Shown piece by piece: positions 1-64,000 of a stretch of DNA of 64,000 bases. The stretch is taken from contig CAIKZD010000009.1 of NCBI GenBank assembly GCA_903831805.1, positions 217,939 through 281,938 on the forward strand, given 5' to 3'. The number at the start of each line of letters is the position of its first letter. Position 1 is the first letter of the stretch. Made by a program: the position numbers and the translations under genes. Source of the stretch: an uncultured bacterium (GTDB lineage Bacteria; Patescibacteriota; Minisyncoccia; Moranbacterales; UBA2206). The notes below the pieces were generated by a model that was given only the letters and a program-made list of their open reading frames with translations, did not search any database and was not told the DNA's origin.

Positions 1-637
1 AAGCAATCACGACGGAGAAAAAAATTATATTGGCTACCACCCGTCTTTGGCTTAACAGGTTCAAAAAATAGCTCTGAATGAGGTCCCAAAGAACATAATA
101 GAGTATAAGCGCAATCGCCCCGACCGTCAAGTAGCCGAAAGGCCAAAAGTTTATCGTCCAAATCATTTCCGCCATGGCCAGGGACAGCATAAAACTATAC
201 ACCCAGACGATGCGCTTATCCCCTTCTTTGATGATGGAAAAATACTGGAAGCTGACTAGGAGCGTGACCACCAGATAGACCAACATCAAGACCCAGAGCG
301 GGACAAGAAAATTAAGATACAGACCATAAGAGGCGGTATAGGTGAAAAAAATCGTGGAGACGGTGGCAGCCATATTCATCGCGCGGGCCGTTTGGTCCAA
401 AGAATATTCATTTAAACGATAAGCGCCAAAAAGAGCCAGATAATACATGCCGAAAGTTAGCCAGATAAAAGTCTGCTGCTCATAGGGCACCGTGATGAGA
501 TAGAGGAGAGCCGACGCGGACAGGGTGAAAAACGCCGGCAAAACGGCAAACTTCCATTTTTTGCCGACCGACCGACCTTGATAGATGGAAAAAAGCAACA
601 AGCAAAAGATGATGAGAGCCACATGCGAACGCCACAA
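1..637 (-). CDS. polytopic membrane protein, 3' part only (runs off window start); likely TTG/GTG start, not in ORF track
   Basis: Manual minus-strand translation gives an uninterrupted hydrophobic ORF from about 637 to position 1 (..VALIIFCLLLFSIYQGRSVGKKWKFAVLPAFFTLSASALLYLITVPYEQQTFIWLTFGMYYLALF..). It has no in-frame ATG near its 5' end; a TTG at 635-637 or GTG at 620-622 is a candidate start. Confidence 0.35.
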   Translation of the reverse strand, partial: MWRSHVALIIFCLLLFSIYQGRSVGKKWKFAVLPAFFTLSASALLYLITVPYEQQTFIWLTFGMYYLALFGAYRLNEYSLDQTARAMNMAATVSTIFFTYTASYGLYLNFLVPLWVLMLVYLVVTLLVSFQYFSIIKEGDKRIVWVYSFMLSLAMAEMIWTINFWPFGYLTVGAIALILYYVLWDLIQSYFLNLLSQRRVVANIIFFSVVIA

Positions 638-722
638 AACAATCGTCTCCAAACCAAGAAGAAAAATCAGGCTGTAAAAAAATGGGCGCAGTTTTAAAAA
701 CACGCGGGCGAATAATTAACTT

Positions 723-3329
723 CTATTTAAAAACAATCTTCTCTTTTTCGACATCTATCTTAACCTTGTCCCCTTCCTTTATCTTACCCTCTATTATGCG
801 CAATGCCAACTCATCCATAATTTCGTTCTGCATAACGCGCTTCAAGGGTCGCGCGCCATAAGCCGGATCATAGCCGGCGGTGGCCAGATATTTTTTGGCC
901 GCAACAGTCAACATTAGGCGGATGTTTTTTTCATCCAGCCGCTTTTGAATATTTTTCAGTTCAAGCTCGGTAATCATCTGCAACATCTTTTGATTGATCG
1001 GATGAAAAATAATCACTTCATCCAAGCGGTTCAGAAACTCCGGCTTGAAATTTTCCCGCAGAGACACCATAACTTTCTGCCGCATATCTTCTTCCCCGAA
1101 CACTTGATTCTTTTCCTCTTCGAAGCCCAGGGAACTTTTATAAATTATATCCGACCCGACATTGGACGTCATGATGATGACGGTATTTTTGAAATTGATC
1201 CGACGCCCTTTAGCGTCCGTCAAATGGCCTTCGTCCAAAATTTGCAACATAATGTTGAAAATCTGCGGGTGGGCTTTTTCAATTTCATCAAACAGAATAA
1301 CGCTATAGGGTTTGCGCCGCACCATTTCGGTGAGTTGCCCGCCTTCTTCATGCCCGACATATCCCGGGGGCGAACCGATAATCTTGGCCACACTGTGCGA
1401 TTCCATGTATTCACTCATATCCACGCGCACCATGGCGGCTTCGTCGTTGAACAAAAATTCCGCCAAAGCTTTGGCCAGTTCCGTCTTGCCCACCCCGGTT
1501 GGCCCCAAGAACATGAAAGAGCCGATTGGACGCCCGGTCGCCGAAACACCGGCCCGCGATCTGCGCACGGCGTTGGAAATTGACTTGATAGCTTCCTCTT
1601 GTCCGACCACCCGCACGGCTAGTTCCGCCTCCATGGTGGTTAATTTGGCCAGTTCATTTTCCAGCATCTTGACCACCGGCACACCTGTCCAGCGAGAAAC
1701 TACTTTGGCAATGTCCTCTTCGGTCACTTCTTCTTTGAGAATCGGCGTCTTGTTCTGGATCTTATCCAGTTTATTTTTTTCTTCTTTGATTTTCTTTTCC
1801 AACTCAGGCACTTTGCCATACCGGATTTCAGCCACTCTGTCCAATTCCATTTTCCGTTCGGCAATTTCCGCTTCCGACTTCAATTTTTCAATTTCGGCCG
1901 AGTGTTTTCGGATGACCGTTATCAGATCTTTCTCCGCTTTCCACTGCACCATCATTTTTTGCGATTGTTCTTTCACTTCCGCCAATTTCCGGCTGAGTTC
2001 TCGCGCTTTCTTCTTGGAATTCGGATCATTTTCTCGCTCCAGCGCTTTCTTTTCGATTTCCATGCGGCGCGTCAGTCTTTGTACGGCGTCAATTTCCGCC
2101 GGCATGGAATCGATTTCCATGCGGAGAGCTGAAGTGGCTTCATCGATGAGATCCACCGCTTTATCCGGCAAGAAACGATCTGTAATATAACGATCAGACA
2201 GAAGCGCCGCTTCTTGGAGCGCGCCGTCAGTGATTTTCACCCCGTGATGGACTTCATATTTCTCTTTTAAGCCGCGCAAAATGGCAATCGTATCTTCAAT
2301 GGAAGGCTCGCCAATCACAATCGGCTGAAAGCGCCGCTCCAAAGCCGCGTCCTTTTCAATGTATCTTTGATATTCTCTGGTGGTGGTTGCTCCAATCATT
2401 TTGATCCGGCCGCGCGCCAAAGCAGGCTTCAACATATTGGAAGCGTCCAGCGATCCCTCAATCGCCCCTGCCCCGACCAAGGTATGTAATTCGTCGATAA
2501 AAAGAATATATTTCCCACTGGCTCGATCAATTTCATTCATAATGGCTTTCAGCCGTTCTTCAAATTCTCCGCGAAATTTTGTCCCGGCCAAAAGCGACCC
2601 GAGATCCAAGGAAACCAACGACTTATCCTTGAGAGTTTCCGGCACGTCTCCGTCAGCAATCCGTTGCGCTAAACCTTCCACCACGGCTGTTTTTCCAGTC
2701 CCAGCTTCCCCAATAAGCACTGGATTATTTTTCGTGCGCCGCGATAAGACTTGCATCACACGACGGATTTCATTGTCTCGACCGATGACTGGATCAAGTT
2801 TTTTATTCCTGGCCAATTCCGTCAGATTAAGGGTATATTTTTCCATCACTTGAAATTTTCTTTCCGGTTCCGGCGTATCCACCGTTTGTGCGCCGCGGAT
2901 CTGCGACATGACTTTCAAAACACTCTCGTAGGTCAATGATTTTTTTTCCAAATATTCCTTAGCTTTAGTCTTGCTGATGAGCAGCGACATCAAGAGGTGC
3001 TCAGTGGAAATATATTCATCTCCAATTTTCTTCGCTTCCTCTTCGGCATTGCTCAAAACCATGATAAGTTCCGGCGTGATGAAAATCTGCGCCGCATTCC
3101 CCTCGGTTAATTTCGGATATTTTTCGATTTCGCGGATGAGTTCCACTTTGATTTTTTCCAGATCCATTTCCAATTTCTTGAAAATAATCGGCACGGAAGA
3201 ATCCACTTGGGAAAGCAAAGAATACAGCAAATGAAAAACATCCACCTGTTGCTGGTTTTTTATGATAGCCAACTCTTGGGAGTTGCGCAAAGCTTCTTGT
3301 GATTTGGTTGTCAGTTTATTTAAATCCAT
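723..3329 (-). CDS. clpB: ClpB AAA+ disaggregase chaperone
   Basis: 868 aa with two Walker A motifs ([13 protein letters not shown]; [12 protein letters not shown]), a long coiled-coil middle domain and a Clp N-domain. Confidence 0.9.
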
Positions 3330-3356
3330 AAAATCCTTTAGTGAGACGACATTTCT

Positions 3357-4691
3357 TTATTGCTTCCTTTCTTCTAGCACCACCGAGACATCCTTTGTTT
3401 CTCCTTTGTGCCAAATTTTAAGCGTGATCGTGTCACCCGCCTTATACTGCGCGATGAGTTCAGTCAAGCCTTGTCCGTTCGCATCGTCAATCTTGTTCCC
3501 GTTCACTTCTAAGATAATATCATTTTCCACTAGACCGGCTTTATCCGCCGGAGAACCAGGCACCACGGCCAGATCTGTAATAGCATTCCCTCTGGCAATC
3601 AAGTCGCCATAACTTTGCGGCAAATTGTTTTGTTTTTGCAAATTTTCGTCCACGGGAATGTAGCGCACCCCTAAAAACGGAGTGGAAATTTTCCCGGTCG
3701 CTTTGACTTGATTGATAATTTTTGCCACCTGATTGGCTGGAATGGCAAAACCGATATTTTGCGCACCACTCGCAATCGCCACATTGATACCAATGACTTT
3801 GCCATCGATATCCAAAAGTGGTCCGCCGGAATTGCCGGGATTAATGGCCGCATCCGTTTGGATTATATTAGTCAGATTTTCCGATTGACCAATTTCCCCG
3901 CCGGCCGTAACGTTTCGTTTGAGGCCGGAAATGATGCCCCGGCTGACCGTATTGGAAAATTGTCCCAAGGAATTACCGATGGCCACCACCGTTTGCCCGA
4001 TTTGGACCGCATTAGAATCTCCAATTTCCAGTGTTGGAAAATTAGTGCCATCGACTTTGATAACCGCGATATCTCCCACCGGATCAATGGCCAAAACTTT
4101 AGCCGGATATTTTTTCCCGTCACTGGTCACGACAGTATAACTAGCGCTAGGATCATCCACCACATGCCGGTTAGTCACAACCATGCCATCAGCGGTGATG
4201 AAAAATCCCGTTCCGCCCCCGATGTCTTGCTTCTGGGTGCCGCCAGCGGAATTGCCACCCCCGCCTCCTCGACTATTCCCGGAGTTGCCGGAACCTTGGC
4301 CGAAGAAATTGAAAGGATCGAAAGAATTCGGGGCCAACGTCGAAACATCCTTGCTGATAACAATGCTTACCACTGAGGGACTGGTTTTTTTGACTACATC
4401 AATGACGGCTGAATCTTCTTGAATTATATTTTGCCGTATCTCCGCCGGAGCGGGTGCTTGTTTTTGCGGGAAGAGTCGACTCAATCTGCCGTTGCCTATT
4501 TTTGCTAAAAGCGCAGAGCCATTCTTAGCCGCCAAAAATCCGAAAAAACCGCCCACAGTCGCCGAAATGAAAAAAGAAACAAGCAAAACCACCGCCACAA
4601 AAAAGACGCGGCTGCGCGAATGGCTTTGCTTCCTTTCATCTTGGATATCAGCAGTTGTTTGATTTTCTATGTTTCCATTTTCCATATGCAT
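3357..4691 (-). CDS. HtrA/DegP-family serine protease with C-terminal PDZ domain, N-terminal TM anchor
   Basis: GNSGGPL catalytic-Ser motif, trypsin-like core, Gly-rich linker and a PDZ-like C-terminus. Confidence 0.85.
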   Translation of the reverse strand: MHMENGNIENQTTADIQDERKQSHSRSRVFFVAVVLLVSFFISATVGGFFGFLAAKNGSALLAKIGNGRLSRLFPQKQAPAPAEIRQNIIQEDSAVIDVVKKTSPSVVSIVISKDVSTLAPNSFDPFNFFGQGSGNSGNSRGGGGGNSAGGTQKQDIGGGTGFFITADGMVVTNRHVVDDPSASYTVVTSDGKKYPAKVLAIDPVGDIAVIKVDGTNFPTLEIGDSNAVQIGQTVVAIGNSLGQFSNTVSRGIISGLKRNVTAGGEIGQSENLTNIIQTDAAINPGNSGGPLLDIDGKVIGINVAIASGAQNIGFAIPANQVAKIINQVKATGKISTPFLGVRYIPVDENLQKQNNLPQSYGDLIARGNAITDLAVVPGSPADKAGLVENDIILEVNGNKIDDANGQGLTELIAQYKAGDTITLKIWHKGETKDVSVVLEERKQ

Positions 4692-4762
4692 TTTACGCCA
4701 TCGGAAAAAATCAAACTAAAATTGTTTTTCCGACACGCTTTTTTTAAGAGTGTGTAAAAAAA

Positions 4763-4942
4763 TTATTCCATCGAAATGGCACTGACCGGGCAGCTATCGA
4801 TGGTCTCTTGGCAATTGCAATCGCCACATTCTTCGGCAATGACATGCGATTTGCCATCTTCTATTTTGAATACGTTCGGACAAAGAGATTCGCAGGTTCC
4901 GCAACCGATACAAAGTTCTTCGTTTACTTTTGGCTTAGCCAT
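4763..4942 (-). CDS. small 4Fe-4S ferredoxin (59 aa), absent from ORF track (<60 aa)
   Basis: Manual translation gives MAKPKVNEELCIGCGTCESLCPNVFKIEDGKSHVIAEECGDCNCQETIDSCPVSAISME* with a CxxCxxC...CP ferredoxin signature. The plus-strand ORF 4776..4970 is its antisense shadow. Confidence 0.7.
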   Translation of the reverse strand: MAKPKVNEELCIGCGTCESLCPNVFKIEDGKSHVIAEECGDCNCQETIDSCPVSAISME

Positions 4943-4970
4943 AGTTTTGTTTTTTAAAATTATTAATTAA

Positions 4971-6044
4971 CTAAAAAATTACCGATGGGTCATTAGGCGG
5001 ATTATCCTGCATTTTTTTTTCGTAATCTCGCAGATCTGCTGACCTGAATTCCAATGCCTGAGACTGAGCATCCCACTGGAATTCTCTGGAAAAAACTGTC
5101 ACGCGATATTTTTTCTCAGTTTCAGCCAACCAGTCGGAAAATGACTTGGTCTTCACAAAAATCTGGCTGACCTTCACCACATTGACATTATTCTCCGTTT
5201 TTTTATCCTCCACTCTCACAATATGATACCCCAAACCGCTGCGAATTATTTCGCTTTGTTGCCCGGCGTTCAATTTAAAAACGGCCACCGCCACTTCGGG
5301 TAGCATCTGTGGAGCACTGAACCAGCCCAGCGACCCGCCGGAAGCCGCATTTTTACCGTCGGAATATTTCTTAACCGCGTCAGAAAAGCTCATGCCGTCT
5401 TTCAAGCTTTTCTCCGCGGCCGCAATTTTCTCCTTGGCCGCTGAGAAAGAGGGATCATTTTCTTGGATATAGCCGACGATTTTTTCCCGATACAGATCCG
5501 GTTTGACGATATTTTCCTTAAAATCATCCAAGTTCCAACCGTACAATTTGGCCAGATTATTTTTCAACATATCCCCTGTTCCATATTCTTTCAATGTCCG
5601 ATCCACTTCTTGATTGATCATTTCGGGCGTCAGTGTAAGGCCATCTTTCTCCGCCTCAGCTTGGATAACAGCGTCATCGATTAATTTATTGAAAACTTCT
5701 TTGCCTTTTATCTCCAGCCTTTTTTTTCCGTCAACGGTGGAAAAATCGATTCGGAGACCTATCTTGGAAAAATCTTGATTTTCATAAAATCTTTGCACGC
5801 TCGCCAGATTGGCTAACACTTTTTTGTTCGTTATAAAACTACCCCCAACCAATGCGACCGGATACGGCACGATTTCGCTGGTTTTTTGGACGATTCGGCT
5901 TTGATCAATGCGACTAGTGAGTGCTCCCGAAAAATAGAGCAAAAGTCCAATGATGACAATATAGGCCGCCACAAAAATCAACAATCCTGCCAGAACAGTA
6001 CTCCAAGCCACTTTTTTTTCTATTGGTTCTTCTCGTTCATCCAT
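4971..6044 (-). CDS. membrane-anchored parvulin-type peptidyl-prolyl isomerase (PrsA/SurA-like)
   Basis: N-terminal TM helix and a C-terminal parvulin domain (SLGWFSAPQMLPEVAVAVFKLNAGQQSEIIRSGLGYHIV). Confidence 0.75.
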   Translation of the reverse strand: MDEREEPIEKKVAWSTVLAGLLIFVAAYIVIIGLLLYFSGALTSRIDQSRIVQKTSEIVPYPVALVGGSFITNKKVLANLASVQRFYENQDFSKIGLRIDFSTVDGKKRLEIKGKEVFNKLIDDAVIQAEAEKDGLTLTPEMINQEVDRTLKEYGTGDMLKNNLAKLYGWNLDDFKENIVKPDLYREKIVGYIQENDPSFSAAKEKIAAAEKSLKDGMSFSDAVKKYSDGKNAASGGSLGWFSAPQMLPEVAVAVFKLNAGQQSEIIRSGLGYHIVRVEDKKTENNVNVVKVSQIFVKTKSFSDWLAETEKKYRVTVFSREFQWDAQSQALEFRSADLRDYEKKMQDNPPNDPSVIF

Positions 6045-6052
6045 AATTTATT

Positions 6053-6466
6053 CTAAAAAACTTGCGGCTTAAAAAAATAACTCAGCCATTTCTCATAATT
6101 AGGTGCTGTCTCGGCTGCGGAAATCGTTTCATTCTTAGCTGATGGCGGAGCGGCACTCGCTGCAGAATTGCGCGGCGCAATGATCACCACGCTTTCTCCG
6201 GGACTTTGCAAATTAAGCTTGTCCTTGGCTTGCACTTCTTGATAGTCCTTGCTCCCCAAATAGGCAATGCGGTCTCCCAGCGCCATATTTTCTTTTTTGA
6301 TATTTTCGGCTTGCTGTTTGAGCGACGCAATGTTGTTTTCTATTTCTTTCTTCTTAGCGTTTTCCTTGGAAATGGAATAACCGAAAAGGCTCAGCACCAC
6401 AAACGCCAGAAACACCACAGCCGCCACTAAAAACGAAGTGGCCGATCCTTTTGCGTATTTGCTCAT
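6053..6466 (-). CDS. FtsB/DivIC-like septum formation initiator (TM + coiled coil)
   Basis: 137 aa with an N-terminal TM helix followed by a coiled coil (KENAKKKEIENNIASLKQQAENIKKEN). Confidence 0.45.
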   Translation of the reverse strand: MSKYAKGSATSFLVAAVVFLAFVVLSLFGYSISKENAKKKEIENNIASLKQQAENIKKENMALGDRIAYLGSKDYQEVQAKDKLNLQSPGESVVIIAPRNSAASAAPPSAKNETISAAETAPNYEKWLSYFFKPQVF

Positions 6467-6472
6467 TTTTGT

Positions 6473-6585
6473 TTATTTATAAGCCAACATCGGCGCCAGC
6501 GTGAAAGCCACCATCGACAAAACCGCGATGACCGTTATCACCAACCAAACTCTTGCAAATCGTTTGTGACTTTTTCTTGTTCTCA
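6473..6585 (-). CDS. possible 37-aa small membrane protein immediately upstream of ftsB-like gene
   Basis: Manual translation gives MRTRKSHKRFARVWLVITVIAVLSMVAFTLAPMLAYK*. A basic N-terminus is followed by one TM helix. There is no clear SD. Confidence 0.25.
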
Positions 6586-6633
6586 TACTGGGTATTTTAG
6601 CAAATTTTTAGAATTTCGCCAAGAAAAGAATTA

Positions 6634-7218
6634 TTACGTATTTTTTGCCTTTCTTATCTTCTCTGCATAATGTGCTTCGGTTTCTTTTTTCAATTCCGGC
6701 CATTTGGCAATCCACTCTGGTCCGTCTCCGGCCGATTGGATTTCTCCTTCTCCTGTTATTTCAATGCGTATGCAAAAACCGGCCTGATTTTTTTCCAGAT
6801 ATAAAAATTGCTTTTGTGCGTCTGGCAGATTAAGCAGCGCTTCATCGGAAAAATTCGGCCAAGAATATTGCCCGTCACGGATCGGCCTGAGTGGCGTGCC
6901 ATTCGGCGCTTGCACGCTCGCCTTGCTGTGAATGTTAAATCTATAAATCCCAGCTGGCCACTCGATTGTGTCCACTGTGAACCAATCGGGAAACTTTTCA
7001 CTTTCAACCAAGTCCACCGCCTCAATGCCTGAAATCCGATGATTTGGTTCTTTTCGGCTTTCCTCTTCCCTAGCGCGTTCTTGCAAGACGCGCTGATCAT
7101 CATTGTCCGCTGGACCGTTCGGACTCAGCCCGATCCACAGCTGCGCTTCGGACAAGCCGAGCAATTCCACGTTGAGCAAGAATAAATTCTGGTCTTGGAT
7201 TTTGATGAAATTTTGCAT
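6634..7218 (-). CDS. hypothetical protein
   Basis: Complete 194-aa ORF with no recognisable motifs. Confidence 0.5.
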   Translation of the reverse strand: MQNFIKIQDQNLFLLNVELLGLSEAQLWIGLSPNGPADNDDQRVLQERAREEESRKEPNHRISGIEAVDLVESEKFPDWFTVDTIEWPAGIYRFNIHSKASVQAPNGTPLRPIRDGQYSWPNFSDEALLNLPDAQKQFLYLEKNQAGFCIRIEITGEGEIQSAGDGPEWIAKWPELKKETEAHYAEKIRKAKNT

Positions 7219-7224
7219 AAACTT

Positions 7225-7524
7225 TTATACATTGAATCTTTCTTTAATTTTTTTCATCTTCTTCTCAATAGCTGCTTCCACATCTACATCAAAATTAGTA
7301 GCCAATTGTAATAACAAGACTATGCAATCAGAAAAGCCTGATTCCAAAAGCTCTCTATTGACTTCTTCTCGTCCAATCTTGTGATTATATATCTGTGCCG
7401 ACAACTCCCCAAGCTCCTCCAATAGATGTGCCAGAGTCGTATCTGCATCATGCTTTCCCGAATATTGTTTATCAATTTCAGAAATTATATTTTTTGTTTC
7501 TTTTTGCAATTCATTAATTTCCAT
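7225..7524 (-). CDS. small MazG-like nucleotide pyrophosphohydrolase
   Basis: 99 aa with an EExxE-type acidic helix (LAHLLEELGELSAQI), typical of all-alpha NTP-PPase MazG-like proteins. Confidence 0.45.
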   Translation of the reverse strand: MEINELQKETKNIISEIDKQYSGKHDADTTLAHLLEELGELSAQIYNHKIGREEVNRELLESGFSDCIVLLLQLATNFDVDVEAAIEKKMKKIKERFNV

Positions 7525-7560
7525 AATTATTTTTATTAGAATTATAAAATTATCATTCTT

Positions 7561-7635
7561 CTATTTCTTCAGCACCGACAAAAAGGCGGTCGAGGGGATG
7601 TTGACGCGGCCGATGGTTTTCATTTTCTTTTTGCC
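7561..7635. repeat. 75-bp direct repeat copy of the lepA 3' end (second copy at 8310..8384, 74/75 identical)
   Basis: The sequence ctatttcttcagcaccgacaaaaaggcggtcgaggggatgttgacgcggccgatggttttcattttctttttgcc recurs at the genuine lepA C-terminus. The two copies bracket the HepT/MNT pair. Confidence 0.85.
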
Positions 7636-7638
7636 ACC

Positions 7639-7983
7639 TTAAATCTTTTCAATGATTTTCAAAATTTGTTTTTTCAATTTAGGAACATCCTTAATGGAAA
7701 TTTTCCAAACCAGCTCCATATCAACGCCGAAATATTCATGGATCAAAATGTCACGCATGCCAGCCATCTTTTTCCAAAAAATCTTCGGGTGCTTCTTGCG
7801 GAAAGAAAGAGGCAAATTTTTCACCGCCTCCCCGATGACCTCCAATCGGCGTAAGGTCGCGTCCTGGATAGTGACATCTTTTGAAAAAGATTTTTCATCC
7901 AAATCAAAAAGATCAATCTCAATTTTATCTATATTATCTAGGATATGTTCCAGAAAAATTTTAGGATCTTTTGGTTTTTTCAT
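7639..7983 (-). CDS. hepT: HepT (DUF86, HEPN) toxin
   Basis: 114 aa with the Rx4HxY HEPN motif (RDILIHEY). It overlaps the MNT gene. Confidence 0.8.
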   Translation of the reverse strand: MKKPKDPKIFLEHILDNIDKIEIDLFDLDEKSFSKDVTIQDATLRRLEVIGEAVKNLPLSFRKKHPKIFWKKMAGMRDILIHEYFGVDMELVWKISIKDVPKLKKQILKIIEKI

Positions 7984-8299
7984 AGATGACTTTTTGTTCT
8001 TTCAAGATGATGTCTTTGAGACGATGATTTAGGCCATTATAAGTCAAGACGTCCACTTTTCTGCCCAATTCTTCTTCAAGATCCAGTTTGAGTCCTACCA
8101 AGTCGAGCAAGGTTTTACTTTTACCCAATTGTACTAGGATATCCACATCGCTGTTTTCTGTTTCTTCCCCTCTGGAAAAGGAACCGAAAAGAGACGCCTT
8201 GATCACTCCTTGGCGCCTTAAAATGGGAATTATTTGTTTTTTAATGGCTAAATTTTCCATGATTTTAGTGTAACAATAAATATACAATCCCGCAATCAA
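7961..8299 (-). CDS. MNT minimal nucleotidyltransferase antitoxin
   Basis: GSxxRGx..DxD motif (LFGSFSRGEETENSDVDILV). TTG start in the ORF track. Confidence 0.8.
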   Translation of the reverse strand: MIAGLYIYCYTKIMENLAIKKQIIPILRRQGVIKASLFGSFSRGEETENSDVDILVQLGKSKTLLDLVGLKLDLEEELGRKVDVLTYNGLNHRLKDIILKEQKVIYEKTKRS

Positions 8300-8309
8300 T
8301 ATTATTACC

Positions 8310-10139
8310 CTATTTCTTCAACACCGACAAAAAGGCGGTCGAGGGGATGTTGACGCGGCCGATGGTTTTCATTTTCTTTTTGCCTTTTTTCTGTTTTTCC
8401 AAAAGTTTTCTTTTGCGAGTGATGTCGCCGCCATAGAGGCCGCTAGTCACATCTTTTCGGAAAGCTTTGATGGTTTCTCTGGCGATGATTTTGGCCCCGA
8501 TGGTGGCTTGCAGAGCGATTTGGAAATTTTGGCGCGGGATGACGTCTTTTAATTTTTCCACAATCCTTTTCCCTTCGCCGTGAGCGTTTTCACGCGGCAC
8601 GATACGCGAAAAAGCGTCCACTTTTTCATCCGCCACCAAGAAATCCAACTTGATGAGATCATAAGCACGATAATCTTCGATTTCATAATTCATCGAAGCA
8701 TAACCGGAAGAAGCACTTTTCAAATCGTCGTGCAAATTGGTCACCACATCAGTCAAGGGACAGCTGAATTTGATGATCATCCGTTCGGCGTCCAGATATT
8801 CCGTATCGCGATACTCAGCCCGGGTGTTGCCCATCACTTCCATGATAGCCCCCAGATAGGACGAGGGTGAGACAATTTCCAACTTGACGAACGGTTCATA
8901 CACTTCTTCAATGACTGATGGATCAGGAAACTCTGAGGGAGAATAGACTTTGATGCGGCCAGGTTTATCTTTGAGTTTGATTTCATATACCACGCTCGGT
9001 GAAGTGATGGTTGGGCTGATTTCAAATTCACGTTCCAAGCGAGATTGGATGATTTCTAAATGCAAGAGTCCCAAAAAGCCGCAACGAAAGCCGCGCCCCA
9101 AGGCCGTGTTAGATTCCGGTTCAAAAACAAAAGCGGCGTCATTTAATTTGAGCTTGTCTAAGGCGTCACGCATGAAATTGTAGTCATCCCCTTCCACCGG
9201 ATAGAAACTGGCATAGACCATCGGTTGCACTTCTTTGTAGCCTGGCAACGGCTCGACGACCGAGTTTTTAATTTTGAAATTAGTAATTGTGTCGCCCACT
9301 CGACAATGTTCCACGCTTTTTAGGCCCGTGGCAATGTAGCCGATTTCACCGGCGGTCAATTTTTCCGCTTTCACCAGCTGCGGCTTGAAATTGCCTACCT
9401 CAATCACATCACTATCAGTTTGGCCGATCATCATCCTGATTTTTTCGTCCGCCCCAATTTCGCCGTCAAAAATCCGCACATAAGCCAAGACTCCTTTATA
9501 TGTATCATATTTCGAATCAAAAATCAGAGCACGGAGAGGTTTGGCCGGATCACCGATGGGTGCCGGGATGATTTTCACAATTCTTTCCAAAAGTTCGGGA
9601 ACGCCCACGCCGGTCTTGCCGGACACTTCCAAAATTTCTTCTTCGGCGCAGCCCAGGAGATGCATGATTTCTTTTTTGACTTTCGGCGCATTGGCGTTGG
9701 GCAGATCGATTTTGTTCACCACTGGAATGATTTCCAAATTATGTTCCAAGGCTTGATAGAGATTGGCCAAGGTCTGTGCTTGCACACCTTTAGTGGCGTC
9801 CACCAGCAAAACCGCCCCGTCCACCGCCGCCAAAGAGCGCGACACTTCATAGCCAAAGTCCACATGTCCCGGCGTATCTATCAAATTGAGAATGTATTCC
9901 CCCTCCCCTGTATTCAGGGGAGGTGTCCCGTAATCGGGACGGAGGGGTTGATAATTCATGCGCACCGGCTGCATCTTAATAGTAATCCCCCGTTCTCGTT
10001 CCAAGTCCATGGTGTCCAGTAGCTGCTCTTTCATTTTGCGCGCCTCAACAGTGCCGGTCATTTCCAACATGCGGTCCGACAAAGTCGACTTACCATGATC
10101 GATATGCGCGATAATGCAAAAATTCCTGATGTTTTTCAT
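8310..10139 (-). CDS. lepA: elongation factor 4 (LepA) GTPase
   Basis: AHIDHGKST G1 motif, DTPGH and NKID motifs, and a LepA C-terminal domain. A repeat-derived loop insertion lies between G1 and G3. Confidence 0.95.
   Translation of the reverse strand: MKNIRNFCIIAHIDHGKSTLSDRMLEMTGTVEARKMKEQLLDTMDLERERGITIKMQPVRMNYQPLRPDYGTPPLNTGEGEYILNLIDTPGHVDFGYEVSRSLAAVDGAVLLVDATKGVQAQTLANLYQALEHNLEIIPVVNKIDLPNANAPKVKKEIMHLLGCAEEEILEVSGKTGVGVPELLERIVKIIPAPIGDPAKPLRALIFDSKYDTYKGVLAYVRIFDGEIGADEKIRMMIGQTDSDVIEVGNFKPQLVKAEKLTAGEIGYIATGLKSVEHCRVGDTITNFKIKNSVVEPLPGYKEVQPMVYASFYPVEGDDYNFMRDALDKLKLNDAAFVFEPESNTALGRGFRCGFLGLLHLEIIQSRLEREFEISPTITSPSVVYEIKLKDKPGRIKVYSPSEFPDPSVIEEVYEPFVKLEIVSPSSYLGAIMEVMGNTRAEYRDTEYLDAERMIIKFSCPLTDVVTNLHDDLKSASSGYASMNYEIEDYRAYDLIKLDFLVADEKVDAFSRIVPRENAHGEGKRIVEKLKDVIPRQNFQIALQATIGAKIIARETIKAFRKDVTSGLYGGDITRKRKLLEKQKKGKKKMKTIGRVNIPSTAFLSVLKK
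9899..9950. repeat. in-frame double-hairpin intragenic element (copy 1 of 3) inside lepA
   Basis: The sequence cctcccctgtattcaggggagg forms a 9-bp stem with a 4-nt loop, and gtcccgtaatcgggac forms a 6-bp stem. Together they encode PLRPDYGTPPLNTGEG. Related copies lie in valS and pheT. Confidence 0.6.
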
Positions 10140-10180
10140 AAATAATGACTCTTGTTATTTAGCCTATAAGCCATTCTAGC

Positions 10181-10209
10181 TTGATTGGACGAAAAAATCA
10201 ATCTATGGT
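10181..10209 (+). promoter_or_regulatory. sigma70-like promoter TTGATT-N17-TATGGT for the small two-gene cassette
   Basis: Hexamers and 17-bp spacing read directly from the sequence. About 75 nt leader before the first ATG. Confidence 0.35.
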
Positions 10210-10284
10210 AAGCTCGGAGCAAGAAAAAGAATAGATCTTTACCAAAGCAATTATCAGTTCACATTAAACCAGAGGGGTAAATTC

Positions 10285-10473
10285 ATGACCGGACAACAAC
10301 AAAAAGATAGGAGAAAGGCTCTCGAGGTATTGGATGCTCTGGAAAAAGAAGGTGCAGATGTTACAGCTCTCAGGGAGCTTATTGAAGAAAATGGTAAAGT
10401 AAACTATGGCATCAGTCCAGGACTTATACCATGCACTGCTTTCAATACCATGCTTGAAGATGATGATTACTAA
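10285..10473 (+). CDS. small acidic protein (62 aa)
   Basis: Strong SD (agagggg) 7 nt before the ATG. First gene of a compact promoter-to-terminator cassette. Confidence 0.45.
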   Translation: MTGQQQKDRRKALEVLDALEKEGADVTALRELIEENGKVNYGISPGLIPCTAFNTMLEDDDY

Positions 10474-10489
10474 CAAAGAGGAGGTAGCT

Positions 10490-10699
10490 ATGGATACAAG
10501 CACTTTAGTAATTACTGTTATTGTTATTGTTGTTGTTTGGTTTATTGCTGGGTATGCCGCTGCATGGGGAAGTATACCTGGAAAAGAAAACAATATTCAA
10601 TTGAACTGGAAAAATGTTAAACTTCTCGTCGGCGGGCCAATATCACTTACCTGTGTCGTTGTAAGTAGATTACTTGACATACTTCCAACCATTGATTAA
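10490..10699 (+). CDS. small single-TM membrane protein (69 aa)
   Basis: Near-consensus SD aagaggagg before the ATG at 10490. Translates to MDTSTLVITVIVIVVVWFIAGYAAAWG... The ORF track chose a longer upstream start. Confidence 0.45.
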   Translation: MDTSTLVITVIVIVVVWFIAGYAAAWGSIPGKENNIQLNWKNVKLLVGGPISLTCVVVSRLLDILPTID

Positions 10700-10707
10700 C
10701 CCTTCCC

Positions 10708-10752
10708 CCGGTCCCGGCTTGTATAACTCGCCGTGACCGGATTTTTTTTATT
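10708..10752 (+). terminator. rho-independent terminator
   Basis: GC-rich hairpin ccggtc...gaccgg followed by a run of eight T. Confidence 0.6.
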
Positions 10753-10810
10753 CAAGAAATACATTTCATCCTTAATCCTAAAAACCACAAAAGTCAAATG
10801 TCTACAGTTC

Positions 10811-12448
10811 TTATATTCCACTGATCTCACCTGTATCTTCTTCAAGAATAAGTTGTTTTTTGCGGAAAAGTCTCCTATTTAAAGATCCTTTCAAATAAAT
10901 ATATTCTTCCATTCTAAGCAGGTGTGCCACAAGAATAAAAACCGCCACGCCGGCCATCGAAGAAATAACCAATTGCGAAAAAACGCCGATAAATCTTTCC
11001 AGATCAACCAGGCCGGACATCAGATATTTGAAAAGTTGCACGGAGAGGCCCGCAAAAAAAGTAGCTGTGACAACTTTGCCAACGCTAATGATTATCCTGC
11101 GATCATCCAAATTTTCAAACTCCATGCGCAACGCAAAAAGCAAAAGAAACATCTGGACCACCGCAGCTAGAGAAAAAGCAATGGCCAAACTGAGAATCTG
11201 GTATTTTCCAATCAGAAGCACCACGGCCAAAATATTGACCCCCTCGCTGACGAGGGCGATATAGAAGGGCGTCTTAGTGTTGTGCATGGCATAGAAGGCC
11301 CGCGCCAAAAGCGGCGTCACACTCTGCGCGAAAAGACTGAGCGAAAAAATGCCAAGACATTGGAAAGTGAGAATGGTATCTTCCCAGTCGAATTTCCCCG
11401 CCCCAAAAACCACCCGCACGATTTGCGCTCGGAGCAAAAGCATCAGAACACTGATCGGAATGACGAAAAAAATAATTTGCCGGAAAGTTTCGGAAAAGGC
11501 ATTGATAAATTCTTCGTTTTTTTTCTGAGCAAACAAACTGGAAAGAGTTGGAAAAACGGCCATCGCGAAAGAAATTCCGACCAGCCCCAAGGGCACGCTT
11601 TGCAAATTTTGCGCCAAATTAAAAACGCCCAGTGATCCGGAGGCTAAGAGTGAGGCAAAAATTGTGATAACAAAAAGATTGATCTGATTGACTGCGATGC
11701 CCATGGTACGCGGAATCATTAAGGTGAAAACTTTGCGCACTTCTTGATTGGAAAAACTGGCCGCCAATGACCACTTATGTTTAAATCCCAGTTGACCGAC
11801 AAAAAGATATTGGGACATGAGATGCAAAAATCCCCCGAAAACCACGCCCCACGCCAGACCGATCGGTCCCATCATCCTGGCAAACACCAGAATGCCAAAA
11901 ATGATGCCGGCATTATAAAAAATCGGCGCCAAAGAATAGGTCAGAAAACGTTTATAAGAAGTTAGAATACCGCCAAGGATGCCACTAATACCTAGAAGCA
12001 AGGGGCTGAGAAACATGACTCGGGTGAAAACTACCAACTGTGCCAATTTGTCGGGCGAGAACCCGGGTGTGAGCGCTTTCATAATGAACGGAGTAAAAAT
12101 GGCAAAGGCAGCGGAGAGGACCACGATGAAACACAAAGCCAAATTCATAATACCATTCGCCATGTCCCACGCCTCTTCTTCTTTATCATTACTGAGCATC
12201 GCCGCAAACACCGGAATAAAAGCGGAAGAGAGCGCCCCCACAATAAGCAGATTGTAAATCAGATCCGGCACGCGAAAGGCAGCGTAGTAGACATCGAGTG
12301 TATCCCCTGCTCCAAAAGTAGAAGCCAGCAAACGATCACGAAAAAGTCCCAGCACTCGACTGACTAAGCCTGTCACAGTAATCAAAAACGCCGCCGAAAC
12401 AACCGAGCCGGAAATATGGTCATTGAGTTTTAGGATTTTTTTGATCAT
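10811..12448 (-). CDS. murJ: lipid II flippase MurJ
   Basis: 545-aa polytopic protein with MurJ/MviN N-terminal conserved residues (LFRDRLLASTFGAGDTLDVYYAAFRVPDLIYNLLIVGALSSAFIPVF). Confidence 0.85.
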   Translation of the reverse strand: MIKKILKLNDHISGSVVSAAFLITVTGLVSRVLGLFRDRLLASTFGAGDTLDVYYAAFRVPDLIYNLLIVGALSSAFIPVFAAMLSNDKEEEAWDMANGIMNLALCFIVVLSAAFAIFTPFIMKALTPGFSPDKLAQLVVFTRVMFLSPLLLGISGILGGILTSYKRFLTYSLAPIFYNAGIIFGILVFARMMGPIGLAWGVVFGGFLHLMSQYLFVGQLGFKHKWSLAASFSNQEVRKVFTLMIPRTMGIAVNQINLFVITIFASLLASGSLGVFNLAQNLQSVPLGLVGISFAMAVFPTLSSLFAQKKNEEFINAFSETFRQIIFFVIPISVLMLLLRAQIVRVVFGAGKFDWEDTILTFQCLGIFSLSLFAQSVTPLLARAFYAMHNTKTPFYIALVSEGVNILAVVLLIGKYQILSLAIAFSLAAVVQMFLLLFALRMEFENLDDRRIIISVGKVVTATFFAGLSVQLFKYLMSGLVDLERFIGVFSQLVISSMAGVAVFILVAHLLRMEEYIYLKGSLNRRLFRKKQLILEEDTGEISGI

Positions 12449-12452
12449 ACTA

Positions 12453-14825
12453 TTATTGCGTAAATGCTACTCCGATAAATTTGTCTGTTTTTAAATCAGT
12501 TTCCGTCCTGGCGCCCATTTCATTATTCGGCCCACTATCAGTGGGCAACATTTTGAGATCCGGCGATTGCCAAAGAGTTTTGTAGGTGGATGGATAATCG
12601 ATCTCACTGGAAAAACCGCTCCCCAGGCTGCCGGATTGTTTCTGCGCCAAGAGCGAATAAGTATCCGAGAGATGTAACGGATCCATGACTATTTTGAAAG
12701 GCAAGAGATAGGTATATTTAACGGTCACTGTTTCTTTCGGACTGACATAAACCCAATTGGCAAAAACAGTTTTTTCGCCGGTGGTATAAATTTTGGTTCC
12801 ACTCTCCGGATCGATTTGGGCCGCATCTTCTTCCGCTTGCACTTGCGGGTCACTGCTATACCCAAGTGCTTTGTAATCGAGCGGCGGAGCATCCACTTCG
12901 CGCGTCTGGCCTTCGGCGCTGAGCAGTTTCGCGCCTTTGGGCACATACACACGCAAATAATCAGCATTCACCTTGTTCCACCATTCATAAGGCGTATCTC
13001 CTCCATTATGATGACGAACAATCGTCAAGGTGTCAATGATACTGCCATCGGCTTGAATCTCGGCTTTATGCGTCAAGTGCTCATCAATCACCCCGTCAGT
13101 CTTAAAACCATTAATATTAGTGTTTATAACGCTCACATAATCTTTCGGAGTGTTTAACATTTCTCCCGACCAACCATTATCCGACAAGACCTGCTCAATC
13201 TCGGGATTCTTGGAATAGATCAAAATCTGTTTTTCATTAAGACTGGCCACTAGCACGTTTAGCGCCTGAGACATCTCAGAAAAACTTTTCATATTCAGTA
13301 TCTTATCCAGAATTTTGGGCGCCAGATCTCCCAAAATTTTCTTGGGATTATTCAATTCCTTATCATAATCCACTTCCACTTGATATTGGATTTCCTGGAT
13401 AAAATTATCCTTGTCGACTGTAATGCCATATTCCGGCATCTCAATCGGACCGGTCATCTCCAGCAGTTTTTGCATCACTGTCGGCGTCATAGTGACAACG
13501 CCGTCCACCGTGGGACCACCGGCTTTTTCATAGAACCAGGCCGCTTTTTCAGCGCTGGTGGGAAAATCCGGGAACCAGTTGGAGTCATGCAAGCTCCAAT
13601 TGGCGCTGATTTTTTGGATAGGCCCAGGTGGGATAATTTTAGTCCTGAGCTGCCCGTCCGGATTGAATATTCCGTCGATGAAAAACTTGCGCACTCGTCC
13701 GTTAAAAATATCCAAGAGGCCATAGCTACCGATGAAGCCGCCCGTCGCGCGGGCCTCCTGATTGTTTTGGAATAGGAACAAATATTTCCGCGGCCCATTG
13801 CCACCCAAAATGTCATTAAAGATTTTTTCTTGCCCCAAAAAAGCGGCGGCGGCCTGATTGACTTCCGGCAGCGCCTGTTTCATTTCCACAAATTGGCTCC
13901 TTTCGCTGCTCGGCACATCATCCACATTAACACTATTTAATTCCTTTTGCGCCGAAGCAAACAGCGCGGCGATCTGTTTGAGATGATCCTCATTGCCGCG
14001 GAAAAGACTGAGATATGAAATGGAATTACCTTGATCATTTCCCGTTTTTAGAGCGTCCATATTTTTGAGCATCCCCGCAGCCAAGATTCCAATCTGGGAA
14101 ATATCATTGCCGGCGGAAATGATGTGGCTACCGGAGGAAATTTTGGAGAGATAAGGCACGTATTTAGTCGCATTCACCAGGAGTTGCCCCATGTCATCAA
14201 ACTGACCAGACACTTGATCCAATTTTTCATGCGCGCTATTGAACTCGCCGTAAGCTTTCTCAAAATTGCCGCTTTTGATGCTGCCTTTGGCCGCTAAGAT
14301 TTCCCCCATCGCCGCCTCTGCGTTCGCGAGACCATTTTTCTTAATGGCCAATCCGCGGATGACAAAATTAGCCACTAACGCAATCGCTATGAAGGCGACG
14401 CCGAACTTCAAAAAAAGCACAGTTCTTCTTTTTTTTTCTTGCCCGGATAATGGACGTGTCTTTTCCAAGCGGAACGTTGGCGCGTTTTCCTCTTCTTCTG
14501 AATTTACGTTCTGATAATCGCGATCAGTTGCCTCAGCATAATTTCGACTGCCGCTGTTGGAAAAATCTTCCCATTGTTTCTTTTCCGCCTCCCTTTCTTC
14601 TCGCAGATATTTACTATAGCTAAACTCTTCCTGCTTTTTATCCGGTGGCTGTACTACGCCGCGAGTTGACATACCTCTTTCAACTGCATTGCTAACACCC
14701 TCCTCCACTTCCACAAGAGTCACAACTTTTTTCATTTTTTTGATTTTTTCCAGATCCAAATCACCCGCCTCATTGACCGGTCTGACATCGAACATTTGTG
14801 GTAATATTTTTTTTCGTTCTGTCAT
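12453..14825 (-). CDS. large membrane-anchored protein, DUF4012-like (recalled from memory)
   Basis: An N-terminal charged region, one TM helix and a roughly 600-aa extracytoplasmic domain (..YLFLFQNNQEARATGGFIGSYGLL..). It sits at the head of the glycosyltransferase cluster. Start taken at MTERKK.. to avoid overlap with the next gene. Confidence 0.45.
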   Translation of the reverse strand: MTERKKILPQMFDVRPVNEAGDLDLEKIKKMKKVVTLVEVEEGVSNAVERGMSTRGVVQPPDKKQEEFSYSKYLREEREAEKKQWEDFSNSGSRNYAEATDRDYQNVNSEEEENAPTFRLEKTRPLSGQEKKRRTVLFLKFGVAFIAIALVANFVIRGLAIKKNGLANAEAAMGEILAAKGSIKSGNFEKAYGEFNSAHEKLDQVSGQFDDMGQLLVNATKYVPYLSKISSGSHIISAGNDISQIGILAAGMLKNMDALKTGNDQGNSISYLSLFRGNEDHLKQIAALFASAQKELNSVNVDDVPSSERSQFVEMKQALPEVNQAAAAFLGQEKIFNDILGGNGPRKYLFLFQNNQEARATGGFIGSYGLLDIFNGRVRKFFIDGIFNPDGQLRTKIIPPGPIQKISANWSLHDSNWFPDFPTSAEKAAWFYEKAGGPTVDGVVTMTPTVMQKLLEMTGPIEMPEYGITVDKDNFIQEIQYQVEVDYDKELNNPKKILGDLAPKILDKILNMKSFSEMSQALNVLVASLNEKQILIYSKNPEIEQVLSDNGWSGEMLNTPKDYVSVINTNINGFKTDGVIDEHLTHKAEIQADGSIIDTLTIVRHHNGGDTPYEWWNKVNADYLRVYVPKGAKLLSAEGQTREVDAPPLDYKALGYSSDPQVQAEEDAAQIDPESGTKIYTTGEKTVFANWVYVSPKETVTVKYTYLLPFKIVMDPLHLSDTYSLLAQKQSGSLGSGFSSEIDYPSTYKTLWQSPDLKMLPTDSGPNNEMGARTETDLKTDKFIGVAFTQ

Positions 14826-15952
14826 CGCTTTCTTATTTTTCCATAAAGTTCCAACGTCTCCTCCGCCATTTTTTTCCAACTATACTTCTTAGCTTGTGCG
14901 TATCCTTTTTCAATCAAATCTTGGCGTAATTTTTCGTCCTTAAAAATATCGCGGAGAGCGCTTGCGATGCTTTCCACATTTTGACCGTCAAAATAGTAAG
15001 CACTGCTGCCCAAAATTTCCCGTGCACAAGCATAGTCCGAAGCCACCACCGGCGTCCCGCGCGACATCGCTTCCAGGGCCGGCAGTTCAAAGCCCTCATG
15101 CAAAGATGGCCGGACATATGCCAAAGCATTCCGGTACAGCGCGTCCAAATCATAATCCGGCACAAATCCGGCAAACACCACGTTACCGATGCCATTCTCT
15201 GCGACTAAATTTTTCAGTCTCGTATAAAAATAGTCTTCCCCGCCCACAAAAACCAATTCCACTTCTTTAGTTTCGGTTTCGATTTTTTTCATCGCTAGCA
15301 CCAACCGCTCCGGATTTTTGTGCGGATAGACGTTGCCCACATACAGGAAGAACGGCTTGGCGATCCCGTAGCGCGGCAAAATTTGTTCCTTGGCCCGAAA
15401 ATTGAACAAGCAATAATCGTCGCAAGCTTCATAAGTGACCACAATTTTCTCCTCGGGAATTCTGGGATAATTTCTAAGAATGTCCTTTTTGGTGAAACGC
15501 GAAACGGCAATGATGCGGTTCGAGCGATGGACCGCCGAACTGATGACCATCTTATAAGCCGTAAATTTCAACCAATACAGAATGGGCGACAAGGTAGAAC
15601 TTCGGATGGTTGGATAATTAAGCAATATCAAATCATGGATAGTCACGATAAATTTTCCGAAATAAAAAATCGGCACGTTGAAATGCGGAAAATGCGCCAG
15701 ATCCAATTTATATTTTTTCAAGAGCCGGGGGAATTTCAATTGTTCGGCAAAACCATACCATTTGAAATCCGCTAGCACTTTTTGAAAATTTTTGTTCTGT
15801 GGTACATATTCGTCAAAATTTTCTTTTTTCAAGAAGATAAAATACTGATTCTCACGATCGGTTTTTTCCAAATTTTCTATTAGTTTTTGCGTATACCGCC
15901 CCAGCCCCTTCCCAATCGGGCCATAAAAACGCGCATCAATCCCTATTCGCAT
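14822..15952 (-). CDS. glycosyltransferase family 4
   Basis: C-terminal EX7E region (EGFELPALEAMSRGTPVVASD). Confidence 0.8.
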   Translation of the reverse strand: MRIGIDARFYGPIGKGLGRYTQKLIENLEKTDRENQYFIFLKKENFDEYVPQNKNFQKVLADFKWYGFAEQLKFPRLLKKYKLDLAHFPHFNVPIFYFGKFIVTIHDLILLNYPTIRSSTLSPILYWLKFTAYKMVISSAVHRSNRIIAVSRFTKKDILRNYPRIPEEKIVVTYEACDDYCLFNFRAKEQILPRYGIAKPFFLYVGNVYPHKNPERLVLAMKKIETETKEVELVFVGGEDYFYTRLKNLVAENGIGNVVFAGFVPDYDLDALYRNALAYVRPSLHEGFELPALEAMSRGTPVVASDYACAREILGSSAYYFDGQNVESIASALRDIFKDEKLRQDLIEKGYAQAKKYSWKKMAEETLELYGKIRKR

Positions 15953-16043
15953 AATGGCTGATTTTTATATTTACGCTTCCATCCATAACCGCCTCTAGCT
16001 GATTTAATTATACCAAAAAGTCAAGTTTATGGACAGCCAAAAA

Positions 16044-16098
16044 AACAGAGACGCAAAAAAGTAGAGACGCAGCATTGCTGCGTCTCTATTTTTTTGGT
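16044..16098. terminator. palindromic hairpin agagacgcagca-t-tgctgcgtctct followed by a T-run; second copy at 30087
   Basis: 12-bp perfect stem at 16064..16088 followed by atttttttgg. Fits as terminator for the minus-strand GT4 gene. Confidence 0.5.
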
Positions 16099-16109
16099 TA
16101 TGCTATTTC

Positions 16110-17273
16110 TTACAAAGAATTAAACACTTTCAACGTTTTTCGCGCGGTGACCATCCAATCAAATTCCTTGGCTTTCTCCAAACCTTTTTTTGCCAGTGTT
16201 TCTCGCAATTCGTGATCAGTGAGGGCTTCCCGCATGGCGCGGTAGAGTTCATCGGGTTTGTCGGGGTCGACCAGGATGGCTGCGTCGCCGACCACTTCCG
16301 GGAGCGACGAATTATTGCTGGTGATGACCGGCACACCGCATTTCATAGCTTCCAAGGGCGGAAAACCGAATCCTTCAAAAAAAGACGGATAGACAAAAAG
16401 CGCCGATAGATTATACAGATACGGCTTGGCTTCGTTGGGGATAGCATGAATCACTTTAATTTTTTTGCGGTAAGGAGAATTTTCAATTTCAGAGAAAGTT
16501 GTTGCCGCGTTCCAGCCTGACTCGCCCACAATCACCAGCTCATATTTCAAAAGATCCTGACGAGAAGCCGCTGAGGCATATTCTTGTAAAGCGTTATAAG
16601 CCCGCACCGTCCCAATGATATTTTTTCTCGGCTCAATCGTACCGAGGATCAAAATGAAATGATAGGGCAAGGCATATTCTTCCTTTGTCTTGATCAGCTG
16701 CGCATCGTTCCGGTCGATAATCTTAAAATTATGGCCCACCGCGCTATGAATGATTTCAATTTTTTCTTTGCCTATGCCATAAAGACTGACCAGATCATGC
16801 GCAGTCGATTGCGAAACAGCGATAAGTTTTTGCGCCGAGCGACAGATGTTTTTGGTGTTTATGAACATGTGCCACCATTTTCTTTTATAGGAAAAATATT
16901 CGCTATGGCGCTCGAAAGAAAGATCATGCACCGTCAGCACTAATTTCGCTTTCTGGCTCACCGCGCCAAAGATAATATTGGGCATAAAAACCACGTCAGC
17001 ATTCCCGCATAATTGATCGATTTTTGGCCAAGCTAAATACCAAAAAGCCAGATTAAGCAGCTTGTTAGGAATTTTCAATCTTTTTAGACTGACATTTTTA
17101 TAGTCGGCAAAAATCCCGAAATCAAAATTCGGTTCCTTCCAAGAGTTTAGAAAAAGAATATACTCATTTTTGCGGTCCAACTTGAACAAGCTCTGCAAAA
17201 GTCCGAGCGTGTATTCCTCCACCCCGGTGCGTCTTCCCTCCATCAGGCATCTGACATCGATTGCAATCTTCAT
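16110..17273 (-). CDS. glycosyltransferase family 4
   Basis: [20 protein letters not shown] motif. Confidence 0.8.
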
Positions 17274-17300
17274 ATGTTGATCAGTATTTCTGCTGAGCTG

Positions 17301-17906
17301 TTATTCCAAATAATGTTTGATTAGCACCACCCAAAAGGCCAAAAATATTCCTAGGCAGAGTGACGCCAAAAGAATGATAAAATAATTCGGCTGGAACTTC
17401 GCAATCACCGGTGCGCCATAAACCAGCTTGAACCAGGTGTTTTCTTTTTGATCCAGGTTCAGTGCCTCCGTATTGCCGTTGAGCACATTCACGACACCAG
17501 CCGAGATTTTTTGCGCCTGACCCGCAAGCGGCGCATGAAATGAAACATTCACGACCTGAGAAGATCTTTTTTCGGCGGTAATATTTTTGGCAAACTGGCC
17601 CGGAGAAAAAGCACTGGCGTCGATGTTGGCTGCGGTATAAATATCGCTTACCACGCGCGGACTTTTCAGCCACTCTACCAGCGTATCGGCAAATCTTTCA
17701 TCGGCTTGCAAACGATAGAAATCGTCATATTTATAATCCGCTGTATCCTGCGTGCCAAGCCGCGTAATGCTCAACGTAAGAGAAGCATCATAGCGCACCG
17801 GCAAAAAATAGAAATAACCGAGAGCGATAATCACAACGGTCAAAATCGTTCCAAGAAAAATATTCTTATGTTTTTTTATTATATTGTAATATTCCTTGAG
17901 CTCCAT
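17301..17906 (-). CDS. Wzz/YveK-like polysaccharide chain-length determinant (short form)
   Basis: N- and C-terminal TM helices flank a periplasmic domain; located in the polysaccharide locus. Confidence 0.5.
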   Translation of the reverse strand: MELKEYYNIIKKHKNIFLGTILTVVIIALGYFYFLPVRYDASLTLSITRLGTQDTADYKYDDFYRLQADERFADTLVEWLKSPRVVSDIYTAANIDASAFSPGQFAKNITAEKRSSQVVNVSFHAPLAGQAQKISAGVVNVLNGNTEALNLDQKENTWFKLVYGAPVIAKFQPNYFIILLASLCLGIFLAFWVVLIKHYLE

Positions 17907-18068
17907 ATTTTTTAAATTTCAAAATCTAAATTTCAAATTTCAAATCAATTTCCAATGACAAATTTCAAATTTTTGTCATTTGAATTTTAGATTTTATTTG
18001 ACATTTGTAATTTGAAATTTGTAATTTTTTCATACCTCATTCTTTGCACAAAGTCATTTAACCACACT
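17907..18068. repeat. AT-rich imperfect palindrome / short tandem motifs (aatttcaaat family)
   Basis: aaatttcaaatttcaaat ... atttgaaatttgtaatt arms centred near 17975, upstream of the wzz-like gene. Confidence 0.4.
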
Positions 18069-19172
18069 TTAACCTTCTTCCTTGAACAAATTGTACTCCC
18101 TTTCCACGTAGTCTTTAATTTTAGCTTTAAATAGACTTTTGTCAAATTTCAAGACCGAATTGCGGATATAGTGCGCGTCATAGTGCGCCGCGTCGAATTT
18201 CTTAACAGCCGCCATGATGCTTTCAGCCGTCTGTTCATCAAAGAAAATTCCTGTCTTACCTTCTTCCACGTGCTCCGGGATATCTCCCCCGCGATACGCG
18301 ATGAGCGGCGTGCCGGCCGCCATGGCCTCAATCGCGGTAATGCCGAAATCTTCTTCTTGCGGAAAAATCAAAGCCTGGCACTGCGCAAAGTGTTGTCGTA
18401 ATTCCTCATCACTCACGCGCCCCAAAAATTCCACGTTGGACTTGGCCATCTTCTTAAGCTTGCCAAATTCCGGCCCGCGCCCGATCACTTTGAGCGCCAG
18501 TCCCATCCGGCTGAAAGCTTCCACCACAATATCAAAACGCTTATAAGCCATCATGCGGCCGGAAACTAAAAAATAATTTTTCTTTTCCGGACTGATGGCA
18601 AAATCATGGACATCAATAGGCGGATTGATCACCAGACTGTCTCTTTTATAATATTTTTTTATCCGGCGCGCGATGAAGTGTGAATTAGCAATAATTCTGT
18701 CCGGCCGATCGGCGCTGGAGCGGTCCCACAAACGGACATAGTTCATCGCGAACGGCACCAGTTTTTTGACGCAACTCGGAAAAGAAAAATCGCGCGTATA
18801 TTTTTGACAATCATCCCACGCGAATCTCATCGGCGTATGGATGTAGGAAATGTGCAGCGTGTCCACGCCAGTGATGATGCCTTTAGCGAAACTGGAAGAA
18901 TCAGAGAGCACCAGATCATAATCGGAAAAATCGAATTGTTCGATGGCAAAAGGCATGAACTGGGGAAAAATACGATGGCGCATAATGGCAAAAGGGATTT
19001 TTTGCAAAAAAGAAGTCCGAATGTCCTTGCCGGCGAAACTGCCGTGCATCAATTTCTCGCTATAGATCAAAGTATAAATCGGCGCATCCGGAAAAAGCTC
19101 GCAAAAAGCTTCCAGCACTTTTTCTGCGCCGCCATTCTGCACTAAATAATCATGAACTAGGGCGATTCTCAT
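18069..19172 (-). CDS. glycosyltransferase family 4
   Basis: GT4 fold with an E..E C-terminal motif region (FGITAIEAMAAGTPLIA). Confidence 0.8.
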   Translation of the reverse strand: MRIALVHDYLVQNGGAEKVLEAFCELFPDAPIYTLIYSEKLMHGSFAGKDIRTSFLQKIPFAIMRHRIFPQFMPFAIEQFDFSDYDLVLSDSSSFAKGIITGVDTLHISYIHTPMRFAWDDCQKYTRDFSFPSCVKKLVPFAMNYVRLWDRSSADRPDRIIANSHFIARRIKKYYKRDSLVINPPIDVHDFAISPEKKNYFLVSGRMMAYKRFDIVVEAFSRMGLALKVIGRGPEFGKLKKMAKSNVEFLGRVSDEELRQHFAQCQALIFPQEEDFGITAIEAMAAGTPLIAYRGGDIPEHVEEGKTGIFFDEQTAESIMAAVKKFDAAHYDAHYIRNSVLKFDKSLFKAKIKDYVEREYNLFKEEG

Positions 19173-19233
19173 ATAACTCCATTATACCAAAAAACCGCCC
19201 AAAAGGCGATTTTAAGGAAACTTTCAAAAAATA

Positions 19234-20649
19234 CTATAAATTGCGTCTTTTTCGAAACAGTACCCCGACAGTCTTCAAACAAATTTGAATGTCGAGCCAC
19301 AAAGACCAGTTCTCAATGTAATACAAATCAAGTCGATATTCATCTTCAAAATCCAGATCCGAGCGGCCGGAAATCTGCGCCATGCCGGTCACGCCGGGTT
19401 TGATAGTGAGAAGTCGACGGTGATATTCCATATATTTTTCCACTTCCCTTTTCTGGTGTGGCCGCGGGCCCACCAAGCTCATCGAACCGAACAACACATT
19501 GAAAAATTGCGGCAGTTCATCGATGGAATATTTCTCAATGAATCTGCCTACCCGCGTCTTTCGCGGGTCGTCTTTGATTTTGTAGAGCGGACCCCTCCTA
19601 ACACTTTGCTTATCAATCAATTCTTTTTCATATTTCAAAGCGTCTTGCAAATTTGGGTTTTTCTTAGAAATGCAAAATTCATTCTTGAAATAGCGAAATT
19701 TATACACAAAAATCTTCTTACCGTTGTCGCCGATGCGTTCATTCTTGTAGATGATTGGGCCTTCACTGTCTAAATTGATTGCCAGCGCTGTGGCAAGCAT
19801 GATCGGCGAAGTGATGATGATGCCGCAGATCGAAGCGATGATATCAAAAACCCGTTTCAAAATCCGGCCCCAACCTTCCAAAGGTGTGTTTCTCACCTCG
19901 ATGATCGGCTCGCCGGAGAGGACGCCCAAAGTGAATTTGGAAGTTTGCAACGTAGTGGGGATATATTTAAATTCAATATTATTAATAGCGGAATAGTCGA
20001 TCAATTTTTCTTGCTCGGCGTCCGTGATCATCGGGTCGCACAAAATGATTTCGTCAATGCCTTTTTCTTTTTGAATGCCTTTAATTATGTGCGGACTAGC
20101 CGTTTCAATTTGATCGATGACGCGATATCCCATGTTCGGAGTCTGGCTGATGATTTTGGAAATTTTGTCCATCTTGCCATTCCGACCGATCAAAAGAATT
20201 TTGTGCACCCCGATGCCGCGCGTCCTCAAAAGCCATTTTTGGATGAGCTGGATCAAATAGCGCGCCATGACGATATAGAAAGTGCCCAGCATCCAAGCGG
20301 ACAAAATGACAAAGCGCGAAGAAAACCATTCCCGTTTCAAAAATATCGCCACGATGACAATCACCAACCCGATGGAAGTGGCGGAAAAAATCTTCAACAC
20401 TTCTTTCCAAAATTTGCGCGTAGAGCGGATGTCATACAAGCCTTCAATGGCATAGATGATGATGAAAATCGGTGCCACCATCAGAATAATTTTGATATAG
20501 CTATGGAAAGGGAAAGTGTAGAGTTTGGGTTTCAACGCCAAAATTTCCGGCACATTCCGGATAGTATAGGCTGAAACCGCCGCCAAGACCAACATCAAAA
20601 AATCAACGGGGACTTGGATGGCGCTAAAAAATAATTCTGATTTTTTCAT
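19234..20649 (-). CDS. undecaprenyl-phosphate sugar phosphotransferase (WbaP/WcaJ-type initiating transferase)
   Basis: N-terminal TM bundle and C-terminal bacterial sugar transferase domain (DELPQFFNVLFGSMSLVGPRP). Confidence 0.85.
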   Translation of the reverse strand: MKKSELFFSAIQVPVDFLMLVLAAVSAYTIRNVPEILALKPKLYTFPFHSYIKIILMVAPIFIIIYAIEGLYDIRSTRKFWKEVLKIFSATSIGLVIVIVAIFLKREWFSSRFVILSAWMLGTFYIVMARYLIQLIQKWLLRTRGIGVHKILLIGRNGKMDKISKIISQTPNMGYRVIDQIETASPHIIKGIQKEKGIDEIILCDPMITDAEQEKLIDYSAINNIEFKYIPTTLQTSKFTLGVLSGEPIIEVRNTPLEGWGRILKRVFDIIASICGIIITSPIMLATALAINLDSEGPIIYKNERIGDNGKKIFVYKFRYFKNEFCISKKNPNLQDALKYEKELIDKQSVRRGPLYKIKDDPRKTRVGRFIEKYSIDELPQFFNVLFGSMSLVGPRPHQKREVEKYMEYHRRLLTIKPGVTGMAQISGRSDLDFEDEYRLDLYYIENWSLWLDIQICLKTVGVLFRKRRNL

Positions 20650-20666
20650 ATTTTAATCATTTATCA

Positions 20667-21022
20667 AGGTAAATCTATAAGCCGGATTCTGTCGAGCCTG
20701 CCTCATCGGCAGACAAGAATAGTCATTTATCTAGCTCCATAATTACTCATGGAGTCATGCGGCACTTTCTGTAATTACGTAAATTACAGAACACGGCCTT
20801 GCACTCACGTAGGGATTTAGCCGTTTCACTTCTTATGTTTCCATAAGAACTTATCCCGAAGGATATTCTTATTATTGCTAATAAGAACGTCTCTGCTCGC
20901 ACCCCGCAAATTACTTTGGATGGGAATTACCCACTACGCTTTCCGCCTTGCGACGAAAAAGTGTCCGGACTTTCCTCCCCAACATTACTGCCAGGGCAAC
21001 TATTCGATTTACCTTGATAAAT
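20667..21022 (-). ncRNA. rnpB: RNase P RNA (bacterial type A)
   Basis: The minus strand contains GGAGGAAAGTCCGGAC (P4 5' strand) and ACAGAATCCGGCTTA (P4 3' strand). The termini caaggtaaatc / gatttaccttg form an 11-bp P1 helix. Length about 355 nt with no ORF. Confidence 0.8.
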
Positions 21023-21246
21023 AACTAAAAACACAACTTCAGGTACGATGCTCAATTATACTCCCTTTTTAGGCTTTTGTCAAAGGTAAATTAGGTTTAT
21101 TGCTTAAAATAAAGCTTTTTTATCATAATATTCACACCCCCACCTTGCCTGATATTAGCATAATTCATACAAACTGTAAAATAAAAAATAGCCGGACATG
21201 CTCAACGCGTCAGACTATTTTCTCCTGATACTTATCTTATTCGTTC

Positions 21247-23973
21247 TTATCCCAAATTCCCCAACAATTCTTTCTGTCCTTCCAGCTTTTCTTGATATTC
21301 TTTCAGTCTGGATTTATTCTGCGCCACAATTTCTTTCGGCGCGCTGGCGGTGAATTTTTTGTTGGCCAAAAGTCCCTCTGTGTTTGAAACTAATTTTGTT
21401 AGATTTTCGATTTCTTTTTGCAATCTGACTTTTTCTTTTTCCGTGTCGATCAGTTCCGCAATGTCTATTCCTAGATCGGATATCTTTACCAAAGATTTTC
21501 CTACGGAGGCTAACCCTCCAATTGGAGGTTTAGCCTCCAATATTTTCACCCGCGCTAGCTTCTCGATGATGCCCTGGTTAGCGACTTTTCCGTAAGCCGT
21601 AATGACACGCACCGGATCAATCTTATAACTCGAACGCAAATTCCTAATCTGACCGACAGTTTTTTGCAGCTTCTCAAATTCTTTCTCAGATTTTTTATCA
21701 ATTAGTTTCTTGTCACTCACTGGCCATTTAGAAACCATCAGAAGATCAAGGTTCGACCTTTGGCGCGCCAAAGGTCGAACCTTTGGAGACATTTTATCCG
21801 CCGATGAGGCGGGCATATCGGTCCATATTTTTTCCGTCACGAACGGCGCGAACGGATGGGTCAGTTTCAAAATCTTGTCCAAGACATAGCCCAGCACTTT
21901 TTCATTCTTTTCAATCTTGTTCGTTTCCAAGTACCAATCCGCCAGATCATTCCAGATGAAGTTTTGCAGCTTCTCTCCCGCCAAGGAAAATTTATATCCC
22001 TCCAGATCATTGGTCAGTCCAGCAATTAGGATATTCGACTTGCTCACAATCCACTTGTCGGCCAAGGTCTTGATGTCTTTCGGGTTTATTTTTTCCACCA
22101 GCTGCATGTCCGGATGAGTCGTGGCCGCATAGCGGTAGATGTTCCAGAGTTTAGTCACAAAATTGCGGAAAGATTCAATTTTTTCTTCCGAGATCCGCAC
22201 ATCGTTGCCTGGGGTGGAACCAATAAGCAACGCCAAGCGTACGGCGTCCGTGCCGAATTTTTCAATCATGTCCAAGGGATCAATGCCATTGCCTTTCGAC
22301 TTAGACATTTTCTTGCCGAACTTGTCCAAAACCATGCCGTGCAGATAAACATTTTCAAATGGAATTTCTCCCACCGCAAACAGTGACATCATGATCATGC
22401 GCGACACCCAGAGTGTAATAATTTCATAACCGGTTTCCAGCACTTGCGTCGGATGGAATTTTTTCAAGTCACCCGATTTTTCATTCTTCTTGAAATTATT
22501 AGGCCAACCCAAAGTCGAGAATGTCCACATCCCGGAAGAAAACCAAGTATCGAGCGTGTCTGGATCTTGCGTCCAACCCTTCCCCACCGGAGGATTATCC
22601 CCAACGTAAACTTCCTCCCCTGTACGGAGGGGCTTTACCCCCTCTCCTGTATTCAGGAGAGGGCTGGGGTGAGGTTCTGAACTCCGATACCACACCGGAA
22701 TCTCATGCCCGAACCAGATTTGTCTTGAGATGCACCAATCATGCAAATTTTCCATCCAATCGGTATAGCGTTTAGCGAAACGGAGCGGAATGAACTGAAT
22801 TTTTTTCTGCTTGGCCACTTCCAAAGCCTTTTCTTTCAAAGATTTATTGCCTAGACGTTTCAGTTTTTTGTCCACCGCCACAAACCACTGCTTCGACGGC
22901 AATGGTTCCACGGCGGTGCCGCAACGATAGCAAGTCGACAAATTATTCTCCATCTCTTCTTCTTTTTCCAAAAGACCTGCCTTTTTTAATTCGGAAACGA
23001 CTAGCTCGCGCGCTTCTAGCGCCGTGCGACCACTAAACTGGCCGAAATTATTTTTAATCTTACCATCCTCGTCGATGACTTTCACGATTGGAAGCGCATT
23101 TTTTTCCGCCATCTGCCAGTCCACCATGGAATGCGCCGGGGTCACGCCGAGCGCACCGGTGCCAAAATCTTTTTCCACGTTGCGATCAGCGATGATTTTT
23201 ATTTTCAAAGGTACGCCGAAAAAGTCCACCTCAATTATTTGACCGATGAATTTTTTGTATCTTTCATCTTTCGGGTTCACCGCCACCGCCGTGTCCCCTA
23301 GTTTGGTTTCCGGCCGCGTGGTAGCGATAGCAATCGGAAAGTTTTTAGCATATTTAAAAGTGTAAAGTTTGGTCTTTTGGTTTTCATATTCCAACTCATC
23401 ATCCGCCAAAGTCGAATGGCAGCGCGGACACCAATTCACAATTCTTTCTCCGCGATAAATTACGCCTTCGTTGTACATATCGATAAACATCTTTTTGACC
23501 GCCACTTTTCTTTCTTCATCCATCGTAAAAGCTTCGCGCGACCAATCCAGCGATGCCCCCATTTTCCTGGTCTGGCCCAGAATAGTTTTTTGCGTCACGT
23601 GCAAAAATTTCCAAATCTCTTCCAAAAATTTTTTCCGTCCCAAATCATGCCTGGTTTTCCCGGTTTCTTTCAGAAGTTTTCTCTCCACTACATTATGCGT
23701 CGCAATGGCCGCATGATCCGTCCCTGGCAGCCACAGTGTCCGATAGCCTTTCATCCGATGGAAGCGGATGAGCAGATCCTGGATGGCCAACATCGAAGAA
23801 TGACCGAGATGCAATTTATCGGTGATATTAGGCGGCGGCAAAATAATCGTATACGGCTTGGCATTCTTCGGCAATTTCAAATTATCCGGGTTGAAAAAAC
23901 CGCTCTTTTCCCAAAGCTTATAAATCTTGTCCTCGTATTTTTTTGGTTCGTACGTTTTTGGAATTTCGCGCAT
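21247..23973 (-). CDS. valS: valyl-tRNA synthetase
   Basis: HLGH (HIGH-class) and KMSKS motifs, 908 aa, C-terminal coiled coil. Contains two in-frame repeat insertions. Confidence 0.95.
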   Translation of the reverse strand: MREIPKTYEPKKYEDKIYKLWEKSGFFNPDNLKLPKNAKPYTIILPPPNITDKLHLGHSSMLAIQDLLIRFHRMKGYRTLWLPGTDHAAIATHNVVERKLLKETGKTRHDLGRKKFLEEIWKFLHVTQKTILGQTRKMGASLDWSREAFTMDEERKVAVKKMFIDMYNEGVIYRGERIVNWCPRCHSTLADDELEYENQKTKLYTFKYAKNFPIAIATTRPETKLGDTAVAVNPKDERYKKFIGQIIEVDFFGVPLKIKIIADRNVEKDFGTGALGVTPAHSMVDWQMAEKNALPIVKVIDEDGKIKNNFGQFSGRTALEARELVVSELKKAGLLEKEEEMENNLSTCYRCGTAVEPLPSKQWFVAVDKKLKRLGNKSLKEKALEVAKQKKIQFIPLRFAKRYTDWMENLHDWCISRQIWFGHEIPVWYRSSEPHPSPLLNTGEGVKPLRTGEEVYVGDNPPVGKGWTQDPDTLDTWFSSGMWTFSTLGWPNNFKKNEKSGDLKKFHPTQVLETGYEIITLWVSRMIMMSLFAVGEIPFENVYLHGMVLDKFGKKMSKSKGNGIDPLDMIEKFGTDAVRLALLIGSTPGNDVRISEEKIESFRNFVTKLWNIYRYAATTHPDMQLVEKINPKDIKTLADKWIVSKSNILIAGLTNDLEGYKFSLAGEKLQNFIWNDLADWYLETNKIEKNEKVLGYVLDKILKLTHPFAPFVTEKIWTDMPASSADKMSPKVRPLARQRSNLDLLMVSKWPVSDKKLIDKKSEKEFEKLQKTVGQIRNLRSSYKIDPVRVITAYGKVANQGIIEKLARVKILEAKPPIGGLASVGKSLVKISDLGIDIAELIDTEKEKVRLQKEIENLTKLVSNTEGLLANKKFTASAPKEIVAQNKSRLKEYQEKLEGQKELLGNLG
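21748..21783. repeat. perfect 36-bp palindrome in-frame within valS linker
   Basis: aaggttcgacctttggcgcgccaaaggtcgaacctt equals its own reverse complement. It encodes KVRPLARQRSNL. Confidence 0.6.
22611..22670. repeat. in-frame double-hairpin intragenic element (copy 2 of 3) inside valS
   Basis: cccctctcctgtattcaggagaggg and cctcccctgtacggagggg encode SPLLNTGEGVKPLRTGEE. The modules are in swapped order relative to the lepA/pheT copies. Confidence 0.6.
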
Positions 23974-23974
23974 A

Positions 23975-26407
23975 TTATTTTCTCACTTCCACCTTCAACT
24001 CTTTCTCTAAGCTTGAAATTATTTTTTCCATCACCTTTTCCACTTCAACGCTTTCCAAGGTTTTGTCTTTGGCAGCGAGAGTGATCCGGATGGCTAAACT
24101 CTGCTTGGCTTTGAAAAAGTCAAACAGTGAAACACTGTCAATCAATTGTCCACCGATTTTTTTGGTCAGTTTCTCGATTTCACCATACGTCACAGTTTCT
24201 GGCACGATCATGGAGATGTCGCGCGTGAGCGAAGGAAATTTGTTGATGGGGTGATATTTTTTAGTTTTCGGCAACACTGCCAATAGTTTCTCCAGATCAA
24301 TTTCTGCCATAGCGACACGCTTGGTGATTTTATATTTAGCTAAAACCGCCGGATTCACTTCGCTGATCATGCCGACCGCGTGATTATATATTTTCACTTC
24401 GGCCACGCGTCCCGGATGCGCCACGGCGGATTTAGTTTCTGCGAAAGAAACTGCCACACCTTTTATGCCTAAACTTTCCAGCAGATTTTCAACTGCGCTC
24501 TTCATGCTATAGAAAGAATCTGCGTCTTTGTCTTTTTCCAGAACAGACGCCGCTACCAACATTCTTTTTTCTTCCGCCTGATTATTCTGCGGATAATAGA
24601 CTCGGCCAATTTCAAATAGATTAAAACTTTCAAAATGTTTAAGATTTTGACGGACGTTTTTCAGAAGGTTCGGAATGAGACTGGCGCGCACCAACTCTTG
24701 GTCCGGATTCATCGGATTGGCAATTTCATAATGTTTGATACCGCCTAGTCCGCAAATTTCTGCGTCGCGATTAGAATAGAAAGAATAGTTATACATTTCA
24801 TCAAACCCAAAATTGGCCAGCGTATTTTTCAGCTGACGTTCGAAAAACACTTGCTCATTTTTCTTGGCCGGTTCCACCGGTTCCAACAGCGCTTGCGGCT
24901 GGATTTTTTCATAGCCGCGCAGACGGCCGATTTCTTCGATCAAATCTTCTTGCGTCTTCAAATCAATCCGATAAGTCGGAATTTCACATACTACTTTATT
25001 CGGCTGAACGGTTGGGTGGATGTTTATACTGTTTAATATTTTAACAATTTCTTTCTGCGTAACATTTTCACCTAAAAGACTATTTACATATTCCAAATCT
25101 AATTTAATTTTCCACGGCTTGATCTTGTTCGGATAAATATCGACAACTCCTTCCAGTTTCGCATTGGCGGTGTGTTCCAAGATTTCGATAATTCTGACCA
25201 TGGCCTTTTCTGCTAAGTTTGGATCAATATCTTTTTCAAATCGATCGGACGATTCAGTCTTAATATTTAGCCTACTTCTGGATTTACGGATATTTATAGC
25301 ATGAAAATTAGCCGCTTCCAAGACAATGGTTTTCGTATTTTCATTGATGCCGGAATCTTTTCCACCCATAATCCCTGCCAACGCCAAGGGTGTTTCGCCA
25401 TTAGTGATCAGCAGATCATTCTCGTCTAAAATTATTTCGCTATCATCCAACAAAACTAGCTTTTCTTTATCCTTAGCTCTCCTAACTACAATTTCCGTTT
25501 TTTTGTTTTTATGATTTTGGATTTGTTCCGCATCAAAAGCGTGCATCGGTTGCCCGAGTTCCAGCATCACATAATTGGTCGCATCCACGACATTGTTAAT
25601 GGCTTTGATGCCGCAAGTTTTCAATCGATCTTGCATCCACTCCGGCGACGGTTTGATCTCAACATTCTCCATCACGGTGCCGATGTAACGCGGACATAGT
25701 TTCTTGTCTTTGATCACTACGGATAATTTTTTGGATTTTTTAGCCGACAATTTTAATTCGTCGAAATCATAATCAAATTTTTTGCCTTCCAACGCCGCCA
25801 TTTCCCGCGCCACGCCCACATGACTCATCGCATCATGTGCCCGGTCCGGCAAAACTTTGATTTCAAAAACCGTATCCGCCTCGCCAAAATATTGTGCCAA
25901 TGGTTGACCGACTTTAGCAGATTTATCTAAGATGAGAATTCCGCTATGATCCTCGCCCAGTCCCAGTTCATCCTTGGCGCAGAGCATCCCGAATGATTTT
26001 TCGCCGCGAATTTCAGTGGCTTTGATTTCTGTTCCATTTGGCAATTTAGCACCGACAAGTGCCACTGGCACTTTTTGGCCAACTGCAATATTGGGCGCGC
26101 CACAGACAATCAAAAGTCCATCCTTATCACCCTCTCCTGTACTCAGGGGAGGTGTCCCGTACCCGGTACGGAGGGGTTGTGCGCCGCCTACGTCCACCCT
26201 CGCAATCTGTAATTTATCCGCGTTCGGATGCTTTTTGACTTCCAAAATTTTCCCGACCGCCACACCTTCAAACTCTTGGCCGGCTTTTTCCAAACCTTCC
26301 AATTCAAAAGCATGCATCGTCAAAACATCCGCCGCCTTTTCCGGTGACAGTTTTGTGCCTGATAATTCTTTGAGCCAATTATAGCTATATTTCATATTTT
26401 TAATCAA
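23975..26407 (-). CDS. pheT: phenylalanyl-tRNA synthetase beta subunit
   Basis: 810 aa with a canonical PheT N-terminus (MKYSYNWLKEL), tRNA-binding, B3/B4 and FDX-ACB domains. Confidence 0.95.
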   Translation of the reverse strand: MIKNMKYSYNWLKELSGTKLSPEKAADVLTMHAFELEGLEKAGQEFEGVAVGKILEVKKHPNADKLQIARVDVGGAQPLRTGYGTPPLSTGEGDKDGLLIVCGAPNIAVGQKVPVALVGAKLPNGTEIKATEIRGEKSFGMLCAKDELGLGEDHSGILILDKSAKVGQPLAQYFGEADTVFEIKVLPDRAHDAMSHVGVAREMAALEGKKFDYDFDELKLSAKKSKKLSVVIKDKKLCPRYIGTVMENVEIKPSPEWMQDRLKTCGIKAINNVVDATNYVMLELGQPMHAFDAEQIQNHKNKKTEIVVRRAKDKEKLVLLDDSEIILDENDLLITNGETPLALAGIMGGKDSGINENTKTIVLEAANFHAINIRKSRSRLNIKTESSDRFEKDIDPNLAEKAMVRIIEILEHTANAKLEGVVDIYPNKIKPWKIKLDLEYVNSLLGENVTQKEIVKILNSINIHPTVQPNKVVCEIPTYRIDLKTQEDLIEEIGRLRGYEKIQPQALLEPVEPAKKNEQVFFERQLKNTLANFGFDEMYNYSFYSNRDAEICGLGGIKHYEIANPMNPDQELVRASLIPNLLKNVRQNLKHFESFNLFEIGRVYYPQNNQAEEKRMLVAASVLEKDKDADSFYSMKSAVENLLESLGIKGVAVSFAETKSAVAHPGRVAEVKIYNHAVGMISEVNPAVLAKYKITKRVAMAEIDLEKLLAVLPKTKKYHPINKFPSLTRDISMIVPETVTYGEIEKLTKKIGGQLIDSVSLFDFFKAKQSLAIRITLAAKDKTLESVEVEKVMEKIISSLEKELKVEVRK
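26128..26180. repeat. in-frame double-hairpin intragenic element (copy 3 of 3) inside pheT
   Basis: caccctctcctgtactcaggggaggtgtcccgtacccggtacggaggggttg encodes QPLRTGYGTPPLSTGEGDK. It is a clean roughly 17-aa insertion relative to the canonical ..VGG....L.IVCGAPN.. region. Confidence 0.6.
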
Positions 26408-26910
26408 TATTTCTTTAAAATTGCGAAGTGCGCTGGCATACTAATGGTATATTTTTGCGGATATAGCATTAAGTTCTTCTCAAATTCATCTTTGTCCATC
26501 CATATCACTTCATCCACCTCATCTTTTTGAATTGTAAGATTACTAATATCCAAATCTTCTTTCAATAAATACCATTGGCAGAAAAAATTGTGTTTGACAT
26601 TTGGCACTCTAATCTTATCTATTTTTTTAAAATTATACTTTTTTAAATCAACTCCTATTTCTTCCTGAGTTTCTTTCAATATGTTATCCATGTAATCTTC
26701 ACCTTGAGCCACGGTGCCAGACACTGCTGGACCCCATCTTCCAGGATCATTTTTTTTATTAGCACTTCTCTTGGAAATCAAAATCTGATTTTTGGAATTA
26801 ACAATCCATAACGCTGAAACCCGATAAATATCGACTAGCTGAATTTCAGATCTTTCCTTGGCTCCGATTGGATTATCTTCATTATCGACAATAACACTCT
26901 TTTCACCCAT
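26404..26910 (-). CDS. NUDIX hydrolase
   Basis: Nudix box GTVAQGEDYMDNILKETQEEIGV. Confidence 0.75.
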   Translation of the reverse strand: MGEKSVIVDNEDNPIGAKERSEIQLVDIYRVSALWIVNSKNQILISKRSANKKNDPGRWGPAVSGTVAQGEDYMDNILKETQEEIGVDLKKYNFKKIDKIRVPNVKHNFFCQWYLLKEDLDISNLTIQKDEVDEVIWMDKDEFEKNLMLYPQKYTISMPAHFAILKKY

Positions 26911-26924
26911 ATTTTATAAATAAA

Positions 26925-27941
26925 CTAGAATTGTTTTATGAATCGCAAATCCCCCGAGTGAAAAAGCCTCACGTCATCAATCTTATATTTCATCATCGCC
27001 AAACGTTCAAAGCCGAAGCCCCAGGCGAAACCTTGATACTTATTCCGCGGATAGCCCGCAGCCACAAAGACATTTTGATTGACCATGCCGGCGCCGCCTA
27101 GTTCCAGCCAGCCCCCACCGCGACAGCCTTTGCAGCCAGTTCCGCCGCACATCGTACAAGTGATGTCAAACTCAAAACTCGGTTCGGTGAACGGGAAATA
27201 GCTGGGACGCAGCCGCACTTTGACATCGGTCTGAAAAAATTCCGAGAAAAAAACTTCCGCGACATGTTTCAAGTTGCCCACATTCACTTTCTCTCCCACC
27301 ACCAGCGCTTCGAATTGATAGAAAGTGTGTTCGTGTGTGGCGTCCGTCGCTTCATTACGGAAAACTTTTCCCGGGGCAATGATGCGGAACGGTGGTTTAT
27401 GCAATTGCATATATCTAGCTTGCACCGCCGAAGTTTGAGAGCGCATAGTCAGGTTTTCACCTTTTACAAAAAAAGTGTCTTGCATATCACGCGCCGGATG
27501 ATCAGCTGGAATATTCAAAGCATCAAAATTATAGAAATCAGTTTCCACTTCCGGTCCGTCGGCAATTTCAAAACCCATGCCAGTGAAAATATCTTCGATT
27601 TCCGCGCGCACAATGGAAATCGGATTCAAATGCCCGATGTTTTGTTTTTGGCCGGGCAACGTCACATCTATTTTTTCTTCCGCCAAATTTTGTTGGCCGG
27701 ACAGCGCTTGGCGCTTGGCTTCAATCAGGGCGGCGATTTCATTTTTCGTGTTGTTGGCGAGTGGTCCGATTGCTTGGCGCTCGCTCGGCGTCAAATTCTT
27801 GAGGTTTTTCAGGATTTCATTGAATTCGCTCTTGCGCCCGGCATATTTCTTCTCTAACTCAAAAAGCGCGTCAACTGTGGTGACCTTCTCTATTTCCTCC
27901 AAAAACTGCTTTTTTAAGCCGGCTATTTTTTGCGTAGTCAT
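26925..27941 (-). CDS. pheS: phenylalanyl-tRNA synthetase alpha subunit
   Basis: Class II motifs (FRIIAPGKVFRNE; GFAWGFGFERLAM). Confidence 0.95.
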   Translation of the reverse strand: MTTQKIAGLKKQFLEEIEKVTTVDALFELEKKYAGRKSEFNEILKNLKNLTPSERQAIGPLANNTKNEIAALIEAKRQALSGQQNLAEEKIDVTLPGQKQNIGHLNPISIVRAEIEDIFTGMGFEIADGPEVETDFYNFDALNIPADHPARDMQDTFFVKGENLTMRSQTSAVQARYMQLHKPPFRIIAPGKVFRNEATDATHEHTFYQFEALVVGEKVNVGNLKHVAEVFFSEFFQTDVKVRLRPSYFPFTEPSFEFDITCTMCGGTGCKGCRGGGWLELGGAGMVNQNVFVAAGYPRNKYQGFAWGFGFERLAMMKYKIDDVRLFHSGDLRFIKQF

Positions 27942-28151
27942 TGATTTTTATTCCTAATAAGCTATTTTATCCTGCTTCTATTCTATAATTTAACCTTAAA
28001 AAAGTCAAAAAATAATTCAAGCAGTCCCACCGCCATAAATATTCGAGTGTTGATAACTTTTCTTGACAAAGAGCTCTTCCGATGATAGTCTAAAAAGTTC
28101 CAAAAACATCAGTTCTTTCCATCAATAATACTTTCAAAAAAGGAGATTCTC

Positions 28152-28532
28152 ATGTCATCACTCATAAAATTCCCGGGAAGATTCATGGGAAAATTGAGTG
28201 AAGAAGAAATTCTCCGCTCAATTAAAGAACTAGTCCTCATCAAGAGGAGCAACTCGATACTAATCATTTTTTCGAAAAAAATTAAATGGTTTGATATCGA
28301 AAAATTCTCCCGCTATTTCGCAGTCTATTTCAGCCGCAAAGGTAAGGAAAAATTTTATTTATCAATGCCGTTGGTCGATGTAAGTACGAGAAACAACAGA
28401 CATGCCTTGGAAATGAATTTGTCTCTACCCAAAAAAGGGAGTAACATCACGCATATCTTATGCAAAACAGATAAAGTGATGTTCGTCCATGTCGCAACTG
28501 ACAAAGGCATGGAGTTCAACTTCAACCCATAA
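28152..28532 (+). CDS. hypothetical protein
   Basis: SD aaaaaggaga upstream of the ATG. 126 aa with no recognisable motifs. Confidence 0.5.
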   Translation: MSSLIKFPGRFMGKLSEEEILRSIKELVLIKRSNSILIIFSKKIKWFDIEKFSRYFAVYFSRKGKEKFYLSMPLVDVSTRNNRHALEMNLSLPKKGSNITHILCKTDKVMFVHVATDKGMEFNFNP

Positions 28533-28536
28533 ACAA

Positions 28537-28569
28537 AGCGATGCTCACTCATGTGAACATCGCTTTTTA
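28537..28569 (+). terminator. rho-independent terminator
   Basis: agcgatg...catcgct hairpin followed by ttttt. Confidence 0.5.
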
Positions 28570-28592
28570 TAATTGTTCGGCTTCCATCACAA

Positions 28593-29228
28593 CTAGGCCT
28601 GTTCAATATCCTTCTTTAACATTTCGATTACCAACTTGCTATCTTTGACCGCTTCCTCATCAACCGCATTAATATTATCCCAAACGCTTATCGCCATAAC
28701 CATTTCGTTTTTCACTTTCTGAACTTCCTCCAGGCGACCACTTTCAATTGTCATTCTGGCAACATCATTAAGTTTTAATGAAAGCCCTCTTAAATATTCC
28801 TTGGCACCTGGCGACATCAATATTTTTGCAATTTCAAATGATCCGCCTTCAGACAAGATTTTTTCCGCTATTTTCAAAAGTTTCAAGGATTTTTCCATAT
28901 TGCCTATATCCATCTTATCTTTTCCTTTGTCTGTAGGATATTCTTGGATATGTTCGATATGTTCATCCATCAGAGCGATCATGCCCTTGATTTTCTCTAT
29001 AGAAGGGCTCCCTGCCAACATTTCTTCCGCTTGCTCCAGGTTCTTATTTGTGACGCTCCGGACTATCTGCTCTTGGCCAATGATGTCTCCGTCAAGCACA
29101 GACTCTCTGCCTTTGGTAGCTTCCGTTACTAGTGATTTTTCCTTCCTCTTCGCCTGAGCAGCTATAAATCTTTTTCTTTCTTCAGGATCATCGGCAAAGA
29201 CCCCGAATTTTGGCATTTCACTTATCAT
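28593..29228 (-). CDS. hypothetical all-alpha protein
   Basis: 211 aa, convergent with the previous gene, no recognisable motifs. Confidence 0.5.
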   Translation of the reverse strand: MISEMPKFGVFADDPEERKRFIAAQAKRKEKSLVTEATKGRESVLDGDIIGQEQIVRSVTNKNLEQAEEMLAGSPSIEKIKGMIALMDEHIEHIQEYPTDKGKDKMDIGNMEKSLKLLKIAEKILSEGGSFEIAKILMSPGAKEYLRGLSLKLNDVARMTIESGRLEEVQKVKNEMVMAISVWDNINAVDEEAVKDSKLVIEMLKKDIEQA

Positions 29229-29303
29229 ATTTTTTTTATTAAAAAATAATTAATTTATTTTTTTACTTTAATGTGATTATACATTAACCTCTAAAAATGA
29301 CAA

Positions 29304-29996
29304 TTACAATCCCAAGTCCTCTAAAAGTTCTTTCAGTTCGTCTTTTCTGATCGGGCGATATTGGCCTTCGCCAAGACTCCCCAATTGCACGTTCATGATT
29401 CTCACGCGGTTCAAATCCACGACGCGATAACTCAAAGCGGAACACATGCGCCGAATCTGGCGCTTTTTTCCTTCAGTCAGAGTGATGGAAAAAAAATCCG
29501 GTGATTCTTTTTTGATGATACACTTCTTCGTGCGATAACCATCGTCCAATTTCACGCCGTCCCCCATCCGTTTGATGAATTCTTTCGTAATCGGACGATT
29601 CACCTGCACCACATATTTTTTCTCATGTTCATAATCCGGGTTCAAAAGCTTATCCGTCATGCGCCCGTCGTTGGTGAGAATGATCAGGCCACGGGAATCT
29701 TTGTCCAACCGCCCAAGCGGAAAAACTTTTTCCGGAAATTTCACCGCTTCCAAAATGCCCTGCTCGCCTTTTTGCGGACTGTGCGTCACGATGCCGGTCG
29801 GCTTGTTAAGGGCATAATAGACACATTTTTTCTGATTGGAAAAAGTGACTTCATCGGTTTCATTCACCATATCGCCCAGTTTGGCTTTTTTGCCATTAAG
29901 TTTGACCAACCCGCCTTCAATCAACTCGTCCGCTTCGCGCCGGCTGGCGACATTCTGACTGGCTAAATATTTATTGATTCTGATGGGAAATTCCAT
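29304..29996 (-). CDS. rRNA pseudouridine synthase (RsuA/RluB family) with S4 domain
   Basis: S4 domain at the N-terminus and the catalytic motif RLDKDSRGLIILTNDG. Confidence 0.8.
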   Translation of the reverse strand: MEFPIRINKYLASQNVASRREADELIEGGLVKLNGKKAKLGDMVNETDEVTFSNQKKCVYYALNKPTGIVTHSPQKGEQGILEAVKFPEKVFPLGRLDKDSRGLIILTNDGRMTDKLLNPDYEHEKKYVVQVNRPITKEFIKRMGDGVKLDDGYRTKKCIIKKESPDFFSITLTEGKKRQIRRMCSALSYRVVDLNRVRIMNVQLGSLGEGQYRPIRKDELKELLEDLGL

Positions 29997-30086
29997 AGTT
30001 TTAGAAAATAGTCTTAATTGTTGCGTCTGGGAATAATAGCACGCACAAATGCGCCGTCAAATATATGCAAAATAGTTTCCAGCGCA

Positions 30087-30115
30087 GTAGAGACGCAGCA
30101 CTGCTGCGTCTCTAC
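30087..30115. repeat. palindromic hairpin gtagagacgcagc-a-ctgctgcgtctctac (second copy of the 16064 element)
   Basis: 29-bp near-perfect palindrome sharing a 24-nt core with the hairpin at 16064. Confidence 0.45.
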
Positions 30116-30152
30116 TTTACACTAAAATAATCCCCTGAAATAATATTTGACT

Positions 30153-30629
30153 TTAGTTGGTCGGAGCGCCAGCCGGAACCGCTCCAGCCGTGTCTTGCGG
30201 AGCTGCCGGTCGGATTTGGATGTTTTGCGCTGTTACTGAGCCGTCTGAGTTAGCCGTACCATTGACCATCACATTTTGACCGGTCGCCAGATCAGAGAGA
30301 GCGCCATCGACCGATTTCCCGACGGTCGCCGAAGCAGAATACAAAACAATTTTAGAACTGCCATTCCGGTCTTGCACCGTAATACTTTTATCGTCTTTAG
30401 CGGTTATTTTACCGGTCAGGAAGCCGCCGCCATTCCGCATGCCGCCGCGATTTTGACCTTGACCTTGTGCGCCGCCATTTCTGCCAGCAAAATTTCCTCC
30501 GGGAGTCATCATGCCGCCTTGATTTTGCGCGGCTAGAGAATTCTTTTCATAGACCGTGCCGCCATAAAATCCTGCCCCGCCCACAATGAGGGCAACTGCT
30601 ACTGTAATTATAATTGATTTGTTGTTCAT
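30153..30629 (-). CDS. secreted/anchored Gly-Gln-rich protein with C-terminal beta-rich domain (paralog of 33765..34286)
   Basis: Signal anchor, low-complexity G/Q/N region, then a domain matching the pattern G.I.....DK.I...DR.G...V....T...L.DL....V.V.G..N.DG. Confidence 0.5.
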   Translation of the reverse strand: MNNKSIIITVAVALIVGGAGFYGGTVYEKNSLAAQNQGGMMTPGGNFAGRNGGAQGQGQNRGGMRNGGGFLTGKITAKDDKSITVQDRNGSSKIVLYSASATVGKSVDGALSDLATGQNVMVNGTANSDGSVTAQNIQIRPAAPQDTAGAVPAGAPTN

Positions 30630-30647
30630 AATTTTATTATTACTTAA

Positions 30648-31862
30648 TTATTCATATCTTAACGCTTCAATCGGGCTCAAAGCCGCCGCGCGCCGGGCTG
30701 GATAGAAACCGAAGATGATGCCAATGGCCGCTGACACTCCGAAAGCGAGCAGGATGGAGGAAACGGAAACTTGCGTAGTCATGCTCAAGAAATGCGAAGC
30801 GAGCATAGACATCAACCAGCCGAGAATAATGCCGATGAAGCCACCAAGAAATGTTAGCACCACCGCTTCGGCCAGAAATTGCAGATTGATATAAATCCGC
30901 CGCACCCCGACCGCTTTTCGCAGGCCAATCTCGCGCGTCCGTTCGGTGACGGTGGTGAGCATCATATTCATGATCCCGATGCCGCCCACCAGAAGAGAAA
31001 TACCGGCGATGGAAGCCAGGAGCGCAGTGAAAGTGCCAGTCACACTGGAAGCGGTGGAAATAATGTCGGCTTGATTTAAAATATTGAAATCAGCTTGGGT
31101 CGGATCAGTGATTTTGTGGCGATTGAGAAGCAAATCAGTGACCTCTTGCTGGGCGGCTGCGATGTTGTCCGGCGAAGTGGCTGCCGCACTGATGTCGGAA
31201 ACAAAACTATTACCAGCCAGATAGTGCTGGTCAGTAGTAATCGGAATATAGACATAATCATCCGGGTTAGTAAATCCGGCGCCACCTTTCAAAACTGTCA
31301 CCCCGATAACCGTAAACCCCACTCCATTAACACGGATAGATTGCCCGACTGGATTAGCATCCGTTCCAAATAGGTCATCTCGAGCAGTGGGTCCCAAGAC
31401 AGCCACTTTCGAAGAAGCCTGCACTTGTTGAGTACTGATAAAAGAACCAAGGTCAACTTGGACATTACGCACATCCAGATAGGTTGGCAAAGTGCCGACC
31501 ACTTGCGTGTTAGTGTTATTGCCCCCGGCGGTGATTTGATAGCGGCGAGAAACTTCCGGCGCCACTGCTTTGACATCCGGTACTTGCGTCGCAATGGCAT
31601 TCACATCGTCCATCGTGAGTGTCTCAGCACTGCCCCGTCCCGCACTGATCCCGCCGCCGCGTTGCGCTCCCGGCATCACAATGATCAGATTCGATCCGAT
31701 CGACTCGATACTGGCTGAGATAGAACTTTGTGCACCTTGACCGATGGCCACCATGGCGATAACAGAAGCAATGCCAATCACAATGCCAAGCATCGTAAGA
31801 GATGAGCGGACTTTATTGCCGGTCAAAGACCAGAGTGTTTCTTTTAATAAATCAATAAACAT
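30648..31862 (-). CDS. ABC transporter permease, FtsX/MacB family
   Basis: N-terminal TM, large periplasmic domain and C-terminal 3-TM FtsX fold. Confidence 0.8.
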   Translation of the reverse strand: MFIDLLKETLWSLTGNKVRSSLTMLGIVIGIASVIAMVAIGQGAQSSISASIESIGSNLIIVMPGAQRGGGISAGRGSAETLTMDDVNAIATQVPDVKAVAPEVSRRYQITAGGNNTNTQVVGTLPTYLDVRNVQVDLGSFISTQQVQASSKVAVLGPTARDDLFGTDANPVGQSIRVNGVGFTVIGVTVLKGGAGFTNPDDYVYIPITTDQHYLAGNSFVSDISAAATSPDNIAAAQQEVTDLLLNRHKITDPTQADFNILNQADIISTASSVTGTFTALLASIAGISLLVGGIGIMNMMLTTVTERTREIGLRKAVGVRRIYINLQFLAEAVVLTFLGGFIGIILGWLMSMLASHFLSMTTQVSVSSILLAFGVSAAIGIIFGFYPARRAAALSPIEALRYE

Positions 31863-31866
31863 AATT

Positions 31867-32550
31867 TTATAATTTTTTTACCACATCACTTTCGACCACT
31901 CCATCTCTGATTGAGATGACTCGCTCAGCAAAATTGGCAATTTCTTCTTCATGTGTAATGAGAATGATTGTATGGCCTTTGGCATTAAGGTCTTGGAAAG
32001 TTTTCATCACGATATGACTGGTTTTAGTGTCCAGATTGCCCGTCGGTTCGTCCGCCAGAATAATAGCTGGGTTATTGATAAGCGCCCTAGCAATCGCCAC
32101 TCTTTGCATCTGTCCGCCGGATAATTGATTGGAAAGATTATTTTTTTTACTTTCATCCATACCAGCATACCTCAAAGATTCCAATGCCCGCTGCTCGCGT
32201 TCTTTTTCCGAAGTGTTGGAATAGAGCAAGGGCAACATCACATTTCGCATAACCGTGGTTCGTGGCAAAAGATTAAACGACTGAAAAACAAAACCAATCT
32301 TAGTGCGCCGGATATCCGATAATTCATCATCATTAAGACTAGAAACTTCATGGCCATCTAAAATATATTTGCCCGAAGTGGGCGTATCCAGCGCGCCAAT
32401 AATATGCATCAAGGTGGATTTGCCCGAACCCGACGGCCCGATGATAGCCACGAACTCACCCTCTTTGATTTCGAAGGAAACACCTTTTAGGGCATTAGTT
32501 TCCACGTCGCCATTGATATATGTTTTCACTAAATCACGACATTCAATCAT
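31867..32550 (-). CDS. ABC transporter ATP-binding protein (MacB/LolD-type)
   Basis: Walker A GPSGSGKST, signature LSGGQMQRVAIARAL and Walker B ILADEPT. Confidence 0.9.
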   Translation of the reverse strand: MIECRDLVKTYINGDVETNALKGVSFEIKEGEFVAIIGPSGSGKSTLMHIIGALDTPTSGKYILDGHEVSSLNDDELSDIRRTKIGFVFQSFNLLPRTTVMRNVMLPLLYSNTSEKEREQRALESLRYAGMDESKKNNLSNQLSGGQMQRVAIARALINNPAIILADEPTGNLDTKTSHIVMKTFQDLNAKGHTIILITHEEEIANFAERVISIRDGVVESDVVKKL

Positions 32551-32574
32551 AATCTGTTTTCTAATTTATTTAAG

Positions 32575-33762
32575 TTAGCCTCGTCCGCCACCGCCGAGTC
32601 CGGGAATTCTGATCCCTCCGCCACCAGTGTTGCCAGTAGTGGTTGTCGTACTCTTGGCACCGGCCGCGATAGTCTGCGTAACCACATTGTCACCGACATT
32701 CACCCCACTAGTGATTTCCGTATCCGTCCCATTAGTATCACCAACCTGGACATTCACTTTCTGCGGCACGCCGTTTTGCAAAACTTGTACGTAAACTTGT
32801 CCGTTCTGGTTTTTAATGGCGCTGCTCGGCACCATAATCACATCGGCTTTAGTATTGGTGATGATGGCGGCTGATACACTCATGCCCGGTTTGATTTTCG
32901 GATCTATTGTGTCAAAACCAATCGTCACATTATACGTCACCACGCCAGAACTGACTGTGCCGAGAGAATCCATAGTTTCCACTTGGCCGGTCGCCGTGAA
33001 ATCTGGCAGGGCGTCAAAAGTCAAAGTCACTTTCTGACCAATTTTCACATTCGACACATCCACTTCATTGACTTGCACCTGCGTTTTCAGCGTGCCCATA
33101 TCCCCCACGATGATCGGCGCCTTGGCATTACTGCCGGAACCGGACACCCGGCTCAAGTCGTCACCATTTTTGATGTTCACTTCATTGACTGTGCCATCGA
33201 TCGGAGAAGTAACATTCCGTTTAGCTGCCTGCTGCTGGGCATAACTTAGATTGGCAGCCGCACTGGTCAAACTTTGCTTAGAGGCTGTGACGGAAGATTT
33301 GGAAGCATCAATTTTTTGCGCCGCCGCCACCTTATCTTCATGCACTGAGGTAGCACTTTTTTTAGCGGCCTTAAGACTGGCTTCAGAGGAAGTCACTCCC
33401 GCCTGCGCACTCAACAAAGAAGCTTGTGAGGATTTATAGCTAGACTGCGCTTGATCGACGTTCAGTCCCAATTGATCGTTGACAATAGTAAAAAGCAATT
33501 GCCCTTTTTTCACTTGCTCACCCACGCTCACCGCTAGGCTAGCCACAGTGCCTGTAATCGTCGGGTCAACCGTCGCACTTTGATTGACCACAACATTGCC
33601 CGAAGCCGAAACAGAACTAACCAAAGTGCCCTTAGCCGCCGCTTCAGTCCGATACTGCACCTGGCTTTGAGTGGAATGGGCCTTATTATACCAATAATAT
33701 CCTCCTGCCAACAGGATAATAGCCATTGCTAGATAGACATAACGTTTCTTTTTCATATTCAT
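32575..33762 (-). CDS. HlyD/MacA-family periplasmic adaptor
   Basis: TM anchor, coiled-coil hairpin and beta-barrel domains; Gly-rich C-terminal tail. Confidence 0.75.
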   Translation of the reverse strand: MNMKKKRYVYLAMAIILLAGGYYWYNKAHSTQSQVQYRTEAAAKGTLVSSVSASGNVVVNQSATVDPTITGTVASLAVSVGEQVKKGQLLFTIVNDQLGLNVDQAQSSYKSSQASLLSAQAGVTSSEASLKAAKKSATSVHEDKVAAAQKIDASKSSVTASKQSLTSAAANLSYAQQQAAKRNVTSPIDGTVNEVNIKNGDDLSRVSGSGSNAKAPIIVGDMGTLKTQVQVNEVDVSNVKIGQKVTLTFDALPDFTATGQVETMDSLGTVSSGVVTYNVTIGFDTIDPKIKPGMSVSAAIITNTKADVIMVPSSAIKNQNGQVYVQVLQNGVPQKVNVQVGDTNGTDTEITSGVNVGDNVVTQTIAAGAKSTTTTTGNTGGGGIRIPGLGGGGRG

Positions 33763-33764
33763 AA

Positions 33765-34286
33765 TTATTGGTTATTATTCGGAGCCGGTTGATTATTGTT
33801 TTGGTCAGTCGGAGGCAAATTGCCAAACACTCGGATAAGATCCGCGTCCAGAGTGCCAGCATCATTCGGCCGACCCATCACCACCACGTTATCGTTGGCC
33901 TTAAGATCACTTAGCTTCAAATCACTCGCTTGATTCTTAATAATCGTATGATTCGTCACCGCCACGGTGTTTTCTTGGCCGTCCCTATCTTTGATGATTA
34001 TTTTATCCGTCGCCACGGAAATGATTGTGCCGGCCAAACCATGGGCGTTACGAAAATCACCACCAGAAAAACCGCGCATCATTGGCCCAAAAAAATCTTG
34101 ATGACCATTCATCGGTGGCCGACCACCCATAAAATTCCGTTCATAATTTTCTCCCCACCGACAGGAAAACAAAGCTCGGTGTGCGCCGACTTTAGCCCCG
34201 CCTATAAAACTCACCAGGGCGATGAGCATGGCCGCCACCACGAGCGCGGCAATTTTGAATCCTTTGGATTTCATCATTTCATGCAT
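33765..34286 (-). CDS. secreted/anchored protein, paralog of 30153..30629
   Basis: Shares the DRDG..TV...T......L.LSDL......V.V.G..NDAG motif pattern with the 158-aa protein; N-terminal TM. Confidence 0.5.
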   Translation of the reverse strand: MHEMMKSKGFKIAALVVAAMLIALVSFIGGAKVGAHRALFSCRWGENYERNFMGGRPPMNGHQDFFGPMMRGFSGGDFRNAHGLAGTIISVATDKIIIKDRDGQENTVAVTNHTIIKNQASDLKLSDLKANDNVVVMGRPNDAGTLDADLIRVFGNLPPTDQNNNQPAPNNNQ

Positions 34287-34295
34287 AAATTTATG

Positions 34296-34700
34296 TTAAA
34301 TATAATTATAATGACTGCGCTTCTCCAATTTGAAATAAGCGGAAAAAGAAAGCAGCAGGATAAGCACGGGCATCAAAAGGATAGTGGCGCTGACCGCCGG
34401 GAAAGTTTCCAACAAAGAAAAGGCAAAATCATTCCAATTGCGCAGGACGGAGGAAGCATCAGTCAAAAGTAGCCGGAGCAGGACCCAAAAATCTGATTGC
34501 AAAAACGCATTGCCATAGGCCATGGCCGCCCAAACAGTCGCTCCGAGCGAGCCCACTAGGCTGAAATGGGCCAAGATCAATTTTTGTCTAATCTGTCTTT
34601 TTTGCAACCGCTCTATGCGCGCCAAAATTGAACCGGCCAGCTTCGCAGATGGCTCAATTCCTCTCATTTCCTTAAATATTTGATGTAAATTCGGTTTCAT
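34296..34700 (-). CDS. putative membrane-bound anti-sigma factor
   Basis: Short cytoplasmic N-terminal segment followed by TM helices, directly downstream of the ECF sigma gene. Confidence 0.4.
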   Translation of the reverse strand: MKPNLHQIFKEMRGIEPSAKLAGSILARIERLQKRQIRQKLILAHFSLVGSLGATVWAAMAYGNAFLQSDFWVLLRLLLTDASSVLRNWNDFAFSLLETFPAVSATILLMPVLILLLSFSAYFKLEKRSHYNYI

Positions 34701-34737
34701 ACATTTATATACGATTCATTTATTCTTTTAGACACAA

Positions 34738-35307
34738 CTACAAGTCCAAAAAGGTTTTTTTCAGCGCCGCTAAAGCTCGACCATGATAAGCCTTAATCGT
34801 GTTGTAGGGGCGGCCTAAAATTTCGGCAATTTCAGTGAGCGTAAAATCCTCTTTGTAATGCAGCGTGAGAATCACTCGATATTTTTCCGGTAGAAGTGCC
34901 AACCTGCCTTCCAGTTCGCGCGCTAAATCTTTTTTCACCAAGATTTCATCCGGCCAGATTGCGTCCTCGGGCATATCCTCCAGTCTGTTGCGCCCATCTT
35001 CATCCGCAAAAAAAGCAAACGGCGTCGTTTTCTTTTTTTTAAAAAAATCCAACGCTGTATTTTTAGTAATAGCAAAAAGCCAAGTCTTGAAACTTTTAGA
35101 CTGATCGAACTTGGACAAATTTTTCCAAGCCTTGATGAATGTCTCTTGCGCCAGGTCTTCCGCGACCGTCGCATCTTTGGTCAGATAATACAAAAAACCG
35201 TAGATCGGTTTCAAATATTTATCCAGTAATTTTTTAAAAGCGTCCTCATCCCCCGCCAGAGAAGCACTCACCAGCCGGCTGTCTCCCTCATTTGTATTTG
35301 GCACCAT
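34738..35307 (-). CDS. ECF-type RNA polymerase sigma factor (sigma-70 family)
   Basis: Region 2 (DLAQETFIKAW) and region 4 (LTEIAEILGRPYNTIKAYHGRAL) are present. Confidence 0.8.
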   Translation of the reverse strand: MVPNTNEGDSRLVSASLAGDEDAFKKLLDKYLKPIYGFLYYLTKDATVAEDLAQETFIKAWKNLSKFDQSKSFKTWLFAITKNTALDFFKKKKTTPFAFFADEDGRNRLEDMPEDAIWPDEILVKKDLARELEGRLALLPEKYRVILTLHYKEDFTLTEIAEILGRPYNTIKAYHGRALAALKKTFLDL

Positions 35308-35310
35308 AGA

Positions 35311-36087
35311 CTATTTTTGATCATACTTCATCTTTTCAAATTCCAAGGCCGCCCCAATGTTTTCCGAAAGAGCACTGCTGAGTTCCAAAGTCTTTTCTCT
35401 AAGCCCGGTCAGATCAAAAAAGTTGAACGCTTCTTCAGCAATGAGCGGATTATAGCTGATTACATGATTACCGTTTTTGAAAAAAATAACTTCTTTTTTG
35501 ACACTGGCAATACGCGGCAGATACTCTTCCAAGGCCAAATAGTCCGTCACGCCATCCCGCCGGCTGTGCAAAAAAAGAACCGGAGTAGTAATACTTTCCA
35601 AGTTTTCCAAGAATCGCCTTTCCATAAAATCAACCATGACCGGCGCCGCGCCCAGCGGATTGAGCCGCCACCTTTCAATTTTTTGCAGCTGGCGCCAAAT
35701 CGGATAAAGTACAGGAAATATTTTTTTTCCAAAATTCATCAATCTTTTGTTCTTCAAACGAAACGGTGTGCCGATACTCACAATCCCAGCTAAATTAGAA
35801 TTCTTTTTCGCGTGCTCTAGCAGCAACGCCCCGCCCAAACTGATGCCGATGCCAAAAACTTTTTCGTATCTGGTCGAGACATCTGATACGACCTTACTAA
35901 TATGCGCAACACAGTCTTTTTCGGTTAGGTGCGTAAAGTCGTTGATAATTTTCGGACCATAAAAACTAACTGCGCTGGCACTGTAGCCCACGCCCTCCAA
36001 AATGTTTTTCAAACCTAAAACTTCCTGATTATCCGAAGAAAAACCGGCCACTAAGATAAAATGAATTTTGGATTTTTCCTCCATCAT
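35311..36087 (-). CDS. alpha/beta hydrolase
   Basis: GxSxG nucleophile elbow (GISLGGAL). Confidence 0.65.
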   Translation of the reverse strand: MMEEKSKIHFILVAGFSSDNQEVLGLKNILEGVGYSASAVSFYGPKIINDFTHLTEKDCVAHISKVVSDVSTRYEKVFGIGISLGGALLLEHAKKNSNLAGIVSIGTPFRLKNKRLMNFGKKIFPVLYPIWRQLQKIERWRLNPLGAAPVMVDFMERRFLENLESITTPVLFLHSRRDGVTDYLALEEYLPRIASVKKEVIFFKNGNHVISYNPLIAEEAFNFFDLTGLREKTLELSSALSENIGAALEFEKMKYDQK

Positions 36088-36719
36088 TCTTTGAATAAAT
36101 TATATTCTTTAGCGAATACCTTCATCGCTATATGAAAAATTGCGTAAGTCATAAAGAAAGCCGCAAAAACATCGATGGAATAATGTAAATGACCCAAGAG
36201 GACCGAACTGCCAAAAACTATCGAGGTGAGAATCGCAATATATCTGATCAATTTTTCATCCCAGAAAATTAAGGCGATCAAAAAAGGCACTCCAGTGTGG
36301 GCACTGAAGAAAAAGTCATTACCCGAGATGAGGGTGGACAATAAGTTGCGCGGATCAATCGGTGTCATGACCGGATACGGGCCCAGATGCGTCAAAGTGA
36401 TGGAAACTGAACGGATCAGATAGAAAAGCGCCATGCTTTTGAAAACGAAAGGCGCTCTTTTCGGTTCGACAATCACACAGTACATCACAAACAGAAAAAA
36501 CAGCTCCACCCCATAATTCAAAAGACCATCCACATCCATCACTGGCAGATTATCCAGGACGATATCATTCACATAATTACTGGCTCGCAGATTGGCGTAG
36601 AGACTGGCAAAATGATTGATCATCAGACTGGCCGCCAGCAAAATCAAACTGGAAAAAACCGCATAACGAAAACCATGTCGACGCCAATAATATTTATATT
36701 TAGAAGCAATTTTTTTCAT
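36084..36719 (-). CDS. polytopic membrane protein, possibly PAP2-like phosphatase fold
   Basis: SAHTG and HLHYSID motifs resemble PAP2 motifs 2 and 3. The assignment is weak. Confidence 0.35.
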   Translation of the reverse strand: MKKIASKYKYYWRRHGFRYAVFSSLILLAASLMINHFASLYANLRASNYVNDIVLDNLPVMDVDGLLNYGVELFFLFVMYCVIVEPKRAPFVFKSMALFYLIRSVSITLTHLGPYPVMTPIDPRNLLSTLISGNDFFFSAHTGVPFLIALIFWDEKLIRYIAILTSIVFGSSVLLGHLHYSIDVFAAFFMTYAIFHIAMKVFAKEYNLFKE

Positions 36720-36725
36720 TTTGTT

Positions 36726-37463
36726 CTATTCGCGAATATCGTTGTATTTTCTTGAAAAAGGTTTCTTAAAAAGAGTAATCCAAATATGGTTAATCGCGTA
36801 CCGGATAGCCGTCACAACCACCCCTTCTCTGGTCAATCGCCGTCCGGAAGTGAACATGGGCAGTTTAAAAGTGAACTTCACCCGTCCAACTTTTTGAATC
36901 CTTTTAGCAATATCCGTATCCTCACCGTAAAAATCAATATTGAGGTCATAACCACCAATTTTTTCCATGGCTGATTTTCTTACTATAAAATTTCCACCTT
37001 GCAACATCGCGCCACGCCGGAGAATAAAATGATTGAACAGATACCCGAGATAACCGATAAAATAAAAAATCTTAGTGCCGATCTTGGCCAAAGGCGATAA
37101 GTCATAATAGATATATGGTCCGCTGAGCGCGACCAGATTTCTATTTTCAGAAAATTCCTTGTATACCCTGTCCAGCCAGCCTTTCGGCAAACGTGTATCC
37201 GCATCGACATTAGCAATCAATTCCCCCGTGGCTGCCAGAAAACCGGCGTGCCGCGCCCAGGTCAAGCCTTTTTTCGGCTGATCAACCACCTGCACGCCAG
37301 GATATGACAGTGCCACTTCGCTGGTCCGGTCAGAACTGGCATTGTTTACTACAATAATTTCAATATCATAATTCTTACCGGAAGTTTCTTTCAGGATAGA
37401 TTCCAAACAACCACCAATCTGTTTCTCTTCATTATAAGCCGGAATGGCAAAAGTGAGTTTCAT
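36726..37463 (-). CDS. glycosyltransferase family 2
   Basis: FAIPAYNEE..VVNNASSDRT..VDADTRLP are GT2 DXD-type motifs. Start taken at MKLTF. Confidence 0.75.
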   Translation of the reverse strand: MKLTFAIPAYNEEKQIGGCLESILKETSGKNYDIEIIVVNNASSDRTSEVALSYPGVQVVDQPKKGLTWARHAGFLAATGELIANVDADTRLPKGWLDRVYKEFSENRNLVALSGPYIYYDLSPLAKIGTKIFYFIGYLGYLFNHFILRRGAMLQGGNFIVRKSAMEKIGGYDLNIDFYGEDTDIAKRIQKVGRVKFTFKLPMFTSGRRLTREGVVVTAIRYAINHIWITLFKKPFSRKYNDIRE

Positions 37464-37464
37464 A

Positions 37465-38691
37465 TTATTTTTGCTTAATCGTCTCTTCATAAATTTTCGC
37501 CCACTCGGCCGCAATCTGCGAGGGCGAAAAATTAGCTACCATCTTCAAGCCGCCTTGTCCTAGAGCTTGTGCCGCCGCTGGATTATTATAAAGATAAACA
37601 ATTTTTTCAGCCATCGTGGCAAAATCTCCCGGTTCCACGATAAAGCCGTTTTGTTCATTGATATATTCCGGCAAGGCCCACGCATTCACCCCGATGGCCG
37701 GTAATCCCGTGGCAAAAGCTTTCATAAGGCTCAAGCTCTGCATCTCGGCCGTACTGGCAATGGCAAACATTTCCACAGCGCGATAGATCCGCGCATGCTC
37801 GGGAGTCGGCAAAGTGCCAAAAAATTTCACCTGATCGCCTATTCCTAATTCCGAAGCTAATTTTTTCAAATCTTTTTCCGCCGCGCCATGTCCCGTAATG
37901 GCAAAATTTATGTTTGGGATTTTTTTGGCCGCCGCGGCCACCGCGCGGATAATCACATCCACGTGCTTTTCTACTCCCAAACGGCCGGTATAAAGCACGG
38001 TGAAATCAGACAGGCCGAATTCTTTTTTAATAATGGCTTTTTCTTCCGCCGAAGCCGGAAAGAAATTTTTGAGATCGACTGGATTGGAAATGACCCGGCG
38101 CGTCTTCTTGAAACCATTTTTTTCCATCTCGGTAAAAATCGCAGCGCACGGCGCACTGACAAACTTGCAACGGTTATAGAACCAAGAAACATAGTTCAGC
38201 GCCAGCTTGTCAATCAACTTGTTCTGCACCGGTCCATATTTCAGAAATTCCGTGATCGGGGTATGATTAGTGCCCACTAAAGGGATTTTCAAAAACCTGG
38301 CGGTCGCCATGCCTTCCACGCCCAAGCCAAAACAATCATGCACGTGAATAACATCCGGCCGATTTTTCTTAACTTTCAGCCAACGCAGAAAAGTCGGCAC
38401 CACCATCCGCCCTTGATTGGTCGGGGCCGGATATGAAAAAGCAAAAAACCGATAAACTTGAATATTTTTGCCTAAGTCCAATTCGATGGCCGGCACTTTG
38501 AAAATCGCAAATTCTTTCGGAGAATATTTCGCCGCGTAGATATCCACAAAATGCCCTAAGCTCGCCAACTCACGCGCCGACTCAATAATAGAATCAGAAA
38601 TCCCACTCATCTCAGGATAAAAGTTGTCAGAAAACATGGCTATTCGCATAGTCTTTTTTGTTCGCTTTATTATATCCCCATAGTAGACCAA
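37465..38691 (-). CDS. glycosyltransferase family 4
   Basis: GT4 fold with a C-terminal E..E region. Confidence 0.8.
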
Positions 38692-38760
38692 AACTGTTTT
38701 TTTGTCACTTATATTGCGCCTATCTCATTATTGTTATACTATAATTGTACTACTAAAGTT

Positions 38761-39828
38761 ATGAACGACCAAATCGAAGCCATTAAAAAAGAATACGCTG
38801 AAATTTCCGCTGAGCTCAATAATCCTGAGAATTTTTCTGATTCCCCCAAAATGGCGGGTTTAGGCAAGCGAAAATCGGATTTAGAAGAAATAATAGCTAA
38901 AATTGGCGAATTTGAAGCGGTGGAAAAAGCCATGCAGGACAATGCGGAAATGGTCAATTCGGCCGAAGAAGACCCGGAGATGAAACAGATGGCCATGGAA
39001 GAAAACGTATCGCTTTCCCAAAAAATGGATGTTTTACAAAAAGAATTGGAGCTTTTAATCCTTCCGAAAGATCCGCATGACAACAAAGGTGTCATCGTGG
39101 AAATCCGAGCGGGCGCCGGCGGCGATGAAGCTGCGCTTTTTGCCGGGGAAATTTTTCGCATGTATTCCAGATTTGCCGAGCGTGATCGTTGGCAAATTTC
39201 CCTGCTCAACACTAGCGTCATCGGCATCGGTGGGTATAAAGAAGTCGTTTTCGAAATCAATGGTCAGGGCGTATACGGCAAGATGAAATATGAATCCGGC
39301 GTGCACCGCGTGCAGCGCATTCCGGAAACGGAAAAGAATGGCCGGGTGCAAACTTCCACCATCACTGTGGCCGTTCTGCCACAAGCTGAAGAGGTGGAAC
39401 TCAAAATTGAAGACAAAGATTTGCGCATCGACACTTTCTGCTCATCGGGCCCGGGTGGCCAATCCGTCAACACCACCAAATCAGCCGTGCGCATCACTCA
39501 TCTCCCGACCGGCCTCATCGTTTCTTGCCAAGATGAAAAATCACAGATTAAGAACAAAGAAAAAGCTATGAAAGTTTTGCGTTCGCGACTGTTGCAAGCC
39601 GAAGAAGAAAAAGCGGCCAAAGAACGGGGCGACGCACGCAAATCTCAGATTGGCACCGGCGACCGCAGCGAAAAGATCCGCACCTACAACTTCCCCCAAG
39701 ACCGCATCACTGACCATCGCGTGAAAGAATCTTGGAGCAACATCAAAACTATTCTCGAGGGCAATCTCAATCAAATTATCGACGTCCTGATCCAAGAAAA
39801 TCAAAAAAGACTATTGGAGAAAAAATAA
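38761..39828 (+). CDS. prfA: peptide chain release factor 1
   Basis: GGQ motif ([10 protein letters not shown]) and a PET tripeptide at the RF1 PxT position. Start taken at [10 protein letters not shown]. Confidence 0.9.
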
Positions 39829-39833
39829 AGATA

Positions 39834-40196
39834 TTATTTGCCTTGCAAAAACTTCCCCACCTCCGGCGAGAAATATTTCTCGCCTTTAACCATTTTGTAT
39901 TGATGATAGTCTTTGCTCATGTGTGAGCGATGCACTTCCGCAAAAATATCTCCGATCTTGTCTTGCAAACCATGTTCCAAGATCGTGCCATACACGCCGT
40001 ATAAAATATCACACAATTCTTTGGCAATGTTTTCCAGGTCATTATTTTGTACACCTTTAGCATATTCTCGCACCTCTTCTTCCATCAAACGATAGCGCAA
40101 ATCTGACCGGTCTTTCGGAATCAAAGCTGGCCTTTCCAAGATGGGCGCTTGGAATTTTTGGTGGAATTTTTTGACTAAGTCGAGTTGTTTTTGCAT
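39834..40196 (-). CDS. MazG-like NTP pyrophosphohydrolase family protein
   Basis: 120-aa all-alpha protein with an EExxE acidic motif (LMEEEVREYAKG). Confidence 0.4.
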   Translation of the reverse strand: MQKQLDLVKKFHQKFQAPILERPALIPKDRSDLRYRLMEEEVREYAKGVQNNDLENIAKELCDILYGVYGTILEHGLQDKIGDIFAEVHRSHMSKDYHQYKMVKGEKYFSPEVGKFLQGK

Positions 40197-40419
40197 GTAT
40201 TTAAAATAATCATTTATTCAAGATACTGTCTATGTATTCTGCTTTTGTTTGAGTTGATAAGTAGAACCTGACATTAAACTGTTTTATAGTGTTACTTGGA
40301 TTAATTTTATCATAGCTTGCGGCTCCCACTAAGGTTGCTTTCTGAGAAAAATCTCCACTTTTAATGGAATTGCGGAACAAAAAATTTAGGAGAGAAAATT
40401 TTGTTTTCCTTATCGTAAT

Positions 40420-41253
40420 TTATTTTGGTGATTCCAATTTTTTCGCGCCATTACTAGTTAAAAGCGATTTCATTTGAATAATCGCAGTATTATTTAATTT
40501 TAAAATTCGGTCTTGTTGGGTCATTCCATCACGAATTAGCAGTGCGTTGATACTCTCGATATTAGATAAAACCACCAACTGTTCAATTGTGGCATAGTCT
40601 CGAATGTTTCCTTTTAGCTTTGGATTTTTGTCCCGCCATATTTTGGCGGTCATTCCAAATAATGCCATGTTGAGCAAGTCTGCTTCATTGGCATATTTCA
40701 TAATTGCTTGATCCTTCGTTAATTCGTGTGGGATTAGATTATCCTTGATGGCATCAGTATGAATTTTGTAATTGATTTTTGCCAGCGTTCTTTGAAGATT
40801 CCATTCTAATTTTTGCCTGTTATTTTCATCCTCCTTTAATCTCTGAAATTCTTTTATAAGGTAAAATTTGAATTCCGCCGAAATCCACGAGGCAAATTCA
40901 AAAGCAATGTCTTTGTGGGCGAAAGTGCCGCTATTATAGCGCCCTCTCGTGGCAAAAATTCCAATAGCGCCCGTTTTATTGACCCATTGTTGGACTGACA
41001 ATGCAAATCCATTGGCGCCGCTTTGATTTTTAAAGTCACTGAATTCAGTTACTTTAAAACTGGAGTTGTTCATCTTCTCCCATATTCCCATGAATTCAAT
41101 AGCAAAACGAGTGCTCATCCAATGAGATATAACCAGGCCAGCTTCTGAGTTTTTATGTTTAGCTATATCGGTCAAAGAAATATAATCTTCGCTCCTCTGT
41201 TTGAAGACTGTAATATCCATGCCCTCTACATTTATTTTTTGATTCTTTGTCAT
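40420..41253 (-). CDS. KilA-N domain protein (phage-associated)
   Basis: The N-terminal 120 aa resemble the KilA-N/APSES fold (..GTFAHKDIAFEFASWISAEFKFYLIKEF..). Confidence 0.55.
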   Translation of the reverse strand: MTKNQKINVEGMDITVFKQRSEDYISLTDIAKHKNSEAGLVISHWMSTRFAIEFMGIWEKMNNSSFKVTEFSDFKNQSGANGFALSVQQWVNKTGAIGIFATRGRYNSGTFAHKDIAFEFASWISAEFKFYLIKEFQRLKEDENNRQKLEWNLQRTLAKINYKIHTDAIKDNLIPHELTKDQAIMKYANEADLLNMALFGMTAKIWRDKNPKLKGNIRDYATIEQLVVLSNIESINALLIRDGMTQQDRILKLNNTAIIQMKSLLTSNGAKKLESPK

Positions 41254-41262
41254 AAGGTAATT

Positions 41263-41286
41263 ATGGCGAATTCGCCGTAATTAAAA
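41263..41286. promoter_or_regulatory. 24-bp near-perfect palindrome (aattatggcgaattcgccgtaatt) in the KilA-N 5' leader; operator-like
   Basis: 22 of 24 positions are symmetric, lying 10 bp upstream of the KilA-N start codon. Confidence 0.35.
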
Positions 41287-41296
41287 AATTTACTTT

Positions 41297-41399
41297 GTCT
41301 AACGTTTCGGCATATCTGATGTTTGCCGTAGCGTAGCGGAGGCAAATATGGGTGGAGGCTCGCCGGAGGCGAACCGCAACCAGATATGCCGTGTTATGT
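41297..41399. repeat. F3 attC-like element copy a (103 bp)
   Basis: Ends GTCTAAC...GTTATGT on the plus strand (ACATAAC...GTTAGAC in gene sense). Inner inverted boxes ggcatatctg / cagatatgcc. Variable centre. Confidence 0.55.
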
Positions 41400-41475
41400 G
41401 ATGTGCATGTTTTACTTTAATCCCGATGGCAATCGGGATTGCTCTAAAAAAGAATTTTAATTTTGTTTTTTTGTT

Positions 41476-41520
41476 TTGGATTTTGGGCAGAGGGGTTAGG
41501 GGTGAATGCCCAAAATCCAA
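41476..41520. repeat. F1 hairpin element copy a
   Basis: ttggattttgggca-gaggggttaggggtgaa-tgcccaaaatccaa. The stem covaries with copies b and c. Confidence 0.6.
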
Positions 41521-41594
41521 AACTCCTTATTCTGTTTGAGGGAGGGGCAAGAGGGGAATTAAAGGGGTGAATTGCCCCGACCGAAAAAATTCAA

Positions 41595-42095
41595 TTAAAC
41601 TATCAATAAGACAAATAATAAAACTACTAAAACAAACAGGCATTTTGTACTGTTTTTAACATTATTCATTTTTTGATCAGCAATTATCGAGTTTGTATAT
41701 ATTTGCTCTGATATTTGCTTTTTTGCATCTTCTTCTGTTAATTTTTCCATTTCATTAAAATAATCAATCGGTTTTAACTTGGCGACATTTCCAAAGTAAA
41801 AAAGTGATTTATTTGTATTTGTATTTTTCAAACGAGGGAAAACGGAGCTGATTAAAAAGAATATTCCTAAAATAAATAGACCAATAGTTATTATAATTAA
41901 AATAGTATACAGACAAAGACCCCAGTTCTCAAAGTTTGAAATTGAGGAAATCACAATTCCTTTAAATGAAACAGTGCCTAAAAAAATTCCTGAATAATAA
42001 GCAGACAAAAACGCACTTTTTTTATCAGCAGACTGAATCCAGTCGCTAACTCTATTTAATTCATTTTGTAAAAAAGATAATTCTAGGTTTTTCAT
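41595..42095 (-). CDS. small 3-TM membrane protein, candidate effector paired with the cyclase
   Basis: 166 aa with a soluble N-terminal 30 aa, two adjacent TM helices, a roughly 60-aa charged loop and a C-terminal TM. A 3-bp gap separates it from the cyclase gene. Confidence 0.5.
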   Translation of the reverse strand: MKNLELSFLQNELNRVSDWIQSADKKSAFLSAYYSGIFLGTVSFKGIVISSISNFENWGLCLYTILIIITIGLFILGIFFLISSVFPRLKNTNTNKSLFYFGNVAKLKPIDYFNEMEKLTEEDAKKQISEQIYTNSIIADQKMNNVKNSTKCLFVLVVLLFVLLIV

Positions 42096-42098
42096 AGT

Positions 42099-42911
42099 TT
42101 AATTTAGTTTATCTATATAATTATCAGCACAGTGCACACACCAACCAACTTGGGTGTAATAAAATTTGTCTCCAAGCGTATCATCTGAAAAATCAGTAAC
42201 TTCTATAAAAACAGGATTTCTTTGTTCTAAAATGTCGGTATCGCCATTATGGCAGTTATATAATCCGAATTTCGGTTGCGCAACAAAATCTTTGTAGACT
42301 TCCTCAGATATTATTATTGGCGATTTGGCCCCATTAAATTTTTCAGGGGCGTCTTGGAATTGCTTGGATAATTTTGCAGCATTATTAACAAGTCTTCCTG
42401 CCCATACCTCATTATAGTCACCTCTCTTGCCGATCTTTTTGACTAAAATTTTGTCTTTATGGATGCCAATTTTACAACTAAGATTACCGCCTTCATCATC
42501 TTGAAATTTTGTTTTAATCTTTTCTTCAAAAATTTTTCTAAAAGTGATTGATGCGTAAAATGCTTTATACGAAGCATGCTCGCCTTCGTAGATAGCAAAT
42601 GCGCCATCTCCTTTTATATCTACATAGTCAGCACAGAAAGATTCATGATTAAAAACATCAACTAGCGTTTGAGTAAAGTAGTCATAGATCTTTGCCATTG
42701 TGACCGGATGTTTTTTGAATGAGATTTTTGACGATTTATCTAAGTCAACAAAAAGACAAACAAATTTATTATCACCACCAACCCAAGTAGGTTTTTCTAA
42801 GTAAGCATCTTCTTTGATGCTTGAAATTGATTCAATTTCAGCAATTTTAAAATCATCAAAGCGTTTTTCTGCCTTTTCCTTCAATTCTTCTATAAAGTCA
42901 TCAATTTGCAT
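42099..42911 (-). CDS. class III nucleotidyl cyclase homolog (adenylate/guanylate-cyclase fold; Pycsar/cNMP-cyclase-like)
   Basis: Metal-binding motifs CLFVDLDKSS (F.D..GFT-like) and VDIKGDGAFAIYEG (iGDa-like), plus VWAGRLVNNAAKLSK matching the conserved VWGd.VN.AaR transition-state region. Confidence 0.65.
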   Translation of the reverse strand: MQIDDFIEELKEKAEKRFDDFKIAEIESISSIKEDAYLEKPTWVGGDNKFVCLFVDLDKSSKISFKKHPVTMAKIYDYFTQTLVDVFNHESFCADYVDIKGDGAFAIYEGEHASYKAFYASITFRKIFEEKIKTKFQDDEGGNLSCKIGIHKDKILVKKIGKRGDYNEVWAGRLVNNAAKLSKQFQDAPEKFNGAKSPIIISEEVYKDFVAQPKFGLYNCHNGDTDILEQRNPVFIEVTDFSDDTLGDKFYYTQVGWCVHCADNYIDKLN

Positions 42912-42927
42912 ATTGTTATTATAAATA

Positions 42928-43584
42928 TTATAAATTATCCGTTACTCCAAAAAAATTCTTAATTATCGGATACTCTTGTTTTAAAAAGTATCTTCCCGAC
43001 TCGTTGTCTTTGATGAGAAAAAATTGTTTTTTTATACATTCCTCGTCTTCTTCCAAGCAGGCAATGCAAACGATAAAATCAATATGCGGATATTCTATGC
43101 TGACGGCAGTATTTTCTTTCCAGCTTTCTAAGTCTTTGTCATAAGTCCAGCCGAAACGGTTTAAAATTGTCTTTTTCTCAATAGCAGTGTTGTAGCAAAA
43201 CAATCCGCATAGTGGCTTGATGCCAGGGTCAATGGCTTTTATCCTTTCAAAATTCTTGTTCGTCTTTTTTATGTCTGGTCCGGTTGCGTTGGATTTTACT
43301 TCCAAAACTAATTTGCAATGTCGTGGATCAATCATTACTTGGTCGCCCAATGGGGTCGTGGTTGCCGTGGTTTCGTGAAATATCAAATCACATTCTCCGC
43401 TCTGTATTCCGTTTTTGGCGACTATGCCTTTTTTGCCTCGCAACGATTCTTTTCTTTTTAATACCAAATCACGCAAAAAGTCTTCTCGGATTGTTCCTCT
43501 GGGCAAGTGTTGTTGCACAAATTCCGACACTCGATATTGAGCGCGGAGCAGGTCTTCATAGTATTGTGCAAATATCTCGTCCAT
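42928..43584 (-). CDS. hypothetical protein with PD-(D/E)xK-like motif
   Basis: GECDLIFHE ... LVLEVKSN spacing is consistent with a restriction-endonuclease-like core. The assignment is weak. Confidence 0.35.
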   Translation of the reverse strand: MDEIFAQYYEDLLRAQYRVSEFVQQHLPRGTIREDFLRDLVLKRKESLRGKKGIVAKNGIQSGECDLIFHETTATTTPLGDQVMIDPRHCKLVLEVKSNATGPDIKKTNKNFERIKAIDPGIKPLCGLFCYNTAIEKKTILNRFGWTYDKDLESWKENTAVSIEYPHIDFIVCIACLEEDEECIKKQFFLIKDNESGRYFLKQEYPIIKNFFGVTDNL

Positions 43585-43593
43585 ACATAAAAA

Positions 43594-44718
43594 TTACAAT
43601 TCACCCTTAAACGCTTTTTGCATCAAGGCTTGAAATTGGGTTTCGAGTTCGTTGGATTGAGAAAGCATTTTTTGTTTAATTAATTCGGTTTTTTCTTTCA
43701 ATCCGAGATAAATTTTTTGCTCATCAAGACTTGGTACTAATATTTTTATTTTTTTAATAATACCTACATTTACAATTCCCATCGTCCCGCCATGAGATAC
43801 ATCTTTTATTTGTTTCTGTACTGATTGGCTAGTTAATAATTCTTTCAAAAATAACGGCAGTATAATATTTTGATTTGGTGTTATTTTCATTAGACGAGGA
43901 TTAATAATGCCTGGTTCAAATTTTTCTGGCACAACACTAATTTTCCCAAATGTTCCTACTAAGCTTATTAAAATATCTCCTTGTTGTATTTTACAACTTT
44001 CTAAGGTTCGATATCTTTCTTCGTTAATATAATAATCTCCATAATTGAAGTCATCTTTAATAACCTGTTCTTGTCCATATATTTTATAACCTGATTTTAC
44101 ATAAAATTCCTTCTTCAAAGATGAGCCAAATGGACCTGCCTTGATTCCATTTTTTTCTTTAATGGCAACATCATTAATTATTTGTATATTATAATTTTTC
44201 GGATTCTTCACTGGATCCCCAAACATCTCCAAAAACACCGACTTCAAATAATCATCCAAAAGCCCGATGGCTTGTTTTCGTTTTTGGCGAAGCGCGTCCG
44301 CCTCATCAAGAATTTTTACAATGCGTTTTTGGTCTTCGAGCGGTGGAAGTGGGATTATTGGATCAGTTAAATTATTTATCTTTATGTATTTTATAACTCC
44401 GCCAATAGATAATTCTCTTAATTTTTCAACATACTTAAATAAAAACCAATAAAGATATCGGGTATCCAAAACTGATTCGTCTTTACTTTCGATTATATAG
44501 GTTCTTTGATATGCATCGAATTTACCTTCGTAATATTTTACATTTAAATCACCATTTCCAGCCACAAGCACGCACTTACAATCATAAGAATATGAGCTTA
44601 TTTTTAAGGGCTTTTTGGAACAAGTAAAAAAAGGATACTCGCCATCAGGCGAGCTCGCATTTGCATCAAGTTTGCCAGTCCTTATTTTTACAAAATTTCC
44701 AAGTTTATTTTTAATCAT
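43594..44718 (-). CDS. hsdS: Type I restriction-modification specificity subunit
   Basis: Two target-recognition domains separated by the conserved central region (LPPLEDQKRIVKILDEADALRQKRKQA) and a C-terminal conserved helix (LVPSLDEQKIYL). Confidence 0.85.
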   Translation of the reverse strand: MIKNKLGNFVKIRTGKLDANASSPDGEYPFFTCSKKPLKISSYSYDCKCVLVAGNGDLNVKYYEGKFDAYQRTYIIESKDESVLDTRYLYWFLFKYVEKLRELSIGGVIKYIKINNLTDPIIPLPPLEDQKRIVKILDEADALRQKRKQAIGLLDDYLKSVFLEMFGDPVKNPKNYNIQIINDVAIKEKNGIKAGPFGSSLKKEFYVKSGYKIYGQEQVIKDDFNYGDYYINEERYRTLESCKIQQGDILISLVGTFGKISVVPEKFEPGIINPRLMKITPNQNIILPLFLKELLTSQSVQKQIKDVSHGGTMGIVNVGIIKKIKILVPSLDEQKIYLGLKEKTELIKQKMLSQSNELETQFQALMQKAFKGEL

Positions 44719-44720
44719 AA

Positions 44721-46241
44721 TTACAAATTTTTCAAATCACTAAGTCCAGCAACGATTTCTTGCTCCAGCGATTCAATCTTTCCCAAAATCACTTTTGGAT
44801 CTTCGTAAACCATTTCATCGTAATCCGTTACTTTGTAGCGATTGATACTCAAATCAAAATCAGCTTTTTCTATATCACTTTTATTAACATAGAAAAATTT
44901 ACTATTGAGCTTGTTTTCGGTTTGGTCTTTTCTTGTTTTCCATTTCGCCACAATATCCGGCAAATCACCCCCGCCGTTGATCTTGCTTCGCTTGTCGTCC
45001 AATGTGTAGCCGTCGGATTGCATATCATAAAACCAAACCTTTTCAGTTTCGCCGCCTTTTACAAATATCAAAATCGCGGTGCTTACTCCAGCGTAGGGCT
45101 TGAATACTCCGCTCGGCATCGAAATAACGCCTTGCAGTTCACACTCATTGATAAGCATCTTGCGCGCTTGCTTGTGGGCATTGCTAGAACCGAACAGCAC
45201 GCCGTCTGGCACAATCACACCGGCTCGTCCTCCGATTTTGAGGGATTTTATAATGGTATTGATAAACAATAATTCCGTTTTTGTCGTAGCGAGTGAGAGC
45301 GATTCGTTGATGTCGCCCTTATCAATACTGCCTTTGAAAGGCGGATTCGCCATGATGCAGTCATAAAAATTATTCTCGTCGTATTTTTTGGAGAGCGTAT
45401 CTTTTTGTTCGATGTTTGGATTGGAGATGCCGTGCATCATCAAGTTCATGAGTCCAATACGCACCATGCTTTCGTCCATGTCATAGCCGTAGAAAGTTTT
45501 TTCTTTGAGATGCGTCCATTGTCGCTCGTCGGTGAGCTTGTCGCCCAGATCGCCACGCGTCAGTCCGTTTTCATCAGTTTTTCTGTGTTCTTTGCTGGTA
45601 TGTGCTGTGAGAATATGCTGATAGGCACCGAGCAAAAATCCGCCTGTACCACAAGCTGGATCACAAATAGTATCGCCCAATTTTGGATCTACGAGTTCAC
45701 AAATAAGTTGAATGATGTGGCGCGGTGTGCGGAATTGGCCGAGCTTGCCGGCGCTCGTGATTTCTGAGAGCAAATATTCGTAGAGATCTCCCTGGGTGTC
45801 TTGAAAACCTTGTCCGGCCGAATCTTGCTTGGCGATTTCTTCAAAAATATCATCAATAATATTCACCGCTTCCACCAAAAGCGACGGCTTGGAAATGATA
45901 AAAACCGCGTTGCCCATGTGTTTGGCAAAGGGACTTTCTTCTTTGCCGATAGTTTTCAGAAATGGAAAAACTTTAGTTTGAATATGTGTCAGCATTTCGC
46001 CACCTTCCATTTGTCTGAAATGGCTCCAGCGCAAATTTTCTTTGTCATTTCCAAAAAGTGACTTGTACGCTTCTCCGGTAAATTCGGCGTCTTGTCTTTT
46101 CTTAATATCCATCTCGTCCAAGCGCTTCATAAAAAGCAAATAGGAAATTTGCTCAATAGCCGTGAGCGGATTGGATATGCCACCGCTCCAAAATTTATCC
46201 CAGAGCCTGCCAATTGATGATTTGAGTGTTGGATTAAGCAT
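44721..46241 (-). CDS. hsdM: Type I R-M N6-adenine DNA methyltransferase
   Basis: HsdM N-domain, AdoMet motif (DPACGTGGFL) and catalytic NPPF. Confidence 0.9.
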   Translation of the reverse strand: MLNPTLKSSIGRLWDKFWSGGISNPLTAIEQISYLLFMKRLDEMDIKKRQDAEFTGEAYKSLFGNDKENLRWSHFRQMEGGEMLTHIQTKVFPFLKTIGKEESPFAKHMGNAVFIISKPSLLVEAVNIIDDIFEEIAKQDSAGQGFQDTQGDLYEYLLSEITSAGKLGQFRTPRHIIQLICELVDPKLGDTICDPACGTGGFLLGAYQHILTAHTSKEHRKTDENGLTRGDLGDKLTDERQWTHLKEKTFYGYDMDESMVRIGLMNLMMHGISNPNIEQKDTLSKKYDENNFYDCIMANPPFKGSIDKGDINESLSLATTKTELLFINTIIKSLKIGGRAGVIVPDGVLFGSSNAHKQARKMLINECELQGVISMPSGVFKPYAGVSTAILIFVKGGETEKVWFYDMQSDGYTLDDKRSKINGGGDLPDIVAKWKTRKDQTENKLNSKFFYVNKSDIEKADFDLSINRYKVTDYDEMVYEDPKVILGKIESLEQEIVAGLSDLKNL

Positions 46242-49065
46242 AATGTAAAATTTTATTAGTAAATGACAAGATTTCCGTTTGCAACTGCGGAGTGAATAGC
46301 CCCAAGAAACCGCGAGCGTGCAATTTGGTAAATGGCTCGCTAACGAGATCTTTCTTTGTCAGTTCACCATTGTTGATAATAAAATCACGAAGTACAATCA
46401 GAAACTGGATTTGATTTGAAGCCAGTGTGTTATGTTCGGCAATAAATTCAGCAAAAGCCTCCGAGACTTTTTCGGAAAAAGTGACGAGTCCGCCAATACC
46501 CATAATGTATTTAATCAAATCCAAAAACTGTACCTTGCGGGCATCATAGGCTTTTTGCAGGTTCTCTTCGGTTGGATAGGGATCATACTCGTTTAGCGTG
46601 TCAGCCAGTTCTTCCACTTCTTCCTGCGTAATATCTGCACCTTGTTTTATTTTCTGCAATATTTTGTTTTCTGCTTCCAATTTTTTCACCAGCGCCTCAA
46701 CTTTTTCACGATATTTTTTGATAGTAATGCGTTCATGCGCCGGACCAAATTTGATAAATTCTTTTTCGCTTGTTATATCGCGTAAATCCAGAGAATCTTG
46801 GTCGGGCTTGATGCCTTCTTCGCGATATTTCATCAATGGAGCGATTTTTTGGATCAGAATTTCTAAGGCATTTTCATCGGCTTTTTCAAGATAGCCATTA
46901 TTCAATATCTCTTCTATCAGTTCTTTCTCTTTGACGACAACATTCACAGACAACGGCAAATCAGACACCATTTCAATAATTACTTCCGCAAGAGTTTTTA
47001 CCTTTTTATCTTGACCATCTTGTTCATCAAGTTTGGCGATGGAATAATATAAAACTTTAAGTTCAAAGCTCATTGCCTTGTAGTCTTCGCCGGTTCGCGT
47101 GCGCATAAGTGGCGCGATTTCCTTTTCTAAAAATAGTTTTTTATCTTCATTAAGTTTTTGCCAAAAGGTTTCATCGACTTTATCAATCTTGCTTTTTGCG
47201 TCCAAAATAACCACATTGTTTGGTGGAAGTTTGGCAATATCTTCTTTTAATTTTTGAATGGTATTCTGTACAAGCTCAGCATTATTTTGCGCTTCAGCCA
47301 GATTGAGTTTTTGTAGTTTAGTTTCAAAAAGACGGACAGGCAGCGGTTTTGATGGCTTATCTATTTTTCCGGTTGGGTTCATTTGAAAATATTCAAAATT
47401 TTCCCAACAATCAATGATAAGGAATTTATCTTTTACCTTGCACCATGGCTTTATTTTCTTAGCTTCCAAAAGTCTTGTTCCTCGCCCGATCATCTGCCAA
47501 AATTTGGTATAAGAAAAAACTGGTTTTACAAAAACAAGATTGACGAGTTCGCGCACATCTATACCAGTATCAAGCATATCCACGCTAATGGCGATGCGCG
47601 GAAAGTCTTTATTAACAAATTGATCGAGCAGACCGCCTTTTCCATAAACACGAGAATCGTCCGAAACGATAACTTTGGCAATATTGCCTTTATGTTCAGG
47701 GTAGAGATCATCAAAAACTTCTTGTAATCTTCGTGCGTGCTTCATCGTCATGGCAAAGAAAATAGTTTTGCCGGGCAGAGTTCCACTTTCGTCTTTTATG
47801 CACGATTCCATAAACTCTTGCACGATAAGCGCGTTCGTTCCTTTGTTGGTTACTTTTTTCTCAATTTCACTGCCATCATAATTTATTTCTGTTGGCTCTT
47901 TGCCGTCGGCAAGTAATTTTTGTTGTTCGGCAATGGTAATATTGTCTTTTCTTATTCCTTCTTTTTGGAATTTGGTGCGAACTTTTAGAACTTCAAAATC
48001 TGAAAGATATGGGGGCTTATTGTTTATCGCTTCCTCGTATGAGTAGGCATAAGTCGGTATGCCGTCTTCACATTCAAAAATACCAAAAGTATTATGCTCA
48101 ATCGCATCTTTTGGCGTAGCAGTTAAACCAAGCTGAACAGAATCAAAATAATCAAAAATATTTTTGTAAACATTGTAGATTGACCTATGACTTTCATCTG
48201 CCACAATCATGTCAAAAAAATGAGGACTAAGCGGACAGTCTTTATCTTCAATGATATTGAGCATTGTCGGATAAGTAGCACAATAAATTCGTCTATCCGT
48301 TACAATGTCATGCTCGCCGACTTTTGGCCAAACCGGAGCGTTTGGTAAAAATTCTTTAAAAGCATCAAGAGCTTGATTTCTAAGTGCGATTCTGTCCACT
48401 AAAAACAAAACTTTTTGCACTTTGTTTGCTCGCATCAACGACTCAATCATTGCCACGCAGGTTCTTGTTTTTCCGGTACCTGTTGCCATTACAAGCAATG
48501 ATTTTCTCTTTCCTTTGTCTAAGTTTTCAAAAACTGAGCGGATAGCCTCGATCTGATATGGTCGTCCAGCAATGTCTTTCTGGATTAATTCTTGGGAAAG
48601 TGGTTTCTCGTTTTTGCGCAAAAACAACATTCTTTCTAAATCTTTTTTTGTTGGAAATCCGTACACTTTGCGGGGTGGATATTTTTCAGTATCCCAAAAA
48701 TAAATATCGTGTCCGTTTGTATAAAAAACGAATGGCATATCCTTACCAGAATTTTTCTGAATATTTTCGGCATATTGACGGGCTTGTTCTTGTCCGACCC
48801 TCGCATCCTTCGAGGTTTTTTTTGCTTCTACAATTGCCAAAGGATAACCACTATCTCCAAGTAAGGCGTAATCAGCAAATTGAAAGCCTTGATATTCGTG
48901 TTCCGGCTCCTTAACCCCTTCTGGCAAGCCAATCCAAATATCAAGCTCGGATGTAACTTGTGCTGGATCATTAACTTTCCAGCCGGCTTTTGCGAGCCTT
49001 CCATCTATAATTTCTTGTCTTGTTTGTGCTTCAGTTTTTGTCATAATTATTTTCAAGTTAAACAA
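46234..49065 (-). CDS. hsdR: Type I R-M restriction subunit (SF2 helicase + nuclease)
   Basis: Typical HsdR N-terminus (TEAQTRQEIID..AGW), Walker A GTGKT and DEAH-box IVADESHRS. 943 aa. Confidence 0.9.
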   Translation of the reverse strand: MFNLKIIMTKTEAQTRQEIIDGRLAKAGWKVNDPAQVTSELDIWIGLPEGVKEPEHEYQGFQFADYALLGDSGYPLAIVEAKKTSKDARVGQEQARQYAENIQKNSGKDMPFVFYTNGHDIYFWDTEKYPPRKVYGFPTKKDLERMLFLRKNEKPLSQELIQKDIAGRPYQIEAIRSVFENLDKGKRKSLLVMATGTGKTRTCVAMIESLMRANKVQKVLFLVDRIALRNQALDAFKEFLPNAPVWPKVGEHDIVTDRRIYCATYPTMLNIIEDKDCPLSPHFFDMIVADESHRSIYNVYKNIFDYFDSVQLGLTATPKDAIEHNTFGIFECEDGIPTYAYSYEEAINNKPPYLSDFEVLKVRTKFQKEGIRKDNITIAEQQKLLADGKEPTEINYDGSEIEKKVTNKGTNALIVQEFMESCIKDESGTLPGKTIFFAMTMKHARRLQEVFDDLYPEHKGNIAKVIVSDDSRVYGKGGLLDQFVNKDFPRIAISVDMLDTGIDVRELVNLVFVKPVFSYTKFWQMIGRGTRLLEAKKIKPWCKVKDKFLIIDCWENFEYFQMNPTGKIDKPSKPLPVRLFETKLQKLNLAEAQNNAELVQNTIQKLKEDIAKLPPNNVVILDAKSKIDKVDETFWQKLNEDKKLFLEKEIAPLMRTRTGEDYKAMSFELKVLYYSIAKLDEQDGQDKKVKTLAEVIIEMVSDLPLSVNVVVKEKELIEEILNNGYLEKADENALEILIQKIAPLMKYREEGIKPDQDSLDLRDITSEKEFIKFGPAHERITIKKYREKVEALVKKLEAENKILQKIKQGADITQEEVEELADTLNEYDPYPTEENLQKAYDARKVQFLDLIKYIMGIGGLVTFSEKVSEAFAEFIAEHNTLASNQIQFLIVLRDFIINNGELTKKDLVSEPFTKLHARGFLGLFTPQLQTEILSFTNKILHYA

Positions 49066-49082
49066 TGTTATTGTATTCGTTT

Positions 49083-49155
49083 TCCCCTTATAAATAAATC
49101 GTTTTCGTAGCGTAGCGGAGAAAACACCTTATACCCCTTTCTAAATAAATAAAAA
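49083..49155. repeat. F2 shared promoter/leader element copy a (immediately 5' of hsdR)
   Basis: ccccttataaataaatcgttttcgtagcgtagcggagaaaacaccttatacccct; near-identical copies lie 5' of the 429-aa gene and the GIY-YIG gene. Confidence 0.5.
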
Positions 49156-49217
49156 ACAAAATTCAAATTCTTTTTTTGAGCTGGGCGATAGCCCAAAAGT
49201 AAAACATGCATTTCACA

Positions 49218-49585
49218 TAACGTGCGCGGATAATCCGAAGTAGTCGGAGGGAAATTCATTTCCCGACGGCTATTTCGGATATCCGCTGATATCCGATGTG
49301 TCGCAAGCGAAGCGAAGCGGCACAGAGGGTATCGGCGGAGGTATCCGCGCACGATATTCAAAATGGAGCAAGCGTAGCGCGCGACATTTTGGATATCGTT
49401 TACGCATCATCTGAAGTTTTCATCCCGACTTTGCAGGATAAACTTTTGATTTCAAACAATGCTTTATTAAATTATCTCCGCCTAAACCTTCATCTAAACT
49501 AAAGGATGAAAATTTGGGCGGAGGGAAATTGACACTCCTTGAATCGCTTTGGTCAATTTCCTGTAGCCAGATATGCGTTGTTAGG
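49218..49585. repeat. degenerate F3-like copy (49218..49300) plus F3 attC-like copy b (49397..49585)
   Basis: Copy b ends ...cagatatgcgttGTTAGGC on the plus strand (GCCTAAC in gene sense) with the inner box cgcatcatctg. The upstream degenerate copy has gcggataatccg / cggatatccgc boxes. Confidence 0.45.
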
Positions 49586-49639
49586 CGATGAAACTAAAAA
49601 TTTCCTTTCCTAATAATAAAGAATTTTTGGCAATTTTAT

Positions 49640-50353
49640 TTAAAAACTCTTTCCATCTTCGTTATGACAACCATTCTCATTGCAAGTAAGTATTTTGCCA
49701 GATGATGTTGTAGCACAATACTGGAAAGTCGCCTCATTGCCATTGCGCCTTACAAAGAATTCACAACCACCCCATTTACCACCATCAATCTCAAGATTAA
49801 GCCAGACCTCTTTTACTGCGCTATTCTGACACACAGACAATCCTGTTTTTGGCTCAAGTAGATACCCACCATCATCCACACAGAGGCTAGCATCTGGCCA
49901 TAGAAATTGAATCTTATCTTCTATAATTTTATCATTTATATCATTCATGTATGCAGCATTAACAATTTTAGCAGCGCGCTCCTCGCCAATATATTCACTC
50001 AATTTTTTATTTTTTTCTTCTTTGAGCGAAGAACTATCATTTTCATCAGAAAGAAGGTTCACGGTAGTTAGCTCAACCAAAGAGATTGCGCATGATTCAT
50101 CCTGTGATTGTGCCATCGCCATCATCGCCCGCTCTCTTTTAACTTCATATCGAGTTATATGGATATAGTCAATATTATCAGCCACGAATTTTTCATTAAG
50201 CTTCTTCTTAAGCGCTGTGGCTTGTTCACAAAGATTATTCTTCACCACACTTTCACTTTTTTTATCCAATACTTGAGCTGTTGGCTGTTGACCACACCCA
50301 GCCAAAAAGACTACTCCAAACAGCACTGAACTTATTGCTATTACTTTTTTCAT
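49640..50353 (-). CDS. lipoprotein, Cys-rich C-terminal domain
   Basis: Signal peptide with lipobox (FLAGC). 237 aa, function unknown. Confidence 0.6.
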   Translation of the reverse strand: MKKVIAISSVLFGVVFLAGCGQQPTAQVLDKKSESVVKNNLCEQATALKKKLNEKFVADNIDYIHITRYEVKRERAMMAMAQSQDESCAISLVELTTVNLLSDENDSSSLKEEKNKKLSEYIGEERAAKIVNAAYMNDINDKIIEDKIQFLWPDASLCVDDGGYLLEPKTGLSVCQNSAVKEVWLNLEIDGGKWGGCEFFVRRNGNEATFQYCATTSSGKILTCNENGCHNEDGKSF

Positions 50354-50461
50354 AATTATTTTTTTGTTAATTTATTAAAAATTATTATTAGAACGAGTTG
50401 CCGACCGAGCAAAATTGCCAAAAATTCTTTTCAAAATAGATAGGAAATTTTTAGTTTTTTC

Positions 50462-50611
50462 GCCTAACGTTACTCATATCTGAAGTTTTTGTCTTCCTTC
50501 CTTAGTGTAATATATAAAGAAAAAGAAGGCAAAAATTTGGGTGGAAGAAATTTGCACTCCTTATTATTAGTTATTGATGCAAATTTCTGTAACCAGATAT
50601 GAGTTGTTAGA
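50462..50611. repeat. F3 attC-like element copy c (150 bp)
   Basis: GCCTAAC...GTTAGAC terminal boxes. Inner boxes ctcatatctg / cagatatgag are compensatory relative to copies a and d. Confidence 0.55.
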
Positions 50612-50679
50612 CGATGTAAATTTATTTTCTTTTTTAAATCCGCTTTTTATTCTAAATAGATTAAATAAGTTTTTTTGTT

Positions 50680-50724
50680 TTGAATTTTGGGCAGAGGGGT
50701 CAGGGGTGAATGCCCAAAATTCAA
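50680..50724. repeat. F1 hairpin element copy b
   Basis: ttgaattttgggca-gaggggtcaggggtgaa-tgcccaaaattcaa. Confidence 0.6.
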
Positions 50725-50758
50725 AACTCCTTATTACAATTTTTCCGTAACATTTTAT

Positions 50759-52048
50759 TTATTTTTGTTTGTCGGTTAAATTTTGTATCACAGCTTGATT
50801 AACTCTATACATATCCAAAATATTTTTTTCTAATTCGCTTAAATTAGAGATTATATTAATATCGTCTAGGGCATCAAGAGGTTGAGTGATTTGAATAGGA
50901 TTATTGTCACGTGTGCCAATATTTAGCTTTAATAATCCGTTTTCTACATGAGCATCAATTTCGTGCATTGGCCAACGTGTTTGTGCAACTTCTTTTGTGT
51001 TATATTTATGATTTACATCCTCATAGCCAATATATAATGCATCGACTCCAAAGGAGCTTCCGTTTTCACTTTGATATTGTATATACGCAACACGACCGTT
51101 AGAACCTTGGACTGGTTTTGACAATGAAATTTTGTCGTATCCCATGACGATCGCTCTATTTTTTATTACGTCGACATAAAGCTTGCGTCCAATCTCGGTG
51201 CTGATTTTTGAAAGTTCTCTTGCAAGCTGTGCTTCTTCGTGTGAAATGTTTTTCCTAACAGGAGGGGTTAATTTCTCCGACATATCTTCTCTAATTTCTG
51301 AATTGTATTCGAAGGAAAGCATAATATTCTTCGCCTGGTCTCTGAGTGACACACCATAATCTTCTGAGATGAAAGTGTGGCCTCCGTGCGACAAGCTACT
51401 AAACACCTCGGATAAATTATCCACACTTTCCTTATATATTTTCTCCACTTGCTCAATGTTGGATAATTTTTGAAGACTTTTGATATTCATCATTTCTAGG
51501 TCTGCGATTACTATTTTCATATCAACATCGCTCCCTTTTTTTGGAATAACTACAAAAAAGGCATCGAATCTAATTTTGATACCGTAAAGAGCTGCTCTTA
51601 TAAGATCGTGGTGTATATCCTCAAGGGCTTGCACAAAGTTTGTAATTGATTCGATTTTTTCATCTCGACTCTCTTTTATTTTGTTATGTGCAAGGGCGAT
51701 GTTATTGCCAGCATTAAAATCAGTCATTGCGATTTCATTTTTGCCAATTGCTCGAAATGTAGTAGGTATGTGTTTTAATCCAATTATTTTTAATGCACTA
51801 TACACATCAATAGCAACATCACGATTGTAATTACATTCTTCCGCATCATAACCACGAAAATATTTTAGAACTAAATTCATCTCTCTAAAATTTTCGCCTC
51901 GTTCAACACGAGCTACGACACGAGAGATGTTTCCTACATTAGCAAAGCTTAAATTAGGATTATCTATGGGGTCTTCCTCCTTTTTGATTGAAAATTCAGT
52001 TTCCTTGCCACTGCTATGAGAAGCAATTTTGGTTATTCTTTCGAACAT
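50759..52048 (-). CDS. hypothetical protein with weak protein-kinase-like motifs
   Basis: 429 aa. HHDLIRAALYG (HxD catalytic-loop-like) and KIVIADLE (DFG-position-like). Speculative. Confidence 0.45.
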   Translation of the reverse strand: MFERITKIASHSSGKETEFSIKKEEDPIDNPNLSFANVGNISRVVARVERGENFREMNLVLKYFRGYDAEECNYNRDVAIDVYSALKIIGLKHIPTTFRAIGKNEIAMTDFNAGNNIALAHNKIKESRDEKIESITNFVQALEDIHHDLIRAALYGIKIRFDAFFVVIPKKGSDVDMKIVIADLEMMNIKSLQKLSNIEQVEKIYKESVDNLSEVFSSLSHGGHTFISEDYGVSLRDQAKNIMLSFEYNSEIREDMSEKLTPPVRKNISHEEAQLARELSKISTEIGRKLYVDVIKNRAIVMGYDKISLSKPVQGSNGRVAYIQYQSENGSSFGVDALYIGYEDVNHKYNTKEVAQTRWPMHEIDAHVENGLLKLNIGTRDNNPIQITQPLDALDDINIISNLSELEKNILDMYRVNQAVIQNLTDKQK

Positions 52049-52077
52049 GTTTATATTATCTCAAAATATTAATAAAT

Positions 52078-52185
52078 TCGTTTTCGTAGCCTTAGCGGAG
52101 AAAACACCTTTTTCCCCTCTATAAATAGATAAAAAAAACTTATTTTTCCTTATTATAAAAAGCGAATTTAAAAAAGAAAATAAAT
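52078..52185. repeat. F2 shared promoter/leader element copy b (extended homology to copy c)
   Basis: cgttttcgtagccttagcggagaaaacacc...ataaaaaaaacttatttttccttattataaaaagcgaatttaaaaaagaaaa. Confidence 0.5.
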
Positions 52186-52192
52186 TTATTTC

Positions 52193-52319
52193 GTCTAACG
52201 TTAGGCATATCCGAAGTTTTTCTGTAGCGTAGCGAAGGAAAAATTTGGGAGAGAAAATTTTGCTTTCCTTATTTTATTATAAAGTGCAAAATTTTTGAAC
52301 CGGATATGCCTTGTTATGT
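52193..52319. repeat. F3 attC-like element copy d (127 bp)
   Basis: GTCTAAC...GTTATGT on the plus strand (ACATAAC...GTTAGAC in gene sense). Inner boxes aggcatatccg / cggatatgcct. Confidence 0.55.
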
Positions 52320-52387
52320 GATGTAAAATTCTTTCTTTTTTCTTTTTTTAAATTTGCTTTATAAATGATAAATAAGTTTTTTTGTTT

Positions 52388-52431
52388 TTGATTTTGGGCA
52401 GAGGGGTAAGGGGTGAATGCCCAAAATCAAA
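52388..52431. repeat. F1 hairpin element copy c
   Basis: ttgattttgggca-gaggggtaaggggtgaa-tgcccaaaatcaa, followed by a second G-rich-loop hairpin at 52448..52500. Confidence 0.6.
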
Positions 52432-52471
52432 AACTCCTTATTCTTAAACAAAAAGGCAAAAAGGAAGGGGT

Positions 52472-53992
52472 TTAAGGGGAGGGAATTTTTGCCTTTTTGT
52501 TTTCTTTCACCAATTTACTCATTTTTATTTTTGGAGATATTCCTAACTCAAAACATTTTCTTGCCCACGATTCAATCTTTTGTTTTAAAATTATAGAATT
52601 AATTTCGGATATTTTTTTAGGTAAATTCTTATTTTGGATAACTAACCAAATGCAATAATTTTTAAAATCAATATCAATCTTTTTTGTGTTCGCTTTTTTG
52701 CCGATGAGTTCTAATGTATTGTTTGCTTGATCACAGACATAACCTAATTTTTGAGCAGTTCCAAATTTTACGGCATAAACAGTTTCGCCCTTTTTTGAAT
52801 CCCACGCCTCAACTAGCGTTCCAGCTTTAACCTTAATAATTGAAAAGTTTTTATCGGCATCAGAATATCCATGTTCTTTTAGACTTTTATTAAAATCACC
52901 TTCTATGCCAGTAATTTCAAGTAAGTCATTTTCAACTTCATCCAGATCAATGCTATCGATGTATTCGTTTAATTGATCCATATAGTCCTCATTAAATTTC
53001 ATCCACTTACCTTGCGTTAGAAGGACATTTTGATCATCAATAATATAATCTATCGATTCTTTTACAGTTTTAGAAAACGGCTTAGCATCTTCCTTGATTA
53101 TATGAACCCTTATACTGAGAATTTGCTCCTTGGGAATGGAATTCGTTGATATAAAAGTATTTAATCTATCGATTGTAAGTTCTTCGAATTCAGCCGATGT
53201 AAAACTGTCTAAGGAAAATTTATATTTTTCCTGTCCAGAGAAAATAAAATCAATTCCGATAAGCTCATGACTATTTGAAGTGAAATCTGTGCTATCTTTT
53301 GAGGCAATAATCTCTTCTGCTAATTTATTTTCATACCCAACTGTTATAGGGGATGTATCAAGAATGATTGTTCGCGGTAATTTAAATAATTCAGGAGATT
53401 CATAAACTTTAATTATTGATTCTAAAAATTCTGGCAATGCTTCTTTCTCAACTAGTGGACTTAGTAATGAAGAAGAACCAAATTTACCTGACTTGCCAAA
53501 ATTTTCTATAAAATCTTTAGAAATAGATGATTGTAAATAATCGATAGATTCACCACTCTCAATATCCAGTTGGCTATTTTTTGTATAACTTTTTATTTCT
53601 TTTTTCTTTTTTCCCGCGAATTTTTTTGACGATTTTTGTCTGATATCTTTTTGATTCGCAATTCTTTTGGCTATATGAATGCCAAAATCATGATCGCAAA
53701 ATTGTCGTAGATAAAAATGCGATTTCCCATAGCTTAATGCAAAACAATATTTTTCATTTTCCCAAATATAAGCGCAAAAGTAGATTCTATTTTCGGGCTT
53801 ATCTTCGTTGAAAAAATCTTTGTATGTTTCTGCCCACGGAATTTGAATCGGATCAATATCTTTGGAAAAATAAAAATCACCTTTCCAGCCTTTTTCTTCG
53901 CTCGAGTTAATATTTTTAAGTCCTAATGATTCAAATTTATCTTTTAAATCATTGACTTTGTCTTTTGGAATTTTAAAAATATTTAGCTTCAT
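52472..53992 (-). CDS. hypothetical 506-aa protein, last gene of the type IIS R-M operon (resembles the sporadically distributed TIGR04141-like family from memory; unverified)
   Basis: No catalytic motif recognised. Separated by a 6-bp gap from the REase candidate. Confidence 0.5.
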   Translation of the reverse strand: MKLNIFKIPKDKVNDLKDKFESLGLKNINSSEEKGWKGDFYFSKDIDPIQIPWAETYKDFFNEDKPENRIYFCAYIWENEKYCFALSYGKSHFYLRQFCDHDFGIHIAKRIANQKDIRQKSSKKFAGKKKKEIKSYTKNSQLDIESGESIDYLQSSISKDFIENFGKSGKFGSSSLLSPLVEKEALPEFLESIIKVYESPELFKLPRTIILDTSPITVGYENKLAEEIIASKDSTDFTSNSHELIGIDFIFSGQEKYKFSLDSFTSAEFEELTIDRLNTFISTNSIPKEQILSIRVHIIKEDAKPFSKTVKESIDYIIDDQNVLLTQGKWMKFNEDYMDQLNEYIDSIDLDEVENDLLEITGIEGDFNKSLKEHGYSDADKNFSIIKVKAGTLVEAWDSKKGETVYAVKFGTAQKLGYVCDQANNTLELIGKKANTKKIDIDFKNYCIWLVIQNKNLPKKISEINSIILKQKIESWARKCFELGISPKIKMSKLVKENKKAKIPSP

Positions 53993-53998
53993 GCTTAT

Positions 53999-55516
53999 TT
54001 ATGCGGTTACTTCATTTAAAGAGGTTTTCATCTCAAGGCTATTAACAAATTTATCAATATTTGAGATTCTCACTTCCAAACCATCTTTTTTGATAAAATC
54101 AAAGTAGCGTTCGGTATCAATAAAAGATTTTGGCGAGATAAACACGGAATATGATTTTGTGCCTTTTTTTACATATTCTTCAAGGTGTCGATGTATAGAA
54201 AACGACTCTCTGATATGCTGTTGCGTTCCAGTCAGTAAAGTTACTTCGATCAAAACTGTGTCTTTTTCTTCCAAACATTCAATGTCGGGGCTTCCGCCAG
54301 ACGCAAAACTTGTTGGCAAGCCTTCATCGTCGGATATGAAATTAGGTTTTACGATAACATCTGGTAATTTTTTGAGGATTGCCAATGAAGTTAAAAATTC
54401 CAATCGTAATGGTTGCTCAATGACTTTCAAAATATTATCGCTAGAAGATTTTTTCTGTGCCAAATTAAGAAGTTCGGTTTTAATTGAATCCCAAGCATAA
54501 TGATCAACCCATTTTTCCAATTCTGCCTTTGTGGTTTTCGCTGGTGCTCCAAATACGGTAAGCGTTGAGATTAAATCGTGGTCGACTTGTCCGATATACT
54601 CAAAAAATTCTTTTTCCGTTTCAAATTCTTTGTAGGAAATATAATTTTTTAAAATATAATCAACGGTTGTAGATTCTTTTGAGTTTATATCTATAAAACG
54701 ACCACCGCCACGCAAAGAAAGTAAGCCAGTTAAACGCATTTTTCGTATAAAATCGTCAGGATAATCACCAAGGATTGAATTATCATCTCTCTTTGTTTCG
54801 TTTAGCAATTCATAGCAAAGATCTAAAATTACTTCGTTGCTCGGTGTATAACCATGTTTTTTGCGTAATTTTTTAATTTCTCGATATAAACTTTCAGCGT
54901 TATCGTTTTGCCAACATAGCAACAATGGTATTTCCGATCTGGATATACCAGCACCCTTGTATGCTGGGTCATTATTCAAAAGTTTTATGGTTTGTATAAG
55001 CAAAATAAGCGGAACATTTTTATTTAAAACGCGACGAAATGGATTTTGGCGTTGATATTTTGCAAAAGCATTTGCAAAAACCATTAACTCATTTTCTGGC
55101 TTTTCTTTGTCCAATAACATCTTTCCGCTTTCGGAAAATTTTATTTCTTCATTTTGCCAATACCAAACAAAACCAAGTTCTTTGGCAATTTTAAACCAAG
55201 TATCAAATCTTGATGGCCATCCTTTTTCAAACCCTGCTTCTTTGTGGCTTTGAGGGTTGTCGGAAAATACTTTTTTGGTTTCAGTTTCGCTTAATTCAAT
55301 CTCATTTTTCCATTTATCTTTTACAGCCGAAGTTACTTTCATGGGTTGGTATAATCCTTTTTGAATTAAGGATTTGGCGACTTTATCAATAATTTCGTTT
55401 GTTAAAATTTCGCCGTCATATTCCGCAAGTACGGTCAAAAAATCCTTCAACCGTTCAGGATTCCTCATTGTTGTTGTAAATAGCAATGGTTTGTATTCAG
55501 ATTGTCGTTTAGTCAT
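53999..55516 (-). CDS. AlwI-family (type IIS, MlyI/PleI/N.BstNBI-like) restriction endonuclease candidate
   Basis: N-terminal LLFTTTMRNPERLKDF resembles the AlwI-family N-terminal motif. The C-terminal SPDIECLEEKDTVLIEVTLLTG resembles the family's PD..E..EVT catalytic region, as recalled for N.BstNBI. It lies adjacent to two Dam-class methyltransferases. Confidence 0.55.
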   Translation of the reverse strand: MTKRQSEYKPLLFTTTMRNPERLKDFLTVLAEYDGEILTNEIIDKVAKSLIQKGLYQPMKVTSAVKDKWKNEIELSETETKKVFSDNPQSHKEAGFEKGWPSRFDTWFKIAKELGFVWYWQNEEIKFSESGKMLLDKEKPENELMVFANAFAKYQRQNPFRRVLNKNVPLILLIQTIKLLNNDPAYKGAGISRSEIPLLLCWQNDNAESLYREIKKLRKKHGYTPSNEVILDLCYELLNETKRDDNSILGDYPDDFIRKMRLTGLLSLRGGGRFIDINSKESTTVDYILKNYISYKEFETEKEFFEYIGQVDHDLISTLTVFGAPAKTTKAELEKWVDHYAWDSIKTELLNLAQKKSSSDNILKVIEQPLRLEFLTSLAILKKLPDVIVKPNFISDDEGLPTSFASGGSPDIECLEEKDTVLIEVTLLTGTQQHIRESFSIHRHLEEYVKKGTKSYSVFISPKSFIDTERYFDFIKKDGLEVRISNIDKFVNSLEMKTSLNEVTA

Positions 55517-55520
55517 AATT

Positions 55521-56426
55521 TTAATAGTTAGTAATCAGAACTTCTTTAATTATCTTTTTGCCGTTGTTATGATAATTAATGTAGTTGCTTTCAATTTTGT
55601 GTACCTTGTATTTTTTCATCCATTCTAATAAAAAATCATTTTTGCTCCCGTTATAGTGAGTAACATTTGATAAAGCGAATTTAACACCTTTTTTGTCTAA
55701 GACATCAATCATTTTCAATAAATCAATTTCTAATTCCTTGTTCCATAATTTATTATATTCGCTTGCGGATATTAAGTATGGTGGATCTAAATATACAAAA
55801 TCATTTTTTGAATATTTTTTGTCCGCAAAAAACTTTTTGAAATCTTTTGAAGTTATAGATATTTTTTTATCATGTACAAAATCAAAGTAGCCGTTCAAGG
55901 CGTTAATCACATTTTTATTAAAATCAACATTGCCAACAGGTAAATTAAATTTTCCTCCGCCATTGAATCTTAACATTCTATTAAATCCATAAATAAGTAG
56001 GATGTATAAAATCAAGGGGTCGTTTTTTTGATAATTATTTACGCTCATTCTTAATTTATCGTATCCTTCCTTATTAAATCTTGCGTAATAGGTTTTTTTA
56101 AACTCCTTTTTTAACGAATCAGGGACAATATCTTTTTTATATGAGTGCGAAAATTTATATTTGTGGATTATTTTTTCGGTATCCTTGAAAAACTTTTCTG
56201 GATTTTTTGAACTGGCGATTAAAAGTTTTTGAATATTTATCAGATGTTTGTCTATATCATTGAGAAAATATTTTTTTGCCTCAATATTCAGAAATACCGT
56301 GCCACCGCCGACAAAAGGTTCATAAAAATTATTTATTTCTTTGGGAAATAAATTTATGAGTTGTTTCATCAACTTATATTTATCGCCGACATAAAACAGG
56401 GGCGATCTTTTTATTTTATTGCTCAT
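55521..56426 (-). CDS. D12-class (Dam-like) N6-adenine DNA methyltransferase
   Basis: YEPFVGGGTVFLN AdoMet motif and catalytic DPPY (VYLDPPYLIS). Confidence 0.8.
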   Translation of the reverse strand: MSNKIKRSPLFYVGDKYKLMKQLINLFPKEINNFYEPFVGGGTVFLNIEAKKYFLNDIDKHLINIQKLLIASSKNPEKFFKDTEKIIHKYKFSHSYKKDIVPDSLKKEFKKTYYARFNKEGYDKLRMSVNNYQKNDPLILYILLIYGFNRMLRFNGGGKFNLPVGNVDFNKNVINALNGYFDFVHDKKISITSKDFKKFFADKKYSKNDFVYLDPPYLISASEYNKLWNKELEIDLLKMIDVLDKKGVKFALSNVTHYNGSKNDFLLEWMKKYKVHKIESNYINYHNNGKKIIKEVLITNY

Positions 56427-58231
56427 ATTTTTGCTTTCGTTACAAACAGGTATTCCTTGTGATTATTGAAATTGGTATTGCCTGCATTAAAATGTCTATA
56501 ATTTTTTTCAAAAACTTTGGTTGGTCCTTTTTTCTGCAAAATCTGTTCAATCTCTTGGAGTGTAATTTTGTTTTTTGATGAATTACTCTTTGAATCGTAA
56601 GTGTTATTGTATGAAACGACCAAAAATTTAGCGTCAAGGTCTCTCACGAGTTCCGCAAATTTATCTTTGGCGTTGGCTCGGCAGTAGTCGCTCATATTTT
56701 CCGGGTCTGGTTTTAACGCAACCCCATGAAGCTTTGGCTTGTCCCACTTAGTTAATGTTTCAAGTACATGGTAAAATCTGCTGTATTGTCTTGAGTTGTA
56801 AGGTGGGTCAATGTAAACCACATCAGCATTAATTTTTTTTGCCAGATTGTTTGTGTCTTCCTGAAAAATAGTTATTTCTTGCGTATCTATCGGATCAATC
56901 GGTTTCATGAAAAAACTATCATTTACAAATTCTTTTTTAAAATATGCGTCAAAATGTCCGACTGTGTTGGCAATTTTATCGGCGGTATAAAGCAACGAGG
57001 CGATTAACATAAAATATTCTCTCTCAGTTAAGTTTTTCCTGTTTTCCTCTATATTTTCACGAATAAAGCCGATGATTTTCGCTGAATTTTTACTAAAAAA
57101 TTTACCGCCAAAATTTTTAGAAAAATAATTTTCCTCTAAATCATCGCCATAAATATTGTTGTAACTTTTAATAATGTTATCGATTTTGACTTTATTCCAT
57201 GCCTCGTTTCCAAAAAAAGCCTGATATATCGCGTAATTTGAATGCAGAAAGTCGTTTAATAAAACTTTTTCAAAGTGTTTGGTTGCAACAGCGGATACAA
57301 CACCCGTTCCTGCAAAAATATCCGCAAAGGAATTGCCACTGCATTCTTTATTTATTATAGAAAAAATCCATTCAATCAGCTTGTGTTTGTTACCAATATA
57401 TCTGCGATTGTGTAATTGAAGATGGTTTTCTTTCACTTGTGGGATATAAAAATAATTTTCTTGGATTTTTTCAGCGGTTATTTCATAGGATGGTCGTTCA
57501 GTTTCAAACATAGCAAAAAGCGTGCCTTGTATTCCGTCTGCAACATAATCAACGCTTGCTTTTTCCTTATTTAATTTTTCGTAGAAACTGTAATGATTAT
57601 TTTCAGAGATGATAATAAAATCAATAACTGGTATTCCCATTATTTCACCAGCTTGTACGATTTTTTCAATAATTTGATTATCCTTTTCGCTTGGTAAAGA
57701 ATCGCCCGAAGGGTGATTATGAACTAAAATTACACTGGCGGCGTTTAATTCAGTCGCGGGATAAAAAATTTCTCTCGGATGTAGTAGCGCTTTATCTAAA
57801 AGACCGACACTAACAACTTCTTTTTTCAACAAAACATTTCGTGCGTTTAAATAAAGACAAACTAAATGTTCTTTTTTCTTGTCTCTTAAATCGTAAGTAA
57901 GAGATAAAATATCTTGAGAATTTTTTATAACAATCTCGTTGGTTTTGTTTTCGTCGTAAAATCTTTTTACTAATGAAATTGCGGAAGCAATTTGCAATGC
58001 TTTTGCTTGTCCGATTCCTGAAATCTCTAAAAGATCATCAACGGTTATATTCAAAAAGTTTTTACCGAATTTTTTGATAATATTCTCAGAAAGCTGTCTG
58101 ACATTTTTTCCCTTGATTCCGCTACCCAAAAGAATTGCCAAAAGATCACTCTTTGAAAGTGCATCAGCTCCTTTTTTCAGAAACCTTTCTCTCGGACGAT
58201 CAATTTTTGGTATATCCTTAATTTTTGGCAT
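56423..58231 (-). CDS. RadC-like JAB/MPN domain fused to a D12-class N6-adenine DNA methyltransferase
   Basis: N-terminal HhH plus RadC signature (LLHPREIFYPATELNAASVILVHNHPSGD). C-terminal Dam motifs including DPPY (VVYIDPPYNSRQY). Confidence 0.75.
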   Translation of the reverse strand: MPKIKDIPKIDRPRERFLKKGADALSKSDLLAILLGSGIKGKNVRQLSENIIKKFGKNFLNITVDDLLEISGIGQAKALQIASAISLVKRFYDENKTNEIVIKNSQDILSLTYDLRDKKKEHLVCLYLNARNVLLKKEVVSVGLLDKALLHPREIFYPATELNAASVILVHNHPSGDSLPSEKDNQIIEKIVQAGEIMGIPVIDFIIISENNHYSFYEKLNKEKASVDYVADGIQGTLFAMFETERPSYEITAEKIQENYFYIPQVKENHLQLHNRRYIGNKHKLIEWIFSIINKECSGNSFADIFAGTGVVSAVATKHFEKVLLNDFLHSNYAIYQAFFGNEAWNKVKIDNIIKSYNNIYGDDLEENYFSKNFGGKFFSKNSAKIIGFIRENIEENRKNLTEREYFMLIASLLYTADKIANTVGHFDAYFKKEFVNDSFFMKPIDPIDTQEITIFQEDTNNLAKKINADVVYIDPPYNSRQYSRFYHVLETLTKWDKPKLHGVALKPDPENMSDYCRANAKDKFAELVRDLDAKFLVVSYNNTYDSKSNSSKNKITLQEIEQILQKKGPTKVFEKNYRHFNAGNTNFNNHKEYLFVTKAKI

Positions 58232-58233
58232 AA

Positions 58234-59082
58234 TTATTTTTTGTAAATTTCTTCAAGAGTTTTTCCATTTTTGGTTTTCCATTTTTTCCATCCGCTTGTT
58301 GAGTTTCCCAAAATAATATCTGAAGCTGCGCTTGGGCTATTAAAAACATAATCCTTGGTGAATATATAAAGATCACTATCTTTCTTTTCCAAATATCCAT
58401 TTAAAATTAACTTCTCGATGTTCTTTGAGTTTCTTTCGGCTACCGCACTAGAAAATTGAGTTGTGGCTGTAGAATCTTTATATACAACAAAACCTTCGTT
58501 GGTCATACGGCCACTAGCTAAAGCCATTTTGCCACCACATGTAAACAATGGATCGGATGAGTTTGGTTGCTCTTTTGAGGTAATCTCTTGCAAAATAGGA
58601 TAACCGACCGCAGTAAGAAGTAATTTTAAGTTACTTAAAAATTCTTCCATTTCAGCAATATCGGCTTCGGACAATGAGGGCAGTACTGATTTGGCGCCAT
58701 TCTCTAAATTAAATCTTTTTACTAATGTAGCAATTTCTATACACCTACTTTCAAGATATTTTACATGTGCTTTTGTGAGGTTATTGTCTTTACTTACAAA
58801 AGCTATTGCAGTAAACCAAAAGTCTTTTGAGCTATCATGTGTAATCAATCTGTTCCATAAATTTTCAGCTTCACCTATGTATGCAGTAGACAGTAGGGCT
58901 TCTTCATCTTCTTTTCCAATTAAAAAATAAACTGCAGGCTTGTTGCAATCGGGGCGTTGTTTCGTGTCCTTGAGTTTATTACGTGGAATAACTATTGCTT
59001 GACCCACCCAGTTGCTTAACTCAACAGTTTTTAGACCATTTGGTTCACCATCGACGAGAAAAATTTTAATTGTCTTTGCCAT
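58234..59082 (-). CDS. GIY-YIG nuclease with DUF4357-like C-terminal domain
   Basis: VYFLIG ... YIGEAENLWNRLITH are GIY-YIG motifs. First gene of the operon. Confidence 0.6.
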   Translation of the reverse strand: MAKTIKIFLVDGEPNGLKTVELSNWVGQAIVIPRNKLKDTKQRPDCNKPAVYFLIGKEDEEALLSTAYIGEAENLWNRLITHDSSKDFWFTAIAFVSKDNNLTKAHVKYLESRCIEIATLVKRFNLENGAKSVLPSLSEADIAEMEEFLSNLKLLLTAVGYPILQEITSKEQPNSSDPLFTCGGKMALASGRMTNEGFVVYKDSTATTQFSSAVAERNSKNIEKLILNGYLEKKDSDLYIFTKDYVFNSPSAASDIILGNSTSGWKKWKTKNGKTLEEIYKK

Positions 59083-59119
59083 ATTTTATCTAGGTCAAGT
59101 AATTGAATTATATCAGTTT

Positions 59120-59245
59120 TCCCCTTATAAATAAATCGTTTTCGTAGCGGAGCGGAGAAAACACCTTATACCCCTATATAAATAGATAAAAAAACTTATT
59201 TTTCCTTATTATTAAAAAAGCAAATTTAAAAAAAGAAAAAAGAAA
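59120..59245. repeat. F2 shared promoter/leader element copy c
   Basis: ccccttataaataaatcgttttcgtagcggagcggagaaaacaccttatacccct...ataaaaaaacttatttttccttattattaaaaaagcaaatttaaaaaaag. Confidence 0.5.
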
Positions 59246-59282
59246 GAATTTTATTTCACATAACTCTTTATATACGAACTGA

Positions 59283-59311
59283 TTGATTTTTTGTTGTTAA
59301 TTGGCTATAAT
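59283..59311 (+). promoter_or_regulatory. near-consensus sigma70 promoter TTGATT-N17-TATAAT for the recombinase gene
   Basis: Hexamers and spacing read directly from the sequence, 30 nt upstream of the ATG at 59342. Confidence 0.45.
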
Positions 59312-59341
59312 CCAGATATAAACTTTAAATCATAATGTGTT

Positions 59342-60178
59342 ATGAATGAAAGTTATTATCCAAGTCAAGATCCAATTTTAAAATTGAAGCAGGAAATGAA
59401 ATTGCGGAAGTTTAGTCCGAAAACCGTCAAGTCCTATTTATATTATATCACGGATTTACTGAAGCAATCAAACAAAAATCCCAAAACTGTCAATACGGAC
59501 GATATTCGGGGATATTTAGAATATCTAGCTGACAAAAATTTCGCTGCTTCAACCCTAAATGGTGCCTATAGTGCTTTCAAACTCTACTTTGAAAAAATCC
59601 TTTATCGTCATTTCTTTGCCAATATTCCACGCGCCAAATGCCCCAAAAAATTGCCGGAAACCCTCACCAAAGAAGAGGTGAAAAAAATTCTAGGCACGAT
59701 TCAGAACGTAAAACACAAGCTGTTACTAGGATTGATGTATTCATCAGGACTGCGAGTTTCGGAAGTTGTGAATTGCAAGGTCAAAGATTTGGATTTTGAA
59801 AGCAAATTGATGCGGGTGCGCCAAGCCAAGGGAGCTAAGGACAGAATGACTATCTTATCAGAAAAAATGATTGTTGTTTTGCAAAGATATTTAAAGAATA
59901 AAAAATCTGACGACTATGTTTTCGAAAGCGACCGTGGTGGCAAACTGACTGAAAGAACGGCTCAGAAAATTTTTTGCGACGCCTTGCAAAAATCTGGCAT
60001 CAAAAAACCGGCTACTTGCCACAGTTTGCGCCATTCTTTTGCCACTCACCTCTTGGAATCCGGCACCAGCATCCGCTATATCCAAGAACTTCTTGGCCAT
60101 GCACGCCTCGAGACCACGCAAATTTACACCAAAGTGGCCAACACGAACCTGCAAACTATCAAAAGTCCATTAGATTAG
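59342..60178 (+). CDS. tyrosine site-specific recombinase (Xer/IntI-like)
   Basis: R..H.LRHSFATHLLESG...IQELLGHARLETTQIYTKV catalytic R-H-R-Y region. The KVKDLDF..RVRQAKGAKDR patch and the KSPLD tail resemble integron integrases, but the IntI-specific extra domain is absent. 278 aa. Confidence 0.85.
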   Translation: MNESYYPSQDPILKLKQEMKLRKFSPKTVKSYLYYITDLLKQSNKNPKTVNTDDIRGYLEYLADKNFAASTLNGAYSAFKLYFEKILYRHFFANIPRAKCPKKLPETLTKEEVKKILGTIQNVKHKLLLGLMYSSGLRVSEVVNCKVKDLDFESKLMRVRQAKGAKDRMTILSEKMIVVLQRYLKNKKSDDYVFESDRGGKLTERTAQKIFCDALQKSGIKKPATCHSLRHSFATHLLESGTSIRYIQELLGHARLETTQIYTKVANTNLQTIKSPLD

Positions 60179-60187
60179 AAAATTATT

Positions 60188-61138
60188 ATGCCAGTCAAAA
60201 CTATTGCTGACCTCCAGAAAGAATACGCCGGCCGGATCGACCATCTTGATTTGGAACTTTTGATCGCGCATACCATCAAAAAACCGCGCGAATTCGTCAT
60301 GGCACACCCGGAATACACTCTTTCGCCAGCGAAAATTGAAACTTGTAAATTGAAACTTGCTCGCCGGATGCGGGCGGAGCCCTTAGCCTATATTTTAGGC
60401 TCTAAGGAGTTTTTTGGCCTCCCCTTCCTGGTATCGCCTGCCACCCTTATCCCCCGCCCTGAGACCGAATTGATGGTGGAGATGGCGTTGGAAGAGGTCG
60501 CCAGTCATCGGTCATCGGTCATCGGTATTGTCGATGTAGGCACCGGCAGTGGAAATATCATTATCTCCATTGCAAAAAACTTAGAGAGTCTTTGTCATCC
60601 TCGCGTAGGCGGGGATCCAGTCGCGCATCAAAAAGTTTCTACACTAGATTCCCGTCTTCACGGGAATGACAGATATAATTTTTACGGCATAGATATTTCA
60701 AGAGATGCACTCGCTGTCGCCAAGCGTAACGCCAAAAAAAATGATGTCGCAACAAAAATAAAATTTCTGCACGGTAATTTATTAGAACCACTCATTCAAA
60801 ATTCAAAATTCAAAATTCAAAATTCCAAGATGATAATTTTAGCCAATCTTCCCTATCTCTCCAAAAAAATTTATGCCGCCACGGCACCCACTGTGAAAAA
60901 ATTTGAGCCGAAGTCCGCGCTATATTCTGCCAAAGAAGGCTTAGCGCATTATGAAAAATTATTCCAACAACTGAAAGAGCTGACGACCAACAACCGAGAG
61001 TTAATGGCCATCTTAGAATTCAGTCCTGAACAAAAAGCTGCACTACAAAAATTGATTCTAAAATATTTCCCTAAAGCTAGAGTAATTTTCAAAAAAGACT
61101 TAGCCCGGAAATGGCGCTTAGCTATCATTACGCCTTAA
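60188..61138 (+). CDS. prmC: release factor glutamine methyltransferase PrmC (HemK) with unusual insertions
   Basis: VDVGTGSGNI AdoMet motif and NLPY (NPPY variant). It is 316 aa, longer than typical, and contains two in-frame heptamer tandem repeats and a roughly 90-bp TIR-flanked insertion. Confidence 0.8.
   Translation: MPVKTIADLQKEYAGRIDHLDLELLIAHTIKKPREFVMAHPEYTLSPAKIETCKLKLARRMRAEPLAYILGSKEFFGLPFLVSPATLIPRPETELMVEMALEEVASHRSSVIGIVDVGTGSGNIIISIAKNLESLCHPRVGGDPVAHQKVSTLDSRLHGNDRYNFYGIDISRDALAVAKRNAKKNDVATKIKFLHGNLLEPLIQNSKFKIQNSKMIILANLPYLSKKIYAATAPTVKKFEPKSALYSAKEGLAHYEKLFQQLKELTTNNRELMAILEFSPEQKAALQKLILKYFPKARVIFKKDLARKWRLAIITP
60494..60514. repeat. (gtcatcg)x3 in-frame tandem repeat in prmC
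   Basis: Read directly; encodes SHRSSVIG. Confidence 0.7.
60797..60824. repeat. (caaaatt)x4 in-frame tandem repeat in prmC
   Basis: Read directly; encodes QNSKFKIQNSK. Confidence 0.7.
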
Positions 61139-61168
61139 AAAAGACTTGGAAATACTTACAAAATATAG

Positions 61169-61196
61169 CAAAAAACCGCCTGTTAGCGGTTTTTTG
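61169..61196 (+). terminator. rho-independent terminator after prmC, followed by two ccccgag...ttttcgggg hairpins
   Basis: aaaaccgc-ctgtta-gcggtttttt. Confidence 0.6.
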
Positions 61197-61339
61197 CTTG
61201 CCCCGAGATTGCGGTTAGCAACTTTTCGGGACTTGCCCCGAGATGGCAAAGCCATTTTTCGGGGCTGTATGCCTTTAACTCTTGCTGAAAAAGGCGGTTT
61301 TGCGACCAATTACATTTGAATTGGTCTCAAGAAGTCAGA

Positions 61340-61468
61340 CTATTTCTTTTTCTTAGTCGCTTTCTTTTTGGTAACTTTTTTCACAGCTTTCTTCACGGTT
61401 TTTTTCACAGCTTTCTTAGCAACTTTTTTCACAACTTTCTTCTTGGTAACTTTTTTCTTTGTAGCCAT
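61340..61468 (-). CDS. 42-aa Lys/Ala/Val-repeat basic protein (histone H1/Hc1-like tail), not in ORF track
   Basis: Manual translation gives MATKKKVTKKKVVKKVAKKAVKKTVKKAVKKVTKKKATKKKK*. SD ggaaggtga lies 9 nt upstream. A hairpin gaccaatt..aattggtc lies downstream. Confidence 0.5.
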   Translation of the reverse strand: MATKKKVTKKKVVKKVAKKAVKKTVKKAVKKVTKKKATKKKK

Positions 61469-62019
61469 TTTTTATTTCACCTTCCTTTCTAATTTTATTT
61501 TTCAAATTTATAATTTTGTTTTCGACCTTTTGTTTTAAGTGAAAATATTTTTTGATAAAAATATTTTCCACTTGATTAAATTATAGACTATTTATTTTTA
61601 TTTGCAATAGAAAAAAGTTATCCACACCCTAAAATTTTTAAAAAATATTTTTCTATCCTGTTTATTACTACATCTTATAAAAAATTTTATTCGATTTGTT
61701 TAGAAAATAATTTCAAATTTTTAATTTTTAATTTTTATTGAATTTTAAATTTATTAATTTTAAAACCCCTTAAGAAATTGGTTTTATGAATTAGAAATTA
61801 AAACATTATTTAAAAATTACAAAATTAAAAATTAAAAATTTCCCCGATTATTACGCCCTAAAATGACTTTTTGTCCAGTTGACGAGAGGGCCGGATACTA
61901 TTAAGATTTAGAAGAAGAATACGCTTCAACGAAAGCACGTTAACAACTTTTGCGTCATAAGAAAGAGAGGTAGGCGCAAAAACCATAATTAAACTAACAT
62001 AGAAAGGAAGGTGAAATCT

Positions 62020-62649
62020 ATGGAATTCAACCAAGAAGAAAATGATGAGAAAATGAAAGAGGAAGGCGAAAACTCACAAGGTCAAGCCAAGCAATGGTTG
62101 CAAGACAACTTGCGCATCATCATCAGCGTCCTGATCGTAGTGTTGATTGCCGGTGGGATCTATTCCTATTCAAAAAGGACCCAAGCTCCGACAGCTTCAG
62201 ATAACTCTGGCGTAACGACAAGCCAAGTAGCTTCCGATAGCAGCAACCAGAACGATCAAGCGACCGACCAAACAACAGCCAATACGACTCAAGCTCAACC
62301 GGCAGCCACAACGCAAGAAAAAGTCTCTTCAGTTGCCACGAGCCAAGAAACTGATAATTCATTCATCGAAACAGCCGTCAAGGGTGATGGGATGACGAAA
62401 TTGGCCCGTAAAGCGGCCGCGAATTATCTCGAAAAAAATCCTAACTCGGCCTTGAGCGCTGAACACAAGATTTATATCGAGGATTATCTCCGAAAAAACG
62501 TCAACCATACTAAGGGAGTTTCCGTCGGAACATCCGTGGAATTTTCAAAAGAACTGATTAAAACGGCGATTGAAAAGTCTCAGACTCTCAGTCCAAAACA
62601 ACTTACTAACTTGCACAAATATGCAGTGAGAGTGCCGTCACTATCCTGA
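62020..62649 (+). CDS. single-pass membrane protein with S/T/Q-rich low-complexity region
   Basis: SD aaggaaggtga precedes the ATG at 62020 (the track used the upstream GTG). TM helix IIISVLIVVLIAGGIY. Confidence 0.5.
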   Translation: MEFNQEENDEKMKEEGENSQGQAKQWLQDNLRIIISVLIVVLIAGGIYSYSKRTQAPTASDNSGVTTSQVASDSSNQNDQATDQTTANTTQAQPAATTQEKVSSVATSQETDNSFIETAVKGDGMTKLARKAAANYLEKNPNSALSAEHKIYIEDYLRKNVNHTKGVSVGTSVEFSKELIKTAIEKSQTLSPKQLTNLHKYAVRVPSLS

Positions 62650-62736
62650 AAAACAGATTCTGCAAGCTAAGCACAAAAAAATTACTGTTCTTTCATTGAG
62701 ATTAAGAAGTATATTATTACTCACTTTCTAAATAAC

Positions 62737-62768
62737 AAAAATCCCTGCCGATGAGGCAGGGATTTTTG
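62737..62768. terminator. bidirectional terminator hairpin between convergent genes
   Basis: aaaatccctgcc-gatga-ggcagggatttt with T/A runs on both sides. Confidence 0.55.
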
Positions 62769-62780
62769 TTATCCGGAAAA

Positions 62781-63209
62781 TTAGTATAGGCTGACGTCAT
62801 CCCCCACTTGAAAACCATACCGGTCGCTTAATCCGGCGCCAATTTCCAGCACATTATCAGCGGGGACGAGCGGACGAGCGATTTCCGCCGAATCAGCGGC
62901 AAAATTTTTCTTGATATACACTATTTTTCCGTCCGCGAGGAAGAGGATGTCTAGCGCGAACTGCATATCTTTCATCCAAAAAGCATACTTCCCTTTTTGG
63001 GGAAAAGCAAAAAGCATCGCACAATGGGGGCATAGATTTTCTCGGCCGCCCAATCCTTTTTGATATTCTTCTTGGGAGCGCGGTAATTCGGCTATAAAAT
63101 TTTGACCATCAATCCTGACCACTTTCCGATAGAAAATGTCCACCAAAAATCCCGTGGCGAGGACGAGGCTACTTAGCAAGAAAAAAATCGCCAGTTTCTT
63201 TTTGATCAT
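62781..63209 (-). CDS. DUF192 (COG1430) domain protein
   Basis: 142 aa with N-terminal TM anchor; conserved pattern FPQKGKYAFWMKDMQFALDILFLADGKIVYI. Confidence 0.65.
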   Translation of the reverse strand: MIKKKLAIFFLLSSLVLATGFLVDIFYRKVVRIDGQNFIAELPRSQEEYQKGLGGRENLCPHCAMLFAFPQKGKYAFWMKDMQFALDILFLADGKIVYIKKNFAADSAEIARPLVPADNVLEIGAGLSDRYGFQVGDDVSLY

Positions 63210-63220
63210 ATTGAAAAAAG

Positions 63221-64000
63221 TTAGCCTTGCGTCTTGAGGGAAGAAATTTTTTTATTCACCGCCACTAGTACCCCGGCCATGATTAGCGCTATCAAAAACA
63301 AAGTTATGCCCTTTCCGATTGCCCGCGTATTAAGCGCCACTGCGGCCACCACCACCGTCACTGCCCAATAGCTGCCCACTATTTTTTTTTGCGACCAGCC
63401 CAGTTCCATCAGCTTATAATGCAAATGATTCTTGTCCGGCAGAAAGATGGATTTTTTGTTCTTGAGTCTTTCGCCAATGACCCAAAGAAAGTCCATGATT
63501 GGCACCGCTAGGACCAAAAGAGCCGTGGCCACCTTGGTGCCGGAAAAAATTGACATGACCGCCAGAGAAAAACCCATGAACATGGCGCCGGCCGTCCCAG
63601 CAATGATCATCGACGGATTAAAATTAAATATCAGAAAGCCCAAAATTGTCCCCATGAGGATGGCCGAAAGGATGGCCATCGGTGGTTGATTAACTTCCGG
63701 TCGGAAACTCAGGATAAAAATGCTGGCCGCGGTGATGAAGGTGATGCCGCTCGCCATCCCATCGATCCCATCCGACCAGTTGATAGCGTTTATAACCAGG
63801 ACGATCCAAAAAATCACCAGCGCCACAGACAAAATTATGCCCAAGCCGGAATCTAAGTTTAAGATGCCGCCAGAGAGTGGATTGGTGATGTAGTAGATCC
63901 GAATGCCCATAATGAAAACCAGAATGGCCACGGCTACCTGGATGAAAAGCTGAATTTTCCAAAAAAGTTCTTTCAAATCATCCAAAAATCCGACTATTAG
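63221..64000 (-). CDS. MraY/WecA-family polyprenyl-phosphate N-acetylhexosamine-1-phosphate transferase, 3' portion (gene runs off window end)
   Basis: NAINWSDGIDG conserved motif and polytopic membrane topology. The ORF is open to position 64000. Confidence 0.7.
   Translation of the reverse strand, partial: LIVGFLDDLKELFWKIQLFIQVAVAILVFIMGIRIYYITNPLSGGILNLDSGLGIILSVALVIFWIVLVINAINWSDGIDGMASGITFITAASIFILSFRPEVNQPPMAILSAILMGTILGFLIFNFNPSMIIAGTAGAMFMGFSLAVMSIFSGTKVATALLVLAVPIMDFLWVIGERLKNKKSIFLPDKNHLHYKLMELGWSQKKIVGSYWAVTVVVAAVALNTRAIGKGITLFLIALIMAGVLVAVNKKISSLKTQG

Follow-up and report, generated by a model that had tools for sequence, protein, structure and literature searches.

The region between 40.2 and 59.3 kb of the 64-kb window (the whole stretch of DNA analysed here, from a Patescibacteria bacterium) is, with a probability that we put at about 0.7, a mobile cassette array built by site-specific recombination at a dif-like site upstream of the gene for an Xer-family recombinase, a reading drawn from comparative sequence analysis. 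Its phage-defence genes are split among discrete cassettes, every one of which terminates in a folded hairpin site (F3), and the array would work like an integron or like a CTXφ-type single-stranded-DNA IMEX array. The earlier note had called it integron-like, not an integron, and that overall reading is upheld by the orientation of F3, its conserved structure, the boxes at the cassette ends and the AAC junctions. A search of the literature found no earlier description of such an array, and hairpin cassettes beside an Xer-type recombinase that lacks a domain considered essential for integrons may show how integrons arose. The island has a GC content of 30–39%, against 42–47% outside, and lies between two core genes; its cassettes are as follows.

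38731..39828, plus strand: prfA, core gene, left bound of the island
40197..41303, minus strand: decayed distal cassette with a KilA-N protein (PDC-S22 candidate defence gene)
41304..49221, minus strand: cassette C1, end repeats 41393-41471 / 49151-49221, 92–94% complementary (pairs I7, I14)
49398..50468, minus strand: cassette C2, end repeats 49580-49637 / 50411-50468, 83% complementary (pair I2)
50469..52199, minus strand: cassette C3, end repeats 50606-50655 / 52150-52199, 90% complementary (pair I3)
52200..59264, minus strand: cassette C4, end repeats 52313-52415 / 59162-59264 (pair I1)
60188-61138: prmC, core gene, right bound of the island

A cassette consists of an upstream module of its own, between one and six genes, a 3′ hairpin module and, at the recombinase-distal end, an F3. 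C1 encodes a type I restriction–modification system (HsdR, HsdM, HsdS), a PD-DExK/DUF6602 protein and a Pycsar system (PycC cyclase and PycTM), and C4 a DUF6119 protein, an AlwI-type restriction enzyme, two Dam-type methylases (one of them RadC-fused) and a PDC-S14/DUF4357 protein; family searches gave no match for the 429-aa protein of C3 and no significant match for the 237-aa protein of C2. The ends of C4 recur in the related locus L003 with different cargo and at a different array position. Multi-gene cassettes, already remarked on as unusual, do set the array apart from integrons, as they hold up to six genes (7–8 kb) and each has its own conserved upstream module.

The F3 elements of the window are listed below, with their scores against a covariance model (R1) trained on related F3 copies.

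40375..40422, plus strand: truncated sixth F3 remnant closing the KilA-N cassette on its 3′ side, repeat family D4
41297..41399, plus strand: F3-1, folded site of C1, 106 bits; fold predicted
49214..49294, plus strand: degenerate F3 (fifth copy), 39.7 bits; fold predicted
49391..49585, plus strand: F3-2, folded site of C2, 56.5 bits
50462..50611, plus strand: F3-3, folded site of C3, 73.3 bits; fold predicted
52193..52319, plus strand: F3-4, folded site of C4, 107.2 bits; fold predicted

All five copies that had been claimed are real: the model matched the plus strand at 41289-41407, 49207-49302, 49383-49594, 50454-50620 and 52185-52327 and nothing else in the 64-kb window. Folding F3-1, F3-3, F3-4 and the degenerate copy gave the hairpins that had been predicted, the degenerate copy folding at −23.4 kcal/mol (z = −6.9). 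The claim that every copy is bounded by integron-type boxes holds, on the plus strand, for F3-1 and F3-4 (both GTCTAAC...GTTATGT), F3-3 (GCCTAAC...GTTAGAC) and the right end of F3-2 (...GTTAGGC); it fails at the left end of F3-2, where GGATATC (49391-49397) replaces the AAC-type box. This variant element, which has a long central region and is 87–91% identical to elements in L012, L013, L020 and L045, pairs through GGATATC with GATATCC (49288-49294), which lies in the degenerate copy. Hence 49222-49397 is an empty mini-cassette; the ends of this unit (the degenerate F3 plus 49295-49397) are complementary at 4/4 variable positions. The covariance model did not recover the truncated remnant at 40375..40422, which is 83% identical to the F3-4 interior and marks the KilA-N gene as a further, decayed cassette. 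The DNA of that gene is 82% identical to L030:5495-6340, inside another array.

F3 is a three-way-junction hairpin with strong compensatory covariation. Its R stem pairs ATTTCGnnyAAC with GTTrnnCGAwgT and is followed by a one-sided bulge, an L stem of 11 bp (nnnATATCyG) and a tip that branches into two hairpins. The unequal spacers described earlier are confirmed as 3–4 nt (GTwn) on one side and 0–1 nt on the other, when one more pair is added to the stem. The centres do vary, as had been claimed, but they also contain two hairpins and the conserved unpaired motifs GAAGTT, AAAwTTGGG and gAACC, which makes the whole element a three-way junction. RNAalifold on 22 copies returned 26 pairs, with double changes in 17. 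Among 113 copies, 94.8% of cells were paired (71% in shuffles, 34–49% with the partners slid) and the covariation score was 0.535 (0.148 in shuffles, 0.04–0.065 slid), so pairing is kept while sequence changes, and structure rather than sequence is conserved. Compensatory changes occur in 9/10 L-stem pairs and 6/6 hairpin-A pairs, one L-arm pair, for example, being CG 34, GC 33, AU 22 and UA 11 in composition; the 10–11-bp arms of the inner inverted boxes thus pair and vary together as proposed. Helices 2–5 contain 74 G·T against 17 A·C, in an alignment that is model-fitted and itself favours G·U, and this excess points to the plus strand as the probable folded strand, antisense to the cassette genes and equivalent to the integron 'bottom strand'.

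These features bear on whether F3 recombines conventionally, as a double-stranded site. In that case, as proposed for Acinetobacter pdif modules, recombination would join short dif-like core sites, each F3 would amount to an inverted pair of such sites, each made of a box and an L arm, around a spacer, and the hairpin potential would be a by-product. The array does resemble pdif arrays, in which discrete modules bounded by inverted Xer-type sites are shuffled between replicons: sites of alternating orientation flank every module, the recombinase-proximal site is an ordinary double-stranded dyad, and the IntI domain for reading extrahelical bases is missing from the recombinase. We nevertheless consider this explanation unlikely, because L arms that change sequence but keep pairing are unexpected for two copies of one protein-binding sequence, the structure of hairpin A and of a GG/CC helix inside the 'spacer' is also conserved, the spacer is never inverted (same orientation in 113/113 copies), and the wobble-pair strand bias points to a folded single strand. 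Whereas pdif sites are plain 28-bp double-stranded plasmid sites with no adjacent recombinase gene, structured element or fixed orientation, the inverted half-site pairs here enclose a conserved folded element.

The placement of F3 ties it to the recombinase. All 113 covariance-model matches, from 39 loci with recombinases 47–100% identical to that of the window, lie on the recombinase-sense strand upstream of the recombinase, whereas the opposite strand and 624 kb downstream of the recombinases yielded zero F3 matches with this model; the array is indeed read divergently from the recombinase, with every F3 co-oriented and solely on that side. An independent structural scan gave 59 matches on the recombinase-sense strand and 2 on the other, with 9 expected from shuffling, and the covariance model found one true match and one weak match in 408 kb of unrelated viral DNA. 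In 26/80 loci the contig stops within the 500 nt preceding the recombinase, compared with about 4 just downstream, which suggests that assemblies break at the variable array. That F3 copies are MITE- or REP-like selfish repeats, or structured RNAs (terminators, insulators, sRNAs), accumulating in an island of foreign DNA with no functional link to the recombinase is very improbable. Conserved non-coding modules surrounding the elements, an identically repeated 165-nt mini-element in L056 and the stability of arrays within populations are compatible with it, but the exclusive orientation and placement across 39 loci, a favoured folding strand antisense to the cassette genes and the lack of any Rfam family matching F3 all argue against it, and it leaves both the complementarity of cassette ends and the AA|C junctions unexplained.

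The two ends of a cassette are complementary across the cassette over the R-box and a further 25–100 nt (pairs I1, I2, I3, I7 and I14), the stretch beyond the boxes being a difference from integrons. At the four variable box positions, the ends of the same cassette are complementary at a mean of 3.08/4, and 39/74 cassettes match perfectly, against 7.6% of random pairs; the mean is 1.73 against the partner box in the same F3 and 1.89 against random boxes. By these counts the box that opens a cassette belongs with that cassette's own distal box, as in integrons, and not with the box of the abutting F3. For the predicted circular junctions the folding energy is −59 to −74 kcal/mol, compared with −29 to −50 in the integrated context.

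Comparison of related arrays places the boundaries at the same point, homology stopping exactly at the AAC of the box. L004 and L005 have identical recombinases, and their 3.16 kb of compared sequence downstream of this gene is 100% identical; their arrays diverge left of the proximal site: after ...CGGACAAC, L005 has GTTTCAG (an F3) and L004 has TAGTTATATCC (the proximal site). The difference is no clean one-cassette indel, and neighbouring cassettes are 77–87% identical. Similarly, window 59152-59264 is 97% identical to L003:4499-4611, ending at the C of AAC, and an F3 comes next in L003. The contrary possibility raised by the earlier note, an island that is one invariant block, is borne out only within populations: related arrays differ from AAC boxes onward, but the array is invariant in at least six contigs bearing the window's exact recombinase, as are those of populations P0022 and P0072, so turnover is slow or rare.

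The recombinase and its adjacent sites are arranged as follows.

59253..59280, plus strand: recombinase-proximal insertion site, attI-like, a dif-like 11-6-11 dyad
59283..59311, plus strand: promoter-like TTGATT-17-TATAAT site of the recombinase, immediately next to the insertion site
59342..60178, plus strand: tyrosine recombinase, 278 aa, XerA-like / 'Cand' Xer group

The proximal site reads ATTTCACATAA CTCTTT ATATACGAACT, is kept beside the recombinase in loci with 47–93% identity, and its arms agree with E. coli dif, read as the reverse complement, at 10/11 and 7/11 positions; the promoter-like boxes TTGAT and TAAAAT/TATAAT are likewise conserved across loci. The crossover probably falls at AA|C (59263/59264). 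At the junction the two recombination partners, F3 and the proximal site, have only AAC in common. This is easier to reconcile with single-strand exchange than with two-strand exchange requiring identical overlap, and it tells further against a double-stranded reaction. The folded F3 may mimic the dif-like dyad, its R stem corresponding to the left arm, its bulge to the central region and its L stem to the right arm of the double-stranded site. We infer that the window's recombinase acts on a single-stranded substrate: it would bind both partners and exchange one strand at AA|C, and the junction would be resolved by replication, as in integron attC × attI and CTXφ attP(+) × dif recombination, so that new cassettes would enter beside the recombinase. 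If two F3 sites recombined, the cassette between them would be excised as a circle, its long complementary ends lying on either side of its F3 and lengthening the stem to 45–60 bp.

The recombinase has Pfam Phage_integrase and SAM-like N domains and groups with Xer-type proteins, the placement that the earlier note had set against its own reading: it scores 241.7 against NCBIfam NF040815 (XerA-like; cut-off 220) and 219.6 against TIGR02249 (IntI; cut-off 265), the latter match being split into two stretches, and its best PDB match is XerA 4a8e (E = 1e-47). The motifs once taken as IntI-like (VKDLDF/KGxKDR, HSLRHSFAT) are present, but are common to XerA as much as to IntI. The IntI-specific insertion, flagged as missing, is absent: about 43 aa of IntI4 are unmatched in the PDB alignment, and residues 183-201 lie opposite residues 180-241 of VchIntIA. 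IntI reads folded attC through its I2 region, and the extra domain is thought essential for integrons. The XerA-like character and missing insertion mean that the array is not a bona fide integron, and a recombinase without I2 would need some other way of recognising the hairpin and of preventing a second strand exchange.

The same affinities give some weight, though clearly the lesser share, to the possibility that the enzyme is a housekeeping dimer resolvase (XerA/XerS/XerH-like) and the proximal site the chromosomal dif, where IMEX-like hitch-hikers stack as CTXφ, RS1 and TLC do in Vibrio, with no dedicated platform. Recombination would be chemically no different from that of the array reading; the two readings would differ in what the system primarily does and in which way selection acts. 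In XerS/difSL, too, the site is adjacent to the recombinase gene. Besides this adjacency and the resemblance to dif, the recombinase passes the NCBIfam XerA equivalog, L035 has gene and proximal site with no F3 (on the array reading, which it equally supports, an empty platform), the more than 5000 close homologues are almost all from Patescibacteria, and in candidate phyla the 'Cand' subgroup is considered to take the place of Xer (PMC8138268). Against this, the GC skew has one sign on either side of the site, in this window as well as in L003, L012, L020, L027, L030, L035 and L043, so the site is not at a skew switch, where dif would be expected; gene and array adjoin different core genes by lineage (prmC, prfA, scpAB, def-fmt, smpB); and the cassettes carry no replication or phage functions. 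Recombinase homologues with analogous hairpin cassettes also occur in Bacteroidota, which generally have separate XerC/D genes.

On the mobile-array reading, the closest known systems each share part of the design. As in integrons (IntI, attI, attC), the recombinase diverges from co-oriented cassettes, each ending in an imperfect palindrome with a variable tip and RYYYAAC / GTTRRRY-type outer boxes, with bottom-strand crossover at AA|C and insertion beside the recombinase (both predicted here), and defence genes are among the cargo, as in sedentary chromosomal integrons. Unlike integrons, the recombinase is XerA-like and lacks the I2 helix, the proximal site is dif-like, F3 is a three-way junction with conserved unpaired motifs, and its asymmetry is the bulge between R and L stems instead of defined extrahelical bases within L. 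In CTXφ-type IMEX, host Xer recombines folded single-stranded attP(+) with dif by single-strand exchange; shared features are an Xer-type recombinase, a dif-like double-stranded target, an incoming forked hairpin whose two inverted half-sites mimic dif, minimal crossover homology and tandem integrated elements. Unlike CTXφ, the F3 units are small gene cassettes that carry neither phage nor replication genes, dozens differ yet share one orientation, the site is apparently not at the replication terminus, and a single recombinase, its gene physically coupled to the site, replaces the XerC/XerD pair. Archaeal XerA/dif, XerS/difSL and XerH/difH likewise use one recombinase alone (XerA being the best sequence match), but resolve chromosome dimers at the terminus, and hairpin-bounded cassette arrays are not known there.

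Two non-coding modules recur between cassettes.

41453..41533, copies 50657-50737 and 52364-52444: conserved hairpin module at the cassette 3′ end, family D1
59083..59193, copies 49046-49156 and 52094-52184: conserved module preceding the first cassette gene, families D2 and D3

Such modules are 70–97% conserved between cassettes with unrelated cargo, and homologous recombination within them may be the source of part of the shuffling. The 3′ module is 85–95% identical to copies in L003, L004, L027, L030, L056, L063 and L076, and the upstream module at 59083..59193 holds a hairpin with the loop GTAGCGnAGCGGA, the same loop sequence as in hairpin A of F3.

The recombinase gene lies in an island with a GC content of 30-39% (42-47% outside), bounded by prfA and prmC. 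The minus strand holds every island gene except the recombinase, and the cassettes carry defence or accessory genes only.

Features of the island (F3, hairpin-forming attC-like element; C1 to C4, gene cassettes)
38731-39828, prfA, bounding the island on one side
40375-40422, truncated sixth F3 copy
41393-41471 and 49151-49221, C1 end repeats, 92-94% complementary
49580-49637 and 50411-50468, C2 end repeats, 83% complementary
49640-50353, minus strand, 237-aa protein, single-gene cassette, no Pfam or PADLOC match
50606-50655 and 52150-52199, C3 end repeats, 90% complementary
50759-52048, minus strand, 429-aa protein, single-gene cassette, no Pfam or PADLOC match
52313-52415 and 59162-59264, C4 end repeats, 75% complementary
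59253-59280, proximal site, ATTTCACATAA CTCTTT ATATACGAACT, an 11-6-11 dyad
59342-60178, tyrosine recombinase of 278 aa, the sole island gene off the minus strand
60188-61138, prmC, bounding the island on the other side

One block encodes a KilA-N protein, which PADLOC assigns to its candidate defence family PDC-S22; another holds a type I restriction-modification system, a PD-DExK protein and Pycsar (PycC, PycTM); a further one comprises DUF6119, an AlwI-type restriction enzyme, two Dam-type methylases and PDC-S14. Because of these neighbours, the 237-aa and 429-aa proteins are candidates for unknown defence functions. The KilA-N gene is 82% identical to a copy in the array of a related locus whose recombinase is 58% identical (L030). 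In other loci, the elements are typically 0.4-1.5 kb apart and a cassette has a single gene, of varied function (NUDIX, DKNYY, polyprenyl synthase, CDPS), which places the 7-8 kb defence cassettes of the window at the large end of the size range. Integron cassettes are promoterless and expressed from a common promoter, Pc; here, a conserved module (repeat families D2 and D3) precedes the first gene in C1, C3 and C4, and a promoter and terminator scan with the sigma-70 consensus found neither class enriched over shuffles, recovering the recombinase promoter alone.

The boxes and arms that the earlier note had described for F3 are present in the sequence, and its five elements are exactly the five window matches, all on the + strand, of a covariance model built from 22 short F3 copies from the window and related loci. 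Each copy forms a much more stable fold than its shuffled counterparts do (z = -3.9 to -6.9), with an outer stem around two inner hairpins. The centre, previously read as variable, does vary in the length of hairpin B and is not featureless: it contains hairpin A, with a covarying mini-stem and a loop that is often GTAGCGTAGCGGA, and conserved motifs are present, the GG of an unpaired AAAwTTGGG being paired to CC in a conserved gAACC. Across the 113 copies found in related loci, standard pairs fill 94.8% of cells (71% in shuffles, 34-49% with slid partners) and the covariation score is 0.535 (0.148 and 0.04-0.065, respectively), with both-sided changes in 9 of 10 L-stem pairs and 6 of 6 hairpin-A pairs; these counts lean towards structure because the alignment was fitted to the model. 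RNAalifold on a plain MAFFT alignment agrees, with 17 of 26 pairs compensatory. The non-Watson-Crick cells of helices 2-5 are G·T in 74 cases and A·C in 17 (model-fitted alignment, leaning towards structure), an excess that marks the + strand as the wobble-tolerant one; as this strand is antisense to the cassette genes, it is the 'bottom strand' in integron terms. The unequal spacers also hold up, as a one-sided GTwn spacer (5', 3-4 nt; 3', 0-1 nt), and 27 of the 113 copies have an extra base at one 5'-arm position in the model-fitted alignment. F3 has the imperfect palindrome R''-L''...L'-R', the conservation of structure over sequence, the asymmetric unpaired bases and the variable tip of attC; it differs from classical attC in its branched tip and in an asymmetry that takes the form of a bulge separating the R stem from the L stem. 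A permissive Rfam search of 39.5-61.5 kb returned only sub-threshold chance matches, which rules out F3 as a known RNA family.

Relatives of the recombinase were retrieved with about 10 kb on each side (80 loci). Homologues at 65-93% identity come almost entirely from Patescibacteria (Moranbacteria, Parcubacteria, Falkowbacteria), which identifies the window as DNA of a candidate-phyla bacterium; 3' of the gene lie conserved, lineage-dependent core genes (prmC, prfA-prmC, scpAB, def-fmt or smpB-infC), and 5' of it a variable gene set, mostly on the minus strand. The covariance model located its 113 elements in 39 loci, with recombinases 47-100% identical to that of the window. All 113 are on the recombinase-sense strand, upstream of the gene; no F3 was found by the model in 624 kb downstream of the recombinases or on the other strand. 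A model-free structural scan requiring AACGT and tight spacers gave 59 matches on the recombinase-sense strand and 2 on the other, with 9 expected from shuffles; a looser scan (AAC...GTT, 10-nt arms) was too noisy in AT-rich DNA (378 versus 303 matches per strand). Contig ends fall within 500 nt upstream of the recombinase in 26 of the 80 loci, as against about 4 just downstream, as would be expected if assemblies broke in a strain-variable or repeat-rich array. The covariance model detected no F3 for the DPANN archaeal homologues, which are 38-46% identical. One relative (L035:9900-10000) has the recombinase (67% identical) and a dif-like site, no F3, and co-directional, core-like genes upstream; this is an empty platform.

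Carriage of F3 by phages was also considered. Among unrelated viral contigs chosen by pattern (408 kb), the covariance model gave one true and one weak match; the sequence pattern gave 48 stretches, about the chance expectation, and a single contig, L113, was confirmed by the model, leaving phage carriage unsupported. L113 (IMGVR_UViG_3300001336_000172, 10681-10798) is the only viral-labelled contig with a genuine F3 (102 bits), placed at its very end, and may be a misclassified fragment of Patescibacteria.

Each gene block begins and ends in inverted repeats of one another, which run from the boxes outward for 25-100 nt. When the four variable box positions were scored for match, the right box of F3(n) and the left box of F3(n+1), facing each other across a cassette, agreed at a mean of 3.08 of 4 positions and perfectly in 39 of 74 cases, compared with 1.73 and 8 of 111 for the two boxes within one F3 and 1.89 and 7.6% for random pairs; the four window cassettes all score 4/4. 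The original defining signature of integron cassettes is that the opening box is part of the cassette's own site, the first bases (TTRRRY) coming from its own attC, and the same matching of ends across the cassette is found here. Circularised window cassettes are predicted to fold into a single long hairpin that carries F3 at the tip (-59 to -74 kcal/mol, versus -29 to -50 kcal/mol in the integrated context). An excised circle would join boxA(n+1) to the CGTwn of F3(n), giving for C3 ...TTATTTCGTCTAA/CGTTACTCATATCTG, with the slash at the junction.

Differing arrays place the point of change at the proximal site. An identical recombinase is encoded in three related loci, L004, L005 and L006. 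Between L004 and L005, a 3.16-kb comparison downstream of the gene shows 100% identity, and their arrays differ left of the proximal site: L004 reads ...TTTCGGACAAC and then TAGTTATATCCGAACTG, the proximal site, whereas in L005 the end ...TTTCGGACAAC is followed by GTTTCAGTATATCTG, an F3, with an additional cassette (GTTGTGC...GCACAAC) between that F3 and the proximal site. The difference is not a clean single indel, since the neighbouring cassette that both have shows no more than 77-87% identity. Similarly, the upstream end of C4 (59152-59264) is 97% identical to L003:4499-4611 up to the C of AAC, after which an F3 follows in L003 and the proximal site in the window; the other end (52111-52442) matches L003:604-950 at 88%, and the two differ in the cargo between these ends and in array position. 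The comparison of related genomes at the boxes that the earlier note had proposed thus finds, in both pairs, a change at the AAC of the proximal site, which is conserved next to the recombinase gene, as attI, the entry point of new integron cassettes, is next to the integrase gene. Within populations, no turnover was seen: contigs with an identical recombinase (this strain, P0022, P0072) all share the same first cassettes, and the arrays are stable in all three sampled populations. Cassettes whose cargo is unrelated still share conserved non-coding modules, and homologous exchange within these may contribute to shuffling. Comparison of L004:9226-9837 with L005:1411-2010 and L005:2325-3401 shows related cassettes with an N-terminal zinc-ribbon/TM part that is 87% identical and differing C-terminal domains (Ltp versus OB-fold), with the Ltp domain recurring at 81% identity in another L005 cassette, which suggests domain swapping between cassettes.

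In all loci, the proximal site (ATTTCGnnyAAC-nnGTT-ATATnCGAAC) lies directly upstream of the recombinase promoter, and in the window its arms agree at 10/11 and 7/11 positions with the published E. coli dif (ATTTAACATAA TATACA TTATGCGCACC) read as its reverse complement. On its + strand, F3 presents the left arm of the proximal site with AAC, then the GTwn bulge, then an L arm (nnnATATCyGAAG) resembling the right arm of the site; once F3 is folded, its uninterrupted 3' strand spaces ATAT and GTT by 5-6 nt, equal to the 5 nt of the site. These correspondences indicate that folded F3 mimics the double-stranded site. At the junction, the two share only AAC, which fits a reaction in which one strand would be exchanged between folded F3 and the proximal site, with replication afterwards, the route of integrons and CTXφ (PMC7790495).

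Profile and structure-database matches place the recombinase in the Xer family. The protein passes the XerA-like model NF040815 (named 'site-specific tyrosine recombinase/integron integrase' by NCBI; 241.7 bits, cut-off 220), as do the relatives L035, L063 and L083, and falls below the cut-offs of the integron integrase model TIGR02249 (219.6 bits in two stretches, cut-off 265), PRK15417 (154, cut-off 435) and, by far, the XerD (198 bits) and XerC (193 bits) models. Its best solved relative is Pyrococcus XerA (PDB 4a8e, E = 1e-47), followed by Vibrio IntI4 (PDB 2a3v, E = 3e-42). The lack of the IntI-specific insertion, flagged in the earlier note, is borne out: in the IntI4 alignment, 18 query residues (183-201) face 61 of IntI4 (180-241), so that the insertion, about 43 aa, is absent, and the C-terminal SPL tail aligns. 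Such proteins fall in the 'Cand' subgroup, the presumed Xer stand-in of candidate phyla (Smyshlyaev et al., PMC8138268). A weak match to Pfam ResT/TelK (E = 4.5e-4, below cut-off) was taken as ordinary cross-family similarity, and a telomere resolvase was discarded.

The Xer family membership of the enzyme, the dif-like sequence of its site and the presence of gene and site without cassettes in L035 would all suit a housekeeping Xer/dif system whose recombinase and dif are exploited by hitch-hiking cassettes. Against this reading, which we hold to be somewhat the less likely on flanks of about 10 kb, the sign of the GC skew is unchanged across the site in the window and seven loci, the core-gene neighbours of the recombinase differ between lineages, and analogous hairpin-bounded cassettes occur in Bacteroidota beside 38%-identical, NF040815-positive recombinases, including that of cultured Epilithonimonas caeni DSM 17710. 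Integrative elements exploiting Xer (IMEXs) are integrated by a Xer-family recombinase, and the present enzyme, as a member of that family, is a candidate for such catalysis. IMEXs target the chromosomal dif at the replication terminus; the present site is dif-like in sequence and shows no skew switch in those eight loci, and a dif at the terminus seems the less probable, most loci showing no switch over their 10-kb flanks. IMEXs are, moreover, phages, plasmids or islands with their own maintenance or transfer genes, a description that the present cassettes do not fit. The Bacteroidota elements (L083:6325-6452, 8340-8469 and 9838-9870, in E. caeni NZ_AUFK01000009; L078:845-1050; L082:9290-9425) adjoin the XerA-like gene and read ...CTAAC/GTTTTGGGGCTTGCCGAAGG...GGCAAACCCTT/GTTGTGCGAT, and the cassette ends there complement ATCGCACAAC/ACCCAAATATACGCATTGCGCC.

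By its sequence organization, the array system appears to be integron-like in its working. Further resemblances are to CTXφ-type IMEX integration and, less closely, to pdif modules. It is not classed as an integron because the enzyme lacks I2, the IntI-specific domain (a helix around patch III) that defines the integrase. IntegronFinder-type tools define integrons by this domain, and an archaeal integron study still required it (PMC9668308). In the accepted view, gain of the I2 helix let integron integrases use folded single-stranded sites, and Escudero et al. proposed that integrons arose once a Xer-like enzyme, hijacked by ssDNA IMEXs, had gained I2 (PMC7790495). In the full-text literature, we found no such cassette arrays described in Patescibacteria or beside I2-less Xer-type recombinases. 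The signatures of integron cassette capture are here paired with a Xer-type enzyme without I2, and the locus looks like the hypothetical pre-I2 stage, or a convergent solution. We assign a probability of roughly 0.55 to the reading that these loci form a widespread, undescribed class of cassette platform, present in Patescibacteria and paralleled in Bacteroidota, in which an I2-less XerA/'Cand'-type recombinase uses folded three-way-junction ssDNA sites that mimic its own dif-like site, and which would hence either preserve the 'Xer-like ancestor hijacked by ss-IMEXs' stage or have arrived at the integron principle independently. If confirmed, this mechanism would mean that hairpin-site cassette capture is possible without I2, would model concretely how integrons could have arisen from Xer/dif and ssDNA hitch-hikers, would reveal a large mobile-cassette pool, defence systems included, that current integron searches miss in candidate-phyla bacteria, and may account for the frequent assembly breaks just upstream of the recombinase gene. 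As one Bacteroidota host, E. caeni DSM 17710, is cultured, experiments would be possible, and its analogous locus would open the question to them.

Several smaller features of the elements were noted. The left end of F3-2 reads GGATATC where the AAC box is expected and pairs with the GATATCC that ends the degenerate copy, making 49222-49397 an empty mini-cassette with boxes ATC/GAT, not AAC/GTT. Comparably, the L056 array contains a gene-less, GC-rich mini-element of about 165 nt (around 8701-8868; copies identical to it end at 1044 and 3413), inserted exactly at AAC/GT in at least three junctions. Hairpin B holds 400-600 nt in the F3 elements at L003:6453-7080, L010:3734-4305, L026:3058-3520, L033:559-1037, L039:3505-3979, L053:8011-8547, L056:1040-1674 and L063:6113-6561; in L003, a 71-aa ORF lies within this insert on the opposite strand, and cargo or nested insertions can apparently be accommodated at the hairpin tip. 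The loop motif GTAGCGTAGCGGA(G), borne by a short covarying stem, is found in hairpin A (41322-41345, 52218-52243) and again in the modules upstream of the first cassette genes (49100-49125, 52077-52102, 59135-59160), and could be a candidate binding site for an accessory factor. At L008:92-3054, the gene order is recombinase, prfA, prmC, whereas in the window prfA lies beyond the far end of the array; as the recombinases are 87% identical, either the recombinase-plus-array unit or prfA has relocated between close relatives. Downstream of prmC, 61341-61447 contains short tandem-like repeats (TTTTTGGTAACTTTTTTCACAGCTTTCTTCAC...), and at the matching position in related contigs a 42-aa minus-strand gene is called.

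Follow-up and report, generated by a model that had tools for sequence, protein, structure and literature searches.

F1 is a real and widespread stem-loop, not described before, whose G-rich loop is invariant. It is very probably the outermost stem-loop of a conserved 255-320-nt module that ends many integron-like cassettes across the CPR/Patescibacteria, bacteria of ultra-small size. The order of this module on the cassette sense strand can be given with the same high confidence: stop codon/AATAAGGAG, F1, a ~70-nt spacer and an attC-like palindrome. As to its function, we tentatively propose that the cassette recombination site is an extended one, in which F1 may serve as an accessory hairpin of single-stranded DNA.

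In the window (the whole 64-kb stretch of DNA that was analysed), F1 measures 51 nt in all three copies, with a 17-bp stem and a 17-nt loop, GAGGGGTNAGGGGTGAA. The copies and two neighbouring hairpins are the following:

41473..41523, + strand: F1 copy 1, trailer of cassette c5; 17-bp stem with arms 41473-41489/41507-41523, loop GAGGGGTTAGGGGTGAA, covariance-model score 95.5 bits
50677..50727, + strand: F1 copy 2, trailer of cassette c2; arms 50677-50693/50711-50727, loop GAGGGGTCAGGGGTGAA, 93.7 bits
52384..52434, + strand: F1 copy 3, trailer of cassette c1; arms 52384-52400/52418-52434, loop GAGGGGTAAGGGGTGAA, 92.0 bits
41544..41578, + strand: hairpin A, GGGGCAA / GAGGGGAATTAAAGGGGTGAA / TTGCCCC, a short-stem member of the F1 loop family
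52448..52500, + strand: hairpin B, a 15-bp stem rich in A/T around another G-rich loop, GGAAGGGGTTTAAGGGGAGGGAA

The three copies reported in the earlier note, with their 17-nt G-rich loop, were recovered by a search with the pattern TTTTGGGCAGAGGGGTNAGGGGTGAATGCCCAAAA, which has exactly three matches in the window (41481-41515, 50685-50719 and 52392-52426, + strand) against 0.00 expected from shuffles. A covariance-model scan of the 64 kb likewise found three F1 copies only, all within the array described below. Predicted folding energies of the copies range from -23 to -26 kcal/mol, with z-scores between -3 and -5.6. The pairing described earlier stands, although the stem extends over 17 bp instead of 11-13 bp, and co-variation affects two stem positions rather than one, both compensated (GGA/TCC, GAA/TTC, TGA/TCA): a G-C pair is changed to U-A in copy 3 and a G-C pair to A-U in copy 2. 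Including its conserved flanks, the repeat is 81 nt long; on the + strand these flanks are a T-run at the 5' side and CTCCTTATT at the 3' side. As had been noticed, every copy comes after the last minus-strand ORF of its gene block, with the stop codon at 74, 34 and 40 nt from the stem (copies 1, 2 and 3). Hairpin A lies in tandem with copy 1 and is a weak covariance-model match; its long-stem counterparts at other loci have the same AATTAA linker. The 3' end of ORF 52472-53992 falls within hairpin B, which is also found beside F1 in many loci.

Outside the window, F1 is present in more than 119 genome stretches, almost all of them from CPR/Patescibacteria; it is absent from Rfam and was not found in viral contigs. 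The suggested selection on pairing is borne out by a sample ~40 times larger than the first one, namely 119 distinct copies from other genomes. Stem cells are paired in 93.4% of cases, whereas a shift of the partner by a single column reduces the figure to 52-54%, and compensatory double-sided changes occur in all 15 variable stem pairs. The number of compensatory cells (158) far exceeds that in shuffles (26.7), none of 500 shuffles reaching this value. The stem structure is thus under selection. The loop is a fixed bipartite motif, consisting of AGAGGGG, a linker of 1-7 nt and GGGGTGAAT. It is unchanged over 65 distinct stem haplotypes, and its G-blocks are retained in about 25 diverged copies with differing stems and linkers; the non-G positions A-GA...TGAAT are invariant as well. 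The loop is conserved independently of the stem. Extra F1 copies within one locus are always co-oriented.

The island had been described as a set of operons, which overlooked its nature: its cassettes, read from the minus strand and rich in defence genes, form an integron-like array, and the elements called F3 are the attC-type sites of this array. Its parts, from the recombinase gene to the distal end, are:

59342..60178, + strand: tyrosine recombinase of 278 aa, IntI/XerA-like, divergent from the cassettes
59255..59277, + strand: attI-like core CACATAAC|TCTTTATATACGAAC, conserved beside the recombinase gene in 17 loci
40420..59082, minus strand: cassette genes, all in this orientation
59083..59254, minus strand: leader of cassette c1, homologous to the F1 trailer in inverted orientation, with sense-strand G-motif GGGGTATAAGGTG and hairpin GTTTTC..GAAAAC
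52195..52320, minus strand: attC-like site of cassette c1, R'' CACATAAC, R' GTTAGAC, inner arm D8
52060..52194, minus strand: leader of cassette c2
50462..50612, minus strand: attC-like site of cassette c2, R'' GTCTAAC, L'' CTCATATCTG, L' CAGATATGAG, R' GTTAGGC, inner arm D8
49395..49587, minus strand: attC-like site of cassette c3, degenerate R', no preceding F1
49214..49335, minus strand: ORF-less attC-like palindrome ending in GTTATGTG, marking the start of cassette c5
49040..49213, minus strand: leader of cassette c5
41298..41399, minus strand: attC-like site of cassette c5, R'' CACATAAC, L'' GGCATATCTG, L' CAGATATGCC, R' GTTAGAC
40375..40422, minus strand: decayed terminal attC, the distal end of the array, with the inner hairpin alone left and fused to TAAGGA after the KilA-N ORF
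40375-40422, 50526-50573 and 52234-52281: short motif, family D8, the inner arm of attC-like sites

The short motif reported in every F3 element is a real family (D8), but not a universal one, the inner arm of the attC at 41298-41399 being different. Cassette c1 carries PDC-S14/DUF4357, a RadC-Dam fusion, Dam, an AlwI endonuclease and DUF6119; c5 a type I R-M system (HsdR/M/S), PD-DExK, Pycsar PycC and PycTM; c6 KilA-N. Cassettes c2 and c3 each hold one gene without assigned function (429 and 237 aa). The R'' box matches the 5' end of its own cassette in 16 of 54 cases and that of the neighbour in 3 of 54, a result attained by 0 of 5000 permutations. Together with the conserved attI, this identifies a genuine cassette system.

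The earlier note also missed that F1 belongs to the roughly 255-320-nt conserved cassette-end module, as its outer part. It begins at or just past the stop codon of the last gene, about 70 nt before attC. Under a strict rule, an attC-like site was found upstream of F1 in 83/144 cases, compared to 7/165 downstream and 0/144 in shuffled sequence. The spacing has its mode at about 70 nt; its range of about 30 to 94 nt in divergent lineages speaks against a function at the DNA level. The attC, the spacer and F1 form one block with 87-95% identity in unrelated bins, whereas the genes differ, and the same KilA-N cassette is found with F1 plus attC in four other genomes. With three copies in 64 kb, and copies elsewhere tied to attC-like sites, a generic REP-type repeat is refuted. 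About 40% of the attC-like sites, including those of window cassettes c3 and c6, are without F1, which therefore cannot be essential for recombination.

The folding strand is likely the + (G-rich, bottom) strand, antisense to the cassettes, and not the transcribed minus strand, because of a G:T-over-A:C asymmetry, strict polarity and an intron at the hairpin base. G:T outnumbers A:C in F1 stems by 60:21 in all copies, by 46:21 when each haplotype is counted once and by 14:4 among well-paired stems (p=0.03), a modest excess in copies that are not independent of one another. The recombinase-sense strand is the G-rich strand of F1 in 17/17 loci, and asymmetric attC-like sites have the same orientation relative to F1 by 132 to 20. 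In one of 119 loci (L048), the G-rich strand carries an ORF-less IIC-type group II intron whose start coincides exactly with the 3' base of an F1-type hairpin. The known targets of IIC introns are stem-loops in DNA, those of terminators and of attC sites (PMC4424553). The intron shows that F1 is exploitable as a DNA stem-loop, which is not a proof of its purpose.

In each cassette, leader and trailer are homologous in inverted orientation over about 150 nt, and both pair around attC in the predicted fold. In the circular form of cassettes with a leader, the palindrome around attC would grow to roughly 400 nt by the addition of trailer and leader, and F1 would lie at the base of the lengthened stem. 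When the bottom strand of a cassette becomes single-stranded, F1 could fold beside the folded attC, its loop displaying AGAGGGG and GGGGTGAAT on this strand (+ in the window); the recombining strand of the attC-like sites is assumed to be that of integrons. F1 would then be a structure- and sequence-specific landmark on one side only of the recombination site, an accessory or 'arm' site possibly read by the recombinase or a partner protein, and could contribute to the polarity of cassette excision and integration or to their efficiency. The recombinase (59342..60178) has no IntI-specific insertion or domain. This domain is the defining feature of integron integrases (PMC9668308); the system is therefore not a classical integron and may need other polarity cues. 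The G-block is absent from the attI region, which counts against the DNA-level reading and leaves no direct link to loop binding by the recombinase. The reading is based on the covariation, fixed loop, attC linkage, polarity, G:T bias and IIC intron, and also on the cassette behaviour, the extended palindrome, the recombinase without IntI domain and the lack of promoter and U-tract. A recombination accessory site or protein-binding DNA or RNA hairpin, as first proposed, would still be the best reading.

The main rival, an unlikely one, is an element of the sense-RNA 3' end, folded in the cassette mRNA with a C-rich loop. It would signal processing, block 3'-exonucleases or act as a U-tract-independent terminator/insulator, so that leader, genes and F1 of a cassette would together make up an autonomous transcription unit. 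In 111/113 cases the neighbouring ORF has F1 at its 3' end, often 0-25 nt past the stop, and the conserved-flank TAA serves as stop in about 25% of copies. The median gap of 12 nt fits such a role equally well, although compactness alone can explain it, as for the R'' boxes of classical cassettes. Multi-gene cassettes have a single F1, after the last gene; the sense-strand hairpin is very stable (-23 to -25 kcal/mol, z-scores down to -5.6) and the presence of F1 is associated with that of the 5' leader (odds ratio 7.1, p=0.017). However, as noted earlier, F1 is not a canonical terminator: on the sense strand it is followed by an A-run and not by a U-tract, while canonical U-tract terminators are present elsewhere in the genome. 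Neither termination nor stability needs an invariant 17-nt loop, the common variants on the sense strand are A·C mismatches and not wobbles (21 vs 60), and the conservation with attC as one block is left unexplained.

It is rather improbable that F1 is a hitch-hiking palindrome, a duplicated and expanded attC inner arm travelling with attC without a function of its own. F1 and the inner arm do share one design (AATAAGGA, stem, C-rich loop on the sense strand, stem) and many cassettes function without F1. The perfect stem would result from hairpin-templated repair or gene conversion instead of selection, as quasi-palindrome correction can imitate compensatory change. In a neutral relic, however, the loop should be lost first. 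Its two blocks are invariant despite divergent stems, linkers, spacers and flanks, also in GC-rich lineages, the loop is constant across the stem haplotypes, and tandem second copies of the same loop family exist, such as hairpin A.

An antisense RNA, transcribed on the G-rich strand from the attC side into the cassette end, is more doubtful still. With its exposed SD-like blocks GAGGGG and GGGGTGA, it would regulate defence/toxin genes by binding either ribosomes or a C-rich partner, for example the leader motif. The G:T excess favours this strand, and GGGGUGA is complementary, with one wobble, to the conserved 16S 3' tail, UCACCUCC. The loop is also complementary to the sense-strand leader motif at 11/14 positions, a trivial match because leader and trailer are inverted homologs. 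No sigma-70-like promoter was found upstream of F1 on the G-rich strand, though its consensus is clearly used in the genome, and no terminator follows hairpin A or copy 2. Least probable is that G-runs of F1 and hairpin A form bottom-strand G-quadruplex DNA that stalls forks and exposes the neighbouring attC as single strand: G4-runs are sharply localised within the AT-rich array, with at least four G-runs within 35 nt at 41538-41571 and a G-rich strand constant relative to attC, but the earlier idea of a G-quadruplex-prone loop is weak for F1 alone because its loop offers no more than two G-runs, both confined within a 17-bp hairpin, at least four occurring only where a second hairpin of the family follows (41538-41578), copy 2 is without such a partner, and the linker varies (1-7 nt) while the invariant non-G positions are not required by G4.

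Among known systems, REP/BIME elements are likewise repeated, stable and imperfectly conserved palindromes after genes. F1 differs in not being dispersed (all window copies lie in the array), in its strict polarity and invariant 17-nt loop, and in being common to phylum-level lineages. Intrinsic (Rho-independent) terminators also place a stable hairpin directly after the last ORF, whereas F1 has no U-tract on either strand, a sequence-conserved 17-nt loop and an A/T-rich stem. Single-strand origins and ssi signals of rolling-circle plasmids and phages are strand-specific DNA hairpins, active only when single-stranded. Their strand and orientation specificity and conserved loops may offer an analogy, and an analogy only, as F1 has no sequence similarity to them and no replication genes. 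In Xer recombination at cer/psi, directionality is imposed by accessory DNA of roughly 180 bp that flanks the core on one side, and F1's one-sided position may be comparable; the accessory proteins of cer/psi bind duplex DNA and not a hairpin loop, and no dif-like 28-bp core is evident here. Xer recombination on folded single strands, as at the CTX-phi attP(+) hairpin, may also be a parallel, with an Xer-like recombinase lacking the IntI domain and presumably a folded single-stranded site. The L048 intron, inserted after the F1-type 3' arm, has the geometry used by group IIC introns (PMC4424553). Integrons (attC, also when long and homogeneous as in Vibrio VCRs) share the recombinase gene divergent from co-oriented cassettes with attI adjoining, imperfect-palindrome sites with R''/L''...L'/R' boxes and conserved GTT, an R'' complementing the cassette's own 5' end, a conserved element beginning at the stop codon and defence genes in cassettes. 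The present system differs from them in its recombinase without the additional IntI-specific domain, its cassette end of 255-320 nt (~400 with leader) against 57-141 nt, its often multi-gene cassettes of up to 8 kb and the separate hairpin F1, with an invariant G-rich loop and no R/L boxes.

The F1 element is a hairpin with a 17-bp stem and a G-rich loop of 17 nt, its G-rich strand being the plus strand of the window. Three copies were found, at the places where the earlier note had put them:

41473-41523: F1#1, 17-bp stem, 17-nt loop
50677-50727: F1#2, 17-bp stem, 17-nt loop
52384-52434: F1#3, 17-bp stem, 17-nt loop

A 35-nt pattern of the inner stem and loop has exactly three matches in the window, with 0 expected from shuffles, and the repeat (family D1) extends over 81 nt. 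Both strands are predicted to fold in this way, with energies of -23 to -26 kcal/mol, well under shuffled controls. The covariation once described for a single variable stem position is compensated as claimed; the three copies differ at two positions, both compensated. The F1 covariance model, run with filters off on the 64-kb window, gives three matches, all inside the cassette array. In the window and the F1-bearing loci, F1 does not behave as a generic, dispersed REP-type repeat: the window has only these three array-bound copies, and copies elsewhere cluster with attC-like sites. No Rfam family matches at its gathering score, and a permissive threshold returns only noise (E>2) overlapping F1.

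The loop and closing pair were scanned over one genome per species, giving at least 119 stretches. Among the matches listed, almost all belong to CPR/Patescibacteria of many classes (Parcubacteria lineages, Microgenomates, Peregrinibacteria, Gracilibacteria and Saccharibacteria), with a few bins otherwise labelled. A phage origin was rejected, the viral contigs searched giving no match. Across 119 distinct aligned copies, 93.4% of stem cells are paired, vs 52-54% when the partners are slid by one column, all 15 variable stem pairs show double-sided changes, and 158 compensatory cells are observed vs 26.7 in shuffles. Distinct stem haplotypes number 65. The covariance model adds ~25 more diverged copies in the loci, all co-oriented with the primary copy, in which the loop is bipartite: AGAGGG(G), a linker of 1-7 nt, then GGGGTGAAT. 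This places hairpin A (41544-41578), which adjoins F1#1, in the same family, though its stem is short. G is never seen at the variable base of the common loop, which is T, C or A.

Readings of F1 as coding sequence or recombination core were rejected. A 73-aa ORF running through F1 (41299-41520, minus) starts in copy 1 only; its lack of conservation in copies 2 and 3, and a stem covariation incompatible with coding, exclude a small ORF or leader peptide. A mini-ORF after an SD-like AAGGAG conserves neither start codon nor frame, and its in-frame stop is unconserved because the loop base can be T, C or A. A cryptic R' core (GTTAGGG) in the loop requires T at this base (73/125 copies) and is broken by other linkers.

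The F1 copies lie inside a low-GC island (~30-39% GC vs ~44% in the flanks). Read on the minus strand, the intergenic regions contain palindromes, imperfect and 100-150 nt long, that carry boxes of integron type. They are the elements formerly called F3, now read as the attC-like palindromes of a cassette array. Its main features are:

59342-60178, plus: tyrosine recombinase of 278 aa, heading the island and transcribed divergently from the cassette ORFs
40420-59082, minus: genes of cassettes c1, c2, c3, c5 and c6 (PDC-S14 candidate, RadC-Dam fusion, Dam, AlwI endonuclease, DUF6119, HsdR/M/S, PD-DExK, PycC, PycTM, KilA-N)
59083-59254, 52060-52194 and 49040-49213, minus: leaders (cassette 5' starts), inverted homologs of the F1 trailer (3' end) of the same cassette
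52320-52195, minus: attC-like site, read manually
50612-50462, minus: attC-like site, GTCTAAC-AA-CTCATATCTG ... CAGATATGAG-TAAC-GTTAGGC
49587-~49395, minus: attC-like site with degenerate R' (GATATCC, not GTTRRRY), read manually
ending at 49214, minus: ORF-less attC-like palindrome, read manually
41399-41298, minus: attC-like site, read manually

The array spans from attI (~59262) to a decayed attC at 40375-40422, and all its cassette ORFs are on the minus strand. By manual reading, predicted folds and rule-based detection, the cassettes end in imperfect palindromes of the form R''(..AAC)/L''...L'/R'(GTT....). The stretch 49214-49394 (minus) is a unit without ORF between two attC-like sites; the degenerate R' of 49395-49587 beside it suggests local decay or an unusual junction. 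In gene content the cassettes amount to a defence island, and c5 combines a type I R-M system (HsdR/M/S) and the Pycsar pair PycC and PycTM in one 8-kb unit with no internal attC. The attI core, RYRYAAC|TCGTTTATATGCGAAC (longer form RYRYAAC|TCGTTTATAT(G/A)CGAAC), is located 60-120 nt upstream of the recombinase gene in 17 loci. As in classical integrons, attI adjoins this gene and the cassette array is divergent from it. G-blocks are absent from attI, and were therefore rejected as recombinase sites there. The order in all 17 loci is attI, (leader), genes, F1, attC.

Between the R'' box and the 5' end of its own cassette, the match is perfect (6/6) in 16/54 cases, vs 3/54 for the neighbouring cassette. 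Restricted to informative cases, the counts are 15 for own and 2 for neighbour, a result reached in 0/5000 permutations; c1, c2 and c5 of the window obey the rule. Such a match is characteristic of cassettes that can circularise, with crossover at G|TT. Five other genomes also carry the KilA-N cassette of the window, and in four of these its end reads ...TAA..AATAAGGAG-F1-spacer-attC. The species of the window is also present in several other metagenome assemblies (ENA ERZ18624148, ERZ27313079 and ERZ18626419; loci L120-L122), where the recombinase is identical and the first cassettes are the same.

Generic palindrome scans proved too noisy or too strict for attC, and a family-specific rule was used instead. 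Read along the G-rich strand, F1 is preceded by an attC-like site in 83/144 copies under the strict rule and followed by one in 7/165, with 0/144 in shuffled sequence. The spacing has its mode at ~70 nt and ranges over ~30-94 nt in divergent lineages. Together, attC, spacer and F1 constitute one conserved block of 255-320 nt; the segment 52186-52445 keeps 87-95% identity in unrelated bins with different neighbouring genes. Among asymmetric attC-like sites, 132 share the orientation of F1 and 20 have the opposite one. F1 is present at ~61% of them, frequent but optional, which argues against any essential role. Its enrichment in the attI-proximal cassette is suggestive but confounded, the loci having been chosen for F1. 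F1 itself is no attC, as its stem is devoid of AAC...GTT cores and of the bulged R/L architecture; it stands ~70 nt outside the R'' box. There is good support for F1 being a selected, strand-polar stem-loop that belongs to the 3' module carried by integron-like cassettes of CPR bacteria.

Leaders open cassettes c1, c2 and c5. On the sense strand they are homologous over ~150 nt to the antisense strand of the trailer, including a degenerate copy of the loop motif (GGGGTATAAGGTG), and every leader matches the trailer subfamily of its own cassette. The predicted fold around the attC of 52195-52320 pairs the trailer with the following leader, giving an extended palindrome of ~300 nt at whose base F1 lies. 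Leader cores gave 125 matches in 54 loci, always on the sense strand, and the leader begins the first (attI-proximal) cassette in ~12/17 loci. Leader and F1 co-occur (odds ratio 7.1, p=0.017), F1 often being found alone. No clear promoter was found within the leader.

Other repeats were observed in the window. Hairpin B (52448-52500, plus), next to F1#3, combines a 15-bp A/T-rich stem with a G-rich loop of another sequence (GGAAGGGGTTTAAGGGGAGGGAA); on the plus strand a T-rich run comes after it. It overlaps the last 29 nt of the ORF at 52472-53992 and recurs after F1 in many loci. Unrelated to the array is the core-genome family D10/D13/D16 (9891-9950, 22603-22662 and 26120-26179), made of paired hairpins, TCCCCCTCCCCTG-TATT-CAGGGGAGG and then GTCCCGTAATCGGGAC-GGAGGGGTTG. 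The direct repeat D5 (85 nt, 94% identity; 7551-7635 and 8300-8384, spaced by 749 nt) possibly represents tandem paralogous gene ends.

The non-Watson-Crick cells of the stem, read on the G-rich strand, are G:T in 60 cases and A:C in 21 over all copies, 46 vs 21 over distinct haplotypes, and 14 vs 4 in well-paired stems (p=0.03). This excess of G:T favours folding of the strand antisense to the cassette genes, which corresponds to the 'bottom' strand of classical integrons, the one that folds and recombines there (PMC8876359). Deducing the recombining strand from arm-length asymmetry was dropped, as the classical rule is not reducible to arm length. Of the mechanisms considered, the likeliest is that F1 is a single-strand DNA accessory hairpin, which is quite possible, if short of probable. 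Beside attC, F1 would fold on the bottom strand so that the recombinase or a partner could read its invariant bipartite loop, and might so contribute to polarity or efficiency where the recombinase is without an IntI-specific domain.

The main rival, that F1 is an mRNA 3'-end element, appears rather unlikely. Its argument is the tight apposition to stop codons. F1 lies 3' of the adjacent ORF on the sense strand in 111/113 cases, and the stop codon is at most 25 nt from the stem in ~65% of copies; in ~25% the conserved AATAAGGA|G flank itself supplies it, as its TAA. In the remaining copies the stop codon is 66-120 nt away, with hairpin A or B in between. On the sense strand no U-tract follows F1, though canonical terminators occur in the genome. 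That F1 is not a canonical terminator, as the earlier note held, is borne out by the sequence after the hairpin (CAAAAAAAC sense, CTCCTTATT antisense, no U-tract), by the 17-nt loop and by a terminator scan that called nothing at F1.

F1 might also be a hitch-hiking paralog of an attC arm, kept by palindrome correction. The shortened version of the motif reported earlier is real and is now identified as the attC inner arm, which at 40375-40422 is the sole remnant of the last attC. As with F1, AATAAGGA stands before the inner arm, whose loop is C-rich on the sense strand; these shared features indicate that the two are paralogs. An antisense RNA is a further alternative. The sigma-70 consensus is used in this genome (46 promoter-like sites vs 31±4.6; 63 vs 33±5.8), and it applies in this organism, as a perfect TTGACA-17-TATAAT (21083-21055) precedes the bacterial class A RNase P RNA (20662-21015, minus, 135.6 bits). 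No sigma-70-like promoter was found upstream of F1 on the G-rich strand, and a spacer promoter driving RNA from that strand was rejected on this ground. The weakest alternative is a G-quadruplex or fork-pausing element: the G-quadruplex suggested in the earlier note requires four G-runs of at least three, F1 alone has two G4 runs, and four or more runs occur only where hairpin A follows F1, at 41538-41571.

One locus (L048; JAZDOK010000034.1, 525-1215), GC-rich and with no obvious attC, contains a complete ORF-less group IIC-type intron. On the G-rich strand it directly follows an F1-type hairpin, an independent pointer, from a single case, to folding of that strand. The hairpin occupies 525-556 and the intron starts with GUGCAG at 557 (RF02003, 77.3 bits; domain V ~1144-1177). 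Insertion of IIC introns takes place at stem-loops in DNA, those of terminators and of attC sites (PMC4424553). The arrangement of their homing sites, a DNA stem-loop directly 5' of the GUGYG end, was seen once, in this locus only, and no such intron is present in the remaining loci. Derivation of F1 from a fragment of a group II intron was rejected, the D1 hallmark GGTGNAAGTCC being confined to the same locus.

Two blocks of the recombinase align with VchIntIA (2A3V), query 12-183 with chain 6-180 and query 201-277 with chain 241-317. These skip chain residues 181-240, and ~43 aa of IntI-specific insertion are missing. Its best solved relative is the archaeal XerA. It fails TIGR02249 (219.6 bits in two stretches vs a cutoff of 265) and passes NF040815 ('XerA / integron integrase'). 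Homologs share 40-58% identity, 16 of them match it in length, and the family occurs in 17 F1-bearing loci; it seems to supply the integrase for a cassette system spread across CPR. An additional IntI-specific domain around patch III is the accepted defining feature of integron integrases (PMC9668308, citing Messier & Roy 2001). Since the recombinase is without this insertion, a classical integron is ruled out. A survey of integrons retained only IntI-positive ones (PMC12259885), a filter under which these arrays would not be reported. Pipelines requiring an IntI model will likewise overlook them, and the F1 motif together with the attI core can serve to detect such arrays specifically.

Integrons provide the textbook example of recombination in which the enzyme reads folded single-stranded DNA, an activity for which the IntI-specific domain is regarded as needed. 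If F1 is an accessory determinant, it would offer an experimental handle on strand and orientation choice without the IntI domain. It would also help to explain the exchange of defence systems among genome-reduced CPR bacteria; the array studied here encodes R-M systems of types I and II, Pycsar and a PDC-S14 candidate. A broader proposal is doubtful at present: a distinct gene-capture system of integron type in CPR/Patescibacteria, whose recombinase without IntI-specific domain would use an extended folded site of 250-400 nt instead. F1 would be its new, one-sided single-strand DNA accessory or 'arm' element setting strand choice or efficiency, and through this capture system whole defence systems would pass between phylum-level lineages.

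Gene cassettes with folded recombination sites are already known. The recombinase without IntI-specific domain, the extended cassette end and the G-loop hairpin family across CPR appear to be new; no published description of these, of the loop sequence or of CPR integron-like arrays was found in the incomplete literature searched. The arrays resemble integrons in their conserved attI, their attC-like palindromes, the match of R'' to the cassette's own 5' end and the sharing of cassettes between genomes. They differ from them in a recombinase without the IntI-specific domain and in cassette ends that bear an extra conserved, strand-specific hairpin.

Follow-up and report, generated by a model that had tools for sequence, protein, structure and literature searches.

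prrC is a defence gene embedded in the Type I R-M operon EcoprrI. DarTG2 is embedded in the Type I R-M of EPEC (PMC12255303), and TgvAB in that of V. cholerae VPI-2, where TgvAB alone gave protection (bioRxiv 10.1101/2024.04.04.588119). In the Anabaena Pycsar system, AnPycC, a clade D uridylate cyclase (PDB 8jsz), is combined with AnPycTM, and a classical cNMP-binding domain (CNBD) is ascribed to PycTIR, not to PycTM (PMC11224242). PycTM belongs to the pJV1-spdB3 three-TM family, and cGMP is produced by Pycsar cyclases of a sister branch whose effectors are three-TM proteins (Pucsar; bioRxiv 10.64898/2026.08.12.744502). NucC, the cA3-activated endonuclease of type III CBASS and type III CRISPR (PDB 6p7p, 7zgv), contacts cA3 with residues R53 and Y81 (bioRxiv 10.1101/694703). 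Damona, a single-gene DUF6602 cassette of the Vibrio cholerae superintegron, was named an anti-phage system by its authors, who noted its resemblance to Cas PD_DExK and CBASS small-endonuclease models (bioRxiv 10.1101/2024.07.02.601686).

I analysed a stretch of 64,000 nucleotides from an uncultured bacterium (the window), in which genes related to several of these systems lie in a row. It is likely that the locus is a composite defence island made of two self-sufficient modules, head to tail and probably co-transcribed. One would be a four-gene Type I R-M cassette, hsdR-hsdM-hsdS-DUF6602, and the other a canonical two-gene Pycsar system, pycC-pycTM; neither module would require the other.

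Layout of the locus

The features are collected in Table 1. On the minus strand, hsdR and hsdM overlap by 8 bp, and the following gaps are 2 bp (hsdM-hsdS), 9 bp (hsdS-218-aa ORF), 16 bp (218-aa ORF-pycC), and 3 bp (pycC-pycTM). The ORFs, the motifs, and the gaps of 2-16 bp in the initial annotation were all reproduced from the ORF listing. As it had supposed, the packing is tight enough for co-transcription of pycC, pycTM, and the 218-aa ORF with hsdRMS, and it is probable that pycC-pycTM is transcribed in this way. A terminator scan placed no terminator between the genes of the operon. A promoter scan gave 27 promoter-like sites against 29.6 expected by chance, and TATAAT-like hexamers lie just upstream of pycC. 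The 270-, 166-, and 218-aa ORFs are genuine, since each has from dozens to more than 100 homologues and the exact sequences are present on 13-16 contigs assembled from different sources.

Table 1. Coordinates of the genes and repeats at the locus (window numbering)
Feature	Description	Position	Strand	Remark
hsdR	Type I restriction subunit, EcoEI_R_C type	46234..49065	-	PADLOC REase_I 4.3e-168
hsdM	Type I methyltransferase, 506 aa	44721..46241	-	PADLOC MTase_I 7.5e-177
hsdS	Type I specificity subunit, 374 aa	43594..44718	-	Pfam Methylase_S 3.9e-26; PADLOC Specificity_I 9e-66
DUF6602	DUF6602 / NucC-like PD-(D/E)xK nuclease, 218 aa	42928..43584	-	accessory to the Type I R-M cassette, not to Pycsar
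pycC	Pycsar cyclase, 270 aa, clade D-like, predicted uridylate (cUMP) cyclase, C-terminal zinc ribbon	42099..42911	-	
pycTM	Pycsar membrane effector, 166 aa, three-TM pJV1-spdB3 family, without classical CNBD	41595..42095	-	
15-mer CTCCGCTACGCTACG	downstream copy	41327..41341	-	near the edge of the 7.8-kb block common to L081
15-mer CTCCGCTACGCTACG	upstream copy	49106..49120	-	about 40 nt upstream of hsdR

The full set of HsdR, HsdM, and HsdS is present as intact, contiguous ORFs (PADLOC). The hsdR ORF encodes 943 aa from a TTG, while its homologues have 935-940 aa; these lengths suggest that the start codon is an ATG seven codons inward. An N-terminal D...EAK nuclease motif of HsdR (ADYAL...IVEAKK) was read straight from the translation, and HSDR_N, ResIII, and EcoEI_R_C domains are carried at identical and related loci.

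All six genes lie in a homology block (window 41301-49116, 7.8 kb) shared with another locus, L081 (related loci are numbered with L). The 15-mer of Table 1 occurs exactly twice in the window, where 0.03 chance matches were expected with up to 2 mismatches, and it sits within dispersed intergenic repeats. Inverted repeats at 41393-41471 and 49151-49221 were considered as terminal repeats of a transposon and rejected, since dispersed intergenic copies also occur at about 50.7, 52.1-52.4, and 59.1 kb. Rfam gave no match in the locus at the gathering threshold, and no tRNA that could mark an integration site was found in the window. Elsewhere, the window has other genes of defence, namely a KilA-N protein (a match to candidate PDC-S22), an AlwI-type R-M system, DUF6119, and an integrase.

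The PycC-PycTM pair

The 270-aa protein had been read as a class III cyclase from its motifs (CLFVDLDKSS at residues 52-61, IKGDGAFAIYEG at 99-110, and VWAGRLVNNAAKLSK at 169-183), and its cyclase fold was confirmed. It matches the PADLOC PycC model PDLC02369 (2.4e-62) and exceeds the cut-off of Pfam Guanylate_cyc (PF00211; 23.3 bits, cut-off 21.9). Its closest solved structure is 8jsz, at 6e-22 with the single sequence, where the pairwise phmmer alignment spans residues 39-184 only, and at 2.9e-42 with the family profile, which reaches residues 50-273. By alignment, the metal Asp pair D56/D102 corresponds to D62/D106 of AnPycC, and F54, K100, and F105 correspond to the UTP-pocket residues F60, K104, and F109. 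Among 40 members of the PycC family, D56 and K100 are invariant, and D102, F54, and F105 are conserved in at least 90%. C220, H221, C258, and C261 fall at the AnPycC zinc sites C221, C223, C260, and H263; the family profile pairs the CGC and WCPIH motifs of 8jsz with C220(-H221) and W257-C258-x-x-C261. Across the family, C220 and C258 are invariant, while the second and fourth ligands alternate between Cys and His. The metal, pocket, and zinc residues of AnPycC that PycC matches have been shown experimentally to be needed (PMC11224242). Whether the substrate-specifying residues are of the pyrimidine or purine type had been raised as a check; by alignment, the pocket matches that of a pyrimidine (clade D uridylate) cyclase, and the predicted product of PycC is cUMP.

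The 166-aa protein matches Pfam PF18967 (1.5e-15; 58 bits, cut-off 27.2) and PADLOC PycTM (7.7e-31). It has two strong hydrophobic segments (about residues 58-85 and 148-166) and a moderate one (about 27-50), and its AF2 model is all-helical with a pLDDT of 86.5. A search for Pfam cNMP_binding gave no match in PycTM, and Foldseek with the AF2 model against the PDB gave nothing at E <= 0.001. These identities of PycC and PycTM agree with the initial annotation in that a class III cyclase and a TM effector follow Pycsar logic, but the protein is a canonical PycTM and not the new effector type that had been considered. The CNB domain that the initial annotation expected of known Pycsar effectors is described, in its classical form, for PycTIR. 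Since the PycTM family normally has three TM helices and lacks a classical cNMP-binding domain, the "missing sensor" is no sign of novelty. PycC-PycTM is thus a routine case, of a kind already recognised by PADLOC and Pfam models and by the NCBI naming of a relative, and the main use of the result is the correction that absence of a CNBD is normal for PycTM effectors.

Is the pair conserved elsewhere? A PycTM-like gene adjoins pycC in 46 of the 47 related loci with room for a neighbour. The PycC loci that seemed to lack an effector (L015/L045 and L048/L058) turned out to have divergent PycTM genes missed by single-query phmmer. A housekeeping signalling role of PycC is disfavoured by the PycC-specific models and by the obligate PycTM neighbour. 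By homology with the characterised Anabaena system, phage infection would activate a PycC dimer, and UTP would be cyclised to 3',5'-cUMP. This signal would switch on the three-TM PycTM, which probably oligomerises and compromises the membrane, and growth arrest or death would precede phage release (abortive infection).

The DUF6602 nuclease

The less ordinary part of the locus is the NucC-like nuclease linked to the R-M genes, which is the sole lead that I judge worth following. The nuclease-like motif noticed earlier in the 218-aa ORF proved sound: the ORF encodes a PD-(D/E)xK nuclease, and its residues D66, E95, and K97 (D66...E95-V-K97) together with E34 are all invariant in 27 homologues. 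The protein has a restriction-endonuclease fold plus NucC-specific additions and an active site of the ID-x30-EAK type. It reaches 25.9 bits with Pfam DUF6602 (PF20247; cut-off 27), a cut-off that its full-length relatives exceed (34.3 bits in L073 and 35.5 bits in L074), and two relatives are named DUF6602 domain-containing by NCBI. The N-terminal helix is conserved (Y8, L12, L13, Q16, and Y17 are invariant), which is only suggestive of a NucC-like homotrimer/hexamer assembly. In an HMM alignment with Serratia NucC, neither R53 nor Y81 of the ligand site is kept in DUF6602, where the aligned consensus is s (non-basic) and a (non-aromatic), both family-variable; this mapping presumes that the Serratia chain is numbered like E. 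coli NucC, and the aligned stretch excludes the third cA3-binding residue, T226, and the gate-loop latch (H136, Y141).

In one lineage of Type I R-M systems, DUF6602 is conserved as an accessory gene. Each of the 13 distinct contexts examined has it together with Type I R-M genes, directly 3' of hsdS in 11 of them; identities range over 30-88%, and there are three gene orders. The genomic association of the NucC type, with CD-NTase or type III CRISPR, was not found as a feature of these 13 contexts; a CD-NTase lies near R-M and DUF6602 in three (L073, L077, and L078), each with its own effector. About 60 clusters (50% identity) among 1.84 billion representatives reach E <= 1e-30 with the DUF6602 protein. 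Foldseek with its model against viral structures (BFVD) gave weak generic nuclease matches only. In tblastn searches, phage genomes gave no match and plasmids gave one record, which was the only one returned by two more DUF6602 queries. NCBIfam gave zero matches for all four proteins searched. It was also considered whether DUF6602 substitutes for a defective HsdR nuclease; since the D...EAK motif of HsdR is retained, there is no missing nuclease function for DUF6602 to supply.

A tentative and rather doubtful proposal is that the DUF6602 protein belongs to a rare branch of the NucC family that has not been described before and that has become a dedicated partner of Type I R-M. It could be a latent DNase, under ligand or R-M-state gating, that backs up restriction as in the PrrC model. 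Beside Pycsar or CBASS, it might also answer a cyclic nucleotide, joining restriction, DNA degradation, and membrane killing in one operon. If DUF6602 is gated by a ligand or by the R-M complex state, this would be a new way to layer abortive infection on restriction, and NucC-type nucleases would act outside CBASS and CRISPR.

Relationship of the modules and comparison with known systems

The two modules have separate distributions. In 27 of the 35 related loci with a flank of at least 3 kb, no R-M gene was detected within 6 kb of PycC-PycTM, and DNA homology to such stand-alone Pycsar loci covers 41559-42946 of the window. Conversely, hsdRMS-DUF6602 occurs without Pycsar in L024, L028, L029, L033, L075, L078, and L080, and DNA homology to L024 stops at the DUF6602 stop codon (window 42928). 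DUF6602 was not found beside PycC among related PycC loci outside the block lineage (the window and L081). A second-messenger input to Type I restriction, suggested in the initial annotation, finds no support, as stated, in these distributions, in which the pair mostly lacks R-M genes and R-M with DUF6602 mostly lacks a cyclase.

The modules would lie side by side because other defence cassettes land repeatedly in Type I R-M operons. Pycsar was found inside Type I operons in L008, L020, L023, and L066, at the 3' end of two more, and directly 3' of a Type IIG enzyme in L034 and L069; CBASS lies inside or beside R-M with DUF6602 in L077, L073, and L078. Such cassettes in Type I operons match the published idea of embedded defence, or 'guilt-by-embedding'. 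The embedding of Pycsar and CBASS is repeated, mostly on contigs attributed to Patescibacteria, whose genomes are very small, and it widens this pattern to include abortive-infection systems that signal by cyclic nucleotides.

Some observations speak against independent modules. A nucleotide cyclase is adjacent or one gene off in 4 of the 13 distinct R-M and DUF6602 contexts, which may exceed the expectation for a defence island alone. Since DUF6602 is homologous to a second-messenger-gated nuclease, cross-talk with PycC is possible. In a second genome context, L081, all six genes are again found together as one block, which could reflect selection for the combination. In a mechanistic fusion after the PrrC model, DUF6602, the Pycsar pair, or both would be wired to the Type I enzyme, and the loss of restriction to an anti-restriction protein of a phage would free or activate them. 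The constant company of DUF6602 and Type I R-M genes across diverged sequences and gene orders would fit, as would the joint travel of the six genes and the Pycsar genes inserted between hsdS and hsdR or hsdM and hsdS with gaps of 2-8 bp (L020, L023, and L008). In L074, DUF6602 itself stands between hsdS and hsdR, the position of prrC in the E. coli prr locus. Such wiring is nonetheless unlikely, given the 27 Pycsar loci without a detected R-M gene nearby, the nuclease motif that HsdR itself has, and the embedded systems tested in the literature, which act alone (TgvAB is protective by itself).

Less probable still is an arrangement of three genes with two effectors, in which DUF6602 would be a second receptor of the neighbouring cyclase's nucleotide and the signal would trigger both DNA degradation and membrane damage. 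The order R-M, DUF6602, cyclase, TM effector is repeated on a Shewanella plasmid with an unrelated cyclase (CD-NTase with a Cap15-like 2TM protein), and CBASS is next to DUF6602 in L077 and L078. However, most R-M and DUF6602 contexts have no cyclase (the seven listed above without Pycsar, except L078, and also L074), DUF6602 was found at no related Pycsar locus outside the block lineage, and each adjacent cyclase is already paired with its own effector. In addition, the NucC ligand is a cyclic trinucleotide, not a cyclic mononucleotide, and the positions of DUF6602 that align with its contacts R53 and Y81 (bioRxiv 10.1101/694703) lack such residues as conserved features. I regard this arrangement as very improbable. 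Another question is whether the product of PycC is a purine nucleotide (cAMP, or the cGMP of Pucsar) with the logic otherwise unchanged. The cGMP-producing sister branch with three-TM effectors (bioRxiv 10.64898/2026.08.12.744502) speaks for it, as does the fact that specificity was deduced from just three aligned residues. These three residues are, however, identical to the AnPycC pocket and highly conserved, AnPycC as the nearest structural relative is itself a uridylate cyclase of clade D, and the clade D-specific zinc ribbon is found in PycC, so that a purine product is quite unlikely.

The preferred reading, two self-sufficient modules in one operon, can be set against the described systems. 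The Anabaena Pycsar has the same two-gene architecture of a cyclase and a PycTM (PMC11224242). Its AnPycC (280 aa, against 270 aa here) has the identical metal Asp pair, F/K/F nucleotide pocket, and C-terminal zinc ribbon position, while the zinc ligands differ (C-H...C-x-x-C in PycC, C-x-C...C-x-x-H in AnPycC). In contrast to Anabaena, the pair here forms the 3' end of a Type I R-M operon, and the host probably belongs to Patescibacteria (CPR). The effector resembles the PycTM / PucTM pJV1-spdB3 family (PF18967) in being small, all-helical, and three-TM, in passing the family HMM cut-offs, and in having its gene directly 3' of the cyclase; in the published PucTM hexamer, too, the ligand site is undefined.

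DUF6602 shares with NucC the fold, including the additions beyond the restriction-enzyme core, and its D-x28-E-V-K is equivalent to ID-x30-EAK of NucC. The two differ in sequence (about 10% identity), in the ligand positions R53/Y81, and in genomic partners, which are Type I R-M genes for DUF6602 and CD-NTase or Cas10 for NucC. Damona, likened by its description, also is a DUF6602 nuclease (bioRxiv 10.1101/2024.07.02.601686); it is a stand-alone integron/prophage cassette, whereas genes of the present subfamily have a conserved place in Type I R-M operons, either within them or as the last gene. As with prrC, DarTG2, and TgvAB, operon-like spacing joins a second defence module to hsdRMS, internally or at its end, and the hsdS-hsdR junction is a recurrent insertion site. 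The passenger differs from these in that it is a cyclic-nucleotide abortive-infection system (Pycsar here, CBASS in related loci) together with a NucC-like nuclease.

The cyclase and its membrane partner

The six genes hsdR-hsdM-hsdS-DUF6602-pycC-pycTM form a block on the minus strand (see the table). The layout described in the initial annotation was borne out by the ORF map, and both the cyclase motifs of the 270-aa ORF and the D...E-x-K motif of the 218-aa ORF were found. It was also checked whether the small ORFs are spurious. The 218-, 270- and 166-aa ORFs have dozens to more than 100 homologues each, and their exact sequences were found again on 13-16 contigs from several sources; thus, all three are genuine genes.

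The 270-aa protein passes the Pfam Guanylate_cyc threshold and matches the PADLOC PycC models (best 2.4e-62). The closest solved structure is 8jsz (6e-22 with the single sequence; 2.9e-42 over residues 50-273 with a 40-sequence PycC family profile). This is AnPycC, an Anabaena clade D uridylate cyclase; both its partner, AnPycTM, and its anti-phage activity were demonstrated experimentally (PMC11224242). In AnPycC, D62 and D106 are the conserved metal-coordinating aspartates, while mutagenesis showed a requirement for F60, K104 and F109 of the UTP pocket and for C221, C223 and C260 of a clade D-specific zinc site, which H263 completes (PMC11224242). D56/D102 and F54/K100/F105 of the window PycC align with the metal and UTP-pocket positions, respectively, and C220, H221, C258 and C261 with the zinc-site positions. 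Among the 40 family sequences, D56, K100, C220 and C258 are invariant, and conservation at F54, D102 and F105 reaches 90% or more. The similarity to 8jsz and these aligned residues place the protein as a probable clade D-like PycC, with cUMP as its predicted product.

The Pfam family PF18967 ("PycTM, Pycsar effector protein") recognises the 166-aa protein with 58 bits, above its cut-off of 27.2, as does the PADLOC PycTM model (7.7e-31), and a relative carries the NCBI name [quoted passage not shown]. The three hydrophobic segments counted previously were seen, and the AF2 model is all helical (pLDDT 86.5); no PDB match to this model was found. PycTM belongs to the pJV1-spdB3 three-TM family (bioRxiv 10.64898/2026.08.12.744502), and the classical CNBD has been assigned to PycTIR (PMC11224242). 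The PucTM effector of the same family has recently been described as a hexamer. That no cNMP-binding domain can be recognised is usual for the PycTM effector class in general, so it is not a sign of a new effector, and the suggestion of a new effector type is not supported. The view of the pair as one with Pycsar logic held: by the PADLOC and Pfam matches and the similarity to 8jsz, it is a canonical Pycsar system.

Is the pair conserved elsewhere? Related PycC loci were sought in one genome per species and in JGI metagenomes, and 56 were returned, mostly from Patescibacteria. After divergent PycTM queries were added, a PycTM gene was found to adjoin PycC in 46 of the 47 loci with room for it, usually with a gap of 0-12 bp. 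Many loci (L011-L013, L016, L019, L021, L022, L039, L044, L045, L049, L050, L054 and L058; L numbers denote related loci or contigs) have a second, highly divergent class III cyclase paralogue adjacent to PycC-PycTM, which is absent from the window; multi-cyclase loci are already mentioned in the Pucsar preprint (bioRxiv 10.64898/2026.08.12.744502). A putative lexA, judged solely from ORF terminal sequences, lies beside Pycsar in many Patescibacteria loci, either upstream on the same strand (L012-L014, L018, L039, L043, L044) or divergently (L021, L040-L042). This neighbour could mark a conserved insertion site or SOS-linked regulation. A Pfam-confirmed LexA was found only in L078, next to CBASS.

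Coordinates of the features (window positions unless a locus is named)
Feature	Position	Strand	Remark
hsdR	46234-49065	-	ORF map
hsdM	44721-46241	-	8-bp overlap with hsdR
hsdS	43594-44718	-	2 bp from hsdM
DUF6602 (218 aa)	42928-43584	-	9 bp from hsdS
pycC (270 aa)	42099-42911	-	16 bp from DUF6602
pycTM (166 aa)	41595-42095	-	3 bp from pycC
KilA-N domain protein	40420-41253	-	PADLOC candidate PDC-S22, end-to-end match, 1e-127
MazG/PRA-PH-like pyrophosphohydrolase (120 aa)	39834-40196	-	island gene
Second restriction cluster, with additional defence-type genes	52472-60178		DUF6119, AlwI-family endonuclease, D12 adenine methyltransferase, RadC-JAB + D12 methyltransferase fusion, DUF4357
15-mer direct repeat CTCCGCTACGCTACG	41327-41341, 49106-49120		exact copies near both block edges
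Dispersed repeat family	41465-41533, 50669-50735, 52376-52444
Dispersed repeat family	49079-49156, 52078-52136, 59116-59193
RNase P RNA, bacterial class A	20662-21015	-	135.6 bits
L020	2949-10125		hsdM-hsdS-PycC-PycTM-hsdR, 2-3 bp gaps
L023	5226-14961		Pycsar between hsdS and hsdR; PIN-domain gene and extra 236-aa gene also inserted
L008	456-5266		Pycsar between hsdM and hsdS
L077	2-4940		hsdM-[1TM effector-CD-NTase]-hsdS-DUF6602, then PADLOC candidate PDC-M36A
L073 (Shewanella xiamenensis plasmid NZ_AP026733.1)	15-7665		hsdS-hsdR-DUF6602-CD-NTase (with AGS_C)-Cap15-like 2TM effector
L081 (also L082), split pycTM	10490-10989		118 + 51 aa

Two cassettes and their probable embedding

DNA homology with L024, an R-M locus with DUF6602, runs as far as window 42928, the stop codon of DUF6602, and homology with stand-alone Pycsar loci spans window 41559-42946. 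Therefore, the locus consists of two cassettes whose junction falls within about 20 bp. Linkage to R-M is not usual: of the 35 Pycsar loci flanked by 3 kb or more of sequence, 8 carry an R-M gene no more than 6 kb away. When linked, Pycsar often sits inside the operon, between hsdS and hsdR (L020, L023, L066) or hsdM and hsdS (L008), or directly after a Type IIG enzyme (L034, L069). Where ORFs are listed (L020, L023, L008), the gaps are 2-8 bp. L020, L023, L066 and L008 are separate lineages, with PycC 43-85% identical to that of the window.

CBASS cassettes show the same embedding around R-M and DUF6602. In L077, a complete CBASS lies between hsdM and hsdS, with the genes overlapping from the 1TM effector through DUF6602, and L078 has a convergent pair of CD-NTase and SAVED-domain genes one gene away. 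These positions fit what has been published on the embedding of defence systems within Type I operons, in which the hsdS-hsdR junction is a suggested hotspot of recombination (PMC12255303; bioRxiv 10.1101/2024.04.04.588119).

A recurrent block in a defence island

A second genome (L081/L082), the nearest relative for the six-gene block, has hsdR-hsdM-(YhcG-like nuclease)-hsdS-DUF6602-PycC-PycTM, with 86-90% DNA identity over window 41301-49116 but different flanking genes. Its YhcG/DUF1016 nuclease gene is inserted between hsdM and hsdS. The pycTM gene is split in two independent samples, which suggests inactivation of a toxic effector. A 15-mer has two exact copies in the window, against 0.03 matches expected by chance with 2 mismatches allowed. 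Both copies fall in two families of dispersed intergenic repeats (about 60-80 nt; 88-96% identical), for which no Rfam match was found.

The 40-60 kb around the block form a larger defence island. The KilA-N and MazG-like genes lie directly downstream of pycTM; the AlwI-type R-M system has two D12 methyltransferases, and a divergently oriented tyrosine integrase follows the second restriction cluster. The G+C content is about 0.32-0.40 across most of the island (39500-52000), with hsdM (about 0.45) as an exception, versus about 0.42-0.50 in the housekeeping region (30000-39500). An RNase P RNA was detected in the window, and no tRNA genes were found across its 64 kb.

The DUF6602 nuclease and the meaning of the fusion

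The 218-aa protein scores 25.9 against Pfam DUF6602, just under the threshold of 27, matches PADLOC PD_DExK (8e-8) and has a confident AF2 model (pLDDT 89, pTM 0.87). The family profile reaches Serratia NucC (6.2e-7) and Vibrio NucC (0.003), and the invariant E34, D66, E95 and K97 align with the NucC active-site motif, indicating a putative NucC-family nuclease. Conservation of the cA3-contacting R53 and Y81 of NucC was not found at the aligned positions. A DUF6602 gene of a Vibrio superintegron has been named the anti-phage cassette "Damona", with the same HMM similarities noted (bioRxiv 10.1101/2024.07.02.601686). The subfamily of full-length proteins is small, as 1.84 billion representatives yielded 60 clusters at E <= 1e-30.

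DUF6602 adjoins PycC in none of the related PycC loci outside the block's own lineage. Homologues sharing 54-88% identity are found downstream of hsdS in hsdR-hsdM-hsdS-DUF6602 cassettes, and such cassettes have unrelated downstream genes in L024, L028, L029, L033, L075, L078 and L080. More distant homologues occur in hsdM-hsdS-DUF6602-hsdR (L074, 35%), after an hsdM-like gene (L032, 37%) or in hsdS-hsdR-DUF6602 (Shewanella plasmid, 30%). The 218-aa ORF is thus part of the R-M cassette rather than of Pycsar. The searchable literature, in which one paper mentioning DUF6602 came up, gave no description of a link between DUF6602 and Type I R-M; the conserved association of a NucC-like nuclease with Type I R-M genes is a lead worth following.

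The fusion to hsdRMS noted initially is genuine as gene packing, and is best explained as the probable embedding of a Pycsar cassette in a defence hub. A guard-type functional coupling between R-M and its neighbours is unlikely. Even less probable is that DUF6602 serves as a second effector of the neighbouring cyclase signal; the cyclase has its own effector in every R-M + DUF6602 or embedded case, which argues against DUF6602 being required. The Shewanella plasmid resembles the window in gene order but carries unrelated signalling parts, a CD-NTase and a Cap15-like 2TM protein. The cyclase and TM pair of the window is a further member of a known system type.
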